From Candidatus Sulfomarinibacteraceae bacterium (GTDB lineage: Bacteria; Acidobacteriota; Thermoanaerobaculia; Thermoanaerobaculales; Sulfomarinibacteraceae), in contig CAWCLO010000010.1 of the NCBI GenBank assembly GCA_963796455.1, positions 288,001 through 352,000 of the forward strand: DNA of 64,000 nucleotides, read 5' to 3'. Position numbers and translations under genes: made by a program. Shown one piece after another: positions 1 to 64,000 of the stretch; positions within the stretch are counted from its first letter, which is position 1; each line of letters starts with the position of its first letter. The notes beneath the pieces were generated by a model, which saw only the letters and a program-made list of their open reading frames with translations, did not search any database and had not been told where the DNA came from.

Positions 1-927
<927 letters not shown>

Positions 928-1009
928 ATCCTTGAGCCTCCCTCTCTGGTTTCGGGTGTTTTGAACTCGCGAGGTGACGAGTTCGCCCTGTTATCAATCG
1001 CTCACTTTA

Positions 1010-1084
1010 TGGAGCCCACGACCAGACTTGAACTGGTGACCCCGTCCTTACCAAGGACGTGCTCTACCACTGAGCTACGTGGGC
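1010..1084 (-). tRNA. tRNA-Thr(GGT)
   Basis: Reverse complement GCCCACGTAGCTCAGTGGTAGAGCACGTCCTTGGTAAGGACG...GTTCAAGTC...GGGCTCCA; cloverleaf, anticodon GGT, encoded CCA. Confidence 0.97.
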
Positions 1085-1099
1085 ACACTGTCCCTTTTC

Positions 1100-1174
1100 T
1101 GGAGCGGGAGACGGGACTCGAACCCGCGACCAACGGCTTGGAAGGCCGAGACTCTACCACTGAGTTACTCCCGC
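1100..1174 (-). tRNA. tRNA-Gly(TCC)
   Basis: Reverse complement GCGGGAGTAACTCAGTGGTAGAGTCTCGGCCTTCCAAGCCG...GTTCGAGTCCCGTCTCCCGCTCCA. Confidence 0.97.
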
Positions 1175-1196
1175 GCTCTCGCTATCGTCATGACTA

Positions 1197-1283
1197 TGGT
1201 GCAGGCGGATGGGTTCGAACCACCGTAGGCATAATGCCGGCAGATTTACAGTCTGCTGCCTTTAACCACTCGGCCACGCCTGC
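1197..1283 (-). tRNA. tRNA-Tyr(GTA)
   Basis: Reverse complement GCAGGCGTGGCCGAGTGGTTAAAGGCAGCAGACTGTAAATCTGC..., long variable arm, CCA end. Confidence 0.97.
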
Positions 1284-1297
1284 AAAAACAGCTCTCA

Positions 1298-1372
1298 TGG
1301 AGCTGGCGATGGGAATCGAACCCGCAACCTGCTGATTACAAATCAGCTGCTCTACCATTGAGCTACGCCAGC
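1298..1372 (-). tRNA. tRNA-Thr(TGT)
   Basis: Reverse complement GCTGGCGTAGCTCAATGGTAGAGCAGCTGATTTGTAATCAGC...GTTCGATTCCCATCGCCAGCTCCA. Confidence 0.97.
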
Positions 1373-1442
1373 AGCCTTTCGACTCCCCGTTTCCCTGAAA
1401 TTGCAAAGAACACACCTCTGCCGTCGAGGCAGTGGGAACGGG

Positions 1443-1471
1443 ACGATAGCACAGGAAGTCAATGGATGCAA
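1443..1471 (-). promoter_or_regulatory. Putative sigma70 promoter of the tRNA-tuf operon
   Basis: TTGCAT-17 nt-TATCGT with a TG extended -10, about 70 nt upstream of tRNA-Thr(TGT). Confidence 0.5.
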
Positions 1472-1510
1472 GCAAATAGCTTGCCGGAATTGGGGTTTTG
1501 GCCATGGTCA

Positions 1511-1617
1511 GATGCTGGATGCTCGATGCTGGATGCTGGATCTACCCACCCACCCCGTTCGAACCGGCAATTTGAGGTCGATGAGAGTTCTACATCCAGC
1601 ATCTGGTATCCAGTATC
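1511..1617. repeat. Inverted pair of heptamer tandem repeats: (GATGCTG)x4 ... (CAGYATC)x3
   Basis: gatgctg gatgctc gatgctg gatgctg at 1511-1538; catc cagcatc tggtatc cagtatc at 1593-1617. Confidence 0.85.
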
Positions 1618-1710
1618 ACTGCTGTCTAAAACAGATTGTCACATGAAGTTACCCACCTGACAACACGTGGTTTACGGGTTGGTTTTTGGCATATCCAGTT
1701 CGCGGTTGCC

Positions 1711-1844
1711 CCGTGCCCGTGTCCGCGTCCGCGTCCGTGCCCGAATTACAGCGGCAGCGACAGTGTCCAGCGTCAGCGACAGGCAACAGCGGTCAGCGAT
1801 CAGTGTTCAGTGTTCAGTGTTCAGTGTTCAGCGGCAGCGGTCAG
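1711..1844. repeat. Hexamer and heptamer tandem repeats upstream of the four-helix-bundle gene
   Basis: (CCGYGY)x5 at 1711-1740, then CAGCGR hexamers and cagcggt cagcgat (cagtgtt)x4 cagcgg cagcggt. Confidence 0.9.
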
Positions 1845-1892
1845 GTGCCGTGACGGCGTGGCCACCTCCGGGTCGTTCAAGAGAAAGGGGTA

Positions 1893-1961
1893 GCCGGTGG
1901 GCGGCCGATGTCAAGGACAGGCAGGGTGCAGGGCATCCTTGACATCGGCCGCCACACCGGC
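1893..1961. other. Long near-perfect hairpin (about 25-bp stem)
   Basis: gccggtgggcggccgatgtcaagga (1893-1917) pairs with tccttgacatcggccgccacaccggc (1936-1961) with one bulge. Confidence 0.85.
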
Positions 1962-1996
1962 TTGTGGGAACGGGCATGAACGACCCGGAGGTGACC

Positions 1997-2350
1997 ATGT
2001 CCAACGCCGCCACGAACACCAACCTCATTGCCCACTCGAAAGCCCTCGAAGCTGCAGGCATCGCGATCAAACTCGTGATGAGAGTTCCAGCTCCGCTGAA
2101 GTCCATAGCCGATCAGGTGATCCGGTCGGCAAGTTCAGTCCCTGCGAATCTGGCAGAAGGGCACGGCCGAGTCGGTAGAGACCGGTCGTACCATTGGAGA
2201 ATCGCTTACGCCTCGGCAAAAGAGGTCGATAGCCACTTCAAGCTCCTCGCCCACACCGGGGCGATCAACCGGTATGGAGCCAGTGACGCAATGAACGCCT
2301 TCGATCAGGTTCGTGCCATGACCTGGCGGCTGTTGAACCCGACGAATTGA
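1997..2350 (+). CDS. Four-helix-bundle protein (23S rRNA intervening-sequence protein / Avd-like family)
   Basis: Motif DQVIRSASSVPANLAEGHGR...WRIAYASAKEVDSH typical of the family; GGAGGT RBS before ATG 1997. Confidence 0.9.
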   Translation: MSNAATNTNLIAHSKALEAAGIAIKLVMRVPAPLKSIADQVIRSASSVPANLAEGHGRVGRDRSYHWRIAYASAKEVDSHFKLLAHTGAINRYGASDAMNAFDQVRAMTWRLLNPTN

Positions 2351-2352
2351 GT

Positions 2353-2405
2353 GCTGATAGCTGAACGCTGACCCTGGCAACCGTTCGCTGTCGCTGTCCG
2401 CCGCT
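2353..2405. repeat. Downstream repeat arm, reverse complement of the upstream CAGCG/CAGTG arrays
   Basis: gctgatagctgaacgctgacc...ttcgctgtcgctgtccgccgct; reverse complement gives cagcga cagcga ... ggtcagcgttcagctatcagc. Confidence 0.7.
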
Positions 2406-2474
2406 CCCCGTCCCTGTCCCCGGTCGCTACCTGAGACTTTGTCCTGGACAAGAGTGATCCGGCATCTCTATCCC

Positions 2475-3203
2475 TCAGCCGATCTGGGACTTACACAGCT
2501 CCCAGAGAAGTATGCCCGCTGAGACAGAGAGATTGAGCGACTCGACACCCTCAGCCATCGGAATCGAGATGAATTCGTCGACCTGTGATCGGGTCTTTGC
2601 CCGAAGCCCCGCCGCCTCGGCCCCGACAACGAGAATCCAACGCTCGGTTCCTTTGACCGAGTGCAGGGACGGGCCGTCGGCGTCGGCGCCAAAGGCCCAG
2701 TATCCATGGGGTCGCAGCGTCGCCAGGACGTCCGCGGCAACCCGTTCGCGGATCAGTGGGACCCTGCCGACAAGACCGGCGGCGGCCTTGAAGACAACCC
2801 CGCCGAGCGGTGGCGCCGAGGGGCCGGCAATGACCAGACCATCGATATCGAAGGCAGCGGCGGTGCGGATGACCGCCCCGAGGTTTTGCGGATCGTTGAT
2901 ATCGTCGACCATCAGCAACCGGCCTGTCTCGGTTTTCGGTCGGATCACGTCCTGCAGAGGGGTGAAACCGATCGGCGCCGTGCGGACCGCAAAACCGTTG
3001 TGGGCCGCACCATCAGCGACACCCTCGATCCTCGCGCGGGGGACCATGTCATAACGCAGGCCGCGACGGTGGGTCGCGGTGCTGATCGAACGCATGCGCT
3101 GGTCATGTCGGTCCTTTTGAATCCAGACAGCATCAACAGGTTGCTCGCTCTCGAGCACGGCAAGAACCGCGTGGAATCCTACGACCCAGAGTGTCTCAGC
3201 CAC
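2475..3203 (-). CDS. rlmB: 23S rRNA 2'-O-methyltransferase, TrmH/SpoU family
   Basis: GFHAV N-terminal substrate-binding domain; DPQNLGAVIRTA, VGAE..GL and IPM...VESLNLSVSAGI SPOUT motifs. Confidence 0.9.
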   Translation of the reverse strand: MAETLWVVGFHAVLAVLESEQPVDAVWIQKDRHDQRMRSISTATHRRGLRYDMVPRARIEGVADGAAHNGFAVRTAPIGFTPLQDVIRPKTETGRLLMVDDINDPQNLGAVIRTAAAFDIDGLVIAGPSAPPLGGVVFKAAAGLVGRVPLIRERVAADVLATLRPHGYWAFGADADGPSLHSVKGTERWILVVGAEAAGLRAKTRSQVDEFISIPMAEGVESLNLSVSAGILLWELCKSQIG

Positions 3204-3687
3204 TTTCGGCCCCCTTTTGAATCAGAACCACGGCCATGGCCGCAAGCCCCTCGTTGCGACCGGTGAATCCAAGTCCCTCGGTTGTGGTGGCCTTGACCGA
3301 TACCGCCGTCTTGTCGACGGCGAGCAACCCGGCCAGCGAAGCACGCATTTGCGGGCGGTGCGGGGCAATCCGCGGCCGTTCGCAGATCAGCGTGAGATCG
3401 CAGTTGCCGACAACGAAACCTTCACGATGCACCAGGTCCAGGGCCTTTCGGAGAATGACCGCCGAATCAACGCCGTACCATTTCGGATCGGTGTCCGGAA
3501 AATGATCGCCAAGATCACCAAGAGCCGCCGCGCCGAGCAGCGCATCGGAAACTGCGTGCAATGCGACGTCCGCATCCGAGTGACCCTCGAGGCCACGTTC
3601 GTTTTCGATCACGCACCCACACAGGGTGAGCGGTCCCGCGGCACCAAACCGGTGGACATCAAAGCCCTGGCCGATGCGAACAACCAT
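3196..3687 (-). CDS. ispF: 2-C-methyl-D-erythritol 2,4-cyclodiphosphate synthase
   Basis: RIGQGFDVHRF, GHSDADVALHAVSDALLGA, KATTTEGLGF; ATG overlaps the ispD stop. Confidence 0.97.
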   Translation of the reverse strand: MVVRIGQGFDVHRFGAAGPLTLCGCVIENERGLEGHSDADVALHAVSDALLGAAALGDLGDHFPDTDPKWYGVDSAVILRKALDLVHREGFVVGNCDLTLICERPRIAPHRPQMRASLAGLLAVDKTAVSVKATTTEGLGFTGRNEGLAAMAVVLIQKGAESG

Positions 3688-4361
3688 CACGAGAGTGTTC
3701 CCTTGAGGGCGCGCAAAAATTGGAGATCGGTTGTCCCTGTCAATTTCGGATTGGGAAACTGCGCGACGACACTTCGAACCGGGATGCCAACCAATTCCAG
3801 GAGCATCGATTCGTCGGTCCACACCTGGTCTTCTGCAACCTGCCCCCAGGCTCGCTCGAGCGCTTCGACTTTGAAAACCTGCGGTGTGAGAGCGAGGCGG
3901 AGATCGTCGCGAGAAACCGTGTCGACAATCATCCCGTCGTTGTCGATGTGCTTGACGGTATCGATAACCGGGGCTGAGAGAATCGCAGCCGGGGCGTCAC
4001 CGATGGCCCACACAACGCCTTTGACATCCTGCGGATCCACCAGCGGTCGTGCGGCGTCGTGAATTGCAACGACCTCAGCACCCAGGGCGGCCGCCGAGCG
4101 AACTCCATTTTGGACCGAGTCCTGCCGCCGGGGACCACCCGCCACAACCTGGCATTCGGAATAGTTCTCAGCCAATCGCTCGATCCAATTTTCTTTTCTT
4201 TCCGGCGGCACCACCACCACCAACGGCGCTTTTGGAAACGCCCGCCGGAGGGCCTCGAGTGAGGTTTCGAGCACGGTCCTCGACCCCAGCTTCTCTGCCA
4301 ACTTGTCGCCGCCGAATCGCGCCCCACGTCCCGCCGCAACAACTACCATCGCCAGATTCAC
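3687..4361 (-). CDS. ispD: 2-C-methyl-D-erythritol 4-phosphate cytidylyltransferase
   Basis: VAAGRGARFGGDK, GGPRRQDSV, IHDAARP, TPQVF; GTG start with AAGGAG RBS. Confidence 0.95.
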   Translation of the reverse strand: MNLAMVVVAAGRGARFGGDKLAEKLGSRTVLETSLEALRRAFPKAPLVVVVPPERKENWIERLAENYSECQVVAGGPRRQDSVQNGVRSAAALGAEVVAIHDAARPLVDPQDVKGVVWAIGDAPAAILSAPVIDTVKHIDNDGMIVDTVSRDDLRLALTPQVFKVEALERAWGQVAEDQVWTDESMLLELVGIPVRSVVAQFPNPKLTGTTDLQFLRALKGTLS

Positions 4362-4417
4362 AGTGACTCCTTCGTGTGGTCGATTCAGTTTACCGAGTGC
4401 GCCAAATAGGTTCTCGA

Positions 4418-5365
4418 TCAGGGGGTCTCTGCCAGACCGCGGATCAGCCCGGCCAGAAGGGACCAGCGTTCTTCGGCGGTGAGATCGCCATGGGCGCCAA
4501 TCACGAAACGACCCGTGGCGACCGCGGTCCCTTGACCAAGCGCTGGGTCCGAGTACTCGAAACCGGCACTGCCGACTGGTGGTTTGCCATCGCCGATCTC
4601 GCCCCACCGGGCCTGGTGGTTCTGTAATTGTTGCAGCGCCCCGGTGGCGGCGGCACCAGATCCGAGGTCACTGAAGAATACCTGCCCCTCGCGTTCCCCC
4701 GCCCGGTAGACTGCAATGACACCTCCCGGCAGAAAAGAGTGCCCCAGCAGATCCCTGGCGAGATAACGCGGACTCTGCACGACCAATCCATCGCGTGGCA
4801 AGACCGCCAGGATCGACGGCTGATCGGTCGTACCGGGAATCTTCCGACTGACCTCCGAAATCAGCCAATCCACAGCCTCGATCAAGGCAGTGTCTTCCTG
4901 ATCGGCCTCGACGTGGACAAAGACCCGCCCCTTCCAGAAGGCCCCTACGATATCTGAGCGATAACTCTCGGCGCCCCGCGCAGCCGTCACAGCCCCGGGC
5001 GGCCGCATCGATGAGAAGAGGCCGAAAGCACCGAGATCCGAGCCCATATCAAAAATGTCGAGCGTGACACCCGAGTCCGGATCATCTCGCATCTGGTAGC
5101 GGGCGTGGACCAATTCCTGAAATCCGTAACTTTCATAAAGGGGGGCACCGCCGTTGAGGTACTCCCACAGTGTCCCGGGTCGGTATCCGACCGGTTTTTC
5201 CGCCAGCTCCCAGCCATCGAGTTGCGCCGGATCCGGCAACAGATCGATGAGTTGGTCCGTCGCTTCTGAGGGCCCGGGGTCTGCTGCACAGGCGCACAAC
5301 ACCAGGATCACGAGAAGATGGAGGACTCGGCACGCCGGGAAAATGGATCGATTCATGTCGCGCAT
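4418..5365 (-). CDS. Putative lipoprotein, DUF6599-like
   Basis: Signal peptide with lipobox-like LCAC; LWEYLNGGAPLYESYGF and IFDMGS...AFGLFS motifs; GAGGAGG RBS. Confidence 0.7.
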   Translation of the reverse strand: MRDMNRSIFPACRVLHLLVILVLCACAADPGPSEATDQLIDLLPDPAQLDGWELAEKPVGYRPGTLWEYLNGGAPLYESYGFQELVHARYQMRDDPDSGVTLDIFDMGSDLGAFGLFSSMRPPGAVTAARGAESYRSDIVGAFWKGRVFVHVEADQEDTALIEAVDWLISEVSRKIPGTTDQPSILAVLPRDGLVVQSPRYLARDLLGHSFLPGGVIAVYRAGEREGQVFFSDLGSGAAATGALQQLQNHQARWGEIGDGKPPVGSAGFEYSDPALGQGTAVATGRFVIGAHGDLTAEERWSLLAGLIRGLAETP

Positions 5366-5416
5366 CACGCCTCCTCTCAGGTCGCAATTATCCACCAAGC
5401 ACGGACTGAGGATCGG

Positions 5417-5445
5417 AAAAAAACGCCCGCCGGATCGGCGGGCGT
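5417..5445 (-). terminator. Rho-independent terminator after frr
   Basis: acgcccgccg-atc-cggcgggcgt followed by a T run on the minus strand. Confidence 0.85.
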
Positions 5446-5470
5446 CTGAAATATCTCACCACCCGAAAGA

Positions 5471-6025
5471 TCAGATTTCCATGATCTCTTCCTCTTTTTT
5501 CTTGAGGATGGAGTTGACCTTTTCGACATAGGTGTTGGTCAGATTCTGGATCTTCTCCTGACCATCGTGCATCTGGTCCTCTGAAATCTCCTTGGCTTTT
5601 TCCATGGCCTTGATCTGATCGTTGCCGTCACGCCGGATCTGACGCAAGGTGTTGCGCGATCCTTCGGCGACATTCTGCGCGACCTTGGCCAGCTCTTTGC
5701 GACGGTCTTCAGTCAGCGCCGGGATGTTGAGACGCACCACCTTGCCGTCGCTGTTGGGCGTCAGACCGAGATTCGACTTGAGCAGGGCCTTTTCGATGTC
5801 GGCCAAAACCTTTGGTTCCCACGGCGCAATCGTTATGGTGGACGGATCGGGCAGCGAGAGCGATGCAACCTGATTGAGCGGTGTCTGCGATCCATAGTAG
5901 TCGACGGTGATGCCATCAACCACTGCAAGGGAAGCACGCCCGGTTCGAAGCTTGGCGAGCTCACCCTGAAAAGCCTCGACAGCATTGACCATCCGGCGTT
6001 CAATTTCTACAAAGATCTCGTTCAT
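5471..6025 (-). CDS. frr: Ribosome recycling factor
   Basis: LRTGRAS, VDYYGSQTPLNQVAS, IPALTEDRRKEL. Confidence 0.98.
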   Translation of the reverse strand: MNEIFVEIERRMVNAVEAFQGELAKLRTGRASLAVVDGITVDYYGSQTPLNQVASLSLPDPSTITIAPWEPKVLADIEKALLKSNLGLTPNSDGKVVRLNIPALTEDRRKELAKVAQNVAEGSRNTLRQIRRDGNDQIKAMEKAKEISEDQMHDGQEKIQNLTNTYVEKVNSILKKKEEEIMEI

Positions 6026-6756
6026 GCGACCTCCTCAGGGCCAACCCACGATCCAACGTCCTGGCCCATCACAACCTGCTTCATGATACCCGGGGTTCGA
6101 ATGTTGAATATCTGTATCGGTATCTCGTTCTCCATGCACAGCGAAATGGCCGCCGCGTCCATCACCCTCAAGCCCCGTTTCAGCACCTCTTGATAGCTGA
6201 GGCGGGGAATCAACTCGGCGGTCCGATCGGCCACCGGATCGCTTGTGTAGACACCATCGACCTTCGTGGCCTTCATCAGCACTTCGGCGTCGATTTCGTT
6301 GGCGCGCAGGGCGGCCGCCGAATCGGTGGTGAAAAAGGGGTTGCCGGTGCCTCCGGCAAAGAGGACGACTCTCCCTTTTTCCATATGGCGGATCGCCCTT
6401 CGTCTGATAAAGGGCTCTGCGACTTCGTTCATCTCGATCGCCGTTTGCACACGGGTCGGAATCTCGAGTTGTTCGATCGCCGACGAGAGGGCGAGGGCAT
6501 TGATCACCGTCGCCAACATCCCCATCGAGTCACCGGTGATGCGATCGATGCCCTGTTCGTGAGCAGAGACACCGCGGATGATGTTGCCGCCGCCGACCAC
6601 CACCGCAATCTGGGTGCCGAGGGCATGAACATCGGCGAGCTCGGCAGCGATCGTACGCACCACCGCAGGTTCGATCCCAAAAGACTGAGATCCCATCAAG
6701 GCCTCGCCCGAGAGCTTGACCATGATTCGGTGGTAGCGCGGCTGTGCCGGCTTCAT
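6022..6756 (-). CDS. pyrH: UMP kinase
   Basis: KLSGEAL, VVGGGNIIRG, GTGNPFFTTDSAAALRA. Confidence 0.98.
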   Translation of the reverse strand: MKPAQPRYHRIMVKLSGEALMGSQSFGIEPAVVRTIAAELADVHALGTQIAVVVGGGNIIRGVSAHEQGIDRITGDSMGMLATVINALALSSAIEQLEIPTRVQTAIEMNEVAEPFIRRRAIRHMEKGRVVLFAGGTGNPFFTTDSAAALRANEIDAEVLMKATKVDGVYTSDPVADRTAELIPRLSYQEVLKRGLRVMDAAAISLCMENEIPIQIFNIRTPGIMKQVVMGQDVGSWVGPEEVA

Positions 6757-6758
6757 AC

Positions 6759-7610
6759 CTATTCCTGGCTCCCCTCACCGAGTTTGTAACGAACAAACCG
6801 TACCACGGTCGCGTCAGCGCCCGAGCTATCCTTGAGGAACTGCTGCACCGACTTGTCGGGGTCCTTGGCAAAGGGCTGCTCGAGCAACACTTCCTGGACG
6901 AAGAACTTCTCCATCTTGCCCGCGACGATCTTTTTTGCGATCTCTTCCGGCTTGCCCGATTCGATCGCCTGGTTGAGCGCAATCTGACGCTCGTTGGCGA
7001 GCAGGTCCTCGGTCACCTGATCACGGTTGACAAAGCGGCTTTCGGTCGCGGCAATATGCAAGGCGACATCGTGCAGAGCTTCCTCCGTGGCGCCTCCGGA
7101 GCCCTCCACAACCACGCCGATCTTGCCGCCCATGTGGATGTAGGACGCGAGGGAATTGCCTTCGGCGGCCGCAACAACCGTCCCCTGTTTGGGAACGATG
7201 TTTTCGCCGATCACGGCAACCTTGAGCGAAACCGCCTCCTCGACGGTGTGCTCCGGATCGGCGGCAAAAGGCTGAGCCTTCAACTCATCCACGGAATGTG
7301 CATCGGTCGCGAGAATCTGTTCGACCAGTTCCTGACCGAAGCCCCGAAAATCCTCGAGCTTCGAAACCGGCTCGGTCTCACAGTTGAGCTCGAGGATCGC
7401 CATTTTCTTGTCGTCACCAACGACCGTGACCATGCCTTCGTTCGCAGCTCGACCCGCCTTCTTGGCGGCTGCTGCGAGGCCCTTTGTCCGCAGATAGGTG
7501 ATCGCCTCTTCGAGGTTTCCATCGGTCTCGACGAGCGCCTTTTTGCAGTCCATCATGCCTGCGCCGGTACGATCTCTGAGCTCCTTGACTGCCTGTGCTG
7601 TGATTGCCAT
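6759..7610 (-). CDS. tsf: Elongation factor Ts
   Basis: MAITAQAVKELRDRTGAGMMDCKKAL, ELNCETE, FVRYKLGE. Confidence 0.98.
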   Translation of the reverse strand: MAITAQAVKELRDRTGAGMMDCKKALVETDGNLEEAITYLRTKGLAAAAKKAGRAANEGMVTVVGDDKKMAILELNCETEPVSKLEDFRGFGQELVEQILATDAHSVDELKAQPFAADPEHTVEEAVSLKVAVIGENIVPKQGTVVAAAEGNSLASYIHMGGKIGVVVEGSGGATEEALHDVALHIAATESRFVNRDQVTEDLLANERQIALNQAIESGKPEEIAKKIVAGKMEKFFVQEVLLEQPFAKDPDKSVQQFLKDSSGADATVVRFVRYKLGEGSQE

Positions 7611-7708
7611 TCTTTCCACCTCTTCGGCCCGGTGACTGTCCCAGGCTCTAAAATATGAGGCCAGGTGCACTGTTGCTCCTGGCCCCTAAAAATCATCACT
7701 GGTGCGAC

Positions 7709-8695
7709 TCAGTCCTTGGCCGGGGCAACCTCTTTGGTTTCGTCGGTGACGTCAGCCTTTTCGGCAGGTGCCTCGACAACCTCTTCAGCTGCCTCTTCCG
7801 CCTTGGCGACCGGCGCCTCTTCGACAGCAGCCGGCTCTTCAGCCTCGACCGCAGTCACGGTCTCCACGGGAGCAGCCTCTTCAGCAGGCGCTGCTTCTTC
7901 CGTCGGCGCCTCGTCCACCGCAGGTGCGGCGTCTTCGGCAACTCCAGTCGCAGCCTCGTCGTCGGACGGTGCAGTCGCGATGTCCTTCTCTTCGTCGCCC
8001 ACGAAACGTTCATCCGCCAGGTTGAGGCCCTCGAGGATATTGTCGGCGATTCGTGACGTGAACAGGCGAATGGCCCGAATCGCGTCGTCGTTGCCGGGGA
8101 TCGGGAAGTCGACTTCTTCGGGGTCCGAGTTGGTATCGACCACAGCAACCACCGGGATTCCGAGACGATTGGCCTCCTTGATGGCAATGTGCTCGTGCAC
8201 CGTATCGACCACGAAGAGTGCATCAGGGAGATCTTCCATGTCCCTGATACCGCCAAAGGCGCGATCCATCTTGCGCCGCTGGCGCTCGAGCTGGATCCGC
8301 TCTTTCTTGGTCAGGTGGGACTCCTCGTTGCCGAGGACTCCTTCGATCTCTTTGAATCGCACGATCGATTTCCGGATTGTCCGGAAATTGGTCATGGTGC
8401 CGCCAAGCCAGCGGTGGTTCATATAGAACATCCCGCAGCGCTCGGCCTCCTCGCGGATCGCGTCCTGCGCCTGGCGCTTGGTGCCCACAAAGAGCACGTT
8501 GCGGCCGTTGGCGGCGAGATCGCGAATAAACTCGGCAGCATCTTCGAAGTGATGGAGTGTCTTCTGAAGATCGACAATGTGAATGCCATTGCGCTTGCCA
8601 AAGATGAACGGTTTCATCTTCGGGTTCCAGCGCTGCGTTTGATGCCCGAAGTGAACTCCGGCTTCGAGCAACTCCTTCATCTGGATGTTCGCCAC
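7709..8695 (-). CDS. rpsB: 30S ribosomal protein S2 with long acidic C-terminal tail
   Basis: [38 protein letters not shown]. Confidence 0.98.
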
Positions 8696-8706
8696 GAATC
8701 TCTCCC

Positions 8707-9099
8707 TTATCTCTTGGAGAACTGGAAGCGTTTGCGGGCCTTCGGTTGGCCGTACTTCTTCCGCTCCACCTTTCGTGCATCACGGGTCAGGAAGCCCGCT
8801 GATTTCAACCTCGGACGGAGCTCGGCGTTGTACTCGAGCAGAGCGCGGGAGATACCGTGTCGGATCGCCCCGGCTTGACCGTTGGGTCCGCCGCCGTCAA
8901 CATTCACCAGGATGTCGAATTTATCGGCGGTCTCGGTCAGCAACAAGGGCTGCCTGATCACCATCTTCAACACCCGGTTCGGGAAGTAGTCGTCAAAATC
9001 GCGTCGATTGACTTTGATACTGCCGCTTCCCGGCCGCAAATACACTCGGGCCACCGCTGTTTTGCGCCGCCCGGTGCCGTAATACTGAATCTCTGACAC
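8707..9099 (-). CDS. rpsI: 30S ribosomal protein S9
   Basis: [38 protein letters not shown]. Confidence 0.99.
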
Positions 9100-9116
9100 G
9101 AACTCCCCCTCTCACA

Positions 9117-9545
9117 TCACACAGCGTGAATCTTGGGTTGCTGCGCTTCGTGCGGATGCTCAGGACCTGCATAGATCTTGAGCTTCCGAAGCAGCTTGCG
9201 ACCAAGACGGTTCTTGGGCAACATGCCCCACACTGCGGCCTGGATCACCCGTTCGGGATACTTGTCGAGACGCACGCGCGCCGTTTCCGACTTCAGCGAT
9301 CCCGGGCGACCGGAGTGCCGATAGTAGACCTTGTCGTCCATCTTGGCTCCAGTCAACCGCACCTTCTCGGCATTGACGACAACGACGAAGTCGCCGGTGT
9401 CGAGGTACGGGGTGAAATCCGGCTTGTGTTTTCCGCGCAAGAGACGCGCCACTTCAGTGGCGAACCGGCCGAGCACCTGGTCGGCGGCGTCCATCACCAC
9501 CCACTCGCGCGTGATCTCACTTTCTTTCGGTACATAGCTTCCCAT
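9117..9545 (-). CDS. rplM: 50S ribosomal protein L13
   Basis: [44 protein letters not shown]. Confidence 0.98.
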
Positions 9546-9595
9546 GATCGATTCCTTACGTAGTTCGCACGACCCTGCGGGCACAGGGGAACAAG

Positions 9596-9624
9596 ACTCT
9601 ACCCAAGCAAATCCCGGCTGTCAA
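9596..9624 (-). promoter_or_regulatory. sigma70 promoter of the rplM operon
   Basis: TTGACA-17 nt-TAGAGT upstream of rplM. Confidence 0.75.
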
Positions 9625-9704
9625 GGCGTTTCCCAGCCAAATTCGCCCCCTCTTCCCGCGCCCGTCTTCGTTTCCGTTTCAGTGCCCGACGAATGGACCT
9701 GAGT

Positions 9705-10268
9705 TCAGACTCCCGATGTCTCTTCTTGGTGGGCCCGTCGTCTTGGCTGGACATCCGAATCAACGCTCGCCGGAAGGGCCCTCGGGCCGCGAGCCGGCAG
9801 CTCCTCGAGGTTGCCCGGACCAAACCACAAGGACAAGCTTCGTGAGGTCCCCTGAACCGTCAGGATCCGCAAATGAAGTTCGTTCGAAAGCCAGCGCCGA
9901 AGATCGACCACCACGATGCCTTGTCCTTTGAAAACTTTGACACGCGGGTTGTCGAGGGCGAGAAACCCGAGTTCCACGGCCTTTCTGGGAACCGGAAAAC
10001 CGCCGACGGCCCGCACTCTGCGCATTCGAAACCCGAGGTGGCGATGGCGCATCCGAATCTCGGCGAGATCGAGGCTGACTCGGGCGGGTATGCCTTTCCA
10101 CCTGACGGTGAGCTCGGCGGCGAGCGCGTCCCCTTTGCCGGTCAAACGGAGATCGCGAAGCCGCTCGCTGGCGGCGAGGGCGTCGTTGAGATGTCGCTCC
10201 ACCCGGGCCAGGTCGAGTACCACGTGGAGTCCGTCCCAACGCGCGAGAGGAGTCGCAAGATCGTTCAC
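9705..10268 (-). CDS. Hypothetical protein
   Basis: 187-aa ORF filling the gap; TATACT lies 6 nt upstream of the GTG; no family recognised. Confidence 0.65.
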   Translation of the reverse strand: MNDLATPLARWDGLHVVLDLARVERHLNDALAASERLRDLRLTGKGDALAAELTVRWKGIPARVSLDLAEIRMRHRHLGFRMRRVRAVGGFPVPRKAVELGFLALDNPRVKVFKGQGIVVVDLRRWLSNELHLRILTVQGTSRSLSLWFGPGNLEELPARGPRALPASVDSDVQPRRRAHQEETSGV

Positions 10269-10297
10269 CGGGACAGTATATGCGAGCCGTGTGTTAC

Positions 10298-10330
10298 GAA
10301 TTCGGAGTTCGGAATTCGGAGTTCGGAATT
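10298..10330. repeat. Heptamer tandem repeat (TTCGGAR)x4
   Basis: ttcggag ttcggaa ttcggag ttcggaa at 10301-10328. Confidence 0.9.
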
Positions 10331-10356
10331 GCCACTCACCCGCCCTCGTCTCACCG

Positions 10357-10453
10357 CCGCAGATGACGCAGATATGCGCAGATGATGAACCGGCGATTGA
10401 ACGGTCTTGCCGAAATCAATGTTGGTATCTGCGTTTATCTGCGTGATCTGCGG
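10357..10453. repeat. Inverted pair of 9-10 nt period repeats (CGCAGAT)x3 ... (ATCTGCG)x3
   Basis: ccgcagatgacgcagatatgcgcagat at 10357-10383 and atctgcgtttatctgcgtgatctgcgg at 10427-10453. Confidence 0.9.
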
Positions 10454-10545
10454 TTTCTCCGTCCGGGAACTCGATCATGCTGCCGGGCGGCGCCGAGGGG
10501 CTCGATCTACGAAGTCATGCGACGATCAGATACACTGCTCCCACC

Positions 10546-11547
10546 ATGACCGACACCGCTCAACTGCTTGCCCTGATCGACCGATTCGCCAACTCAAAAG
10601 TCGCGCTCTACGGCGATCTGGTGCTCGATCGCTTCATCCTCGGCACGCCCAAGCGGATCTCCCGGGAGGCCCCGGTGATCATCCTGCGTCACGAGGAACA
10701 ACAAGACATACCCGGCGGTGGAGCCAATGCGCTCGCCAACCTTGCAGCCCTCGGAGTCCAGGTCTCGGTGGCCGCCGCGATCGGCAACGATGAACCGGGC
10801 CGCGCGCTGACCGAGGCCCTGGTTGCCCGCGGCGTCGATACCAGCCGGGTCGTGAAGGTGGACGGCTATCGCACACCCACCAAGGTGCGAATCCTCGGTG
10901 GCGGCCCCACTTCTCTCAAACACCAGGTCGCCCGATACGACATCGAAGACGTGCTTCCCAAGGACGGGGATTGGCTCGGGCCGCTGCATCAGCACCTCGA
11001 GGAGCTGGTGCAAACGTCGGGCGCCATCGCGATCTCCGACTACGGGTATGGCTGTGTGATTCCAGAGGCGCTGCAGAAGATATCCGACTCGAAACCGTGG
11101 CTCTGTCTCGACTCAAGATACCGGATCGGTCGCTTTGTCGGCGTCGACGGCGCGACCCCCAATCTCGAAGAGCTCGAAGCACATTGCGGGCGGCGGCTTT
11201 TATTCGATGCCGCGGTCGCCACGGCAGCCGACGAACTTCGTTGCGAACTCGGTGCCCGTTTTGTATTGGCCACCCGAGGCAACCACGGCATGACCCTGGT
11301 GGAGGCCGATCACGAGCCCCGCCACATCCCGGTCTTCGGAACCGATCAGGTCGCCGACGTGACCGGTGCCGGCGATACCGTCCTGGCGGTTCTGACCGCC
11401 GCGTTGGCTTCCGGCGCGGATCCATTTCACGCCGCCACGCTCGCAAATATCGCGGCCGGACTGGTGGTCATGAAGCTCGGCACGGCAACAATATCCGCAG
11501 CTGAACTTCGTGCCGCGGTTGTCGAATCGGAGGTTTCACGTGACTGA
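10546..11547 (+). CDS. rfaE1: D-glycero-D-manno-heptose-7-phosphate kinase (RfaE domain I / HldA, PfkB family)
   Basis: GDLVLDRFILG...RISREAPV, PGGGANALAN, VADVTGAGDTV, VVMKLGTA. Confidence 0.92.
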   Translation: MTDTAQLLALIDRFANSKVALYGDLVLDRFILGTPKRISREAPVIILRHEEQQDIPGGGANALANLAALGVQVSVAAAIGNDEPGRALTEALVARGVDTSRVVKVDGYRTPTKVRILGGGPTSLKHQVARYDIEDVLPKDGDWLGPLHQHLEELVQTSGAIAISDYGYGCVIPEALQKISDSKPWLCLDSRYRIGRFVGVDGATPNLEELEAHCGRRLLFDAAVATAADELRCELGARFVLATRGNHGMTLVEADHEPRHIPVFGTDQVADVTGAGDTVLAVLTAALASGADPFHAATLANIAAGLVVMKLGTATISAAELRAAVVESEVSRD

Positions 11548-12038
11548 TCCGCAGAGCAAGATCCGCGACATCGACGAAATTGCGGCAGAATGTCGCCGCT
11601 GGCGAAGCGAGGGCCTGACGGTTGTCCTGGTCAATGGCGCATTCGACGTGCTCCACGTCGGACACATTCGTTATCTCGCAGCGGCCCGGGCACTGGGTGA
11701 CCGTTTGGTTGCCGCGGTCAATACCGATCTGTCGGTTCGGACCAGCAAGGGGGATCTGCGTCCGATCATCCCCGAAGCCGAACGGGTCGAAATTCTCTCG
11801 CACCTGTGGATGATCGACCGGATCTGTCTTTTTGACAGTCGGACCGTGGCGCCGGTTCTCGAAACGTTGCAACCGGAGATCCACGCCAAAGGCACTGACT
11901 ACACGGTTGAAACCGTTCCGGAACGAGCGGTGGTCGAGGCCTATGGAGGTCGAACTGCGATCTGCGGCGATCCGAAAGGACCACGCCACAACCGATCTCA
12001 TCGGCATCATTCTCGAGCGCTTTGGAGACCAACGGTGA
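11540..12038 (+). CDS. rfaE2: D-glycero-D-manno-heptose-1-phosphate adenylyltransferase (RfaE domain II / HldC); apparent 1-nt frameshift near 11975, as-read ORF runs to 12196
   Basis: NGAFDVLHVGHIRYL, NTDLSVR..KG..RP, HAKGTDY; the expected C-terminus KDHATTDLIGIILERF lies in another frame ending at TGA 12038. Confidence 0.85.
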
Positions 12039-12069
12039 CCTCCCACCACGACGCGAAGAGCCGTTTCAG

Positions 12070-12176
12070 TTCGGAGTTCGGAGTTCGGAGTTCTGAATGT
12101 CGTTCAATCTCCAAGCTCTACAAAAAATCGAGAAGTTGGATTGAAATTCGGAATTCCGAATTCCGAATTCCGAATT
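12070..12176. repeat. Inverted pair of heptamer tandem repeats (TTCGGAG)x3 ... (TTCCGAA)x3
   Basis: ttcggag x3 + ttctgaa at 12070-12097; ttccgaa x3 at 12154-12174; inner ttcaatc...gattgaa inverted repeat. Confidence 0.9.
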
Positions 12177-12192
12177 TGGGAAGTGGCCGGCG

Positions 12193-13209
12193 GTGAGAAT
12201 CGTCCTGGTTCGCCTCTCCGCCCTCGGCGATATCGTGCACACCTGGCCGTTGGCCGAAGCTCTCCGAGCCGCCGATCCATCCATTCATCTCACATGGGTC
12301 ATTGAAAGGGTTCTTCGGCCTCTCGTCGAAGGGCACCCGGCGATCGACTCGGTGATCCCGACCGAAACGGCTCGCTGGAGGAAACACCCCTTCGATGCCA
12401 CAACTCGCGCTGAGATCGCAGGCCTCAAAACCCGGTTTCACGAATTGCAACCGGATCTGACCATCGACCCCCAGGGCACCTTCAAATCGGCAATCGTGAC
12501 CCGTTGGACGGGCGCCGGGCAGAGGGTCGGTCTGTCCCGGCCCTGGCGGCGAGAGTTGATTGCGGGACTCGCCTATTCAAAAACCATCGCCGGCGCACCG
12601 GCGGGGGCCCATGTGGTCGACACCAACCTGGCCATGACTCGGGCAATCGGCGCGTTGCCTCCCGTCGGCCGGCTTCCTGATGGGTCGTGGCTCGCCGCAC
12701 GTCTGGCTGACCGCGAAATTACCGGCGGCTGGAAAAAGCCCTATGCGGTGGTCCTACCGGGAGTCGGCGGAGGCCACAAGAAAATCCCCACTCAAACTCT
12801 CGCGGAAGTCAGCGACGGCGTGGCGGATCACGGGCTCGAGGTCGTGGCGCTCTGGGGGCCCGGCGAACGGAATCGCGCCGCCGAGGTCATCGCCGCCGCC
12901 GGATCGCGGGTCCGCCTCGCGCCCGCCACCGATATCGAAGAAATGGCGGCCATCTTGAGTACAGCATCTCTTGTCATCGGCGGCGACACCGGTCCGGTTC
13001 ACCTCGCGGCCAGTTTCGGGATCCCCACCGTTGGGGTGTTCCTCGCCAGCGATTGGCACCGAAACGGTCCGCTTGGAGCCAGAGCAATTGCCGTATCAGG
13101 TGCGGAGGAGGCCCAGAGACGGCCCTCGGGCACCGCGCGTGTTCGGCCGAAGAGGGCCGTCGCGGCGCGGGAGATTCTGGATGCGGCCCGGTCAATCCTC
13201 GTTGTTTGA
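12193..13209 (+). CDS. waaC: LPS heptosyltransferase (GT9, WaaC-like)
   Basis: RIVLVRLSALGDIVHT, IDPQGTFKSA, GGDTGPVHLAA; adjacent to rfaE genes. Confidence 0.85.
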   Translation: MRIVLVRLSALGDIVHTWPLAEALRAADPSIHLTWVIERVLRPLVEGHPAIDSVIPTETARWRKHPFDATTRAEIAGLKTRFHELQPDLTIDPQGTFKSAIVTRWTGAGQRVGLSRPWRRELIAGLAYSKTIAGAPAGAHVVDTNLAMTRAIGALPPVGRLPDGSWLAARLADREITGGWKKPYAVVLPGVGGGHKKIPTQTLAEVSDGVADHGLEVVALWGPGERNRAAEVIAAAGSRVRLAPATDIEEMAAILSTASLVIGGDTGPVHLAASFGIPTVGVFLASDWHRNGPLGARAIAVSGAEEAQRRPSGTARVRPKRAVAAREILDAARSILVV

Positions 13210-13368
13210 TTTTTTTTCGCGAAATTTGTGACCAATGGTCCATCAAAAACGTCCCTCTTTGTTAACATAGATAGGGTCTGTATTTGCATCGAAACCACCG
13301 ACGTAAATCTCCACGCGAGTCGGATGCTACAATTTTATTGAATATGTCTGTCGAAATGGACTGAATGC

Positions 13369-15084
13369 ATGGCTCTGAAAATCGGCGAACTCCTCATCAA
13401 AGCGAAACTGATCAACGAACACCAATTGGCAAAGGCACTTGAAGAGCAACGAGCCAATGGCGGACGTATCGGTGAGCACCTGGTGTCCCTGGAGTACGTC
13501 ACCGAAGAAGACATCCTCGATTGTCTTTCGCAGCAATATGGCGTGCCCTCTATCAATCTCAGACATTTCGATATCGATGAAGGCATCATTCGACTGATCC
13601 CGGCAGACGTTGCACGCAAGTACCAGTTCATACCGGTGTCCAAGACTGGCGCCACCTTGACCGTCGCCATGACCGATCCATCCAACGTCTTTGCGATGGA
13701 TGACATCACCTTTATCACCGGGTACCGTGTCGAACCGGTCGTCGCTTCCGAAGAGGCGCTACGCGAAGCGATCGACAACTATTACGGGACCACCCACTCC
13801 ATCGAGCTCAAAAAGGTGATGGAGGATCTGTCCACCGTCGAAGAGGCGGCCCTGGAAGTCCTGGACGACGAAGAAGAACTCGACATCCAGGACCTGGCGG
13901 AAAGCGCCGACGAAGCGCCGGTCGTTCGCCTGGTAAATCTGATCCTGACCGATGCGCTCAAGCGCTCCGCATCCGACATTCACATCGAGCCCTATGAAAA
14001 GTCCTACCGCGTCCGCTTCCGGATCGACGGGGTGCTCTACGAGATCATGAACCCGCCGATCAAATTCAAAGACGCGATCTGTTCCCGCATCAAAATCCTC
14101 GCCAAGCTCGACATCGCTGAGAAACGGCTGCCGCAGGATGGACGCATCAAACTCAAAATGAAATACCAGGGCAAGGTCAAGGAACTCGATTTCCGAGTTT
14201 CGACCCTGCCCACCCTGCATGGCGAAAAGATCGTCATGCGGCTGCTCGACAAAGATTCTCTGATGCTCGACATGACCAAGCTCGGCTTCGAAAAATCGAG
14301 TTTGAAGCATTTCGAGGAAGCGATCTTCCAGCCCTACGGCATGGTGCTGGTGACCGGACCTACCGGTTCGGGCAAGACCAATACTCTGTATTCGGCGATC
14401 TCGCGGATCAACACGCCAGAAGTCAACATCATGACGGCGGAGGACCCGGTCGAGTTCCAGATGGTGGGCGTCAACCAGGTGCAGATGAAGGAGTCCATCG
14501 GACTCAACTTCGCGGCTGCGCTGCGCTCCTTTTTGCGCCAGGACCCGAATATCGTGCTGGTCGGAGAGATCCGAGACTTCGAGACTGCCGAGATCGCAAT
14601 CAAGGCGGCACTTACCGGCCACCTGGTCCTTTCAACGCTCCACACCAACGACGCGCCCTCATCGATCAACCGCCTCATGAACATGGGCATCGAGCCTTTC
14701 CTCGTCGCGACCTCGGTCAATCTCGTTGTCGCCCAGCGGCTGGTCCGGAAGATCTGTGAGAAGTGCCGGCAGCCGGAAGAGGTGCCGATCCAGGCGCTCC
14801 TCAACGTCGGATTCTCCGAGGCCGAGGCGCCAAATATCGAGCTCTTTCGCGGTCGCGGCTGCGACGAATGCAACCAGCGCGGTTATCGGGGCCGGATCGG
14901 TATCTACGAGGTTATGGTCGTCTCGGAAGACATTCGTGAACTCATTCTCTCCGGAGCGTCGGCGGTTGAACTGCGCCGCAAGTCGATGGAGGAGGGTATG
15001 ATCGGATTGAGGCAATCGGGACTGCAGAAGATCCGCGACGGCATAACCACCATCGATGAAGTGGTTCGCGAATCGATCCTGTAA
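13369..15084 (+). CDS. pilB: Type IV pilus assembly ATPase PilB with N-terminal MshEN-like domain
   Basis: ASDIHIEP, LDIAEKRLPQDGR, Walker A GPTGSGKT, LRQDPNIVLVGEIRD, CxxC...GCxxC zinc site. Confidence 0.96.
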   Translation: MALKIGELLIKAKLINEHQLAKALEEQRANGGRIGEHLVSLEYVTEEDILDCLSQQYGVPSINLRHFDIDEGIIRLIPADVARKYQFIPVSKTGATLTVAMTDPSNVFAMDDITFITGYRVEPVVASEEALREAIDNYYGTTHSIELKKVMEDLSTVEEAALEVLDDEEELDIQDLAESADEAPVVRLVNLILTDALKRSASDIHIEPYEKSYRVRFRIDGVLYEIMNPPIKFKDAICSRIKILAKLDIAEKRLPQDGRIKLKMKYQGKVKELDFRVSTLPTLHGEKIVMRLLDKDSLMLDMTKLGFEKSSLKHFEEAIFQPYGMVLVTGPTGSGKTNTLYSAISRINTPEVNIMTAEDPVEFQMVGVNQVQMKESIGLNFAAALRSFLRQDPNIVLVGEIRDFETAEIAIKAALTGHLVLSTLHTNDAPSSINRLMNMGIEPFLVATSVNLVVAQRLVRKICEKCRQPEEVPIQALLNVGFSEAEAPNIELFRGRGCDECNQRGYRGRIGIYEVMVVSEDIRELILSGASAVELRRKSMEEGMIGLRQSGLQKIRDGITTIDEVVRESIL

Positions 15085-15101
15085 GGCGGAGAGGAAGGCC
15101 A

Positions 15102-16220
15102 ATGACAGTCAGCCTGCACCAGCTTCTCAAGACCATGGTGGAGAAGGGCGGCACCGACCTCCACGTCACCACCAACTCGCCGCCCCTGATCCGGGTTGAC
15201 GGCACTCTGGTCACCCTGTCGCATCCACCGATGACGGCGGTGGACACCAAGAAGCTCGCTTATTCGGTCCTGACCGACGCGCAGAAACACCGCTTCGAGG
15301 AGACCCTCGAGCTCGATATCTCTTTCGGCGTCAAGGGGCTGGCCCGTTTCAGGGCCAATATCTATATGCAACGAGGCGCGGTCGCCGGCGCTTTCCGGCG
15401 AATTCCCTACGAGATCCTCGGTTTCCGGGAGCTCGGTCTGCCTCAGTCCGTGGAGGCTCTGTGCAACAAACCCCGCGGATTGGTGTTGGTCACCGGTCCC
15501 ACGGGTTCCGGAAAATCCACCACCCTGGCAGCGATGATCGACAAGATCAACCGTGAAAACGCGCTCCATATCCTGACAATCGAGGATCCCGTCGAGTACC
15601 TCCACTCGCACAAGAAATGTATGGTCAACCAGCGCGAGCTGCACGCGGACACGCACAGCTTCCCCGCCGCACTGCGATCGGTCCTCCGTGAAGATCCCGA
15701 CGTGGTGCTGATCGGAGAGATGCGTGACCTCGAGACAATCGAGTCGGCGCTGCGGATCGCCGAAACCGGCCACCTTACTTTCGCCACCCTGCACACAAAC
15801 TCCGCACCCCAGACGATCAACCGCATCGTCGACGTCTTTCCCGAACATCAGCAGTCACAGATCCGTGCCCAGCTCAGCTTCGTGCTCGAGGGCATCATCT
15901 GTCAGTCACTACTGCGACGCGCCTCCGGCAAGGGGCGCGCTTTGTGTTGCGAAGTTCTGATTCCGAGTTCGGCGATCCGTAACCTGATTCGCGAGGACAA
16001 GATCCACCAGGTCTACTCGATGATGCAGGCGGGTCAGACAAAACACGGTATGCAGACCTTCAACCAGGGTCTGGCAACGCTATACCACCGACGCTTGATC
16101 TCGCTGCAGACGGCGCTTGCCTACAGTTCGTACCCGGATGAGCTGCAGGACATGATCAACAGGGGCGTGGGCGTAGCAAACACCCAGAACCCTGACGCGC
16201 AGCGAGCAAGGAGGAGCTGA
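15102..16220 (+). CDS. pilT: Type IV pilus retraction ATPase PilT
   Basis: GPTGSGKSTT, TIEDPVEY, LREDPDVVLIGEMRD, AIRNLIRE, GMQTFNQ. Confidence 0.97.
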   Translation: MTVSLHQLLKTMVEKGGTDLHVTTNSPPLIRVDGTLVTLSHPPMTAVDTKKLAYSVLTDAQKHRFEETLELDISFGVKGLARFRANIYMQRGAVAGAFRRIPYEILGFRELGLPQSVEALCNKPRGLVLVTGPTGSGKSTTLAAMIDKINRENALHILTIEDPVEYLHSHKKCMVNQRELHADTHSFPAALRSVLREDPDVVLIGEMRDLETIESALRIAETGHLTFATLHTNSAPQTINRIVDVFPEHQQSQIRAQLSFVLEGIICQSLLRRASGKGRALCCEVLIPSSAIRNLIREDKIHQVYSMMQAGQTKHGMQTFNQGLATLYHRRLISLQTALAYSSYPDELQDMINRGVGVANTQNPDAQRARRS

Positions 16221-16221
16221 G

Positions 16222-17424
16222 ATGCCCAGTTACGAATGGAAGGGCCGCGACCGAAACGGCATGGCGCAGACCGGCGTGCTCATCGGCGACAGCAAAGACG
16301 CTGTCATCGCCGCTCTTCGTCGTCAGCAAATCGTTGTCACGACAGTCAAAGAAAAGGGCAAAGAGATCGCTTTGCCCAAATTCGGCAGTGGAATCAAGTC
16401 CAAGGACATCGCGGTCTTCACGCGCCAGTTCTCGGTGATGATCGACGCCGGCCTGCCATTGGTGCAGTGTCTCGACATCCTTGGGCAACAGCAGGACAAC
16501 AAGGCTTTTCAGAAGATCATCCTCCAGGTTCGACAGGATGTCGAAGGCGGCTCGGCGCTCGCCGAAGCGATGCGCAAACACCCCCAGGCCTTCGACGATC
16601 TCTACGTCAACATGGTGGCGGCCGGTGAGGCCGGCGGTATCCTCGACACCATTCTGCAGCGCCTTGCCACCTACATCGAAAAGTCGGTCAAGCTCAAGAG
16701 CCAGGTCCGGTCGGCAATGGTGTATCCGGTTTCGGTCGTCACGATCGCAGTGGTCGTCGTCTACATCATTTTGTGGAAGGTCATTCCGGTATTCGCCTCC
16801 CTCTTCGAAGGTCTTGGCGGCAGGCTGCCCTTCCTGACCCAGGTGATCGTCAATATTTCCAGTTTCATCGGCAACTTCTGGTGGCTGATATTCATGGTCG
16901 TCTTCGGCGCCATTTTTGCTTTGCGACAGTACTACGCCACCGATGCGGGGCGATACCAGATCGACAAGATCATGCTCAAGATGCCGGCCATCGGCATTTT
17001 GTTGCGGAAGATCGCGGTGGCGCGATTCTGCCGTACCCTCGGAACCCTGCTTTCTTCGGGTGTGGCGATTCTCGAGTCCTTGGAAATCACGGCACGCACT
17101 GCCGGTAACGCGGTCATCGAAGAAGCTCTTCTGAAAGTCCGCAAAGAGGTGGAAGAGGGCAAAACGATCGCCGAACCATTGACTCGCTCCGAACAATTTC
17201 CGCCAATGGTCTGCCAGATGATCGGAGTCGGCGAACAGACCGGAGCCATGGACACCATGCTCTCCAAGATCGCGGATTTCTATGAGGACGAAGTGGATGC
17301 CGCGGTCGATGGCATGATGGCCTTGATCGAACCGGTCATCATTGCCTTCCTCGGTGTTGTGATCGGCACCATCGTGGTCGCCATGTACCTGCCGATGTTC
17401 GCATTGATCAGCCAGATCGGATGA
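16222..17424 (+). CDS. pilC: Type IV pilus inner-membrane platform protein PilC
   Basis: FTRQFSVMIDAGLPL, AGEAGGILD, GEQTGAMDTML, AMYLPMF. Confidence 0.96.
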   Translation: MPSYEWKGRDRNGMAQTGVLIGDSKDAVIAALRRQQIVVTTVKEKGKEIALPKFGSGIKSKDIAVFTRQFSVMIDAGLPLVQCLDILGQQQDNKAFQKIILQVRQDVEGGSALAEAMRKHPQAFDDLYVNMVAAGEAGGILDTILQRLATYIEKSVKLKSQVRSAMVYPVSVVTIAVVVVYIILWKVIPVFASLFEGLGGRLPFLTQVIVNISSFIGNFWWLIFMVVFGAIFALRQYYATDAGRYQIDKIMLKMPAIGILLRKIAVARFCRTLGTLLSSGVAILESLEITARTAGNAVIEEALLKVRKEVEEGKTIAEPLTRSEQFPPMVCQMIGVGEQTGAMDTMLSKIADFYEDEVDAAVDGMMALIEPVIIAFLGVVIGTIVVAMYLPMFALISQIG

Positions 17425-19109
17425 TGGAAAAGCGGTCGACAACGACCGCATTGACGGCGGCCGAGATGGCGGTTCCAGCGGCGCCCCATCCATCGCAGAA
17501 GAGTCTGCGCTGGCTCATCGGTTTGCGCCTGGTGGTCATCTCGACCCTGTTTCTGGGCATCGTGCTGATTCAGATCAACAGCCAGAGAATCCTCCCTCTG
17601 CGGAACTTCTACGGTCTAATCCTCTTCACTTTCGGTCTGTCGCTCTTTTATCTCGTTCTCTACGTGCGCCAGACCTCACCGCGAATTCAGTCCTGGGTGC
17701 AACTGTTGGGCGATATCGCGGTGGTGACCGGTTTCGTCTATTTCACCGGCGGTCTGTACTCGCCATTTTCCTTTCTGTATCTGACCGTCATCGCTGTCGC
17801 CGCCATGCTGATGCGGGGCGGTGGTTTGATATTTGCCGGGCTCTCCGCCGTCGTCTACGGCCTGCTCGTCGATCTGATGGTCTTCGAGGTGCTGCCGGTT
17901 CCTGAAAACCTCACCGGGATACAGGTCGCCATGCCGACCTCGCGCATCCTGATCCAACTGTTGACCAATGTGGTCGGTTTTCTGCTCGTTGCGGTGTTGG
18001 TCTCCTATCTCGGCGAATCACTTCGCAGTGCTCACAGCCAGCTCAGGGAAGAGACCCAACGGACCCGCCAATTCGTGGCGCTCACCGATCACGTGGTCCG
18101 TTCAGTGGGTGCCGGCATCGTCGCTCTCGATCTCAACGGAAGGGTCCTGCACCTCAACCCGGCCGGCGCTCGAATGCTGGGTATGCCCGATAACGAAGCC
18201 GCCACCGGGGCCAACCTCGACGAGGTCATCCCCCTTGAAGACCAGAACTGGGGGCTTTTGAAAACCCGTGCCCGTGACCGCAAGGTGGTCCGACTCGAGG
18301 GGACGATCGCCACATCGGGGGCCCGACTCGGACTGACCATCGGCCCTTTGACCGATGAGAGCGAAAAGGTCGTCGGCTTCATCGTCACATTTCAAGATCT
18401 TTCGGAAATCAGGGTGGAGGCTGAACGGCAGAGACTTCAGGAGCGGATGGCGGCGGTTGGTGAAATGGCAGCGCGGATGGCGCACGAGATCAAGAATCCG
18501 CTGGCTTCGATTTCGGGTTCGGCTCAGGTCCTCGAGTCTGCCGGAACGCTCGACGACAAAGGCCAACGCCTGCTCCGAATTCTGGTGGACGAATCGCGAC
18601 GCCTGTCCGGAATTCTCGATGGTTTTCTCGAATACGCTCGACCCCACCAGGCCGCATTCGGTCCGTGTGACGTCGGCGGCATGCTCCGCGACTGCGTCGA
18701 TCTGCTGCGGAGATCGGAAGAACATCGTGAGACCCATCAGGTGGTTCTCGCGGCACCCGACAAACTCGTGCTTCGCGGCGAAGAACATCTCTTGCGCCAG
18801 ATCTTCTGGAACCTCTCCCGCAATGCCCTCCAGGCGATGCCCGACGGAGGCGAACTCACGGTCTCCGCGGAGCGCCGCGACGGACACATCGTGATGCGAT
18901 GGCGCGACGCAGGGATCGGAATGACCGAGGACGTTCGTCGCCAGGCCTTCGAGCCCTTCGTGACGACCCGCCCGGGCGGCACGGGTCTCGGTCTCGCGGT
19001 GGTGTACGCTGCGGTTGCAGAACACGGCGGCACCATTGCAATCGACAGTGCGCCGGGTCGCGGAACCGTCGTCACCGTCGAGTTGCCAGTGCATCGGGAG
19101 GCCGCATGA
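17421..19109 (+). CDS. pilS: PilS-like sensor histidine kinase (TM region, PAS, HisKA, HATPase)
   Basis: TGGLYSPFSFLY membrane motif, AHEIKNPL H-box, N box, DAGIGM and GTGLGL boxes; follows pilC. Confidence 0.88.
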   Translation: MMEKRSTTTALTAAEMAVPAAPHPSQKSLRWLIGLRLVVISTLFLGIVLIQINSQRILPLRNFYGLILFTFGLSLFYLVLYVRQTSPRIQSWVQLLGDIAVVTGFVYFTGGLYSPFSFLYLTVIAVAAMLMRGGGLIFAGLSAVVYGLLVDLMVFEVLPVPENLTGIQVAMPTSRILIQLLTNVVGFLLVAVLVSYLGESLRSAHSQLREETQRTRQFVALTDHVVRSVGAGIVALDLNGRVLHLNPAGARMLGMPDNEAATGANLDEVIPLEDQNWGLLKTRARDRKVVRLEGTIATSGARLGLTIGPLTDESEKVVGFIVTFQDLSEIRVEAERQRLQERMAAVGEMAARMAHEIKNPLASISGSAQVLESAGTLDDKGQRLLRILVDESRRLSGILDGFLEYARPHQAAFGPCDVGGMLRDCVDLLRRSEEHRETHQVVLAAPDKLVLRGEEHLLRQIFWNLSRNALQAMPDGGELTVSAERRDGHIVMRWRDAGIGMTEDVRRQAFEPFVTTRPGGTGLGLAVVYAAVAEHGGTIAIDSAPGRGTVVTVELPVHREAA

Positions 19110-20458
19110 GCCGAGGCCATATTCTGGTCATCGACGACGAGAAATCGTTGCGCGAGTTCCTCACCATCCTGCTCGAGCAGGAGGATTACGAGGTGACCAC
19201 GGCCGACAGCGTCGCCACCGGCATCGAAAAGGTCGTCCGCGGCTCCTTCGATCTGGTCATGTGTGACCTCAAACTTCCCGACGGCTCCGGTCTCGAGGTG
19301 CTTGGCGAGGCGCGAAAATGCCAGGTCAAGAGCCCGTTCATCATCATCACAGCTCACACGACGCCCCAGGTCGCCATCGAATCTCTTCGGGCCGGGGCCG
19401 CCGAATATCTCTCGAAACCGTTCAACGTCGACGACCTCAAACTGATCCTGAACAAACTCCTCGACGCCGCGGAGGAGGCTGGAGAACCCCGCGAAGTACC
19501 GAACTTCATCGGTTCGAGCCCCGCGATCCGCCGTATCTTGGACATGGTGCCGCGCCTTGCCGCAACCCCTTCGACGGTCTTTATTACCGGTGAGAGCGGA
19601 ACCGGCAAGGAGCTTCTCGCACAGGCCATTCACGCCTTTTCCGCCAACGCAAACGGTCCTTTTCTTTCGGTGAACTGCGGTGCCCTTCCCGAAGGCCTTC
19701 TCGAGTCCGAGCTCTTTGGCCACGTCAGAGGATCGTTCACCGGAGCTGTCAAGGACCACAAGGGGATGTTTGTCGACGCAGAAAACGGCACCCTCCTCCT
19801 CGACGAGGTCGGTGAGCTGACACCATTGATGCAGGTCAAACTGCTGCGCGTGTTGCAGGAACGTCGTGTTCGTCCAGTTGGCGCAAGTCGTGAAATCGAC
19901 GTCAATGTTCGGGTACTCGCGGCAACCAATCGAGACCTCGAAAAAGGCGTCAAGGACGGCGATTTCCGGGAAGATCTCTACTACCGCCTCAACGTGCTCC
20001 ACGTTCACCTGCCTCCGCTGCGGCAGCGCGGTGAAGACCTGCCTGAGTTGGCCAGGCACTTTGTCGAGAGGACCTGCATCAATTTCGGGCTGCCGCCAAA
20101 AAGACTGACACCCGATGCTCTGCGGGTATTGCAGGCATACAACTGGCCGGGAAACGTCCGCGAACTCGAAAATGTCGTGGAACGCACGGTCGCTTTGGAA
20201 TCCAGCGAGCTCATCTCCTCAGGCAGCCTGCCCGAGCACCTGCGGGGTGGCCCGACAGATACCCGGAACGAGCAGATGGGTTTGCCCGAGGAGGGCCTTG
20301 ATCTCGACGCACACCTTGATAACATGCGTCGCTCGATGATGCGACAGGCGCTGAATCAAACCGGAGGCCACCAGAAAAAGGCCTCCGAACTGCTGCGAAT
20401 GTCCTATCGCGCATTTCGCTACCACGCCGAAAAGCTCGGTCTCGTTCATGATGACTGA
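19106..20458 (+). CDS. pilR: PilR-like sigma54-dependent response regulator
   Basis: Receiver ILVIDDE...[40 protein letters not shown]-terminal HTH. Confidence 0.88.
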   Translation: MSRGHILVIDDEKSLREFLTILLEQEDYEVTTADSVATGIEKVVRGSFDLVMCDLKLPDGSGLEVLGEARKCQVKSPFIIITAHTTPQVAIESLRAGAAEYLSKPFNVDDLKLILNKLLDAAEEAGEPREVPNFIGSSPAIRRILDMVPRLAATPSTVFITGESGTGKELLAQAIHAFSANANGPFLSVNCGALPEGLLESELFGHVRGSFTGAVKDHKGMFVDAENGTLLLDEVGELTPLMQVKLLRVLQERRVRPVGASREIDVNVRVLAATNRDLEKGVKDGDFREDLYYRLNVLHVHLPPLRQRGEDLPELARHFVERTCINFGLPPKRLTPDALRVLQAYNWPGNVRELENVVERTVALESSELISSGSLPEHLRGGPTDTRNEQMGLPEEGLDLDAHLDNMRRSMMRQALNQTGGHQKKASELLRMSYRAFRYHAEKLGLVHDD

Positions 20459-20488
20459 TCGAGCGGCCACAGGGAGCACGGAAAAGCA

Positions 20489-21073
20489 ATGACCTTTCAG
20501 GACCTCAACCCACGAACAATCATCCAAGGTGCGCTCCGCCATCCATTTCTTTTCGTCTCATTGTTGGCGGTGGCGGCTTGCACGCAACCAGCGCAGGAAA
20601 CCGATTTGCTGGCATCAACGTCACCTCCCCAGCACACTGTCGAATCTCCCACCGGAACACTCCCGGACGGCTCGGAGATCACGCTCGAGCTCGCCATCAC
20701 ACCCGAAGAGCTTGCCACCGGTTTGATGTACCGGCCCTCATTGGCGGCTGATCGCGGTATGCTTCTGCTCTTCGAGATCGAACGTTCTCCTTCGATCTGG
20801 ATGAAAAACACCCTCATCAACCTCGATCTGATCTACCTCGACGATTCCGGAACCATCGTCCACCTGGTGGCCGATGTTCCACCGTGCGCCACCGATCCGT
20901 GTCCGACCTATTCATCCGAGAAAGATGCACGGGCGGTTCTCGAAATGATCACCGGCAGCATCGAGACCCACGGTCTCTCGATCGGCGACACGCTCGCATT
21001 CGCGCGCGTGCCGGGGTATCCGGTGATCGAAGCGGCAGCAGAAACCGAAGCGGATACCGTCGAGGAGAATTAG
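20489..21073 (+). CDS. DUF192 family lipoprotein
   Basis: Lipobox VAAC; LELAITPEE..TGLMYR, GMLLLF, IWMKNT, PC..DPCPTY, VLEM. Confidence 0.88.
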   Translation: MTFQDLNPRTIIQGALRHPFLFVSLLAVAACTQPAQETDLLASTSPPQHTVESPTGTLPDGSEITLELAITPEELATGLMYRPSLAADRGMLLLFEIERSPSIWMKNTLINLDLIYLDDSGTIVHLVADVPPCATDPCPTYSSEKDARAVLEMITGSIETHGLSIGDTLAFARVPGYPVIEAAAETEADTVEEN

Positions 21074-21086
21074 AGGCCACCGGGTT

Positions 21087-21380
21087 TCAGTTTTTTGGGT
21101 CAGCCTTTTTGCTGGGTGTTTCTTTCTTGGTTTCTTTCGGCTTCGGTGGAGGACTGGGGGTGTCCTCGGGTTTGGCGAGTGCGGTGGAACGGCCGCCGTT
21201 GCCCTTGCCGTAGTCGGTGATGTAAAACCCGCTTCCCTTGAACTGGAGGGCCGGAACACCGAGCAGTCTTCTCACCCGTCCACCACATTTCGTGCAGTCA
21301 ACCTCTGACGCATTGGCAACGGTGCGGATCTTTTCGAAACGGTGGCCGCACAAAAAACACTCGTATTCGTAGAGAGGCAT
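21087..21380 (-). CDS. FmdB family zinc-ribbon protein
   Basis: MPLYEYECxxCGHRFE...CxxCGG...FKGSGFYITDY. Confidence 0.93.
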   Translation of the reverse strand: MPLYEYECFLCGHRFEKIRTVANASEVDCTKCGGRVRRLLGVPALQFKGSGFYITDYGKGNGGRSTALAKPEDTPSPPPKPKETKKETPSKKADPKN

Positions 21381-21384
21381 GATC

Positions 21385-22140
21385 TCAGCCCCGCACCTGA
21401 ATCAGGATCTTTCCGCTCGAGGAAGGATCGATGGTCACCATTCGCAGCTCTGAAAGAGCATAGAGAACTCGGGCGTTGGCCCCGGCACTCAAGGGCCCCG
21501 CCTCGCACAATTCAAAGAGGGTGCGCTTCCCGTCGACCATCTCCAGCAGTTCACGCTCGGCCGATTCGAGACGGAAACGCTCGAGATGCGGAGGGCGCGG
21601 CAGTCGCTTGAGGATGGCACCCCGGCCACCCATCCGGGCGGTAATCGTCTTGGGATCTTCGATTCGCCGGCAGCCGGCAAGAATGGCGCGGGCGGTGGGG
21701 ATCTGGATCTTGAAGGTTTCTTCGGCCTTGGATTGGCCGACCTCGAAGCTCACCTGACCCTCGGACCAATTAAACAGGCTCCACACAATCGCCTGCACCT
21801 GTTTGCGTACCTGAATCCCCAGCTGGTCGCGCTCCAAAAGATCCATCTTGACCAGAATCTCGCCGTGGCGCACACCCGGAGACCGCTCGAGCTCTGCCAC
21901 CGAATCTGCGAGTTCCTCTTTGGATATGACCTCGTTGGCTACCAGGAATTCTCCCAGAGACTCGCTGCGATCACTGGAGGTGGCAAAGATGATGTCGCCA
22001 TCGAGCAGAAAGATCCTTTTGGTCACATCATCATGACTGACTTCGAGCACACCCGGTACGCCGTACCGATTGACGGTGGCGAGAATTTCGGGCAGCGGCT
22101 TCTTGTGAAGCTCGCTTCGGTAGACGAATTCGTCGCTCAA
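21385..22140 (-). CDS. DUF4388 (PATAN-like) domain protein with MshEN-like repeats
   Basis: LPEILAT...GVLEV...IFLLDGDIIFATS; LGEFLV/HGEILV repeats; LFNWSEGQVSF. Confidence 0.8.
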   Translation of the reverse strand: MSDEFVYRSELHKKPLPEILATVNRYGVPGVLEVSHDDVTKRIFLLDGDIIFATSSDRSESLGEFLVANEVISKEELADSVAELERSPGVRHGEILVKMDLLERDQLGIQVRKQVQAIVWSLFNWSEGQVSFEVGQSKAEETFKIQIPTARAILAGCRRIEDPKTITARMGGRGAILKRLPRPPHLERFRLESAERELLEMVDGKRTLFELCEAGPLSAGANARVLYALSELRMVTIDPSSSGKILIQVRG

Positions 22141-22199
22141 ATCGATGATCCTCTTGCGCTACAAATCGCTGGGTGCACATCCGCACATCGAGGGTACGA

Positions 22200-22298
22200 T
22201 GGCGGAAGCGCAAGGGAATCGAACCCTCCGACCGACCCTATTGAGACCGGCCCAACGGATTTGAAGTCCGCGGAAGCCACCAGGCCCCATGCGCTTCC
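22200..22298 (-). tRNA. selC: tRNA-Sec(TCA)
   Basis: Reverse complement GGAAGCGCATGGGGCCTGGTGGCTTCCGCGGACTTCAAATCCG..., 8-bp acceptor stem, long variable arm, GTTCGATTC, GCCA end. Confidence 0.95.
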
Positions 22299-22457
22299 CT
22301 GCAAAGGCCATTCTATACCAGCCCACCTGACGAGTCAGGACCTAATTGCGTCAACGGGTCCATCAGCATTCACATTCCCAAGCCGCAACCGCAGTCATTT
22401 GCTGGCAAAAGTCGCCCATCAAAGCTCACCATGCGGCGCCGGCTTTTGCGCCGGTCA

Positions 22458-22487
22458 TTGACACATGCCCCTACCCTTTGCTAAAAC
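22458..22487 (+). promoter_or_regulatory. Putative sigma70 promoter of tRNA-Ala
   Basis: TTGACA-18 nt-TAAAAC with a TG motif just upstream of the tRNA. Confidence 0.55.
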
Positions 22488-22499
22488 AGCTCTCCCTGT

Positions 22500-22575
<76 letters not shown>

Positions 22576-22586
22576 GCTACAACAAC

Positions 22587-22610
22587 CGCCGCCTTCCAGG
22601 CGGCGTTTTT
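22587..22610 (+). terminator. Terminator after tRNA-Ala
   Basis: cgccgcct-tcc-aggcggcg followed by TTTTT. Confidence 0.8.
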
Positions 22611-22671
22611 GCTGGTGACGCCTCCTTTGGACCTCACCTTCGGTTGCTCGCGCGCAGGGCGCGCGGGATCC

Positions 22672-23790
22672 CTAGGCTCTCACCTTCGCTTGCTCACAGC
22701 ATTCGGCCGCGGCGTCTCGGCGGACCTGGCCGCCCACATAAGATCTCGCCACGTAAGGCGACGTCATGGACGAAAGCAACGCCCCGTAGTTGAGGTCGAA
22801 CTCCACCTCGTCACCGACTTTCAGATCCGACTCCCTGGCATCAATCAGGATGTGATCACTACTCGCGCCGAGGATCTCGACATCCTGACAGGGTGTGAGG
22901 CCTGCGACGAGCACGTCCTGTATACCGACACCCAGTATGACTCTTCTCATCGGTCCCCGATTCGAGAACTCGGGCACGTTCCCAAAGGCGTCCTGACAGG
23001 TTTCACCATAGGGCTTGGATGGTTTCGCCTTCGATTCAATGACCTCAGCAAAGAGTCTGAATGCATCGGTGAACAGACCATTAATTGGCTTGCGTTGGAG
23101 GGTCTCACACCCCAAAAAGATCGATTCCCCCAATCTCAGGTTGTTGATCTTCCCCACGTCCGTTGCGGACATCAACCAGTCATGGTTGGCTGAGTTCCCG
23201 CCAGAGACATACTGCAATGTGATGCCGAACTTTGCTTCGATATCTCCGGCGAGCGAAGAAAGATGATCGAGGTTCTCCTCGTCCGGCTTGATCCCTCCAA
23301 AACACGCCAAGTTGGTGCCTATACCGGCCAAAACGATTCCTCGCTGGCCGAGAACCCGCTCAACGGTCTCTTCCAGATCCACAGGAAGAATGCCTTCCCT
23401 CAGATCACCCATTTCGACCATGAGGATGATCTTGTGCGTGATGTCTGCTTCGATCGCAAACCTGGACAGCCTCTCGATCACTGACAATTCCGTGTTCAGG
23501 CTGATATCGGCGTTATTCACCGCAGATTCGGCCTGACTCGGCGCCGGTGTCCTCAAGAGTACAAACTGCGCCTGAATTCCAGCCTCACGCATCCGGGTGA
23601 TGTTCTGCAGTCTCGAGTCGGCGAGGGTGTCGATCCCTGTTTTTACGAGAGCTTCGGCAACCATTGGATCTCCACAGACGACCTTTGTCACACCGATGAT
23701 GCCGATGCCTTTCGATGCGTAGGTCTCCCGGAGGCTCGTTGCGTTGTGCGAGATCTTCCCGAGATCGATCTCGATCCTCGGTGTTGTCAT
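22672..23790 (-). CDS. Alanine/ornithine racemase family PLP-dependent enzyme
   Basis: PRIEIDL.KI.HN, GVTKVVCG (PLP lysine), ADSRLQNI, EMGDLREG, GTNLAC, SGGNS, LRLGESIFLG, GASSDH. Confidence 0.88.
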   Translation of the reverse strand: MTTPRIEIDLGKISHNATSLRETYASKGIGIIGVTKVVCGDPMVAEALVKTGIDTLADSRLQNITRMREAGIQAQFVLLRTPAPSQAESAVNNADISLNTELSVIERLSRFAIEADITHKIILMVEMGDLREGILPVDLEETVERVLGQRGIVLAGIGTNLACFGGIKPDEENLDHLSSLAGDIEAKFGITLQYVSGGNSANHDWLMSATDVGKINNLRLGESIFLGCETLQRKPINGLFTDAFRLFAEVIESKAKPSKPYGETCQDAFGNVPEFSNRGPMRRVILGVGIQDVLVAGLTPCQDVEILGASSDHILIDARESDLKVGDEVEFDLNYGALLSSMTSPYVARSYVGGQVRRDAAAECCEQAKVRA

Positions 23791-24902
23791 CACGCCGCTG
23801 CGCTTTTGCCCAATTGGAGTTCCGGGAAGACCTCGAAAAGCCTTCTCACGATCTTTTCGCAGCCGTGCTTCAAAACGTCCATTGTCGGCAGCCCGTAGGT
23901 TCTTTCATATTCCACAACGGTGTCTTCGATCTCTTTGTCCGTCATGTCTTCATGGTTCAAGGTCAGCGCAATGACCTTGGCTCCAGATACGATCTCGATC
24001 AATTGAATTTCACTCTCGAGAGTGGGCATGGGAATGCCGGGGAAGTCACATCGATCTTTTCTCTTTGGTGGGTGTTGCAGGATGATCGCTTGCGGCCTCG
24101 CTCCCCTGATGATCGCGGTCGAGGATGTGAACGCCGGGTGGCTCAGTGCACCCTGGCCTTCGACGACGATGATGTCCGGGTGTTCCGCCTCATCAGCCTT
24201 CACGATCTCGTGCTCAACCTCACCGGTCTGAAAACCCGAGCTCAAGACATCAACTGCAACACCGTACCTGGCGCCCTGAAGCAGACCGGTCTGACCCGTT
24301 GCAATGAACGCGGTCGTCAGTTCTTGCCTCCGAAGTGTTTCAGCGAGAAGAACCGCGGAGGTCCGTTTGCCAACCGCGCAATCTGTCCCCAACACGGTGA
24401 TGATCGGAGTCGTGACCCGGAAGATCGATCCCGTAAAGATGTGCTGATCCTTTCTCGGTGGTGGTTTCCGGATATCGTGGATCTGCACACCATGCGCCCG
24501 TGCCTTCTCCACGAACTCTTCATCTTCGGTGAAGAACTCAGGGAGACCGTTGATGATGTCCATGCCCTTTTCCATGGCCGCCAACACCACCTCTCTCTGC
24601 TGCCTCGTGATGTACGACGCGAGTGGTGCAATGCCATAGATGAAGTACTTCGGAACAAAACCGAGCTTCTCGATGGCATCTTCGATGTCCCGGAACACGG
24701 GGATCCCGCTTCTCACTCCGTCAAGGTATTCACCGGCATCCATCCCGGTCTTGGTGCTGTCGGTCACGCCGCTGATCTGGTATTTTTCAGAATGGCGCAC
24801 CAGTCCGTTGGTCACCTTGCCATCGAGCTTTCCCAACTGACCCTCGCCGTATACAAGTGCCCGCTCTCTTATCGGGAGCACTTCAATTGCTTCTCTATAC
24901 AT
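23790..24902 (-). CDS. DUF1611 family protein (DgcN-like, P-loop)
   Basis: GKVTNGLVRHS, GTDCAVGKRTS, ATGQTG, VVEGQGALSHP; strong AAGGAGAGG RBS. Confidence 0.9.
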   Translation of the reverse strand: MYREAIEVLPIRERALVYGEGQLGKLDGKVTNGLVRHSEKYQISGVTDSTKTGMDAGEYLDGVRSGIPVFRDIEDAIEKLGFVPKYFIYGIAPLASYITRQQREVVLAAMEKGMDIINGLPEFFTEDEEFVEKARAHGVQIHDIRKPPPRKDQHIFTGSIFRVTTPIITVLGTDCAVGKRTSAVLLAETLRRQELTTAFIATGQTGLLQGARYGVAVDVLSSGFQTGEVEHEIVKADEAEHPDIIVVEGQGALSHPAFTSSTAIIRGARPQAIILQHPPKRKDRCDFPGIPMPTLESEIQLIEIVSGAKVIALTLNHEDMTDKEIEDTVVEYERTYGLPTMDVLKHGCEKIVRRLFEVFPELQLGKSAAA

Positions 24903-25151
24903 CGTTGCCTCTCCTTGGTTTTCTCTCCTGTTTTCGCTTCCTCAAGTCACCCACAATTGACCTGCGCCCTTTTGAATAGAGCAAGATCCGAGCCACGACC
25001 GAGACGCGCCGTCTTTTTTTGATCGATTCTGTATGTTGCTGAATTTAGGCAACATACGCGACCACTACTGGAGCAGCGTCAATAGAGAAAGATCAGAATG
25101 AAGTGTTATCAATCAATTTGATGGAGTCACGGCCGAAGTTGGCAGGCAACA

Positions 25152-25940
25152 TTGCTGCGGAAAGGTTATGGTGACAGGTTGATCGTGGAGCCGGACGAAC
25201 GCTGCGTTGCGATCAGTCAGGAGAAGTATGATTTCGGAAAGGACCAGAGTGTCGCCATGAGGGTTGAAGAGTACTGCGAAATGGTCGAACACCAACATCG
25301 TCTGCAGAATCAGCGCTTGCCGACCGTGGCGATCCGGGACGATGGTTCTCCATTGATCAGTCTCGTGGACTCCGGGTTTGATTTGGTATTCGAACCATCA
25401 ATCATGAAGGACTACAAATATCTCGTCAGAGCAGCCGTCCACGCCAAGATAGGCAGAATCAGCAAGCTGCTAAATGATATGGATAAGACGCTTATCATCC
25501 GTTCTGTATGGAGGTCTTTTGACCATCAACAGCTCCTGTGGGACAGGAATCTCGAAGTCGCTCGAAAACAGAATCCAGGGAAGAGCTCTGATGAGCTCGA
25601 GCGAATCACCATGGAATTCACTGCTCCAAGAGAAAAATCCATGCACGCCACTGGCGGGGCAGTGGATGCCTTGATCTATGATCCAGAAAACGACCGCGTT
25701 TTGGACTTTGGAACCAACAGCGGATTCAAGATGGATCTCAACACGAAGTGTTATCCGCTGCATCCGGGTGTTTCGTCTGAAGCGAAGAAGAACCGAAAGC
25801 TCCTGATGGATCTCTTCGAAAACGAAGGTTTTGTGTGTGATTTGACGGAATACTGGCACTTCAATTATGGCAATGCGGTGTGGGCCCTGCAAAAGGGCAG
25901 AGCATCCGCGAAATATGGCGTCGTCACAGGCCAGCGCTGA
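25152..25940 (+). CDS. D-alanyl-D-alanine dipeptidase (M15D/VanX-like); start uncertain
   Basis: WRSFDHQ, SMHATGGAVD (SxHxxGxAxD) and EYWHFNYG zinc motifs. Confidence 0.85.
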   Translation: MLRKGYGDRLIVEPDERCVAISQEKYDFGKDQSVAMRVEEYCEMVEHQHRLQNQRLPTVAIRDDGSPLISLVDSGFDLVFEPSIMKDYKYLVRAAVHAKIGRISKLLNDMDKTLIIRSVWRSFDHQQLLWDRNLEVARKQNPGKSSDELERITMEFTAPREKSMHATGGAVDALIYDPENDRVLDFGTNSGFKMDLNTKCYPLHPGVSSEAKKNRKLLMDLFENEGFVCDLTEYWHFNYGNAVWALQKGRASAKYGVVTGQR

Positions 25941-25974
25941 TCTCCCCGGTTCCTCTGGATTTCACCGTGAAGGT

Positions 25975-26706
25975 TCAGCCGGCCGGGCCAGGTGCGCCAT
26001 GGTCCTGTTCGCCGACGTCGACGAGCAGGATCTCGCATTTTTCATGTGCGGTGAGCGACAGCGAGCGTTCGTTCGTCACACCCACAGCGTCGCCTTGGGT
26101 CAGGATGATGTCGTGGGATGCCGCCTCGCCGCAGATGACGTGAAGCCAGGCGTTTCGTCCCGGCAGCAACTCGTGGATGAGGTGATGCCCCGGATCGATC
26201 AGGCTCGAGTAAATCAGGGCATCCTGATGTGTGTGCAGCGATCCCTGACGCCCGTCCGGGGACGTGACGATGCGCAACACATTGTGGCGCTGCGCTGAAG
26301 CGACGCGCATCTGCTCGCGGGCACCATTGGACCCGACCTCCAAAGGGCGTAGGGAGATCCGGAAGATTTGCGCCCACTGGGTCCGTGACGCGTTCGTCTC
26401 CTTGGGGCGGATGCCATGGCCGATGGCCATGCGCTGGAACTCCCCAGCGCGGACCACACCCGAGGACCCAGTCGAGTTCTCCTGAGCAATGGCTCCTTGA
26501 CATAGGTAGGTGACGGTTTCCGCGTCCCGACTTGGACGAGCCGCAGAGACCCCGGCCGGCGGCAGACGGTTCTCGGTAAGGCTCTCCAGGGCCCCGAAAC
26601 CACCGGAGTGCGGCTTCCCCGGCTCGGATGGGTTGAAGCTGTGCCAGAGTTCCTGCCTGAGGCGTCGGTCGAGGTGGCGTTCGTCGGCCCTGCGCAGCGT
26701 GATCAT
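25975..26706 (-). CDS. Pirin-like bicupin protein lacking the metal-binding histidines
   Basis: MITLRRADERH...HSF...GFGAL...GEFQRMAIGHGI...QIFRI...HQDALIY pattern of YhhW/YhaK-type pirins. Confidence 0.82.
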   Translation of the reverse strand: MITLRRADERHLDRRLRQELWHSFNPSEPGKPHSGGFGALESLTENRLPPAGVSAARPSRDAETVTYLCQGAIAQENSTGSSGVVRAGEFQRMAIGHGIRPKETNASRTQWAQIFRISLRPLEVGSNGAREQMRVASAQRHNVLRIVTSPDGRQGSLHTHQDALIYSSLIDPGHHLIHELLPGRNAWLHVICGEAASHDIILTQGDAVGVTNERSLSLTAHEKCEILLVDVGEQDHGAPGPAG

Positions 26707-26735
26707 GGGCCAGTTTCCTGTTCCTGCCAAACTGT

Positions 26736-26924
26736 TTATCTGGGGCTGAACCCGTATGTTGAACCAAATCCACCGGGTTCACAGTCTCCGCAGTTCTTCA
26801 TGAACGTGATTGTTTTCTTCGCTGTTGTTGTGTTGTGCTTGTCCTCGAGAGGACGTGTTGGTCCAATGAATTCGGGCTCGGTGCCCGGCACCTTCTCGGT
26901 TTTAATTTCTTTTCGATCACCCAT
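26736..26924 (-). CDS. Small hypothetical protein (62 aa) with CxxC
   Basis: AGGAGG RBS before ATG; lies between a sigma54 promoter and the pirin gene. Confidence 0.6.
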   Translation of the reverse strand: MGDRKEIKTEKVPGTEPEFIGPTRPLEDKHNTTTAKKTITFMKNCGDCEPGGFGSTYGFSPR

Positions 26925-26953
26925 TGTCTGAAGCCTCCTGAGCTCGTCGGCGC

Positions 26954-26989
26954 GTGTTCGCGCCTGTGTTCGCGCCTGTGGTTCGCTCC
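26954..26989. repeat. 12-bp tandem repeat
   Basis: gtgttcgcgcct gtgttcgcgcct gtggttcgctcc. Confidence 0.75.
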
Positions 26990-27042
26990 GCTGCTGGCAT
27001 CAATCGGAATTCATTGACGGCGGATTGTCTACTGATGTCGTT

Positions 27043-27058
27043 CGCATCTATCGTGCCA
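27043..27058 (-). promoter_or_regulatory. sigma54 (-24/-12) promoter
   Basis: TGGCACGATAGATGCG = GG-N10-GC, divergent from a sigma54 activator gene. Confidence 0.75.
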
Positions 27059-27168
27059 TCGGCGAGGGCTCTTTGTTTTCAGTTGGTTGCGGAACATGTT
27101 GGCCGACGACCGCCAGCTGATTCGATCAAAATGAAGGTATGGTACCTTCAATATGAAGGAGGCGACCG

Positions 27169-28824
27169 ATGCGGGTCGAGGATCTCCATCACGACGAACT
27201 CCTGGAGCTGGACCCCGAGGGAGGCGTGATCCGTTTTGCGGGGCAGCGCGCGCTCCTGCTCGACGCCGTGGCTATGGGGCTCCTGCGGCAGTATCTGGTC
27301 GAGAATTTCGGCCTGACCGCTGCCCGTGCAGTGCTCACCCAGTTCGGCTTCGCCCACGGATGGCGCATGGCGGCGGCCATGCAGATGGAGTTCGAGTGGG
27401 CGAGCGATGAAGAATGGCGGCGCGCCGGTCCCAAAATCTACACGCTTGAGGGGCTTTTCCGCACCCAGGCGGGCAGTGAAGATCCTCTTTCCAAGCAGGG
27501 GGCAATGCTGCTGGCTTCCTACGAGGCGGAGCAGCATCTGCTGCACTTCGGCCGCTCAGACGCGGCGGTGTGCTGGACCATCTGCGGCCTCATGAGCGGC
27601 TACGTCAGCCACACCACCGGCAGGGAAATCTACGTCCTGGAAGATCGCTGCCTCGGCGAAGGCCACGTGGCGTGCCATCTCCTTGGTCGGACCCGCGAGG
27701 AGTGGGGTGACGAGCGCGCCGAAGAGCTCGCGTTCTTCAACCAGGGGCGCCTCAAGGAGTGCCTGGATGTCTCGCTCAGCAGGGTCACGGAGACATTGAA
27801 GACTGCGGAGGAGAAGCTTCACGCGCACCGTCAAGCGGTGGTCCGCGTGGCGCGTGACGTGGAAGAGCCACTGGGGATTGTCGCCAAAAGCACAAAGATG
27901 CAGCAGGTGGTGGACCTGGCACGACGCGTGGCCAGAGTCGATGCAACAGTGCTTATCACCGGTGAGAGCGGTGTGGGAAAGGAGAGAATCGCGCGCCTTG
28001 TCCACGACGAATCAACGCGGGCCGCTGGTCCGTTCGTCGCGGTCAACTGCGGTGCCATCACCGAGACTCTCCTCGAGAGTGAGCTTTTCGGGCACGCGCG
28101 CGGCGCGTTCACGGGTGCGTCTTCAGACCGGCCCGGCCTGTTCGAAGCGGCCAACCACGGGACACTGCTGTTGGACGAGATCGGTGAGATCTCTTCAGGT
28201 ATGCAGGTCAAGCTCCTGCGGGTGCTGCAGGAACGGGAGGTCCGTCGGGTTGGAGAGAATAAGAGCCGGCCGGTGGATGTTCGCGTTCTGGCCACCACCA
28301 ACCGCGATCTTGCCCACGGGGTCGAAGACGGTGGCTTTCGGCAGGACCTCTACTACCGGCTCAAGGTCGTCGAACTGGACGTTCCGCCGCTCCGAGATCG
28401 CAGGGAAGACGTCTTACCGCTTGCACGGGTGTTGCTCGCAGACGCAGGCGGTCGAATGGGACGCAAGATCTCCGGCATAGTCCCCCAGGCCGCCGATCAG
28501 CTCCTGCGCTACGACTGGCCCGGCAACGTGCGCGAGTTGGAAAACGCCATGGAGCGGGCCGTTGCGCTCGCCCGTGGAGGGCGTGTCAACCTCGACGACC
28601 TGCCCGAGGAGGTCCGGCGAGCGTTTCCCAGGCCGGTGGTGAACGGGGACACGGTGCAGTCGCTCAGCGAAATCGAAAAAGATTACATTCTCGCGGTTCT
28701 GAAACTCAACGGTGGCAACCAGACGCACACTGCCGCGCAGCTCCGGATCGGCTCGGCGACGCTCTACCGAAAGCTCAAGAGCTATGGTTTGATCCGTGGC
28801 AGGCGCACGAAGCCGCGTCAGTAG
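27169..28824 (+). CDS. XylR/DmpR-type sigma54 activator (XylR_N + V4R + AAA+ + HTH)
   Basis: [34 protein letters not shown]...[32 protein letters not shown]. Confidence 0.92.
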
Positions 28825-29114
28825 GGGTGCTCCGCAATCGGGTCACCCCTCGTTACACATCCTTCTTCCTGCCGCCGATCAGCATCCGAGTCTTCGACAT
28901 GGTGGAACACAGTCCCATTCAATCGAAGCTCGTTCACCGCAATCGATCAACTTTTCCGGCTTCAGGAAATTTCTGCGCCAATCACGACCACCACTCCACG
29001 GGTCTTAGGCAAGACCTGCCTGCAACCGAGTTAAGATAACGCGCCGACATCAAGCGACCTGAGCACCCGAGACCGAGGCCGTTGTGGTCGTCAGCAAATC
29101 GGCGAAGGAGCGTC

Positions 29115-29792
29115 ATGGGTTTGTTTCGAAAAAAGACTCCGCCAAAAAGCACCCATCCCGATCAGATCGGTCGCCGCCTCCACGTCGGCTGCGGCACCGA
29201 GGCGATTTCGGGTTGGTGCAATATCGATATCCAGGATCTGCCCGGAGTCGACATCGTCATGGATGTCACCCAGGATTTTTCGTTTTCGGATATCGAGTTC
29301 ATCTATTGCGAGCACTTCATCGAGCACCTCCGATTCGATCACGGCTACCGCTTTCTCAGCGGTTGCTTCGATGCGCTGACCGATGGTGGGGTGATGCGGC
29401 TTTCTACGCCGAATCTGGATTGGGTCTATCTCACACACTACGCCGTCGAGTCCGCGGACCCGAAACAAAAGATCAGCAACACCTTCATGCTGAATCGCGC
29501 CTTCTATGCCTGGGGCCACCAGTTTCTCTACAGTCGTGAAGTCCTGATCGAGGTCCTGGCTTCGATCGGTTTCGATACGATCACCGAGCATGAATATGGC
29601 CAGAGTGAGATCCCCGAACTTCGTGGTCTGGAGCGACACGAACGTTACGGCGCCACCCCAGAACTTCCCGATGTGCTCGTCGTTGAAGCCACGAAGCACG
29701 GGGCTGATCGACGCGCGAGTTCCTCGCGAGACGAGATTCTCCAACAGGCTCGCGAGGAGTTTCTCAACATGATCGACTGGAATATCGAATGA
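29115..29792 (+). CDS. Class I SAM-dependent methyltransferase
   Basis: LHVGCG...WCNID, IYCEHFIEHL, GGVMRLSTPN; AAGGAG RBS. Confidence 0.85.
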   Translation: MGLFRKKTPPKSTHPDQIGRRLHVGCGTEAISGWCNIDIQDLPGVDIVMDVTQDFSFSDIEFIYCEHFIEHLRFDHGYRFLSGCFDALTDGGVMRLSTPNLDWVYLTHYAVESADPKQKISNTFMLNRAFYAWGHQFLYSREVLIEVLASIGFDTITEHEYGQSEIPELRGLERHERYGATPELPDVLVVEATKHGADRRASSSRDEILQQAREEFLNMIDWNIE

Positions 29793-29867
29793 GAACCCAG
29801 CCACCGGTCGGGAGAAATTTCTGGAATGCTCGCGCCGATTTCGACGGCCTTGTCCGCCGCACGGTAG

Positions 29868-30320
29868 ATGAAGAACTTCACTAGGAGTCAAAGCTTCCGA
29901 CCCGGCGTCGCCCTGGCGGTCGCTGTGATGTTGCTCGTCATCCCGGTTGTGCGCGGGCTCAAATCGCCCGGCGGCACCACGTTGGAAATTCCTCAGACGC
30001 CGTCGGACCGGTCACCGGGCAACGCCGGCACCTGGTGGCGGTTCCTCGACCAGGCCCGGGACCATCTCCCCGAAGGCGCCCCCTACACCATTCGGGCCGA
30101 CGACCGAATTGCGGAGATGAGACTGCTCACGATAGCCCTCGGTCTTCTCCCCCACCATGACATTCGCCCCGCATCGTACTTCGGTCAACCGACACAGGAT
30201 GGTGGGAGGAGTGCGGACTTCGTCCTCGTTTTCGGCCCCCACTCAATGGAGGGCGATCTCGCGCTGGTGGCGAAGGTCGATGGCGGCGCCGTCTATCGAA
30301 GAACGTCGGACTCGCAATGA
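29868..30320 (+). CDS. Hypothetical membrane-anchored protein
   Basis: One N-terminal hydrophobic helix; stop overlaps the next start (ATGA). Confidence 0.65.
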   Translation: MKNFTRSQSFRPGVALAVAVMLLVIPVVRGLKSPGGTTLEIPQTPSDRSPGNAGTWWRFLDQARDHLPEGAPYTIRADDRIAEMRLLTIALGLLPHHDIRPASYFGQPTQDGGRSADFVLVFGPHSMEGDLALVAKVDGGAVYRRTSDSQ

Positions 30321-31663
30321 ACGGGTTGGTTTTCACGCTCGCCTACCTCGGAATCTGCCTCTTCGGTCTTCCCGCAGCCTTTCACCCCCTGTTCAGGCAG
30401 CACCGGTTGCTGGCACGTTTGGCGGCCTCCTTTCTCCTTGGAGCGGTTCTTCTCACTCTCACCGCTTTGATCTGGTCCCTTCTGGGGGTGCCCTGGACGG
30501 TATGGACCCTGGGTGTCCCACTCTTCGGCCTCTCGGTCGCCGGTGCCGCTGTCCTGGCACGAAGGGAATCAACCGGCGATTATGAAGGTGAGTCGGTTCG
30601 TTCGCCAACGCCGTTGCACCAAGCAGCCTTGGCTCTCACCTTCGCGGCTCTTGCATTTCTTGCCTGGCAGCTCATCACGACCCGTGCGACCTCGCCGGAC
30701 TTTTTGTTCTTCTGGGGGGTCAAGGGCCTGCGCTTTGCCGAGGCGGGGGGGATCGATCCGCTTCTTTTGAAGTGGCCTTTTTTCACCCACGCCCACATCA
30801 ACTACCCTCCGCTCCTGCCGACAACATTTGCCTGGGGAGCGCTCGTTGCCGGTGGCATTCCGTGGATCTGGACGCCGACCCTCAGCTGGATTTGGATCGC
30901 CTCCACGGCGGCGGTGCTTGGACCGATTCTGCAGCCGCTGCTGGGATCGACGCGAAGCGCCGTTCTGACCGCCGTCTGGTCGGTCACCCTGTCGGCATCA
31001 ATGATCGTCTCGATCTCCGGTGGCAACGCCGAAGCTCCATTGGTGGCTTTTCTGACGGTAGCCTGCGCGATCCTCCTGGCCCGGACGGACGGGGGACCAT
31101 CGTCTCAATGGACCATTGTCGCGCTGGCGTTTGTCGGGGCGGTTCTGACCAAGAACGAGGGCCCGGTGTCGGTCGCACTTCTGGGCGGTGGCGCCCTCCT
31201 TCGAGCTGGAATCGAACGCGACCGCCGGAGCGCTCTCCGCATCGTGGGCGCCGGTGCGGCCGCAATTGGCGCCATCGGTCTGTGGGCCCTGTTTTTGGCC
31301 ACCAACGCACTCCCTCTCACCGATCCGATCCGTCAGCGCGCCGGCAACATCAATTTCGACCACATCGGTGAGATCCTGGCCGCCGCTCCGGCCGGTCTCG
31401 ATGTGGGTACCGCCACACTGTCATGGTGGGTGCTCGCGATCGCCGTCTTGGCCTCGAAGGGTCGCCGGTTGACGGTCTACCTCCCAGCCGCTGCTTTGTG
31501 TTTTGGTTTGCTCGGTTTCGCGTTCGTTTATTACCTCCACTCCGAAAACGATCCGACCATCCTCATCGGGTGGACCCTCGCCCGACTCTGCCAACCTGCG
31601 CTCTCGGCCCTTGTCCTGTGGGCGGGGTTGACGTGGATGGTCGACGACCAGCAATCCAACTGA
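30317..31663 (+). CDS. Polytopic membrane protein, possible GT-C fold glycosyltransferase
   Basis: Many TM helices; DFLFFWGVKG, NYPPLLP and TKNEG motifs. Confidence 0.7.
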   Translation: MNGLVFTLAYLGICLFGLPAAFHPLFRQHRLLARLAASFLLGAVLLTLTALIWSLLGVPWTVWTLGVPLFGLSVAGAAVLARRESTGDYEGESVRSPTPLHQAALALTFAALAFLAWQLITTRATSPDFLFFWGVKGLRFAEAGGIDPLLLKWPFFTHAHINYPPLLPTTFAWGALVAGGIPWIWTPTLSWIWIASTAAVLGPILQPLLGSTRSAVLTAVWSVTLSASMIVSISGGNAEAPLVAFLTVACAILLARTDGGPSSQWTIVALAFVGAVLTKNEGPVSVALLGGGALLRAGIERDRRSALRIVGAGAAAIGAIGLWALFLATNALPLTDPIRQRAGNINFDHIGEILAAAPAGLDVGTATLSWWVLAIAVLASKGRRLTVYLPAAALCFGLLGFAFVYYLHSENDPTILIGWTLARLCQPALSALVLWAGLTWMVDDQQSN

Positions 31664-31777
31664 AGCACGAATCTCCCGTTTTTTTGACCCGCAGTCGAAA
31701 CCGGTCATTCCGAATGGCGGAATGAGTCGCGATTTCACGTAGGTTAGAATGATTGTCAAACCAAATTGGAGAATCAA

Positions 31778-33262
31778 ATGGCAAAGTACGACAGCATTCT
31801 CGGTGCGGTCGGCCACACCCCTGTGGTCCGAATCAACAAAATGGCGCCTGAGGGAATCAATCTCTATGTCAAGATCGAGGCCTTCAACCCCATGGGCTCG
31901 GTCAAAGACCGGCTCGCGCTCGGCGTCATCGAAGACGCCGAAAAACGCGGCGCTCTCAAACCCGGCCAGACCGTGATCGAAGCCACGAGCGGCAACACCG
32001 GTATCGGGTTGGCAATGGTCTGCGCCCAGAAAGATTATCCCCTGGTGGTGACCATGGCCGAGAATTTTTCGATCGAAAGACGCAAGATGATGCGCTTCCT
32101 TGGCGCCAAGGTCGTTCTGACACCGGCGTCAGAGAAGGGCACCGGGATGCTCCGCAAAGCCGAGGAACTCGCCGAGGCCCATGGCTGGTTTCTGTGCCGC
32201 CAGTTCGAAAACGAGGCCAACGCGAATGTGCATTCGTCAACCACCGCCCTGGAGATCCTCGAGGATTTTTCGGGTGACAGGCTCGACTATTGGGTTACAG
32301 GATTCGGCACCGGCGGCACGATGAAGGGTGTTTCCCGGGTCCTGAAGAAGGAGCGACCAGAGACAACGATCGTTGTTTGTGAGCCTGACAACTCACCCAT
32401 CCTGGGCTCTGGCATCCCTCAGGCACGCTACGACGACGGATCCATCAAAGAAAGCCACCCGTCTTTTCGCACCCACCTCATGCAGGGCTGGACGCCCGAT
32501 TTCATTCCCAAACTGGCCGAGGATGCACAGGCGTCTGAGTTGCTCGATGTCTTCGTGCCCATCAAGGGGGCCGACGGACTCAAGTGCTCTCAGGACCTGG
32601 CTCAGAAGGAGGGCATCTTTGTCGGGATCTCCGCCGGCGCGACCCTGGCGGGGGCGCTGCAGATCGCACAGGACGCACCCGCCGGCAGCACGATCCTGGC
32701 CATGCTGCCCGACACCGGCGAGCGCTACATGTCGACTCCACTCTTCTACGACGTCTCGGAGGACATGACAGCAGACGAGATCGAAATCTCGAAATCAACC
32801 CCGAGCTTTCGTTTTGATGCCAAGCCTCCCGCGGCCAAGGAAACCGAGACCGAGGAGCCCGTCGTGACCCCTGCAGCAACGGCATTCCTCGACCAGCTCA
32901 TCAACGATGCCGAACAACCGGTCGTGATGTTTGCCTTCGAGTGGTGCGAGTTCTGTTGGTCTGTCCGCAAACTCTTCGCCGAGTGCGGAATCCCATACCG
33001 CTCCATCGACATCGACTCGGCCGAGTACCAGGAAAACGACTGGGGCGGTGAGGTGCGGGCGGCGCTCAACGCGCGCTTCGATGTCAAAACCATCCCGCAG
33101 GTCTTTGTTGGTGGAAAACACATCGGAGGTGCAACCGAGACCTTCGACGCATTCAATGAGGGCCAGTTGCAGAAGCTCCTCGGTCAGAGTGGAGTCGCAT
33201 ACAACCAGGCCGTATCGGTTGACCCCTACTCGCTGTTGCCGACCTGGCTCCATCCACGATAG
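31778..33262 (+). CDS. cysK: Cysteine synthase A fused to a C-terminal glutaredoxin domain
   Basis: FNPMGSVKDR (PLP lysine), EATSGNTGIG, GFGTGGT, PDTGERYMST; then WCEFC...TIPQVFVGGKHIGG. Confidence 0.92.
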   Translation: MAKYDSILGAVGHTPVVRINKMAPEGINLYVKIEAFNPMGSVKDRLALGVIEDAEKRGALKPGQTVIEATSGNTGIGLAMVCAQKDYPLVVTMAENFSIERRKMMRFLGAKVVLTPASEKGTGMLRKAEELAEAHGWFLCRQFENEANANVHSSTTALEILEDFSGDRLDYWVTGFGTGGTMKGVSRVLKKERPETTIVVCEPDNSPILGSGIPQARYDDGSIKESHPSFRTHLMQGWTPDFIPKLAEDAQASELLDVFVPIKGADGLKCSQDLAQKEGIFVGISAGATLAGALQIAQDAPAGSTILAMLPDTGERYMSTPLFYDVSEDMTADEIEISKSTPSFRFDAKPPAAKETETEEPVVTPAATAFLDQLINDAEQPVVMFAFEWCEFCWSVRKLFAECGIPYRSIDIDSAEYQENDWGGEVRAALNARFDVKTIPQVFVGGKHIGGATETFDAFNEGQLQKLLGQSGVAYNQAVSVDPYSLLPTWLHPR

Positions 33263-33416
33263 GCAACTCGACCCGGCGAACTCGTCCGGTTGTGATATTG
33301 TGTCTCAAGAAACTCAATACACAGCAGGTGATGCGCCCGCGGTATTGCCGCCGGTTCAACGGATCCGTTCCGAGGACCGGATCTACCAACAGGGGAAAAA
33401 CAAGAAGGAGTTGATG

Positions 33417-33890
33417 ATGAAAAGAACATGGACAACGATGATGATGTGCGCGCTGGTCCTCGGATCACTCGCGACCCCGGCCTGGTCGGGCGAAGAGACC
33501 GCCAATGGAACCGTGACCTACGCCCCGGCCGCGCTCGAGACCGTGAAGACAGCGGACGGCGGCATGATGCAACGCTCTCACATCATGGGTATCGTGCTCT
33601 GCGATGACCCGTCGGCATCGATCCACCTCGCGAGCCAGGACTGCTTCGGTACCACCGTGGTCTCGGCTGACGGCACCGCTGTAGCCAACGGCTACTGTGA
33701 CGCGGTCGACGCCGAAGGTGACCGCTGGTGGATCTGGTGGCACAACAGCCCGAAGGGCAATAAATGGGGCTTCATGGGCGGCACCGGCAAGTACGAAGGC
33801 ATCAAGGGCGGCGGCACCACCACCAATCTGGTCCAGATGGAGGACGGTCGCTCGGTCGTCAACTGGGAAGGCCACTGGACGATGAAATAG
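33417..33890 (+). CDS. Secreted hypothetical protein (beta-rich)
   Basis: AAGGAG RBS; signal peptide ending PAWS; GYC...D.EGD and GGTGKYEGIKGGG motifs. Confidence 0.8.
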   Translation: MKRTWTTMMMCALVLGSLATPAWSGEETANGTVTYAPAALETVKTADGGMMQRSHIMGIVLCDDPSASIHLASQDCFGTTVVSADGTAVANGYCDAVDAEGDRWWIWWHNSPKGNKWGFMGGTGKYEGIKGGGTTTNLVQMEDGRSVVNWEGHWTMK

Positions 33891-33912
33891 GGCCCGCAAA
33901 AATACCGAACTC

Positions 33913-33957
33913 ATCCGCACCGGTTGGCGCTTCAATCGCCGGTGCGGATCTTTTTTT
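33913..33957 (+). terminator. Rho-independent terminator
   Basis: atccgcaccgg...ccggtgcggat followed by T7. Confidence 0.8.
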
Positions 33958-34105
33958 CTCCACCGACTTCGCGGAACACGATGACTCCGGGAACTGACTT
34001 CCGGACCATCCGGATCAACCCGTCAAGATCCTCTGCCGGTTCGAAATAAGCCGGTGGGGCGTCCGCAGCCGGGAGATGCATGGCGACGACCGTCGATGCA
34101 CCGAA

Positions 34106-34339
34106 TCATCTCCACCCAATTCGCCAACGATCGCCACATTCAAGCTCTCTCCAGTGAATTTCTCGAAGCGCATTCGTCAACACCGCCTCGATCACGAGAT
34201 GGTCGGTCGCCACACCATCAACATCACGCACCCAATCGACCACGATGAAGTGCTTTTCACGGTTCACCGGTTCAACCGCGGTCCACTTGGACTCCGGGAG
34301 CTTGTTTCGATTGACCGGATTTTTTGTCGTGGCCGTCAC
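34106..34339 (-). CDS. TIGR02450-type tryptophan-rich small protein
   Basis: N.NKL..SKWTAV.PVNREKHFIV...IEAVLT...IHWREL...WRIGW. Confidence 0.88.
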   Translation of the reverse strand: MTATTKNPVNRNKLPESKWTAVEPVNREKHFIVVDWVRDVDGVATDHLVIEAVLTNALREIHWRELECGDRWRIGWR

Positions 34340-34923
34340 AGCGAATCATTCTCCGATCCGGTCGTTCGGTAGGCGCTGATCCTGATGATATCGAGCTGGA
34401 ACGGGCCTTCCTGGCCGCTGATGATCAAACCGAAGGTTGTCATCCGAGCGGGATCGAGCGGCGGATGCTCGGGGACCCGACGACCCCGGTATACCGCTTC
34501 GAAATCGTTGAAGGGAATCCTCAGATCGACCCATCGCGAAACCGGTGGCGTGATCTGAGCCTGATAGCTGATTCCGTCGAATGCGGCATCGGTCCGGATC
34601 CGAAAACCGTATCGGCTGCCATCGCCGCGGACCCGAAGCTGTACGCCATCAAAGGCTGCACAATCAATCGGCCGGGGGCTTGATCGCACGGAGGCGAAAC
34701 CGCCGTTGTTTGCGAAGGAAACATCACCGCGGAAGACCGCGACGCCGCCGTCAATCACCATCTCGCTCCGCGAGACTCCTCCCATCACGACATCGTCGAT
34801 GCTCTTCCACGCCCTCGATCCGGCCGAAAAGTCGAAGATCTGCATTTGTTGTGAACCGGGAGCTCCGACACCTTCGAGCGTGACCAGGCCGATAAACAGC
34901 ATCGCGAGAACCCGGCCGATCAT
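34336..34923 (-). CDS. CIA30 family protein
   Basis: WKSIDDVVMGGVS, NNGGFASVRS, VRGDGSRY, GPFQLDI. Confidence 0.92.
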   Translation of the reverse strand: MIGRVLAMLFIGLVTLEGVGAPGSQQMQIFDFSAGSRAWKSIDDVVMGGVSRSEMVIDGGVAVFRGDVSFANNGGFASVRSSPRPIDCAAFDGVQLRVRGDGSRYGFRIRTDAAFDGISYQAQITPPVSRWVDLRIPFNDFEAVYRGRRVPEHPPLDPARMTTFGLIISGQEGPFQLDIIRISAYRTTGSENDSL

Positions 34924-35969
34924 ACCCGGCCCGCTTCAGAAAATCGAGGTTTGAGCAGGGTGTGTGAGACATACCACTCCATCCCGTGCCGGTAGCCGAA
35001 GAGTTCGGAGCAGGCCATGAAAAACATTCTCCAGCGCGCGAACCAACGTTCAGCCTGATCGCCATAGGTGTCTCGAAATAGCGGTATCAACCGTTGACGG
35101 TTTGCATCCATCGCCCGAAGCCAAGCTTCGAGGGTCCGGCTGTAGTGGAGGCCATCGACGCGCCACTGATCGATCACTTCGAGGTGCCGGCCAAAACGAC
35201 GGGGGAAGTCCTCCGACGGCATGATCCCGCCGCTGAAAAAGTGCCGCGCCATCCAGTCGCTGGAGCCGGAATCGACAAAACGGTACGCATAGCGCCGGTT
35301 GCAGAAGACGTGGAGAAAAAACCTTCCCGCAGGTTCGAGCCAGTTCGAGACTCTGGAAAAGAGGCGATCCCAGTTCTGCATGTGTTCGAACATCTCCACC
35401 GAGACGATACGGTCAAAACGCCTCGCGCTCGAGAATTCGTTCATGTCAGCGGTCAGGACTTCAACCCGGTCAATTCCTCGTTCGGTACAGCGGCGGCGAA
35501 TGAACTCCGCCTGGGTGCGCGAGTTCGAAACCGCGACGACCCTGGCTCGTGGGAATTTCGCGGCAATCCAGAGCGCCATCGAGCCCCAGCCGCACCCGAG
35601 ATCGAGGACCTCCATGCCATCCATGATGCCGGCGCGATCGACGCACAGCGCGAGCATCTCCTCCTCGGCCTCAGCCAGGTCTGTGACGCCTTCGGGCCAG
35701 AGACACGACGAGTACTTGAGATGCGGGCCGAGGACGGTCTCAAAAAACTCGGCCGGCAACTCGTAGTGCTGCCGATTGGCGTCGTCGGTCGCGATCGCGA
35801 TCGGCCCCGAACTCAGCTCATCGGTGAATTGCTGCAGCCTGAGACGTGTACGCTCCATATCCGGCGCCTTTTCCGATTGCAGGCGCTGACCGATCACCAT
35901 TCGCATGAAGGCACGGACGACAGGATCAGGAATCACCCTTCGCTCTGCGAGGTCAATCGCCCACTTCAC
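34920..35969 (-). CDS. SAM-dependent methyltransferase, cyclopropane-fatty-acid synthase superfamily
   Basis: ANRQHYELP, LKYSSC, LDLGCGWGS, SVEMFEHM, WMARHFFSGG, WRMFFMACSELF. Confidence 0.9.
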   Translation of the reverse strand: MKWAIDLAERRVIPDPVVRAFMRMVIGQRLQSEKAPDMERTRLRLQQFTDELSSGPIAIATDDANRQHYELPAEFFETVLGPHLKYSSCLWPEGVTDLAEAEEEMLALCVDRAGIMDGMEVLDLGCGWGSMALWIAAKFPRARVVAVSNSRTQAEFIRRRCTERGIDRVEVLTADMNEFSSARRFDRIVSVEMFEHMQNWDRLFSRVSNWLEPAGRFFLHVFCNRRYAYRFVDSGSSDWMARHFFSGGIMPSEDFPRRFGRHLEVIDQWRVDGLHYSRTLEAWLRAMDANRQRLIPLFRDTYGDQAERWFARWRMFFMACSELFGYRHGMEWYVSHTLLKPRFSEAGRV

Positions 35970-37309
35970 GGTCGGCCAAACCCTCGCCGTACGGATTCCG
36001 AAGACGAACCGGCGCCGGCTTCTCCGGCTCGACTGAGCTGAAGCTGGAGGTTTCCGATGTGGTGGTGATCAAAAGCGGCCTCACAGGTTGCGAGGTAGAA
36101 ATCCCAGAGCCTGATAAAACGCTCGTCGAAACCAAGCTCACGTACCCGATCGATTTGGAGCCAGAAACGGCGTCGCCAAAGGCGGAGGGTGGTCGCGTAG
36201 TGTTCCCCGATATTCTCCAGCCGATCCACCACCAACCCACTTCGCCGACTCAGCGAACCCTGAATGGCGCCGAGCGACGGCAGATGGCCACCCGGAAAAA
36301 TATATTTGCGAATCCAATCGGTGCCGCGGCGATATGCATCGTAGTTCTGATCGGGGATCGTGATGGTCTGCAACGCGATCTTGCCGCCGGGACGCAACAC
36401 ACGATCGCAGACCGAGAAGAATCCATCCAGATAGCCGTGTCCCACCGCCTCGAGCATTTCGATCGAAACGATCGCGTCGAATGAACCCTCGATGTCTCGG
36501 TAGTCCAAAAGACGGATTTCGACCAGATGGTCGAGAGCATTGTCCCGCATACGCCGGCGCGCGAAATGAGCCTGCTCCTCGGAGAGGGTCACCGCGGTGA
36601 CGCGGCACCCGAGGGTTCCAGCGGCGTATTCGGCAAAGCCACCCCACCCGCATCCGATCTCCAGGACATGGTCACCGGGTCGAAGAGCGGCCCATTGAGC
36701 GAGACGGCGATATTTGGAGGTCTGAGCCTGTTCGAGACCCGACTCAGAATCTTCGAACAGCGCCGCCGAGTAGGTCATCGAGGGGTCGAGAAAGAGTGAG
36801 TAAAAATCGTTCGAGAGATCGTAGTGAGCGTGGATGTTGCGACGCGCCTGGCCGCGGGTGTTGCTGCGAGTCAGGTGCAGCAGCCGGTCCTTTGCCCGAC
36901 CCAGGAGACCAACCAGCCGCGGCGGCGCGAGCGCTTCCTCGTTGGCCAGAAAGAGCCGGGTCAGCGCAACCAGATCCGGTGTGCTCCAGTCGCCATCGAC
37001 ATAGGATTCTCCTGCGCCGATGTCGGCACCGCGCAGGAGGCGGAGGAAAAACCGCCACCGGTGAACCACCAGCTCGGCCCGCGGGGAATCGCTCGCGCCG
37101 AATACCCGGCTCCTCCCGTCGGGCAGACGTACGGACAGCGTGCCGTCGCGCAGCTTGCCGAGGCCGGCCAGCACGAGTCGGGCGGCAAACGGAGTCCTGC
37201 CCTCGGCGTCGCGTGTTTCTTTGTTGGTCGGGCGCCCACCACCGGCGGCATGGGCATCACGTTCAATGCGGTCCCCGGGTTGGACGATACGGAAGGTGGA
37301 TTCAGCCAT
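35966..37309 (-). CDS. cfa: Cyclopropane-fatty-acyl-phospholipid synthase family methyltransferase (UfaM-like)
   Basis: GESYVDGDW, NIHAHYDLSNDFY, MTYSAA, LEIGCGWG, SIEMLEAVG, YIFPGG, WDFYLATCEAAF. Confidence 0.9.
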   Translation of the reverse strand: MAESTFRIVQPGDRIERDAHAAGGGRPTNKETRDAEGRTPFAARLVLAGLGKLRDGTLSVRLPDGRSRVFGASDSPRAELVVHRWRFFLRLLRGADIGAGESYVDGDWSTPDLVALTRLFLANEEALAPPRLVGLLGRAKDRLLHLTRSNTRGQARRNIHAHYDLSNDFYSLFLDPSMTYSAALFEDSESGLEQAQTSKYRRLAQWAALRPGDHVLEIGCGWGGFAEYAAGTLGCRVTAVTLSEEQAHFARRRMRDNALDHLVEIRLLDYRDIEGSFDAIVSIEMLEAVGHGYLDGFFSVCDRVLRPGGKIALQTITIPDQNYDAYRRGTDWIRKYIFPGGHLPSLGAIQGSLSRRSGLVVDRLENIGEHYATTLRLWRRRFWLQIDRVRELGFDERFIRLWDFYLATCEAAFDHHHIGNLQLQLSRAGEAGAGSSSESVRRGFGRP

Positions 37310-38063
37310 TGCGGGTCCTCCAGGCGCCCACCGGGGGCTCCGGTTTTGCGTAAAAGGGGGCGCGTTTGAGCCATAGGCGCAGGGCCTGGTAGTGGATGAG
37401 CGCCAGCGTGCGGAGCCCGGTGTGCGGGTGGCGCGCCACGGTCGCGACAAGGGATGAACCGGTCAGGGGCCGCCTCGTGGTCTTCAGGGTCGTGTCGAAA
37501 ACGCGTTCGCCATCCCGCAAAACATCGATATGGGCCGTCAACCGGGGCCCGGGCGGCGTGACCCGGAACCTGTAGCGACCATCGACCGGCTGGAATGGCG
37601 AGACGTGAAAAACCTTGTCCTCCTCGTGGTGGACCACTCCGCCATCGGCAGCCAGGAGATAGCAGTAGGCCTCTCCGAATGTGTTGTTGACCTCGGCTAC
37701 CACGTGGCGCAGCGAGCCGTCTTCATCCCGACAGAAAAAGAACGACACCGGGTTGAAGACGTGACCGAGCAGGCGAAGGTGGGTCAACAACGAGACCCCT
37801 GCAAAGCCCGAGGTCACACCCCGGGTGTGCAGCCAGCGTTCGAGTTTCACCCGCACGGGCTCGCGGCTGGGACCCATGTGGTCGCGATCGTCAAAACCGA
37901 CCAGGTTGAAGCGATTGTGCGAGAAGGCCCGAATTCGCGCTGCGACCTGCGGCAATTCGTCGAGATCGATCAGGGCGTGCCATACCCGGTAGGTGAACTC
38001 GTGCTGCGGCGCGCCCATGCGGCGGTGCCGGACCGTCCCGACGTACAGAGCCGAAGAAGCCAT
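37302..38063 (-). CDS. DUF1365 family protein (UfaO-like)
   Basis: LYVGTVRHRR...HEFTY, FNPVSFFFC, AEVNNTFGE, KVFHVSPF, IHYQALRLWLK. Confidence 0.93.
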   Translation of the reverse strand: MASSALYVGTVRHRRMGAPQHEFTYRVWHALIDLDELPQVAARIRAFSHNRFNLVGFDDRDHMGPSREPVRVKLERWLHTRGVTSGFAGVSLLTHLRLLGHVFNPVSFFFCRDEDGSLRHVVAEVNNTFGEAYCYLLAADGGVVHHEEDKVFHVSPFQPVDGRYRFRVTPPGPRLTAHIDVLRDGERVFDTTLKTTRRPLTGSSLVATVARHPHTGLRTLALIHYQALRLWLKRAPFYAKPEPPVGAWRTRNG

Positions 38064-39316
38064 CAGAAGGTCACGCCGAGATCGTCAGCCACCGCGATCG
38101 CCGAGTTGAGTCCGTCCTCGTGAAAGCCGTTGCCAAAGTAGGCGCCGCAGAAATGGGTCCGGTTGGCACCGTTGATACGCCGGAGATCCGGCTGGGTCGC
38201 CACGCTCTCCGCCGTGTAGACGGGATGCCGGTACTTCATGCGTCGGATCACCGATTTCTCTGTAGGCTCTGTTTCCGGGTTGAGGGTGACCAAAAAGTGG
38301 CGATCCTCATCGAGTCCCTGCAAACGGTTCAGGTAGTAACTCAACGACGCTCGGTTCTGCGGCGACGTTCCATCCTGCATCATGTAGTTCCAGGAGGCCC
38401 ACGCCGCCCTTCGGCGGGGCATCAAGGCGGTGTCGCTATGAAGCCAGGTGTCGTTGACAGAGTATTGCCACTGGCTCAGAAGGTCTTTTTCCTTGGCTGA
38501 CGGATCGGACAACATCGCGAGGGCCTGATCGGCATGGGACGCAATCACGACGTGGTCGAAGCGTTCCCTGATTCCGCCCTCGAAAGACAGCATCACCCCA
38601 CCCGAATCGCGATCGACGCGCTCGACCCCGCATCCCAGGTGGACGCGATCGGCGAAGCTCCTGGTCATCGGAGCGATATAGGAGGAGCTCCCCCCCACCA
38701 CTGTCCTCCAATCCGGTTGGCCCGTGATCTGGAGCAAACCGTGGTTGTCGAGGAAACGCAGCAATGGGTCCCGTGGGTAGGCCGATGCCAGATCGGTCCC
38801 CGATGACCAGATGGCGGACGTCATCGGAAGCAGATAGTAACGGGCAAAAGCCTCGGAGAAGCGGCCGTCGTCGAGAAATGTCGCGATGGTTGCTTCTGGA
38901 TCCCCGGCGCCTTTGAGCACCCTCTTGCCAAGCCGACCGAATCGGATCACATCCACCAACATCCGGAGAAATGTGCCGGACACGATGAGCGAGTGCCGGG
39001 CAAAGAGGCCCCTCAGGCTGTGGGAGGCGTATTCGATGTCCGGATTCCGGCAACTGACCGAAAACGACATCTCGCTGCCCATGGTCTCCACCTCGAGTTG
39101 GTCAAAAACCCGTGTCAGATTGGGATAGGTCACCTCATTGTACACGATGAATCCGGTATCGAGCGGGAGGGCACGGCCGTTTGAACTGTGGATCACGGTG
39201 TGGGTGTGGCCCCCAAGACGCGACCTTTTCTCGAAAAGATGAACATCGTGTCGTCGATCAAGCAACCAGGCCGAAGCCAGACCCGATATTCCGCTGCCGA
39301 CAACCGCGATCTTCAT
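38063..39316 (-). CDS. FAD-dependent oxidoreductase / desaturase (UfaD-like)
   Basis: KIAVVGSGISGL, RLGGHTHT, DTGFIVYN..TYPN, AWASWNY, GAYFGNGFHEDG. Confidence 0.92.
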   Translation of the reverse strand: MKIAVVGSGISGLASAWLLDRRHDVHLFEKRSRLGGHTHTVIHSSNGRALPLDTGFIVYNEVTYPNLTRVFDQLEVETMGSEMSFSVSCRNPDIEYASHSLRGLFARHSLIVSGTFLRMLVDVIRFGRLGKRVLKGAGDPEATIATFLDDGRFSEAFARYYLLPMTSAIWSSGTDLASAYPRDPLLRFLDNHGLLQITGQPDWRTVVGGSSSYIAPMTRSFADRVHLGCGVERVDRDSGGVMLSFEGGIRERFDHVVIASHADQALAMLSDPSAKEKDLLSQWQYSVNDTWLHSDTALMPRRRAAWASWNYMMQDGTSPQNRASLSYYLNRLQGLDEDRHFLVTLNPETEPTEKSVIRRMKYRHPVYTAESVATQPDLRRINGANRTHFCGAYFGNGFHEDGLNSAIAVADDLGVTF

Positions 39317-39682
39317 CGACCGGGACCTTCATCCGAAAACCGGACGGGACCGCTACGACGCACGACATGAGCGGGTGATTCCTGAAATACACGCATGCCC
39401 TCAACGCAACTGGACGTTGCCACGGGAAAATTCCAGATTTCTTGACAGCCGCCACGCCTTCTCGTCAGCAATGGGCGCCTCAGATGGACAAAAACAATAA
39501 CGTGCATACCGGCTTTTCGGCCGGCGAAGCATCGAATGGAATAAACCAGGAAATATCCAGCTTCCTGCAGACGCAAGTTGATACGAGGATATCGGGGGAA
39601 TCTTGACCAATACGCCGACCCATGCAAACCAGACGCGGACCCGGCGATCCGATCGTCGGAACACTCACGCTGCGATCAATCG

Positions 39683-40552
39683 ATGAACAGAGACACGGTC
39701 GTTTTTGTCGCGGGCTCGATTGTCGCGAGCATACTGCTGTTGGCGAGCGACCGGTTTTTCGCGGCGGGACTTGTTGCCTCCATCGCGGTCTTTTCAGCAC
39801 TCTGGCTGGTCAGCCTGGTTCTTCGAGACGCCAGCATCGTCGATATTTTCTGGGGACCCGGATTTGCCGGAATCGGCGCCTTCTACGCACTGAATCTACC
39901 CGGAGGGCCGACGCTTCGGGGTCTTGTGGTGCTTGCCCTGGTGACGATCTGGGGCATTCGCCTCGGACTCTATATCGGAACCCGCAACGCCGGGTCCGGT
40001 GAGGACTCCCGGTATCGGCAATGGCGAGAGGAAGCCGGCCCCGATTTCTGGTGGATCTCGTATTTCAAGGTCTTCCTCCTCCAGGCGGTCATTTTGTGGA
40101 TTGTCTCGTCACCGCTGTTGCTGGCGCACGGTGGCGACGCCGGGCGGTCTCTCGGTGTATTCGAACTTCTCGGTACCGGCCTCTGGCTCGTGGGTTTCCT
40201 TTTTGAGTCCATCGCCGACCACCAGCTTCTTCTCTTCAAGCGCAATCCGGCCAACCGTGGGCAGGTCATGCGGAAGGGTCTCTGGGGATTTTCACGACAC
40301 CCAAACTACTTCGGTGAAACCGTTCTGTGGTGGGGCATCGGACTCATCGCCTTTCCCGCAGGTGGCTGGCTCTCGTTCCTCGGACCGCTTTTGATCACCT
40401 TCTTGTTGCTCAGAATCTCGGGAGTGACCCTGCTGGAAAAAGCCCTGGTGGAAAGCCGCCCAGGATACGCCGAGTATGTCCGTTCGACGCCAGCTTTCTT
40501 CCCCTGGCCGCGAAAATCGGCCAACATTCCGCCTCCTTCTCACGACGAGTGA
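39683..40552 (+). CDS. DUF1295 family membrane protein (steroid 5-alpha-reductase-like)
   Basis: SIVDIFWG, WGIRLG, GEDSRY, FESIADHQL, GLWGFSRHPNYFGE. Confidence 0.92.
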   Translation: MNRDTVVFVAGSIVASILLLASDRFFAAGLVASIAVFSALWLVSLVLRDASIVDIFWGPGFAGIGAFYALNLPGGPTLRGLVVLALVTIWGIRLGLYIGTRNAGSGEDSRYRQWREEAGPDFWWISYFKVFLLQAVILWIVSSPLLLAHGGDAGRSLGVFELLGTGLWLVGFLFESIADHQLLLFKRNPANRGQVMRKGLWGFSRHPNYFGETVLWWGIGLIAFPAGGWLSFLGPLLITFLLLRISGVTLLEKALVESRPGYAEYVRSTPAFFPWPRKSANIPPPSHDE

Positions 40553-40695
40553 CGAGCGCGACCGACACCCCACAAACGGGGATGGCTCGAGTTTCGCCAT
40601 CCGTGAAGATGGCTCGAACGTCCGGCTTTTTGATCGACTGACCCTCGGCCTCATTCCCTGCCGATCGCAGGCAACCGCGAGAAATTTAGAATTTT

Positions 40696-40746
40696 TCTAT
40701 ATTTTTTAGAAAAAACCTTGACAAACAATAGATAAAACCCTATCTT
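40696..40746 (+). promoter_or_regulatory. sigma70 promoter of the ECF sigma gene, overlapped by 11-bp-spaced direct repeats
   Basis: TTGACA(40718)-17 nt-TATCTT(40741); TCTATA 40696, TAGAAA 40707, TTGACA 40718 and TAGATA 40729 fall at exact 11-nt intervals. Confidence 0.75.
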
Positions 40747-40764
40747 TGTTCTCAGGAGGTCGAT

Positions 40765-41412
40765 ATGAGTCACGACAACAACACCACAGCATGGGATTTC
40801 ACCTCGGGAACGCTGCCGTACCACGATCAGCTTTACAAGACCGCTCTGAGGATGACGCGTTCGGTGCCGGACACTGAAGACCTGCTCCAGGAAACCTATC
40901 TCAAGGCCTATCGGTACTACTCGGGCTTCGAGGAGGGCACCAACCTCAAGGCATGGCTGTTTCGAATCATGAAGAACAACTTCATCAACGGCTATCGCAA
41001 ACGCAAGGTACAACCCCAGCATGTCGAACTCGACGAGCTTAGAGACGCTGCCGACGAAACCTGGGAACACCAGCTATCGTCCGCCAATTCGCTCGACGAG
41101 CCGTCGCAGATGCATGGCGAGCTCGACGAGAACCTCGCGCGCGCCATCAACACCTTGTCGCACGATTACAAGATGGCGTTGCTCCTCATCGATATTCAGG
41201 GCCACACCTACCAAGAGGTTGCCGACCTCCTGGCGGTTCCCGTGGGCACCGTCATGTCGCGCCTGTACCGGGGCCGCAAAAAGATCGAAAAGGCGCTGCT
41301 CACCTACGGCGCCAAATACAACTATCTCCGGCAGGCGCCGCGCAAGAGCCGCGACACCGACATCGACCACGGGGGTTTCTTCGAAGCAAAGGCCGCTCTT
41401 TCCGCCGGCTGA
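40765..41412 (+). CDS. ECF RNA polymerase sigma factor (SigH/SigR-like)
   Basis: [10 protein letters not shown]...[63 protein letters not shown]. Confidence 0.93.
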
Positions 41413-41427
41413 TTTCCATCCCGTTTG

Positions 41428-41456
41428 AAAGGGCCACCCTGCCGGGTGGCCTTTTT
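41428..41456 (+). terminator. Terminator (possibly bidirectional)
   Basis: aaagggccaccc-tgcc-gggtggcctttt. Confidence 0.8.
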
Positions 41457-41458
41457 CT

Positions 41459-44365
41459 TTATCTGGTTCCGGGAAAGAGCCTCAGGAACGAGATCCGCAA
41501 CGCGACGCCGCCCTGACCCGGTCCGGCAAGGGCGTAGCCGACATCGAAGTTCATGATGAGTTGCCATGGCAAGGTCAACGTTCCGTTGACACCGATGCCG
41601 GCCAGCAGTTCGTGGTCGAGACCGGTGGAAGCATTGGTGGCCCATACCGCATCGCCCTGGACCTGGAAGCGGATCTTGTCGAAATAGTTGAGCCCATAGG
41701 AGAGGTGGGCACCTTCGGCTCTCTCGGCGCGAACCAGACCGCTCGGGTAGCCGGCCACGGACGAATCACCAAATATGCCGAAATCGTATCCCGAAAATCG
41801 ATCGAGACGTTCACCATCGAGGTGTTCGAGGGTGAGGCCGATCGATCGGAAATTGGCCAACCACCAGGTCTTGGTAAAAAACGCCTGCCAACGAAGATAA
41901 TCCTGCTGATCGGGATCGTATTCGTCATTTCCCGGCAAGCCCCAATAGGCCCACGTCGAACGGTGGTTGGCAGCGGCCGAGAGACCCAGGCGGTAGCCTC
42001 GCCGGTTGTACTGCACTTCACCTTTGAAGACGTGGGTCGATGTGTCGGGGGGCACAACAAAATCTTCCGCCGTATCGTCGGCACGATCGTAGTCGTTGTA
42101 GCGCAAACGATAGGTCGCTTCGAAAGAGAGAAACTTTCCGAGCGGCCGTCCTACATAGACCGATGCATAGGCCTGTCTGCTCTTCACATTCTCTTCCGGC
42201 ACGACCGACCCATCGCGGTAGAGCTCGTCGGTGGCCTTGAAAAAGAGGCCGCCGAAGGTCGCTCCACCATTCCAGCGGCTGCCGAAGAGCCGGGGGTCGG
42301 CGATGCTCCCGTTGACAACGGCTCCGGCGAAGAAGAGGTTGAACTGGGCGCCGGTGTCCCGGACATCGAGATCGAGGTAATTGACACCGAGGAGGGGAAT
42401 CGGAAAATCCACCGATTCGTCCCAGAACACGCCGCCGAGCAGAAAGAGCCGGTCGCTGTCGAGTTTGTTCTCGACGTAGCGCTCGCCGCTTTTGTCGGTG
42501 CGTAAAAAACGCAGACCTTCGTCGGTCTCGCGCAGCATCGTGGCCTCGGAGGCAAGGGCCGCCTCACGATTTTGATCGAAATTCCCGCCGTTGATCCGCA
42601 CGTCGGTGAGCACAGTCTCGATCTCCACCGGCAGGGTGCTACTGAGGATCGAGAATGTCTGTTGACCTGAAATCACCAGGGGTAGAATGAACGCATCCCG
42701 CGACCACGCCGTCGGACGTCCGTCGGCATCCAACGGCGTGAAAGTGAATATCTCCTCGTTCGAAAGGACGGCGCCTTCGAGACCGATCTGGGTCGCCCGG
42801 GTCCGCACCCTGGCGTAGATTTCCCGATCGACCCAGACGGTCCCGCGATAGAGGTTCCGTCCCGGAGCGGCGTCGATCGGTCGGAAGTCGATCACCCAGC
42901 AATCACGACCCTCGACAATGTCGGTGCCGCGAAGCCGGTAGCGGTAGTCCTTGGTGAGGCGGATCTCGGCCGGGAGGGAGGCGACTTTCTCCGGTTGGAT
43001 CAACGGGACCTCGGGCATCCGTTTCGATCGCCACTTGACACCGCTGACAAAAAAATCCTGCCAGACCCAATCGAAGCCGCTGCCTCGCCGGAAGAAGAAG
43101 TCACCGGCGTAACCGACCTCGATGGCGCCCTGCACGGCCTGCAGTCGGAAATGAATGGTCCGACGCGCCTGGTAGTGGTCGAGGCGACGGGCCTGGTCGT
43201 CCTCGACCGCCTGGAGTCGTCGAAGGATCTCCTCCACCGGCATCTGCCGGTCTCCCTCGATATCGATCTCGCCACCGAAGAAATCCTCATCAATGGCCGC
43301 CCGTCGTTCTAGACGGAGCAATACGACGTCATCGGGTTCGTCGATCGTGACCTTGATTCTTCGGGCGGTGCGCTGAACGTCGTACAAGGGGTCCACATCT
43401 CCGGATCGAAGATCGACCCGGTCCGGGGCCCCGAGTTGGAGATCGTCAAAACCGAGTTCGAGGGATTTCTGGCCCGGCCCGGGAAACGCGATGACGCGAA
43501 GGTCGAGATTCTCGAGCACAAAGGCCCAGACCCGGGCTGTCCCCTGGGGAGCCGAAGCGGAATCCAACACAGGCTGACCTCGAAGCTCGCGGGCCATGAC
43601 CTTGAGCGCAGTCAGATCGAGCGGCCGGGAATCATCGGCGTCGAAAAGCACCACGGCACAACCGACCGCCGCACCCTCCGCGACACGCGCCACGGACAGC
43701 ATCGGTTCACTCGGCCACTCGACTGAATCCAGGACGACCGGTTTTCCCGGATCAAGATCCGCGAGCACGGAAATGGCGGCGCCCACTCCGGCCTCCGGCT
43801 TCAGAGCCACCAGATCGAGGTAAGCCGCGACTTCTTCGCCGTACACATCCTGGAGGTAACGCGGATCCGCGCCGAATGGCCCGCCGACAAATTGTGCATC
43901 CGGCGCCGCACCCGTTGTTGCCACGGCAGCCTTTTTGAGGAGAAAGGCGTGATCCTTCGCGGTCGGTGTACCGCCCGTGGGTTCCCATACGCCCTGGACG
44001 AAGGCACCCGATCCAGCCGCCCTGGCCAACGCGGCGAGCTCGCGCAACTCGGATTCGAGTTCGGAGATATGTTCCTCGAGAGGCGCGGGAGAACGAAACT
44101 CGGCGCGGAGCCACGGCGTGGCCCCTGACTCACGAACAACCTGGATGACCGAGGTCTCGGCCGAACCGTCGAGCGCAACCTGCCACGCCACAAAAAATGT
44201 GTCCTCAACATCCAACTGCGGCTCGGACCTCAGTTGCGCAATGATCCGACTCGGATCGTCGATGACGACACCCGCTGCAACCGAAGTCTTGAGTTCACCG
44301 GCATGGGCCGCGGCCACACTCATGAAAAGAGCCATAAGACCCGCGATCACCGCTGGGATTCTCAA
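41459..44365 (-). CDS. Large secreted multidomain protein, probable outer-membrane beta-barrel C-terminus
   Basis: TTG start 6 nt after GGAGG gives signal peptide MRIPAVIAGLMALFMSVAAAHA; central YRYRLRG....GRDCWVIDF.P (LolA/sorting-like); alternating aromatic beta strands at the C-terminus. Confidence 0.8.
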   Translation of the reverse strand: MRIPAVIAGLMALFMSVAAAHAGELKTSVAAGVVIDDPSRIIAQLRSEPQLDVEDTFFVAWQVALDGSAETSVIQVVRESGATPWLRAEFRSPAPLEEHISELESELRELAALARAAGSGAFVQGVWEPTGGTPTAKDHAFLLKKAAVATTGAAPDAQFVGGPFGADPRYLQDVYGEEVAAYLDLVALKPEAGVGAAISVLADLDPGKPVVLDSVEWPSEPMLSVARVAEGAAVGCAVVLFDADDSRPLDLTALKVMARELRGQPVLDSASAPQGTARVWAFVLENLDLRVIAFPGPGQKSLELGFDDLQLGAPDRVDLRSGDVDPLYDVQRTARRIKVTIDEPDDVVLLRLERRAAIDEDFFGGEIDIEGDRQMPVEEILRRLQAVEDDQARRLDHYQARRTIHFRLQAVQGAIEVGYAGDFFFRRGSGFDWVWQDFFVSGVKWRSKRMPEVPLIQPEKVASLPAEIRLTKDYRYRLRGTDIVEGRDCWVIDFRPIDAAPGRNLYRGTVWVDREIYARVRTRATQIGLEGAVLSNEEIFTFTPLDADGRPTAWSRDAFILPLVISGQQTFSILSSTLPVEIETVLTDVRINGGNFDQNREAALASEATMLRETDEGLRFLRTDKSGERYVENKLDSDRLFLLGGVFWDESVDFPIPLLGVNYLDLDVRDTGAQFNLFFAGAVVNGSIADPRLFGSRWNGGATFGGLFFKATDELYRDGSVVPEENVKSRQAYASVYVGRPLGKFLSFEATYRLRYNDYDRADDTAEDFVVPPDTSTHVFKGEVQYNRRGYRLGLSAAANHRSTWAYWGLPGNDEYDPDQQDYLRWQAFFTKTWWLANFRSIGLTLEHLDGERLDRFSGYDFGIFGDSSVAGYPSGLVRAERAEGAHLSYGLNYFDKIRFQVQGDAVWATNASTGLDHELLAGIGVNGTLTLPWQLIMNFDVGYALAGPGQGGVALRISFLRLFPGTR

Positions 44366-44427
44366 AAACACCCTCCGTCTGCGAAACAGAACGCGATCAC
44401 TCGATTCATTCTTCCAATCGGGCACAC

Positions 44428-44458
44428 AAAAACGGCCCCCCGCGGAGCGGGAGGCCGT
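44428..44458 (-). terminator. Rho-independent terminator
   Basis: acggcctcccgc-tcc-gcggggggccgt followed by TTTT on the minus strand. Confidence 0.7.
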
Positions 44459-44487
44459 AGATCATACCGTATGGGCCTTTGCCGCTT

Positions 44488-45255
44488 TTACTTTTTCTGT
44501 GCAGCTGCAGCTGCCTTGGCCTTGGCGGCTTCCTGCTTGAGAAAGTCCTCGTGCTGCTTTTTGATGTCCTTCCAGTTCTTTTTGAAGTACTGTTCCTCTT
44601 CTTTTGTCAGGATCCGGAACGGGACCCGAACCATGCTGTTTTCGAATTTGACGTTGAGGTAGTACTGGCCCGTCGTGATACCGCCCGGAATCTGAAAAAA
44701 GATCCGCCCGAGGCACCCACGCTGGAAGTTCAGTTCGTACTCGTCAAAGGAGACCATCCCGTTCGCCTGGGTCACGTCGGCAAAAAAACCGATGCGACAG
44801 GCCTGGTTCGCCTCCGCCGGGAAATAGTTGATCGAGTCGCGAACCGTGTCCGCCCGTTGATTCAAGGCCCGCAAGGACCCGGCCTTCGAGAATTCCGGCT
44901 GGGTGGCCATGGCGACGGTCGATTCGTCGGGCAGGGTCAGCGAGAAGGCTCCGCGTTCGAGCTTCTGGCCGGGGGTCGGTTTGCGGATGGTCGTTCCGAC
45001 CTCGAGCAACATCCAATCATCCCCCTGCGAACTATTGGCCGTCCGATAGCCGAGTGTGACCCACCCCTCGTTGTTATAGGCGATCCGCACAAACTGGCCG
45101 GTAAGAGTGAAGACTTCGGGAACACTCGGCTGCGGGACTTCGACCTCCTGCCCACCGGCTTTGATGACTTCTTTTTGTTGGGCATCTCCCGATGCAGCAA
45201 AACCGAATAACGCCACCAGGGCACATCCGACGAGTACCATTCCTTTGAATTTCAT
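44488..45255 (-). CDS. Secreted hypothetical protein
   Basis: AAAGGAG RBS; MKFKG signal peptide; Lys/Ala-rich tail. Confidence 0.8.
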   Translation of the reverse strand: MKFKGMVLVGCALVALFGFAASGDAQQKEVIKAGGQEVEVPQPSVPEVFTLTGQFVRIAYNNEGWVTLGYRTANSSQGDDWMLLEVGTTIRKPTPGQKLERGAFSLTLPDESTVAMATQPEFSKAGSLRALNQRADTVRDSINYFPAEANQACRIGFFADVTQANGMVSFDEYELNFQRGCLGRIFFQIPGGITTGQYYLNVKFENSMVRVPFRILTKEEEQYFKKNWKDIKKQHEDFLKQEAAKAKAAAAAQKK

Positions 45256-45416
45256 GACAAAGCTCCTTTGTTCCTGTTCGTGCCATCTGCCGCATGCAGA
45301 CGTCAACCGATCATCGTGTGTTGACTGATGAACGCTCATATCATCGCAGATCCACCGGAGGAGCGCCAATGAGCGACCGTCATGATACTCTCCAAGAACG
45401 AATGATCAGGGAGGCC

Positions 45417-45941
45417 ATGATGTTTCAAGATTTTGCCAATATTCGTTCCACGGTCCTTATCGCCGTTGCGTTCGTGTTCGCGATCGCAGCCCTCGCCCTG
45501 CCGGCCTCCGCCCAGGAGCCGACCCCCGTTCCGGAGCAGGAAACCGCCCCGGCTGCCGCAGCAGAACCCGCACCTGAAGCCGCCGCAACCGCTCCACAAC
45601 CGGTCTCGAACTCGGCCAAAATCGCAACTGTCTATCGCAACGGATACAAGGTCACTATCAGTGGCAAATCGCAGGCCACCGGCACCTTTACCATTGCCTT
45701 CAAGGCCAACCAGGAAGATCCGATCACCTCCACAGTCAACGTCGTCAAGGGGATGCAGGCCAAGAAGATCGCTCAGGACCTGGCCAAGGAACTGACCATC
45801 GCTGCCGGGAGCCGCTACAAGGTCAAACAGAACGGCACCAAAGTGACGGTCAAGAAGGCCAACAAAAAGTCTCCCGCGTTGGCGATTCAGATCACCGAGC
45901 AAAAGCTGACCGGTGTCGCCCTGTTGATCAGCGGGCTCTAG
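45417..45941 (+). CDS. Secreted hypothetical protein with Pro/Ala linker and basic domain
   Basis: GGAGG RBS; signal peptide ending ASA-Q; coding-like codon usage. Confidence 0.78.
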   Translation: MMFQDFANIRSTVLIAVAFVFAIAALALPASAQEPTPVPEQETAPAAAAEPAPEAAATAPQPVSNSAKIATVYRNGYKVTISGKSQATGTFTIAFKANQEDPITSTVNVVKGMQAKKIAQDLAKELTIAAGSRYKVKQNGTKVTVKKANKKSPALAIQITEQKLTGVALLISGL

Positions 45942-46299
45942 GTTCCGGACACCCGGACCCACCGGCGGGTATTGGATCGGCATGAGGTTCCGCCCGCTTC
46001 GGGGCGAATCGAACAGGATCGACAGACCCTGCGGCGTCGCATTCGCCACACCCCGATCCACAGAATGAGTTGCGCCCGGAGTATTTTCCGGTTAGGCTCG
46101 TAGTTGGTTCCCGTGGATAACGCCCGCCCCCTGATCTGAGGCGTCGGCGCCCGGGTTTCACGCTCCGGATGAACGAGATCGTAATCAGTGCGTGTTTCGT
46201 CCGGATTGCTCGAGAAGGCAATGGCCTGCAATTTCTGTGACCGGTGTTTGTCGAGGTCACTGTGAGCGGGCACGATGTGTTCCCGACGAGAGGATTTGG

Positions 46300-47502
46300 A
46301 TGAGCGATAACAAAGATCAGCAGCAACCACAACAGCGCAAGTCCGGATCGCGGCGTCGCCGGCGGCGTCCGCGGCGCCGTCAGGGCCCGCAGGGCCCGCC
46401 GATACAGGTGGAGGGCTACCTGTGGGTGCGTGACAACGGCGGCCCATTGCTGGTCACATCGAAGCGCAATTTCGTCGCTGACCGGTCGGATCCGACGGTA
46501 CCGGTTGAACTCATTCGACCTCTGCACCTCGAAAGCGGTCTTCATCTCTCCGGCCAGGCATTTTCCGGAGACCGGCCGCGTATGAGCTCCATTGAAAAGA
46601 TCGAAGGCCTGGAGCCGGAGGTCTACCGCAACAAGGCCATACCCTTCACCGAATTGATCAGTATCGATCCGTTGGAGCGTTTCGAACTCGAGACCGATTC
46701 GGAGCTTGTCGAACCAAGGGTGGCCCAGCTCATCGCCCCGCTCGGCATGGGTCAACGTTGCCTGATCGTCTCTCCCCCAAAAGCGGGAAAGACCACGCTC
46801 CTGCAGCAGATGGCCCACGCGATCGCAGTCAACCACGCCGATACCACGATCTTTGTCCTCCTTGTGGACGAACGACCGGAAGAAGTCACTGATTGGAAGC
46901 GGAGCATCGCCCGCGGCGAAGTCTTTGCATCCTCGACCGATCAATCGCTCGAGTCCCATATCCAGGTGTCGGAGATGGTCTTCGAGCGCGCTCGGCGACT
47001 GGTCGAGATGGGTGAGAATGTCGTCGTCTTCATGGACTCGCTGACAAGAATGTCACGCGCTTTCAATAATTTACAAAAAGGATCGGGGAGGATTCTCTCC
47101 GGCGGAATTGATGCGCGAACGATGGAGAAACCGCGCCGCTTCTTTGGATCGGCCCGCAACGTCGAGGACGGCGGCAGCCTGACCGTGGTCGCGACCTGCC
47201 TGGTCGACACGGGGTCGCGGATGGACGAGGTCATTTTCCAGGAGTTCAAAGGCACCGGCAATATGGAGCTGGTTCTCGACCGCAAGCTCTTCGAGAAGAG
47301 GATCTTTCCGACCATCAACATCCCACAATCGGGAACAAGGAAAGAGGAGAAGCTCTACCCGAAAGACCAGGTCGAAAAGCTTTATCTGATGCGCCGCGCC
47401 CTCTCGTCCCTGTCGCCGGAGGCTGCGATGGAACTCTTGTTGCAAAAGGTCCGCGAGTTTTCGACCAACGAGAAGTTCCTGGCATCTCTGCAGCTCAAAT
47501 AG
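46300..47502 (+). CDS. rho: Transcription termination factor Rho (short, atypical N-terminus)
   Basis: PLGMGQRCLIVSPPKAGKT, LVDERPEEVTD, DSLTRMSRAFN, SGRILSGGID, EFKGTGNMEL, SGTRKEE. Confidence 0.95.
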   Translation: MSDNKDQQQPQQRKSGSRRRRRRPRRRQGPQGPPIQVEGYLWVRDNGGPLLVTSKRNFVADRSDPTVPVELIRPLHLESGLHLSGQAFSGDRPRMSSIEKIEGLEPEVYRNKAIPFTELISIDPLERFELETDSELVEPRVAQLIAPLGMGQRCLIVSPPKAGKTTLLQQMAHAIAVNHADTTIFVLLVDERPEEVTDWKRSIARGEVFASSTDQSLESHIQVSEMVFERARRLVEMGENVVVFMDSLTRMSRAFNNLQKGSGRILSGGIDARTMEKPRRFFGSARNVEDGGSLTVVATCLVDTGSRMDEVIFQEFKGTGNMELVLDRKLFEKRIFPTINIPQSGTRKEEKLYPKDQVEKLYLMRRALSSLSPEAAMELLLQKVREFSTNEKFLASLQLK

Positions 47503-47554
47503 GGGCCTCGGAAAGAGTTTGTATCGAGATCCTATCTCAAGCATAATGTCGGCA

Positions 47555-48679
47555 ATGAACATGAACCCCGCCAAACTCAGGCTTCGTGATCGCTCGCTCG
47601 AACCGGTGGCCGAAAAGGTCCTCGCAGGGTCGCGACTGGATCGTGATGATGGTTTGTTGTTGGCAACCACCGATGATCTCCTCGGTGTCGGCCGTCTGGC
47701 AAACCTCGTACGCGAGGGTCTTCACGGCGATACCACCTACTACAACATCAACCGTCATCTGAACCCGACCAATGTCTGTGTGGCTTCGTGCAAGCTGTGC
47801 GCGTTCTATGTACCGTGGCGTGATCGTGACGGAGGATGGACCTACAGCGTTGAACAAGCTGTTGAAATCGCCGCCCGCGACGTGGACGAATCGGTCTCGG
47901 AGCTTCACATCGTCGGCGGTCTCCACCCCAAGTTGCTGGCCGAATATTATGAGGATCTGTTTCGCGCCCTCAAGACCAGGTTCCCGTGGATCCACCTCAA
48001 GGCCTTGACGATGGTCGAACTCGATTTCATTGCCAAAGCTTCGAGAATGAGCCTCGACGACCTGATCGATCGACTGCATGCGGCCGGACTCGACTCCTGT
48101 CCGGGCGGCGGCGCGGAGATCTTTGCCGAACGGGTGCGCTCTCAGATCTGCGACCACAAGACCGATGGCGGACGGTGGCTCGAGATCGCCGGCACCGTAC
48201 ATCGCGCCGGCATTCCTTCGAACTGCACCATGTTGTACGGACACGTCGAGACCGCAGCGGAAAGGGTGGACCATCTCCTGGCTCTGCGCGAACTGCAGGA
48301 CGAGACCGGCGGTTTCCAGTGTCTGATCCCGCTCGCGTTCCACCCCGAAAACACCGAACTCGACCACCTGCCTCCAACCGGGGGCCGTCTCGATCTTCAG
48401 ACCATCGCGGTGTCTCGCCTGCTGTTGGACAATGTCCCCCACCTGAAGGCGTATTGGATCATGCTCGGCGAGAAGGTCGCCCAGGTTGCCCAGCAATTCG
48501 GAGCCAACGACCTCGATGGAACGATCTTCGACGAGCGTATTACCCGCGCCGCCGGCGGCGAGGCCGGGGCCGGTATGGCGATTGATCGCCTGCAGCGTCT
48601 GATCACCGAGGCGGGAAGGGTCCCGGTGCTGAGGGACACACTGTACCGTCCGATCGAGCCGGCCACAGTCGTCGCCTGA
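47555..48679 (+). CDS. mqnE: Aminofutalosine synthase (radical SAM)
   Basis: NPTNVCVASCKLCAF, ELHIVGG, PGGGAEIF, TMLYGHVE, HLKAYWIMLG. Confidence 0.88.
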   Translation: MNMNPAKLRLRDRSLEPVAEKVLAGSRLDRDDGLLLATTDDLLGVGRLANLVREGLHGDTTYYNINRHLNPTNVCVASCKLCAFYVPWRDRDGGWTYSVEQAVEIAARDVDESVSELHIVGGLHPKLLAEYYEDLFRALKTRFPWIHLKALTMVELDFIAKASRMSLDDLIDRLHAAGLDSCPGGGAEIFAERVRSQICDHKTDGGRWLEIAGTVHRAGIPSNCTMLYGHVETAAERVDHLLALRELQDETGGFQCLIPLAFHPENTELDHLPPTGGRLDLQTIAVSRLLLDNVPHLKAYWIMLGEKVAQVAQQFGANDLDGTIFDERITRAAGGEAGAGMAIDRLQRLITEAGRVPVLRDTLYRPIEPATVVA

Positions 48680-48755
48680 GATCCCGATAAGGTTTGATTT
48701 CTGAGTTTCCGCGCACGCATCCAACGATCCTGTTGTCGTTCGGGAGCGATATGAC

Positions 48756-49223
48756 TCAAAACTTTTCTACTGCTCCCAGGAGCGACTCCGAGGCCCACAA
48801 AAGGTATTGAGCGACCACCGATTCGTGGCAGAGACGGGCGAGTTCGGGTGAGAACTGGATCGCGACGATCACCAAAAGCCCGAGCAGGAGGGCGGCAATC
48901 CCGGCCGCAAGACCGGCGCCGAGAAGACGGTTCATCCATCCGAGGTGGAGCGCTTTGAGCGTGTGTTCGATGCCCCAACCCGCCAGCAGAGCCAGCCCGA
49001 CACACAAGAGCACCAGCCCGAGACGCGCCAGAACCGCGGACAACCATGGCACGCCGACCACTCCATCGAGAAAGGCCTGGGCGTCGTCACCGGCGACTAC
49101 CGCCAGCCAGAGGCCGGCAATCAACCCGCCACCACCAAAGATGATGCGTACCGCCCCTTTCCAGAACCCCCCCAACGCGAGGCCGAGCCACACGACAATC
49201 AGGACCCAGTCGAGCACGCTCAT
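48756..49223 (-). CDS. CvpA (colicin V production) family membrane protein
   Basis: LDWVLI...GFWKGAVR...LGWMNRLLGA. Confidence 0.85.
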   Translation of the reverse strand: MSVLDWVLIVVWLGLALGGFWKGAVRIIFGGGGLIAGLWLAVVAGDDAQAFLDGVVGVPWLSAVLARLGLVLLCVGLALLAGWGIEHTLKALHLGWMNRLLGAGLAAGIAALLLGLLVIVAIQFSPELARLCHESVVAQYLLWASESLLGAVEKF

Positions 49224-49642
49224 GGGAGGAGGCTGACGGTCAGCCGAAGGAAATCGGCTTCGGTCACGATGCCAAGCAACCTGTTCTCGGAATCAACCAC
49301 CGGCAAACAGCCGTATTTGTTCTCGAGCAGAATCCGGGCTGCCTGCGAGACTCCGAGATCCGGAGGCACCGAAACCACATCCCTGTGCATGATCTCAACC
49401 ACCCGGACGGTCGAGAAGATCCGTCGCTGCTCGTTCGCTTCGACCTCGGCAAAGACCGAAAAGGACGCCGCCAAAAGATCGCGATGGGTGACGAGACCCA
49501 CCAGTTTCTGATCGCGAACGACCGGGAGGTGGCGGATTCGACCCTGAGCCATGCACCGTTGCGCATGGGCAAGGTTTTCATCCTCGGTCAGGGTGACCAC
49601 CTCGGTGGTCATGAGATCGCAGACTTCCATCTTGGCCGACAT
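49220..49642 (-). CDS. CBS domain pair protein
   Basis: MTTEVVTL...IRHLPVV...LVGLVTHRDL; YGCLPVVD...LLGIVTEADF. Confidence 0.92.
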   Translation of the reverse strand: MSAKMEVCDLMTTEVVTLTEDENLAHAQRCMAQGRIRHLPVVRDQKLVGLVTHRDLLAASFSVFAEVEANEQRRIFSTVRVVEIMHRDVVSVPPDLGVSQAARILLENKYGCLPVVDSENRLLGIVTEADFLRLTVSLLP

Positions 49643-49676
49643 GATGAACCCCTGCGCTCAGTTTAACCCGAAAGAG

Positions 49677-49785
49677 GAGATTTGAGTTTTGAGAATTGAG
49701 TTTTTGAGCTCCCGACGAAGGACCGGCAGCATCCTCCACGCGCGGCTCGAACAACTCAAAAAATGATCCCCAAACCTCAAAACTC
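49677..49785. repeat. Inverted pair of heptamer repeats (GAGWWTT)n ... (AAAACTC)n
   Basis: gagattt gagtttt gagaatt gagttttt gag at 49677-49708; aactcaaaaaa...cccaaacctcaaaactc at 49753-49785. Confidence 0.75.
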
Positions 49786-49788
49786 GGT

Positions 49789-50526
49789 CTAGATATACAA
49801 CCCACCCGAGATGTTCAACACCACGCCGGTGATGTAGGAGGCATCGGGCCCGGCGAGGAAGGAGACCGCCGCGGCCACATCGCCCGGGGTCCCGAGTCGC
49901 GGAATGGCGACACTCTTCATCAGAGCAGCGCGTTGGTCGTCGGTGAGCTTGTCGGTCATCGGTGTTTGAATGTACCCCGGCGCGACCGCGTTGACCGTCA
50001 CGTTCCGCGGACCGAGCTCTCGTGCCAGGCTCTTGGTGAATCCGATCAGCCCCGCCTTGGAGGCCGAGTAGTTGGCCTGTCCGGCGTTGCCCATCAACCC
50101 GACAACCGAGGCCACGTTGACGATGCGACCGCTTTTCGCACGCATCATCAGCTTCGCCACCGGCTGGGTCACCTTGAAGGCTCCATCGAGGTTGATTCCG
50201 AGAACCAGATCCCAGTCCTCGGGCTTCATGCGAACGAGCAACTGGTCACGGGTGATGCCGGCGTTGTTGACCAGGATGTCCAGTCGTCCATGCGTCTCGT
50301 GGATGGCCTTGACGCAATCGGCGGCCCCTTCGGCATCGGTGACATCGAGATGACGTCCTTCGGCCGAGCCCCCGGCCGTGGTGATCTCGTCCACGATCTC
50401 ATCGGTGTCGAGAACATCGGCGCAAACGACCGTTGCCCCGCCCCGAGCAAGCCGGCGTGCAATCTCCGCCCCGATTCCGCGCGCTCCCCCTGTTACCACC
50501 GCGACCTGTCCGTCAAAATCCCTCAT
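49789..50526 (-). CDS. fabG: 3-oxoacyl-ACP reductase
   Basis: TGGARGIG, NNAGITRD, GNAGQANYSASKAG, NAVAPGYI.T.MT. Confidence 0.95.
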   Translation of the reverse strand: MRDFDGQVAVVTGGARGIGAEIARRLARGGATVVCADVLDTDEIVDEITTAGGSAEGRHLDVTDAEGAADCVKAIHETHGRLDILVNNAGITRDQLLVRMKPEDWDLVLGINLDGAFKVTQPVAKLMMRAKSGRIVNVASVVGLMGNAGQANYSASKAGLIGFTKSLARELGPRNVTVNAVAPGYIQTPMTDKLTDDQRAALMKSVAIPRLGTPGDVAAAVSFLAGPDASYITGVVLNISGGLYI

Positions 50527-50571
50527 CGCGTGATCTCCTATTCATGTGCTCGTGCGTTGAATGACGTATTG

Positions 50572-50701
50572 AACCACAAAGACACCAGGGACACCAGATC
50601 ACCACCACGACGAGGCGTCTGCGATTTGATCGAGGTCGATCATCGGCACCATCGATCTCAATTCAAAGAGAATCTTGGTGACCTCGGCATCGTGGTGGTG
50701 A
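50572..50701. repeat. Inverted element with roughly 9-nt periodic ACAC/ACCAC arms between fabD and fabG
   Basis: aaccacaaagacaccagggacaccagatcaccaccacga (50572-50610) and tcttggtgacctcggcatcgtggtggtga (50673-50701); the 12-bp tcaccaccacga inversion is perfect. Confidence 0.7.
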
Positions 50702-50704
50702 GAT

Positions 50705-51646
50705 TCAGCCGACGAGCTCGGCGATGGCCTTTTCAACACCTTCAACGGTGCCCGCCTGGAAACACACCGCCTCGCGATCGATGCGCTTCACCAATCCGGA
50801 TAGCACCTTGCCGGTGCCAATCTCGACAAAGGTGTCGAATCCATCGCTGCGCATTCGTCTGATTGTTTCCGACCACAGGACGGGCGAATCCACCTGACGA
50901 ATCAGACCACTCCGAACATCGTCGGGCAGGGTCACCGGCGCAGCATCGATGTTGCGATACAAGGGCACACTGAGTTCTTGGAAGTCGAGATCCATCAGCG
51001 ACGGCTGCAGACCTTCCCGGGCCGGCACCATCAGTGGCGAGTGAAAGGGGGCCGAGACCGGCAGGGGCAGCGCCCGTTTGGCACCGCGCTCCTTGCAACG
51101 TTCGCAGGCGCCCGCCACCGCGGCTGCTCCACCGGCGATGACAACCTGGCCGGGAGAGTTGAAATTGACGGCGGCGACAGTTCCTCCGCCTCCGGCCTCC
51201 TCGTCGCGGCAAACAGATACGACCACATCGTCATCGAGCCCGATGATCGCCGCCATCGCACCTTCACCGACCGGAACCGCCTCCTGCATGAGCCGACCGC
51301 GAAGCTTCACCGTTCGTGCCGCATCGGCGAGATCGAGGCCACCCGCCGCCACCACCGCCGAGTACTCGCCAAGGCTGTGGCCGGCAACCGCTGCCGCGGA
51401 AAAGCCCGCAGCCACCAATACCGACCACGCCGCAATCGAGTGGGTGAGCAGCGCCGGTTGAGTGTTCTCGGTGAGGCGCAGATCTTCCTCAGGGCCATCC
51501 CAACACAGTTCGGACAAGGACATGGAGAGACCGCCATCCACGGTCGAAAATACCTCGGCCGCCGACGGCCAGCGTTCGGCAAGATCTCGGCCCATACCGA
51601 CCGCCTGGGATCCCTGGCCGGGAAACAGAGCAGCAATTTTCGTCAT
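50705..51646 (-). CDS. fabD: Malonyl-CoA:ACP transacylase
   Basis: FPGQGSQ, TENTQPAL, AGHSLGEYSA, VSAPFHSPLM. Confidence 0.97.
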   Translation of the reverse strand: MTKIAALFPGQGSQAVGMGRDLAERWPSAAEVFSTVDGGLSMSLSELCWDGPEEDLRLTENTQPALLTHSIAAWSVLVAAGFSAAAVAGHSLGEYSAVVAAGGLDLADAARTVKLRGRLMQEAVPVGEGAMAAIIGLDDDVVVSVCRDEEAGGGGTVAAVNFNSPGQVVIAGGAAAVAGACERCKERGAKRALPLPVSAPFHSPLMVPAREGLQPSLMDLDFQELSVPLYRNIDAAPVTLPDDVRSGLIRQVDSPVLWSETIRRMRSDGFDTFVEIGTGKVLSGLVKRIDREAVCFQAGTVEGVEKAIAELVG

Positions 51647-52680
51647 TTTCGGCTGTCCTCTCGTCTCGACGACGTCGCAAGAACCTCGAGAATCTTGTCG
51701 CCTATCTGTTCGATCACTCCGCACACGGCATAGGAATCGGCGAATCGTACGGCGTTGCGCACCGCCTTGGCCGAAGATCTCCCGTGACCGATCAGACAGG
51801 CTCCGTTGACACCGAGCAGAGGGGCGCCTCCATACTCCGCATAATCGACCTTGTTGCGCAGATTTCTGAACGCGCCCTTGGCCATCAACAGACCGGCGCC
51901 GTACATGGGAGACTGACGGACCTCATCCATCAGCATGCCGATCACCATCTCGCCAAAACCCTCGGCTACCTTGAGCACGATGTTGCCGGTAAATCCGTCG
52001 CATACGATGACATCGACATCAGCGGAGAAAACATCGCCGCCCTCGATATTGCCGACGAAATTGATCCCCGCGGCTTTGAGAACCAGATTGCGCTCACGGG
52101 CCCTGGGGCCGCCCTTGTTCTCTTCCTCGCCAACCGACATCAAACCGACCCTTGGTGCGGTGACGCCAAGGACCGCCTCAGCGTAAAACGAACCCATGAC
52201 CGCAAACTGAACCAACTGGTGAGGCTTGCACTCCATATTGGCGCCGACATCGAGCACCAGCGTGCGGCCGTCGTTCTTTGGCACCACCGCTGCGAGCGCC
52301 GGGCGGTCGACCCCATCAATCATCCCGAAGATCGACTTGGCAGCGATCCACGCGGCACCCGTATTGCCTGCGGTGACCATCGCCGTCGCACGACCATCCT
52401 TCACCAACTCGGCGCACACATTCAGTGATGATCGCCTTTTCCCACGAAGCACACTGATGGGCGGGTCCTGCATTTCGACGACATCGGGGGCATCGACGAG
52501 CTCGAGACCTGAGGGCAGGACGCGAAAACGCCCCATCTCTCTGCGGAGCTTTTTCTGGGGACCGACCAGGAGAACCGGAATATCGTTCTCGGTCACCGCT
52601 TCGACAGCTCCGCGGATCACCGTTTGGGGCGCTCCATCGCCGCCCATGGCGTCAACCGCGATCGGACCCTTGGCCCGCAT
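51643..52680 (-). CDS. plsX: Phosphate acyltransferase
   Basis: IAVDAMGGD, AGNTGA, RPALA, LDVGAN, DGFTGNIVLK, YGGAPLLG..HGRS. Confidence 0.97.
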   Translation of the reverse strand: MRAKGPIAVDAMGGDGAPQTVIRGAVEAVTENDIPVLLVGPQKKLRREMGRFRVLPSGLELVDAPDVVEMQDPPISVLRGKRRSSLNVCAELVKDGRATAMVTAGNTGAAWIAAKSIFGMIDGVDRPALAAVVPKNDGRTLVLDVGANMECKPHQLVQFAVMGSFYAEAVLGVTAPRVGLMSVGEEENKGGPRARERNLVLKAAGINFVGNIEGGDVFSADVDVIVCDGFTGNIVLKVAEGFGEMVIGMLMDEVRQSPMYGAGLLMAKGAFRNLRNKVDYAEYGGAPLLGVNGACLIGHGRSSAKAVRNAVRFADSYAVCGVIEQIGDKILEVLATSSRREDSRK

Positions 52681-52744
52681 GTCTCACAAACTCGTTTCCG
52701 CGGCCGTCATTTTGCCGCCGACAGGAGACCGGGGATCATCAATC

Positions 52745-52930
52745 TCAGTCGAGCTCTTCGACCCGGATAACCTCACGACCCTTGTAGCTGCCGCAGTGCG
52801 GACACACCTGATGCGGCGGCTTGGGTTCAAAACACGACGTGCACAGGCTCTTGCCCGGGGTTGCCAGGGCGTGATGCGAACGACGTTTGTCGCGGCGCGT
52901 TCTCGATATTTTATGTTTCGGATTGGCCAT
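52745..52930 (-). CDS. rpmF: 50S ribosomal protein L32
   Basis: MANPKHKISRTRRDKRRSH...CxxC...PHQVCPHCGSYKG. Confidence 0.96.
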   Translation of the reverse strand: MANPKHKISRTRRDKRRSHHALATPGKSLCTSCFEPKPPHQVCPHCGSYKGREVIRVEELD

Positions 52931-52953
52931 TGTCAGACTCCATAATTCTTCGA

Positions 52954-53481
52954 TCAACTCTCGCGGCGGTCGCCAGCAAGATCGGCGAGGGCGCCCCATC
53001 TCGGGTCGACCTCCGGTTCGCAGGCGCAGGCACCCGCTCGATTGAGGTTGGCGCCGCACCGCGCGCACAACCCGGCACAATTCGGATCACACAGACAGCG
53101 CATCGGCAGGGCAAGGATGGCCTGCTCGGCTGCGAGTTCTCCAAGGTCGAGTTCTCCTTCGTTAAAAAACGCGACGTCGAGATCATCCTCTTCGAGACCG
53201 ATTTCATCTTCAAGCGACCCCGACGACGGGCGACGGTAGCGGACGGTGAAGTCCTCGCTCTCTTGCCACGGCACCACTTCCAAACACCGTGCACAGGCCA
53301 GCGACCCCTCGCTCGAGCTGCTTCCGACGATCGTGAACGACTCGTCATGGGGATGCACCTCACCTTTGAGCCGAACGCTCAACGGCGCCGTCACCAGTTC
53401 GGAATCAATCCGATCGGGTCCCACCGCAACCGTTTCGTCGAAACGGAGCGGCCCCTCGAGTTTGAATAGATCGATCTTCAC
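52954..53481 (-). CDS. yceD: DUF177 / YceD family protein
   Basis: CARCL, LALPMRCLC..C.GLC..CG.NLN, DPRW..L; upstream of rpmF. Confidence 0.92.
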   Translation of the reverse strand: MKIDLFKLEGPLRFDETVAVGPDRIDSELVTAPLSVRLKGEVHPHDESFTIVGSSSSEGSLACARCLEVVPWQESEDFTVRYRRPSSGSLEDEIGLEEDDLDVAFFNEGELDLGELAAEQAILALPMRCLCDPNCAGLCARCGANLNRAGACACEPEVDPRWGALADLAGDRRES

Positions 53482-53589
53482 GCACACCTCTCCCCGCAGG
53501 GATTGCGAAGTATAGCACCTGTCTCGTTTTGACTCCAACTCATCCGTGGTGTTGACGAACCGACTCCCGATCACCACCGCGGAGAAGGG

Positions 53590-54441
53590 TCAAACTGCGG
53601 CGCGGGCAGAGTCCGTTGAGATGCCGGCCACCGCAATCGCGGCGCCGAGCGCGGTCAGCGAGATGACCGTCCACAGGTTCTCGCCGACAACGGGGGTGAA
53701 CCTCAGAGCGAGCAGAATCAAGAGACCGACAAAGACCTCGAGACTGATCGGCATCGGGTGATGAAACCACCGTTCGAGCACCGCGCCACCGAGCCAGCAC
53801 CCGAGCACCGTGAGGCCCACCGCCTTGGCGGCAAAGAAAATGATCATCAGACTCGCAACCAGTGGAACCCCGAGGGCCGGACCAAAACCGAGCGCCGCCA
53901 CCACCGAGGCCACAACCGTCAACCCGAGCAAAAGACCGAGAGCCAGGATTTTGAATCCAAAGGTCGGAACAGCCCACGCTCCGAATCGAATTCTCACCGG
54001 AAACAAAAAGGCCAGCCCGGTGGTCACCAACAACCACCCGCCGGCCGTCAAGAGGCGCATCGAAAAGTCGACCTGCCGAGGATCGCCTGAAACCGGGGAA
54101 GCGCCGCCAAGACTCGCGAGCGATGAGTAGCCGAGTACCCGCCCACCCACGGTCGCGTCTCTGGAAACCTCCACGTGACCTAAAACAGCCACTACATGTC
54201 CATCGACCTCGACATCCCGAGAGACGATGACGTCGCCGCCGATCGCGACCGCGTCGCCCTCGATCCGAGTACCGGGTTCGAGATAAAGGTCGGCGCCGAA
54301 AACGACCACGTCGCCTTCAACCGGATGACCGATGTGAAGATCCTTGAGGACAGCCGCCTGACCTGCTCCAGCATTATTGACGAAGGAAATGCCGAGGAGG
54401 AAAAGGAGCGCTGAGATTCGGATCAGTGATCGTTGCGCCAC
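53590..54441 (-). CDS. Membrane protein with bactofilin-like beta-helical repeats
   Basis: VEGDVVVFG / IEGDAVAIGG / VDGHVVAVLG repeats followed by several TM helices. Confidence 0.75.
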   Translation of the reverse strand: MAQRSLIRISALLFLLGISFVNNAGAGQAAVLKDLHIGHPVEGDVVVFGADLYLEPGTRIEGDAVAIGGDVIVSRDVEVDGHVVAVLGHVEVSRDATVGGRVLGYSSLASLGGASPVSGDPRQVDFSMRLLTAGGWLLVTTGLAFLFPVRIRFGAWAVPTFGFKILALGLLLGLTVVASVVAALGFGPALGVPLVASLMIIFFAAKAVGLTVLGCWLGGAVLERWFHHPMPISLEVFVGLLILLALRFTPVVGENLWTVISLTALGAAIAVAGISTDSARAAV

Positions 54442-54962
54442 GGTGACGCCTTCCGCCAGCGCAACGCAGCCACCGCAACTGCGGCCAAACCGATCAAACC
54501 CAGCAAGCCGGCAGCAACAAGAACGGCTGGATCGAGCGTAGCGGCCGCACCACGGGCGCCGGTCGCAACCGCTGTTGTCCAATCGGCTGCGCTGGCCAAG
54601 AATGCCGTCCATCCCTGCGCCGACCACCGTGGCAGGAAGGACACGATGCCGCCACCCGGGACGCCACCGACCATGATGGCGCCGAGCAATGCCACGAAAA
54701 GTGAAGCGGCGACAGGTAAAAAGGCGACGATCCGGCGGCGCACACGAACCGGCCGAAGAGCGGCCATGACGTTCTTTTCGACAGATGGGTCCGCCGGCGG
54801 GATGGCTCTTTTGAACAGAAAGCCTATGGCCTTTTCGCTTGCGGCAACTTCGCGGCACTCTGGGCACGCGTCAAGATGCCGCCGCGCAGCCTCTTCGAGG
54901 CGCTCGACTGAGCCACCATATTCGGTGAGCATCTCTTGAATTGCCTGGCAATGAGTTGACAC
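54423..54962 (-). CDS. Putative zinc-binding anti-sigma factor (zf-HC2) with TM helices
   Basis: HLDACPEC motif; directly downstream of an ECF sigma. Confidence 0.82.
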   Translation of the reverse strand: MSTHCQAIQEMLTEYGGSVERLEEAARRHLDACPECREVAASEKAIGFLFKRAIPPADPSVEKNVMAALRPVRVRRRIVAFLPVAASLFVALLGAIMVGGVPGGGIVSFLPRWSAQGWTAFLASAADWTTAVATGARGAAATLDPAVLVAAGLLGLIGLAAVAVAALRWRKASPWRNDH

Positions 54963-54990
54963 TGTGCCTCCCGTCGCATCTTATCAGCCG

Positions 54991-55572
54991 CTATAAGAAT
55001 TCGGCCAATGCTTTACGTAATACGGAGTGTGCTCGAAAAAGTTTGTTTTTTACGGTACCGAGCGGCATTTCTTTGAATTCGGCGATCTCCTGGTAGCTCA
55101 GACCCGCAAAATGGCGGAGCAGCACCAATTCCCGGTATTCCGGCCGGAGCCCCTCGATCACCTCACGCAGTTCCGATGAAAGTGCGGTGTTTTCGAGATG
55201 GCCGAGCGGGTCCTTTTCGGCATCGGGCAACACCATTTCAACTTCATCGCCTTCGGCATCTTTCCGGTAAATCGACACCGTCTTGAGCTTGCGTCGACGG
55301 AGTTGATCGATGCCGAGGTTGTGGGCAATGCGAAACAACCAGGTCGAAAAACGGTATTGCGGGTTGAATCGTTCCAGTGCCGACCACGCCCGAATAAAGG
55401 CCTCCTGCGACAACTCCCTGGCCAATTCGATATCGCCCACGAGTTGGCTGAGGAATGCGGTCAGCCGACGCTGATACCGGCGTACAAGGATGCCGAAAGC
55501 GCCCTCATCGCCATCCAACGCCAACTCCACCAGCCGTTCGTCGGGTAGTTTTGTTTCTGCTTGATCAGCCAC
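54991..55572 (-). CDS. ECF RNA polymerase sigma factor (SigW/RpoE-like)
   Basis: GDEGAFGILVRRYQ, QEAFIRAW, FSTWLFRIA.N, LSYQEIAE...PLGTVKNKLFRA. Confidence 0.94.
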   Translation of the reverse strand: MADQAETKLPDERLVELALDGDEGAFGILVRRYQRRLTAFLSQLVGDIELARELSQEAFIRAWSALERFNPQYRFSTWLFRIAHNLGIDQLRRRKLKTVSIYRKDAEGDEVEMVLPDAEKDPLGHLENTALSSELREVIEGLRPEYRELVLLRHFAGLSYQEIAEFKEMPLGTVKNKLFRAHSVLRKALAEFL

Positions 55573-55584
55573 AACGCAGCATCA

Positions 55585-55611
55585 TACTCCTTCACCTCAG
55601 CATTGGTTTCA
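55585..55611 (-). promoter_or_regulatory. Possible autoregulatory ECF promoter
   Basis: TGAAAC-17 nt-AGTA just upstream of the sigma gene; resembles the SigW-type TGAAAC-N16/17-CGTA consensus. Confidence 0.4.
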
Positions 55612-55666
55612 CCACTACAAGGAGTCTCAAGGTGATTTTTGATACACTCCGGGCGGAGGTGCGTGC

Positions 55667-57427
55667 GTGCGAAACTCTTTCTTGCTCTGGATCCTTGCCG
55701 CCATCATTGTCGTTCCGGGTTTTTCCCAGACCGCAGATGAAGAAAATACCCTCGAGCGGAGGAGCGACCCGATTGGAGGTCTCACCTTTGTCGATGAAGT
55801 CGAGGTCTCGATCGCCAATGTCGTCGTCTATGTGACCGACAAGAAGGGCCTCGCCGTCACCGATCTGACGGCCGACGATTTCATCGTCCGCCAGGACGGT
55901 GACCTCAAGCAGATCAGCAACTTCAAACTTTATACCGACGACATCATCCGCGAGCAGTACGTGGACGAAACACCCGGTCTGCTGGAGGGACCCCCGCAAC
56001 CGACTCCGGTTCCCGATGCCGACGACGCGGCAGGACCGATTCCGGTTCACTTCGTCATCTACATCGACAACCAGAATCTGACACCGCTCGACCGCAATCG
56101 GGTCCTTTCCCAAACGCGCGAATTCATTCGTTCGAGCCTCCACCCACCGGCCAAGATGATGGTCGTCGCATACCAGAGGTCCTTCGAAGTACTGCAGCCG
56201 TTTACCGACAACCCGACTGAGGTGCTCGACGCCATGCGGAGCGTACGGCGCTACACCGGCGGTCGCAGCGAGCGCATCACCGCCGAGCGGGAAATCCTCG
56301 ACGACATCAAGCGTCTCGACGACAACAATCGATCCGGGGGGGGCGGTCAGGGCCACAGCCAGGGGCTTCAGGACATCTACCGGAAAATCGACCTGTTTGC
56401 CGAAGAGACATCAAACGATCTCCAATTCACGCTTGACAGTTTGCGTCAGATCATCACCAGCCTTTCCGGGCTCCCCGGAAAGAAGGGTGTTGTCTACGTC
56501 TCCAACGGGCTGCCGATGATTCCGGGAATGGCGCTGTACTACGAGCTCAGCCGAATGGCCAACAACTCGACCGCCCTGACCCAGATGTTCGAGCATGACA
56601 AGACGCGCTTCTATCAGAATCTCGCCAGCATCGCCAACTCCCAGGATGTCACCCTCTACATGGTTGATGCTTCCGGTTTGAGTCTGGGCAACACCAGCTC
56701 GGCGGAGTTCTCCAAGGCGCAGGATGGCCTTTCGGCCTCCGTTGGACAACACAACCTCACCGACAGCCTCCAGTTCCTTGCCGACGAGACAGGCGGGATC
56801 GCCATCATCAACACCAACGATGTGTCGCTGAAGCTCGAGCTCGTCAAGCAGGACATGTTCACCTACTATTCGATCGGCTATCCTCTGCAGGTCTCCGGTG
56901 GTGACAAGGTCCACAAGGTCTCAATCAAGCTGCAAGACAACCCCGAATTCAAGGACTACACTCTTCGGTACCGGTCTCGCTTTGTCGAGAAGTCCCTCGA
57001 AACCAGGGTCCAGGACACCGTGGTCTCGAGCCTGGTTTTTGAGGTTGAGGACAATCCGATGGGAATCGAGTTCACCTCGGGAACCCCCTCCGCCGCGAGT
57101 GAGAAAAGATGGCTGGTCCCGGCCCAGATCTCCTTTCCACTGAAAAATGTCGCCCTGTTGCCGGTCGGTGAGGACTATGTGGCGCGGGTGGTCATGTTCG
57201 TCGCGGTGCGTGATTCCGACGGCAAACAGTCCGACCTCGTCCGTCAGGAGCACGAGGTGAAGGTGCCGGCCTCGGTCTACGAGCAGGCCCAGAACCAGAT
57301 GTGGACGCTCGACACCCAACTTCTCATGGAATCCGGTCGATACAAAATGTCGGTGGCGATCCTCGACCCGATCACCCGCCAGGATTCCTACAAAACAATT
57401 TCGAAGGCGGTCTTTCCCGACAAATAG
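55667..57427 (+). CDS. Acidobacterial-type VWA domain protein
   Basis: Signal peptide; V.VTDKKG..VTDLT.DDF.V.QDG, PGKKGVVYVSNG, LADETGG, YYSIGY. Confidence 0.85.
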   Translation: MRNSFLLWILAAIIVVPGFSQTADEENTLERRSDPIGGLTFVDEVEVSIANVVVYVTDKKGLAVTDLTADDFIVRQDGDLKQISNFKLYTDDIIREQYVDETPGLLEGPPQPTPVPDADDAAGPIPVHFVIYIDNQNLTPLDRNRVLSQTREFIRSSLHPPAKMMVVAYQRSFEVLQPFTDNPTEVLDAMRSVRRYTGGRSERITAEREILDDIKRLDDNNRSGGGGQGHSQGLQDIYRKIDLFAEETSNDLQFTLDSLRQIITSLSGLPGKKGVVYVSNGLPMIPGMALYYELSRMANNSTALTQMFEHDKTRFYQNLASIANSQDVTLYMVDASGLSLGNTSSAEFSKAQDGLSASVGQHNLTDSLQFLADETGGIAIINTNDVSLKLELVKQDMFTYYSIGYPLQVSGGDKVHKVSIKLQDNPEFKDYTLRYRSRFVEKSLETRVQDTVVSSLVFEVEDNPMGIEFTSGTPSAASEKRWLVPAQISFPLKNVALLPVGEDYVARVVMFVAVRDSDGKQSDLVRQEHEVKVPASVYEQAQNQMWTLDTQLLMESGRYKMSVAILDPITRQDSYKTISKAVFPDK

Positions 57428-57468
57428 CCAGGTCGGCGGAGCGCGACACCCCTTTGTGCCTGTCGCGC

Positions 57469-58434
57469 TCAGTTCAATTTGGATTCCAGCGGCTCCAGGA
57501 TCAACCGACGGTTGCGATAGTCAAAGAACGATCGGAAGCGGCTGAGCAACCCGTTGCCCACAATTCCGTTGAGATCGGGGATATTTCGAACCGCCGGCAC
57601 CCGGAAAGGCTCGATAAAACTCGTCTCGACCGAATTGACCTGCACCAACCCCATCTCCAGTCGATGGATCGAGGCCACATTCACCTCGATCGCGCCCGAG
57701 ACTCCAAAACTGCCGCTCCGGGAGAGATTTCCCGAAGGCTTGAGGCGGCGCTTGGAACCGGTGACCAGGGTCAGGTAGCGAGCCGAGCCGGAGTCGATCA
57801 TCAACCGGACATCCACCGGTTTCTTGCCCTCCTCGATCGTCACGATCGCGTTGATGATCGGCCGCTGGTCGACGATCTCGATCGGCAGGACCACCCCATC
57901 GCCCCGATACGAGAATTCCCCGGGTTCATGCAGCACCACCACCCGTCGGAGCGGGTCGATCTCGACGACAAAACGATCAAAGAGCTCGGAACCGAGAAAG
58001 CCATCGATGTGGCGGCCAAAGACATCGAAAAGACGGGCGCCGATATCGTGCGTTGCCAGCGAAACATCGAGCACCGGAACACCCTGGCTGGAGATCGCGA
58101 CCTCTTCGGTGATCAAGACCTGGGTTGCTCCCGATCCGAGACCACGGGCGAGACCCGACTCGCGGACCTCGAGTTCAAGCGCCGTTGCCAGCAGGGGGTC
58201 GGTGATCGCGCTCATGGTCGCGCCGGAGTCGACGATGAAATTCAAGGTCGCGGACCCTGCAACTGTTGCCGGCACCAGAATGACTCCGGCAAAGGGCTCA
58301 AAATTCAGTTCAATAACACACCTAGCGGCATCTTCGTGAGGATCTTCCTCCGACCCGAAGCCGGACGAAAACGGGAGAAGTGCAAGGACGACGATCATCC
58401 CCGCCCGCAACAGGTTTTCCGGTGAGGATCTCAC
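57469..58434 (-). CDS. Secreted retropepsin-like aspartyl protease (two domains)
   Basis: FIVDSGA...DGFLG and LMIDSGS...GIVGNG motifs. Confidence 0.85.
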   Translation of the reverse strand: MRSSPENLLRAGMIVVLALLPFSSGFGSEEDPHEDAARCVIELNFEPFAGVILVPATVAGSATLNFIVDSGATMSAITDPLLATALELEVRESGLARGLGSGATQVLITEEVAISSQGVPVLDVSLATHDIGARLFDVFGRHIDGFLGSELFDRFVVEIDPLRRVVVLHEPGEFSYRGDGVVLPIEIVDQRPIINAIVTIEEGKKPVDVRLMIDSGSARYLTLVTGSKRRLKPSGNLSRSGSFGVSGAIEVNVASIHRLEMGLVQVNSVETSFIEPFRVPAVRNIPDLNGIVGNGLLSRFRSFFDYRNRRLILEPLESKLN

Positions 58435-58473
58435 AATGACCGAGTGTAGCGGACTTTTCTCCAGGGCCGAAAG

Positions 58474-58977
58474 TTATTCGAGTTCGATCAGAAGCTCGCC
58501 ACCATCGACTGTCGCTCCTTCGATGACATGGACCTCAACGACGCGCCCCGCCTGCTCGGCCGCCAGTTCGTTCTCCATCTTCATGGCTTCGAGCACCACC
58601 AGCGGTTGCCCGGGCACCACCTCATCACCCGGAGCGACCTTGACCGCCACGACTTTTCCGGGAATCGGCGCCGTCAAACGGCTGGGTCCGCCGTCCCGAG
58701 CTCCCATCACATCTTCAGAGGCTGCGCCCGGTGTGAGTACCGAAAAATCGAATTCCCGCTCTCCGACTCCGACACACCAGCTTCCTTTCGATCCCTGCTG
58801 GTAGGTGATCTGGAAGCTTCGCCCATCAGAAGGAAAACGCATGGATGCGATCGCGCCGTCAAGACGCACAAGCTCGACCGGAACGCTGCGACCATCGAAC
58901 TCGAGCAAAAAGGCCCCGCCCTGCCGCTCAACCTTGATCTCTCGATTCTCTTCGCCACCGCGGACGACCCATTTCAT
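58474..58977 (-). CDS. Biotin carboxyl carrier protein
   Basis: APIPGKVV, LEAMKMENE biotinylation motif. Confidence 0.95.
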   Translation of the reverse strand: MKWVVRGGEENREIKVERQGGAFLLEFDGRSVPVELVRLDGAIASMRFPSDGRSFQITYQQGSKGSWCVGVGEREFDFSVLTPGAASEDVMGARDGGPSRLTAPIPGKVVAVKVAPGDEVVPGQPLVVLEAMKMENELAAEQAGRVVEVHVIEGATVDGGELLIELE

Positions 58978-60488
58978 CGCGGAAACCTCCCATGCAGGAC
59001 CCTCGCCCCTTCGATCCACCAGTTGCTGTCCGTGCCGTATTCAAAGAGGTCGTCGGGCAGGCCGTCGGTCGACAGGGTGGCGAGACACGCCGCCGCCAGG
59101 ATCGCAGCCTCCTCGACCTCGGGGTCCTGTCCTCCAATCCCGTCGAGACCACCGGACTCCAGGAGTTCGTCAAGAAACTTGGTATGGAAATCGAACTCGT
59201 GGAAAGCCTTCATGCCCACCAGCGCCCGGAACAGCGTCAAGGTGGTGGCAACGCCGCGAATTTGAAACTCCTCGAGGGCGCGATCCAAACGCCTGACAGC
59301 CGCCTCGCGATCGGGAGCCCAGATCACGAGCTTGGCGAGCATGGGGTCATAGTCCAGGGGCACCACACTCTCGGTCACGACGCCCGAGTCAAGACGCACA
59401 CCCGGGCCAGATGGTTGGAGAAAGAGGCTGATTCGACCCGGCGATGGCGCAAAATTTCGCAACGGGTCCTCGGCGTAAACGCGACACTCGATGGCATGTC
59501 CACGAGGAACCAGATCCTCTTGAATGAGGGAGAGAGATTCGCCGAGTGCAATGTTGATCTGTTCTTGGACGAGGTCGACTCCGAAAACCTCCTCGGTCAC
59601 CGGGTGTTCGACCTGCAGGCGGGTGTTCATCTCGAGAAAGAAGAAGTTTCCATCGGGATCGAGCAGAAACTCCACGGTGCCGACCGAGTGATAACCCGAG
59701 GCCCTGACCAGTGCCAATGCCGCCTCGCCGAGGGATCGGCGCAGGTCTTCTTCAACAACCGGTGAAGGACACTCCTCCACCACCTTCTGGTGCCGTCTCT
59801 GAATCGAGCACTCTCGTTCACCGACATAGGCTGCATTACCTTTGCGATCGGCGACGATCTGCACCTCGATATGGCGGGCTCGATCCACCAGCCGTTCAAC
59901 AAAGACACGGGAATCACCGAAATAAGCCAGGCCTTCGGAGCACGCTCGTTCGTATGAGGACTCGAGGTCGGCGCGGTCGTTGACTGCGCGCATGCCTTTG
60001 CCTCCGCCACCTGCCACCGCTTTCAGCAACACCGGCAGCCCGTGTTCGTCGACAAATGCATGGAGTTCCTGGATGTCCTCGATGGGTTTCATGAGGCCGG
60101 GAATCAACGGCACGTCGCATTCGACCGCGAGGTTTCGGGAGGCGGTCTTGGAACCCATCAGCCGCATCGCATCAGGGGGCGGACCGACCCAGGTGACGCC
60201 AGCCGCCTCGACCCGTTCCGCGAAGTCGGCGTTTTCGGCCAGAAAACCATAACCCGGGTGGAGCAGATCCGCGCCCGAGATCCTACAGGTTTCGAGCAAA
60301 CGATCCATATCGAGATAACTCTCAGCCGCCGGCGCCGGGCCGATGGGAAAGCTCTGGTCGGCCATCAAAACATGGGGGGCGAGCCGGTCGACCTCCGAGT
60401 AGACCGACACCGTTTCGATCCCCATCTCACGGCAGCCTCGAATGATCCGGACAGCGATCTCACCTCGATTGGCGACCAGGAGTTTCAT
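58974..60488 (-). CDS. accC: Biotin carboxylase subunit of acyl-CoA carboxylase
   Basis: KLLVANRGEIAVR, HPGYGFLAEN, GGGGKGMR, RECSIQRRHQK, EMNTRLQVEHPVTE. Confidence 0.93.
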   Translation of the reverse strand: MKLLVANRGEIAVRIIRGCREMGIETVSVYSEVDRLAPHVLMADQSFPIGPAPAAESYLDMDRLLETCRISGADLLHPGYGFLAENADFAERVEAAGVTWVGPPPDAMRLMGSKTASRNLAVECDVPLIPGLMKPIEDIQELHAFVDEHGLPVLLKAVAGGGGKGMRAVNDRADLESSYERACSEGLAYFGDSRVFVERLVDRARHIEVQIVADRKGNAAYVGERECSIQRRHQKVVEECPSPVVEEDLRRSLGEAALALVRASGYHSVGTVEFLLDPDGNFFFLEMNTRLQVEHPVTEEVFGVDLVQEQINIALGESLSLIQEDLVPRGHAIECRVYAEDPLRNFAPSPGRISLFLQPSGPGVRLDSGVVTESVVPLDYDPMLAKLVIWAPDREAAVRRLDRALEEFQIRGVATTLTLFRALVGMKAFHEFDFHTKFLDELLESGGLDGIGGQDPEVEEAAILAAACLATLSTDGLPDDLFEYGTDSNWWIEGARVLHGRFPR

Positions 60489-60517
60489 GCAGGTCCTCCA
60501 CGGCGGTGCGCCGCAAA

Positions 60518-60627
60518 AATTTCCAGATTTCGGATTTCAAGTTTCGGAATCGTCGACAGTCGAGGGGTGTCGGTTGTCTGATCGGATGGAGTGGTCTGCA
60601 TTCCTGATTCCTAATTCCTAATTCCTA
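60518..60627. repeat. Heptamer repeat arms (RGATTTC)n ... (ATTCCTA)x4 between the carboxylase genes
   Basis: agatttc ggatttc aagtttc ggaatc at 60525-60551; attcctg attccta attccta attccta at 60600-60627, where the last cta is the pccB stop codon. Confidence 0.8.
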
Positions 60628-62172
60628 CAAGGGTATGTTCCCGTGTTTCTTGGCCGGCATGGTGTCTTTTTTGGTCTGCAGCACGGCAAATGCCGAAGCC
60701 AATTTGCGCCGCAACAGGCGGGGCATGATGACCTCGTCGATATAACCCCTCTCGGCAGCAACAAATGGGTTGGCGAAGAGCTTCTGGTACTCCTCGACGC
60801 GGGTGGCCCTCTCGGCCTCGGGATCATCGGCGGAAGCTATCTCGTTGCGGTAGAGAATGTTGACTGCGCCCTGCGGCCCCATGACAGCGATTTCGGCGGT
60901 GGGGAAGGCAAAGTTGAAATCGGTGCGAATGTGTTTCGAACCCATCACGCAGTAGGCTCCGCCATAGGCCTTGCGGGTGATGACCGTGACCTTTGGAACC
61001 GTCGCCTCGGCAAGGGCAAAGAGGAGTTTGGCGCCGTGGCGGATAATGCCACCCCACTCTTGTTCGGTTCCGGGCAGGAAGCCGGGAACGTCCTCGACAA
61101 TCCACAGGGGGATGTTGAAGGCATCACAGAATCTGACGAATCGAGCTCCCTTGACCGAAGCGTTGATATCGAGCACACCGGCGAGGTGGGCCGGTTGGTT
61201 GGCGATGACGCCGATCGGACGTCCACCGAGCCGCATGAAACCGACGACGATGTTTTTTGCATAGTGCTGGTGGACCTCGAGGAAATCGTCCTCGTCAGCC
61301 GCCCATCGGATCAACTTGGTGATGTCGTAGGGCTTGTTGGAATCGGTGGGAACAAAGTCGTCGAGTTCGGGAATTTCCCGATCGAGCGGGTCGTCGCTCT
61401 TTTTCACCGGCGGCCGCTCCGCATTGTTGGAGGGGAGGAAAGAAAGCAGCCGTCGAATCATCGCCAGACATTCGGTGTCGCCACCGGACGCAAAATGCGC
61501 GACCCCGGAGACCGCATTGTGGCTCATGGCCCCACCGAGTTTTTCCTTGGTCACTTCCTCGTGGGTCACGGTCTTGATGACATCGGGCCCGGTGACGAAC
61601 ATATACGAGCTGTCCTCGACCATGAAGACAAAATCTGTGATGGCCGGAGAATAGACCGCACCTCCGGCGCAGGGGCCCATGATGGCGGATATCTGGGGCA
61701 CAACGCCAGAGGCCAGGGTGTTGCGAAGAAAAATATCAGCATAGCCAGCGAGCGAGGCCACACCTTCCTGGATCCTCGCACCGCCCGAATCATTGAGTCC
61801 CACCACGGGCGCGCCAACCTTCATCGCCAGATCCATGATTTTGCAGATCTTGGCCGCATTGGCCTCTGACAGGGAGCCCCCGAAAACCGTGAAATCCTGG
61901 GCAAAGATGTAGACCGGTCGACCATCCACTCGTCCGTGACCGCCGACAACGCCGTCACCGGCGACCTTCTTTTTCTCCATCCCGAAGTCGGTGCAACCGT
62001 GCTCGACCAGGGCATCGGTCTCTTCGAAACTGCCCTCGTCGAGGAAAACCTCGACTCGTTCGCGGGCGGTCAGCTTGCCCTGTTGGTGCTGACGGTCGAT
62101 TTTGTCCTGGCCGCCTCCGGCCCGGTTCGCAGCCAGGCGCTCCTCCAATCGCGTCAAGACCTCACGGCTCAT
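60625..62172 (-). CDS. pccB: Propionyl/methylmalonyl-CoA carboxylase carboxyltransferase (beta) subunit
   Basis: [56 protein letters not shown]. Confidence 0.93.
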
Positions 62173-62315
62173 GGAGTCCTCCTTCGCTTGCAGGCATTCT
62201 ACTCTGCCTCATTCGAGGCACGCTGTCGCAAAAAATCCTCCGACCGATCGAGACGAGGTCTCGGACCGCCGTCCCCGCCGCCATATCCAGAGGCCGGCAC
62301 AGGTACCATGAATGA

Positions 62316-63614
62316 ATGCAACGGCCGTCCCACCCCGAAGCACCCGTTGATCCACGCTGGCTGCAACAGCTCAGCGAGGGCTGCGGCGATCTTCGCGGCG
62401 GTGGCGAGCGCTTCGAGGACCTGTACCTGGAGCAACGACTCGAGCTCCGAGCGGTCACATCCGCGGGTGAAACACACATCGAAGAATGCCGTACCGAAGG
62501 CGCCGCCGTTCGTTGGCGCGCTATTTCGAGGGCGGTCCTCAACGCCCGCACCGGTCTTTCCGGTCGTGCCATTGCCGAGTTGCTCGCTGATCACAGCGAC
62601 CACCCCATCACCCCGCAGGGCCGGCCGCTGCCTCCGCCCGATATGGATCCTCCGCGAGCATGGTTGGATTGGGCTCGGCAAGCCGCCGACCTCATGGCCC
62701 CCAACCCGTCGGTCATTCGCTACATCAGACGCCGGGCTGCGGTGGTTCGGCCGGGAGCGTGGGCCCCGATCTCGACGCCGTCCTGGGTGCGGGTCGAGCT
62801 CGGAGGCGAACACCCATCGGCTCTGCTCGCGGTTTGGCAGCACCCTTCACTCGGTGATTGGATGCGGCAACTCGTCGAAGCCCCTCCCCTCAAGGGATGG
62901 CGGCCGGAACCGGGGACCCAGCTGCCGGTCTGCCTGACGGAAGGCACCGCCGGCATCCTGGTCCACGAACTGATCGGCCACCTTGCCGAATCGGATGTGG
63001 TCGAGAATTCGTCGCCCCTGGCGGACCTGGATGGGGCGAATATCACCACACCGGCCATGGAAGTGGTGGATGATCCTCTCCGTTTCGATCTTGCCGGCGC
63101 ATTTGATTGTGATGACGAAGGGACCGCTGCCGCAGCACTCTCGATTGTCAGAGATGGTCGCTTCGAGCGTTTTCTCTGCGATCGGGCCGGCGGGCGACGA
63201 CTCGGCACCGAAGCCGGCAGGGGGCGACGTGCGACCTGGAGCCAACCCCCGGTTTCCCGCCTGTCGAATCTCATCGTCAAACCCGGGACGACCACGCCCG
63301 AGAAGCTGGAGGCGGCTCTGGATCACGGTCTGGTGGTGACCCGGCTCGGCGGAGCCACGATGGACCCGATTTCCTGCCGGACTGTCTTAAGGGTCGAGCG
63401 GGGTTGGGAGATTCGACGGGGCAGGAGACGACGCCCACTGCTCCCATTCGAACTGACAGGAAACGTGATGGAGGTCCTGGCAAACATCGACCCAACGCTG
63501 GGCGACGACGCGACCACGGATTGGCGTCTCGGTTGGTGTGTCAAGGACGGTCTGCCGATCGCCACGGGGTCCGAAGCACCAAGCCTCGTGGTCCATCGGC
63601 TCGAGGTGTTGTGA
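62316..63614 (+). CDS. TldD family metalloprotease
   Basis: VHELIGHLAESD (HExxGH), DDEGT, RLSNLIV, C-terminal GWCVKDG. Confidence 0.85.
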   Translation: MQRPSHPEAPVDPRWLQQLSEGCGDLRGGGERFEDLYLEQRLELRAVTSAGETHIEECRTEGAAVRWRAISRAVLNARTGLSGRAIAELLADHSDHPITPQGRPLPPPDMDPPRAWLDWARQAADLMAPNPSVIRYIRRRAAVVRPGAWAPISTPSWVRVELGGEHPSALLAVWQHPSLGDWMRQLVEAPPLKGWRPEPGTQLPVCLTEGTAGILVHELIGHLAESDVVENSSPLADLDGANITTPAMEVVDDPLRFDLAGAFDCDDEGTAAAALSIVRDGRFERFLCDRAGGRRLGTEAGRGRRATWSQPPVSRLSNLIVKPGTTTPEKLEAALDHGLVVTRLGGATMDPISCRTVLRVERGWEIRRGRRRRPLLPFELTGNVMEVLANIDPTLGDDATTDWRLGWCVKDGLPIATGSEAPSLVVHRLEVL

Positions 63615-64000
63615 TGGTGGCTCCCGATTATGCGGATCGTCTTCACGAGGCGGCAGCAGCCGCTCGAACAGAATTGGAAAACACACCGGTCGATCGCTGG
63701 GAGTTCTTTGCCAAGGCCTCGTTCACTCGTGAAGTCGAGGTTGCACCGGGTGGGCCCCTGGGAGTCATCCGGGTCGATGAGACCGGCGTCTCGGTGCGAA
63801 GTTGGCGCAACGGCCACGCCGGCTTTGCCGCCGCATCGGGTCTCGGCACCCAGGCCTCGAGGATCGCGGTCGAGGGGGCCCTTGCCGCCGAACACCCGCT
63901 CAGCGTCAATCCACTTCCTCCTCCACGGTTGCTTGGAACCAACGAAACGCCGCCGCCGAGGGCGATGCCTGCCACCGGTTGGGCAACCCACTTCGGGAAC
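63614..64000 (+). CDS. PmbA/TldE-like protein, 5' part (runs off window end)
   Basis: ATG overlaps the TldD stop; open to the window end; ETGVSVRSWRNGHAGFAAAS resembles the PmbA/TldD N-domain. Confidence 0.7.
   Translation, partial: MVAPDYADRLHEAAAAARTELENTPVDRWEFFAKASFTREVEVAPGGPLGVIRVDETGVSVRSWRNGHAGFAAASGLGTQASRIAVEGALAAEHPLSVNPLPPPRLLGTNETPPPRAMPATGWATHFGN

Follow-up and report, generated by a model that had tools for sequence, protein, structure and literature searches.

The window analysed here, a 64,000-nucleotide stretch of the genome of a Candidatus Sulfomarinibacteraceae bacterium, carries eight intergenic sites at which short units are repeated in tandem, all of them found where the first-pass annotation had placed them. 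These sites are two different things, namely one gene-bearing element with IS4-type ends and seven sites with repeat arms and no gene. The first gene-less site (1511..1616) is an inverted pair of the GCTGGAT class, with arms at 1511-1541 and approximately 1593-1616, a unique spacer of approximately 50 nt that includes a CCCACCC tract, and a fold z-score of -4.9. Further on, a lone TTCGGA(A/G) arm with a CCC-rich tract after it (10298..10330, plus strand) points away from the start of a gene that lies on the minus strand and ends at 10268, next to an inverted pair of the CGCAGAT class with units of approximately 9 nt (10357..10453, z -9.9), a class that also flanks a GxxExxY gene at G000 C1:748395. 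As had been stated earlier, three sites lie in operon gaps: a TTCGGAG/ATTCCGA inverted pair between rfaE2 and waaC (12068..12176, z -10.0), a degenerate CACCAAG/CACAGAG-class inverted pair of GxxExxY type between fabD and fabG (50572..50701, z -3.0), whose long allele occurs in 7 of 19 genomes, and two convergent heptamer arms between pccB and accC (60518..60627), of which the TAGGAAT arm begins at the pccB stop codon. Finally, a TTTTGAG-class inverted pair (49677..49785, z -3.4) lies 3' of the fabG stop codon. Inverted arms, as the annotation described them, are borne out at five of the six paired sites, which fold at z <= -3, and not in the pccB/accC gap, where the arms have unlike units and are unpaired (z +0.4).

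Would such arrays be expected by chance? Strict period-7 arrays number 6 in the intergenic DNA of the window, against a mean of 0.005 (maximum 1) in 200 dinucleotide shuffles. The whole genome has 453 intergenic arrays of period 7, 361 of period 8, 220 of period 6 and 32 of period 9, whereas three shuffles yielded 0-3 over all periods and 0-2 for period 7, which rules out that the arrays are no commoner than in shuffled intergenic DNA; TRF, moreover, counts 559 period-7 repeats, against 7 in a Markov-5 control. Period 7 does not stand alone: periods 6, 8 and 13 are equally enriched, and period 9 is the weakest. The two window sites with units of approximately 9 nt are degenerate and escape the strict detector, but they fold with z -9.9 and -3.0, as given above. 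Heptamer arrays are intergenic in 454 of 481 cases, the modal TRF copy number is 4 units per array, and few unit classes recur. The main units contain GG or no G run and GGG tracts are absent, for which reason a G-quadruplex reading was dropped. Rfam matched tRNAs alone.

The arrays are also strongly polar. Of 44 inverted heptamer pairs, 43 are inward-facing; of the arrays beside a stop codon 112 of 116, and of those near a start codon 35 of 40, point away from the gene. The same polarity is found at convergent and divergent junctions and is, therefore, symmetric at the level of DNA. Most of the 363 arrays have no partner array within 250 nt, and 9 of the 43 inward pairs have unlike units. Copies alike from end to end, the mark of MITEs, are not seen among the gene-less sites, the spacers of 43 heptamer pairs falling into 43 singleton clusters. 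As for whether such sites are fixed or polymorphic at orthologous junctions, the answer is divided: the arrays persist, while their unit, number and pairing vary. In particular, the rfaE2-waaC array is kept in 17 of 19 relatives and the pccB-accC array in 18 of 19 genomes, a near-intact persistence for which passive decay is no adequate explanation. Units change between species at one and the same orthologous site, and at the nhaA site the neighbour gene is present in 2 of 10 genomes.

The gene-bearing site exceeds the extent first given to it, being an element of 840 bp (1617-2456) that is bounded by terminal inverted repeats, has a target duplication and lies antisense to the genes of the rlmB-tRNA-tuf run. 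Because it sits in the inner arm of the site at 1511-1617, the two are nested; that arm, the target of the element, originally started right after the rlmB stop codon (2475-2477). Read along the plus strand, the site with its flanks comprises the left copy of the 9-bp target duplication (1608..1616, 7/9 identical to the right copy), the left 18-bp terminal inverted repeat of IS4-family type (1617..1634), a left subterminal segment common to 75 element ends in the genome (1635..1709), a hexamer array of the CCCGTG class (1710..1743), the left arm of an inner cassette, a mixed 6/7-nt array of CAGCG type (1749..1844), a conserved leader hairpin (1863..1993), the four-helix-bundle gene (1997..2350), the right arm of the inner cassette, a reverse-complement CGCTG array (2353..2429), the right 18-bp terminal inverted repeat (2439..2456) and the right copy of the duplication (2457..2465). 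The outer stem of the leader hairpin spans the GGAGG 5' of the start codon, and 15 of its 40 predicted pairs show two-sided change among 22 sequences.

The passenger gene is the only ORF of this element, which contains neither a transposase nor a reverse transcriptase gene. The genome holds about 60 near-full copies and 57 paired IS4-type ends spanning 341-887 bp; among these 57, the 9-bp target duplication is perfect in 20 (1.6 in shuffled pairings), and with one mismatch the count is 33 (6.9 in shuffled pairings). Its mismatches, used as a clock of ORF age, gave no correlation. The target is AT-N5-AT. The ends begin with CA and have T at position 9, as in the CA------T signature of the IS4Sa row in Table 1 of PMC2266710, and the duplication, 9 bp family-wide and 7/9 in the window copy, falls within the 8-10 bp of that row. 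What is more, these ends also bound elements of 1.3-1.6 kb in other phyla that carry DUF4372+DDE IS4 transposases with NF033592 scores of 240-267 bits (cut-off 115). The standard left end together with a right end is present in only 28 of 61 near-full copies (any two ends in 32), and the strict arm test picks up only 16 of the 61, their arms being of mixed period; one copy contains an IS481-like ORF. True derivatives of the gene-bearing element do exist, as IS4-ended deletion forms elsewhere in the genome.

Comparison of the filled (G005) and empty (G008) alleles of the rlmB site shows that insertion went into a pre-existing array, and an IS4 end adjoins 48 of 107 GCTGGAT arrays, as against 4 of the 256 heptamer arrays of other classes. 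At the rlmB site, GCTGGAT arrays also contain IS4-ended elements that carry different cargo, and the four-helix-bundle gene is therefore dispensable in cis for IS4 moves. A cognate IS4 transposase was not found in this 90.5%-complete assembly, and one of 25 genus genomes has one; a PF14706 profile search of the genome gave no match. A DDE_Tnp_1 match (C7:291107) was rejected as the cognate enzyme, because its ends differ and tblastn gave it no match to the DUF4372 type. The contigs from four DNA sequencing runs were short and held no joint spanning an insertion site. Judged by its sequence, site 1617-2456 is a transposase-less, IS4-derived mobile insertion cassette of the classical kind, and, since it has IS4 ends and is flanked by a 9-bp target duplication and filled and empty alleles exist, an IS4 transposase acting in trans likely moved it. 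The four-helix-bundle cassette has also expanded within a second, unrelated end type, perhaps ISL3-like given its GG ends and 8-bp duplication, and without detected ends; no transposase of the second type was found among 120 metagenome stretches (80 with flanks).

The first-pass identification of the 117-aa product as an IVS/Avd-like four-helix-bundle protein was correct, as it scores above the TIGR02436/PF05635 cut-off; its gene is antisense to the flanking operon. The protein model has a pLDDT of 93.7, with 2GSC and 2RLD as best structure matches, and the protein is net basic (14 K/R vs 8 D/E). For PF05635 proteins in general, structures are known and the function is not. Selection was measured by allele classes and by per-copy rates against the majority sequence: among the variants shared between 59 ORFs, 136 of 195 are synonymous where 54 would be expected, stops number 0 against 6 expected, and the per-copy pN/pS is 0.18. 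In other words, the ORF of the mobile family is under purifying selection.

How, then, are arms and genes related? Inverted tandem arms accompany 6 of the 7 divergent four-helix-bundle/GxxExxY genes, namely those of this genome outside the mobile family, as against 2 of 506 other small genes, and the seventh has TAGGAAT arms recognised by eye. The unit class differs for each of these genes, and every class is also found as gene-less arrays. Of 17 loci at the ygeY-OTC junction, 10 carry a GxxExxY gene; the congener G012 has matching arms and tail there and no gene, and its spacer of approximately 30 nt matches the first codons of the gene. This empty hairpin is a deletion derivative of the GxxExxY cassette, and the sole one found, belonging to the GxxExxY (8/9-nt) class. 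A blastx comparison of 43 heptamer spacers with cassette proteins gave five matches of 5-11 residues, which we take to be noise. With the association and this one derivative, the proposal that gene-bearing cassettes coexist with derivatives lacking the gene, their period and inversion being kept rather than their sequence, gains support. Descent of the seven empty sites from the gene-bearing copy of the window does not, none of them sharing its sequence and TRF finding the CAGCG arm only at 1787-1844.

Much of this has precedents. The carrier, the only site to which the following comparison applies, belongs with the mobile insertion cassettes, transporter IS and MITEs as defined in PMC3129680. 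Like IS4 mobile insertion cassettes and MITEs, it has inverted repeats, a 9-bp duplication, no transposase, a passenger gene and deletion derivatives; unlike IS4 mobile insertion cassettes, it carries as passenger a PF05635 cassette that has repeat arms and is under purifying selection, it strongly prefers one heptamer-array class, and its cargo is also carried by a second end type. By their layout, the seven gene-less sites are arms of the kind published for Xanthomonas by Rehm et al. 2015 (PMC4692102), where heptamers (GGGAATC in Xanthomonas, GGGGA(T/C)T in Nostoc) are described as intergenic, with 70-75 convergent inverted pairs, four units preferred, the G-rich strand being sense where a stop codon precedes and antisense where a start codon follows, and mostly retained between related species. 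The present arrays are likewise intergenic, polar to stop and start codons, convergent and modally of four units, but their units lack GGG tracts and form many classes. That paper reads its repeats as G-quadruplexes; its main text ties no gene family to them and has no mention of xcc0516, and one row of its supplement records a repeat that overlaps the XCC0516 start, and it is the structure of XCC0516 that matches the four-helix-bundle protein of the window best. With the polarity and four-unit preference of convergent heptamer pairs published and the carrier classical, the system can no longer be called wholly undescribed.

Other likenesses are partial. The TAACTGA repeats of Beggiatoaceae (MacGregor 2015, PMC4679880) share two to six intergenic heptamers, an orientation bias and the inclusion of housekeeping operons; in that account, however, they are direct repeats lying ahead of start codons, read as sites of translational control, and a cassette with inverted arms does not feature. 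ORF-bearing 23S rRNA intervening sequences (S23p, PMC4990558) also have a PF05635 gene inside a long predicted stem; unlike them, the present copies are intergenic, in operon gaps, often antisense and known from DNA alone, and the window contains no rRNA. The DGR accessory protein Avd (PDB 4DWL, 8UB7), whose homology to PF05635 is discussed in PMC10053308, shares the predicted four-helix fold (TM 0.76-0.79), but with 6-9% identity and no reverse transcriptase gene in the 840-bp element. In the open-access literature, we found no paper tying four-helix-bundle/GxxExxY genes to repeat arms.

We consider it probable that repeat-armed cassettes landed in operon gaps and lost their gene, giving the seven husks, and that the eighth site is such a cassette within IS4 ends. 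Here, small four-helix-bundle or GxxExxY genes lie in cassettes bounded on both sides by tandem arrays that point inward and have units of 6-9 nt; the cassettes likely land beside stop codons in operon gaps, and internal deletion likely removes the gene, leaving the seven gene-less window sites, each of which, we infer, formerly carried one. At the eighth, the repeat-armed cassette is enclosed by IS4 ends, with the 9-bp duplication outside. Slippage and arm-to-arm conversion may keep leftover arms regular, and the basic Avd-fold protein may bind the arrays, probably as DNA, favouring the spread of whichever copy or genome encodes it.

Could the arrays rather form a host regulatory network on mRNA, in which the processing or translation of operon mRNA is tuned by RNase III cutting long stems or by the four-helix-bundle oligomer binding periodic sites? 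Strict polarity relative to stop and start codons, persistence at housekeeping junctions, about four units per array, the folds at five of six paired window sites and the Avd-like fold would suit it, and RNase III cuts the stems of intervening sequences, as described in PMC4990558. However, the polarity extends to convergent and divergent junctions, the pccB-accC arms are unpaired, 9 of 43 inward pairs have unlike units and most arrays lack a nearby partner, as counted above, and the sense duplex is the more stable in just 9 of 26 cases. Against the mRNA-stem model of the first-pass annotation in particular, G·U pairs show no sense bias (22 favour the sense strand and 37 the antisense, p=0.07), and the mobile gene is mostly antisense or convergent, with 8 of 27 co-directional junctions at which it is sense to its host operon. 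We hold such a network to be unlikely; it could also represent a later domestication of husks. That the gene-less arrays are ordinary slippage microsatellites, with no relation to cassette genes, is quite improbable: the 43 spacers are all unrelated and units differ between species at one site, as one would then expect, but the few recurring unit classes with their strict polarity, the arm-gene association and the G012 derivative all argue otherwise. Least credible of all is that the arrays stem from insertion sequences, as target duplications stacked on one another and as footprints left by excision. In its favour, the IS4 target AT-N5-AT equals one unit plus AT, and the 8-bp target of the second end type matches AACGTT arrays, which occur in 12/12 genomes with that type vs 5/13 without (kin that are not independent). 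Against it, a 9-bp duplication would yield period 9, the filled and empty alleles record insertion into an array already present, and GCTGGAT-class arrays abound where IS4 ends are absent (317 matches in G015, 282 in G031 and 101 in G004, with 0 ends each), for which reason an IS4 footprint origin of the GCTGGAT arrays was rejected.

Beyond the loss of genes from repeat-armed cassettes, one may speculate further, if only tentatively and with considerable doubt, that four-helix-bundle/GxxExxY cassettes are unrecognised prokaryotic selfish elements of foldback-like kind whose proteins read periodic DNA arrays, that their husks explain the bacterial excess of 6-9-nt, above all 7-nt, repeats, and that the Avd-fold protein steers unrelated transposases to arrays. 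Such an adaptor role would explain why one and the same cassette was taken up by two different IS end types, why its ORF stayed under selection in them, and why both insert into repeat arrays. Eukaryotic foldback elements have long inverted arms of tandem repeats, a variable middle and gene-less derivatives; the likeness is architectural only, and we know of no transposase for the arm cassettes. In REP/RAYT systems, short conserved palindromes flank a Y1 transposase gene, whereas the arms here are tandem arrays.

Heptamers are over-represented in bacteria, with no agreement on their origin, according to the introduction of PMC4692102. Heptamer repeats and PF05635 genes are connected here, in that the genes lie in arms and one husk is a deletion product. 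The IS4-ended carrier is already a known kind of element, and this version of it exists in about 60 natural copies, whose ends and target are both defined; the binding target of the protein, and its help in its own spread, are now open to ordinary laboratory assay. Together, the likely husks and the IS4-ended cassette offer an origin, open to test, for the 7-base repeats of bacterial genomes, which have long lacked an explanation.

All eight periodic arrays that the first-pass annotation had described (1511-1617, 1749-2405, 10298-10330, 10357-10453, 12070-12176, 49677-49785, 50572-50701 and 60518-60627) were recovered at these positions, and the observed arrays are real and structured. Namely, in the 9.4 kb of intergenic DNA scanned in the window, a strict detector finds six period-7 arrays, compared with a mean of 0.005 over 200 dinucleotide shuffles. 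The comparison with shuffled DNA that had been called for is equally lopsided for the genome under study (G000; 5.02 Mb scanned in 10 contigs, 90.5% complete), where strict arrays of period 6, 7, 8 and 9 number 220, 453, 361 and 32, against 0-3 in three shuffles, and where TRF gives a period-7 count of 559 versus 7 in a Markov-5 copy. Five of the six paired window sites fold much better than shuffles, with z between -3.0 and -10.0, while the pccB-accC site folds no better than shuffles (z +0.4) because its two arms have unlike units. Elsewhere in the window, a tRNA-Sec gene lies at 22204-22298 and a cluster of four tRNAs at 1013-1372, upstream of tuf.

Genes were called genome-wide with a dicodon model built for this analysis (3977 genes), and since this model missed rfaE2 in the window, the following gene-context counts are approximate: 454 of 481 period-7 arrays are intergenic, and of the arrays next to a stop codon, 112 of 116 are directed away from the gene, as are 35 of the 40 that precede a start codon. 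Where two neighbouring period-7 arrays are inverted, they point towards each other in 43 of 44 pairs. Whichever strand is read, arrays point away from gene bodies, which is what the two ends of an inserted cassette would show. The earlier proposal that the arms serve as mRNA stems fares poorly here. Namely, if arms were selected as such stems, transition mismatches should be G·U on the sense strand, and the 26 co-directional hairpins give 22 sense versus 37 antisense (p=0.07), with the sense duplex stronger in 9. What is more, the mobile gene is mostly antisense at co-directional junctions (19, versus 8 sense) and is enriched at convergent ones (24/61 vs 305/1833, p=4e-5). Judged from sequence, an RNA role for the arms appears disfavoured. 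As a separate observation, CCC(A/G)CCC tracts follow 65 of 252 TTCGGA, TAGGAAT and TTTTGAG arrays genome-wide, against an 11% background, and are far more regular behind arrays in some congeners.

The gene-bearing window site (1617-2456) is a classical carrier, namely an IS4-derived passenger cassette. The flanks of the ORF copies gave two 18-nt end motifs, mutually inverted, which form 57 pairs in G000 enclosing 341-887 bp. Among target duplication lengths of 2-16, only 9 bp stands out: it is perfect in 20 of the 57 pairs versus 1.6 in shuffled pairings, and within one mismatch in 33 versus 6.9 (maximum 12). Outside arrays, 8 of 14 element sites match at 8-9 of the 9 duplication positions. 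Both the ends and the duplication length agree with the IS4Sa row of PMC2266710. A scan with the end motifs matched 117 stretches, about 12 of them 1.3-1.6-kb elements with an ORF of approximately 400 aa; at least five of these (L034, L039, L050, L067, L083) have perfect 9-bp duplications, and both proteins tested carry DUF4372 and DDE_Tnp_1 and are NF033592 IS4 transposases. No cognate DUF4372-type transposase was found in the G000 assembly (90.5% complete), and one is present in 1 of 25 genus genomes. This sole autonomous copy in the genus (L128, on G017:C434) is flanked by heptamer arrays of other classes and lacks a matching duplication. At the 3' site of rlmB (21 loci), the four-helix-bundle gene occurs only in G000, and the IS4 ends hold other palindromic cargo in L135 (G005), L136 (G034) and L138 (G032); G008 has the empty allele, with a single copy of the 9-mer that G005 carries twice.

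These ends prefer one class of array, being found at 48 of 107 GCTGGAT arrays versus 4 of 256 other heptamer arrays, and the window element itself lies within the inner arm of site 1511-1617. One could take GCTGGAT arrays for IS4 footprints, a reading ruled out by their abundance in genomes without such ends; they are therefore targets. Several variant copies deserve mention. At G000 C10:353281, C4:218060 and C1:372271, the inner cassette is flipped relative to the ends, or there are two right-type ends, which suggests recombination between arms. A recurrent 262-nt deletion in nine G000 loci (equivalent to window 1901-2164) spans between two short GGCCG-containing matches and removes the leader and half of the ORF; its joint is also present in contigs of sequencing runs X1 and X2. 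One element, at G000 C3:12441, contains a transposase-like ORF, which we take to resemble IS481, and a DDE_Tnp_1 transposase with different ends is found at G000 C7:291107.

The passenger ORF (1997-2350; 117 aa, TIGR02436/PF05635) is modelled as four helices, with 2GSC and 2RLD as best likenesses and a predicted TM of 0.76-0.79 to Avd, whose homology to PF05635 is given in PMC10053308; S23p intervening sequences are treated in PMC4990558. The structure 2RLD is that of BT_0352, the homologue in Bacteroides thetaiotaomicron, a cultivable species rich in repeats. G000 has 73 TIGR02436 matches and 94 loci of this ORF's family, 61 of them near full length. The ORF is not neutral. In particular, among 59 gap-free ORFs (mean pairwise difference 10.4%; frameshifted or deleted copies left out), variants common to at least two copies comprise 136 synonymous, 59 non-synonymous and no stops, where 54 synonymous and 6 stops are expected. 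Private variants are near neutral (37/108 synonymous vs 29.6, P=0.06), per-copy rates are pS 0.174 and pN 0.031, and 44 broken or partial pieces (pS 0.165) share the synonymous pool of the intact ORFs and add new non-synonymous changes. The lineages from which copies descend have therefore been under selection, be it for the element or for the host. Linkage falls off over 30-60 nt, and the four-gamete test fails for 60-86% of site pairs. The copies therefore look mosaic, with recurrent mutation as the other possible source of this pattern. The leader hairpin (1863-1993) covaries, with two-sided change at 15 of 40 pairs. It has TTGACA in each arm of its inner stem and covers the ribosome-binding site, and in some copies of G006 and G017 the outer stem contains a different insert.

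Among 37 cassette copies sampled from nine congeners, IS4 ends occur only in G006 (12 of 14). Copies of G014, G008, G016 and G005 lie within a second, unrelated end type (GG...CC ends; L221-L240, L254, L255, L010), inserted in AACGTT arrays with variable 1-2-nt linkers. Its 8-bp duplication is perfect in 7 of 15 cases and within one mismatch in 13, counts that come without a control and with a conserved target core. The second end type is present in 12 of 25 genomes and AACGTT arrays in 17, both being absent from G000; a search for its transposase found none. The sampled copies of G003, G004, G013, G017 and G018 have no IS4 end, nor was the second type seen in the G003 and G004 flanks inspected. 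As the same cassette is found in two end types or without detected ends, the inner cassette (CAGCG arms, covarying leader hairpin and ORF) is older than either wrapper. Copies group mostly by genome. Identical copies at two places of one assembly (L254/L255 in G016, the flanks identical too; L252/L253 in G006) reflect either duplication or assembly artefact.

What, if anything, ties arms to genes more generally? The other four four-helix-bundle genes of G000 and its three GxxExxY loci are all bracketed by inverted arms, with a different class of arm for each; most of these arms begin at the upstream stop codon or close to it. The suspected enrichment around these families is borne out, with inverted arms at 6 of 7 versus 2 of 506 other small genes by an automatic arm test, which picks up just 16 of 61 mobile copies, where the arms are of mixed period. 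Related arms at the DUF364-MocA junction enclose a four-helix-bundle gene in G000 and, according to tblastn, a GxxExxY gene at 4 of 9 loci of congeners. At L381:1895-2323, the start of a GxxExxY ORF overlaps the upstream stop codon, and the ORF runs in frame through its left arm. Among the gene-less hairpins, none of the 43 spacers (30-50 nt long in most) is related to another, so that self-copying MITEs are rejected as an explanation. For most of the 363 arrays of the four main classes, a partner within 250 nt is missing. The ygeY-OTC junction provides direct evidence that deletion produces a husk whose short spacer is unique: 10 of 17 loci have a GxxExxY gene there, and in the congener G012 both arms and the tail downstream are still present, with the gene reduced to its first approximately 30 nt. 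The empty derivatives foreseen by the first-pass annotation thus have one direct case.

That annotation also considered that the system may be undescribed, which holds only in part. In the open-access literature, we found no paper that links either gene family to repeat arms. The repeat type itself is already in Rehm et al. 2015 (PMC4692102), and the carrier is IS4-derived, mobile insertion cassettes being defined in PMC3129680. Namely, the GGGAATC repeats of Xanthomonas form 70-75 convergent pairs with a four-unit preference and share the polarity seen here; they are interpreted there as G-quadruplexes, and one listed repeat overlaps the XCC0516 start, with no comment on it in the main text. 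TAACTGA arrays are described by MacGregor 2015 (PMC4679880).

The window's own junctions hold a cassette gene in no congener examined. As to whether the sites are fixed or polymorphic in relatives, the fabD-fabG hairpin is not fixed: of 19 genomes, 12 have a gap of 13-61 nt and 7 a gap of 161-216 nt that contains a hairpin. The other two persist, with arrays at rfaE2-waaC in 17 of the 19 relatives that could be evaluated (the remaining 5 of 24 could not, and G000's own row is not counted) and at pccB-accC in 18 of 19 (3 of 22 loci dropped), and their unit, copy number and pairing differ between genomes. In the short fabD-fabG alleles L158, L160, L163 and L165, GGAGAC-type hexamers repeat directly 5' of the fabG start and might also act as ribosome-binding sites. 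Overall, the sites stay in place while their content changes, and neither pure decay nor a fixed function suffices alone as an explanation. The seven gene-less window sites belong to a repeat type that has been published without an explanation. To judge by their sequence, they most likely are the husks that repeat-armed gene cassettes would leave behind on losing their gene, the cassettes' own movement being putative.
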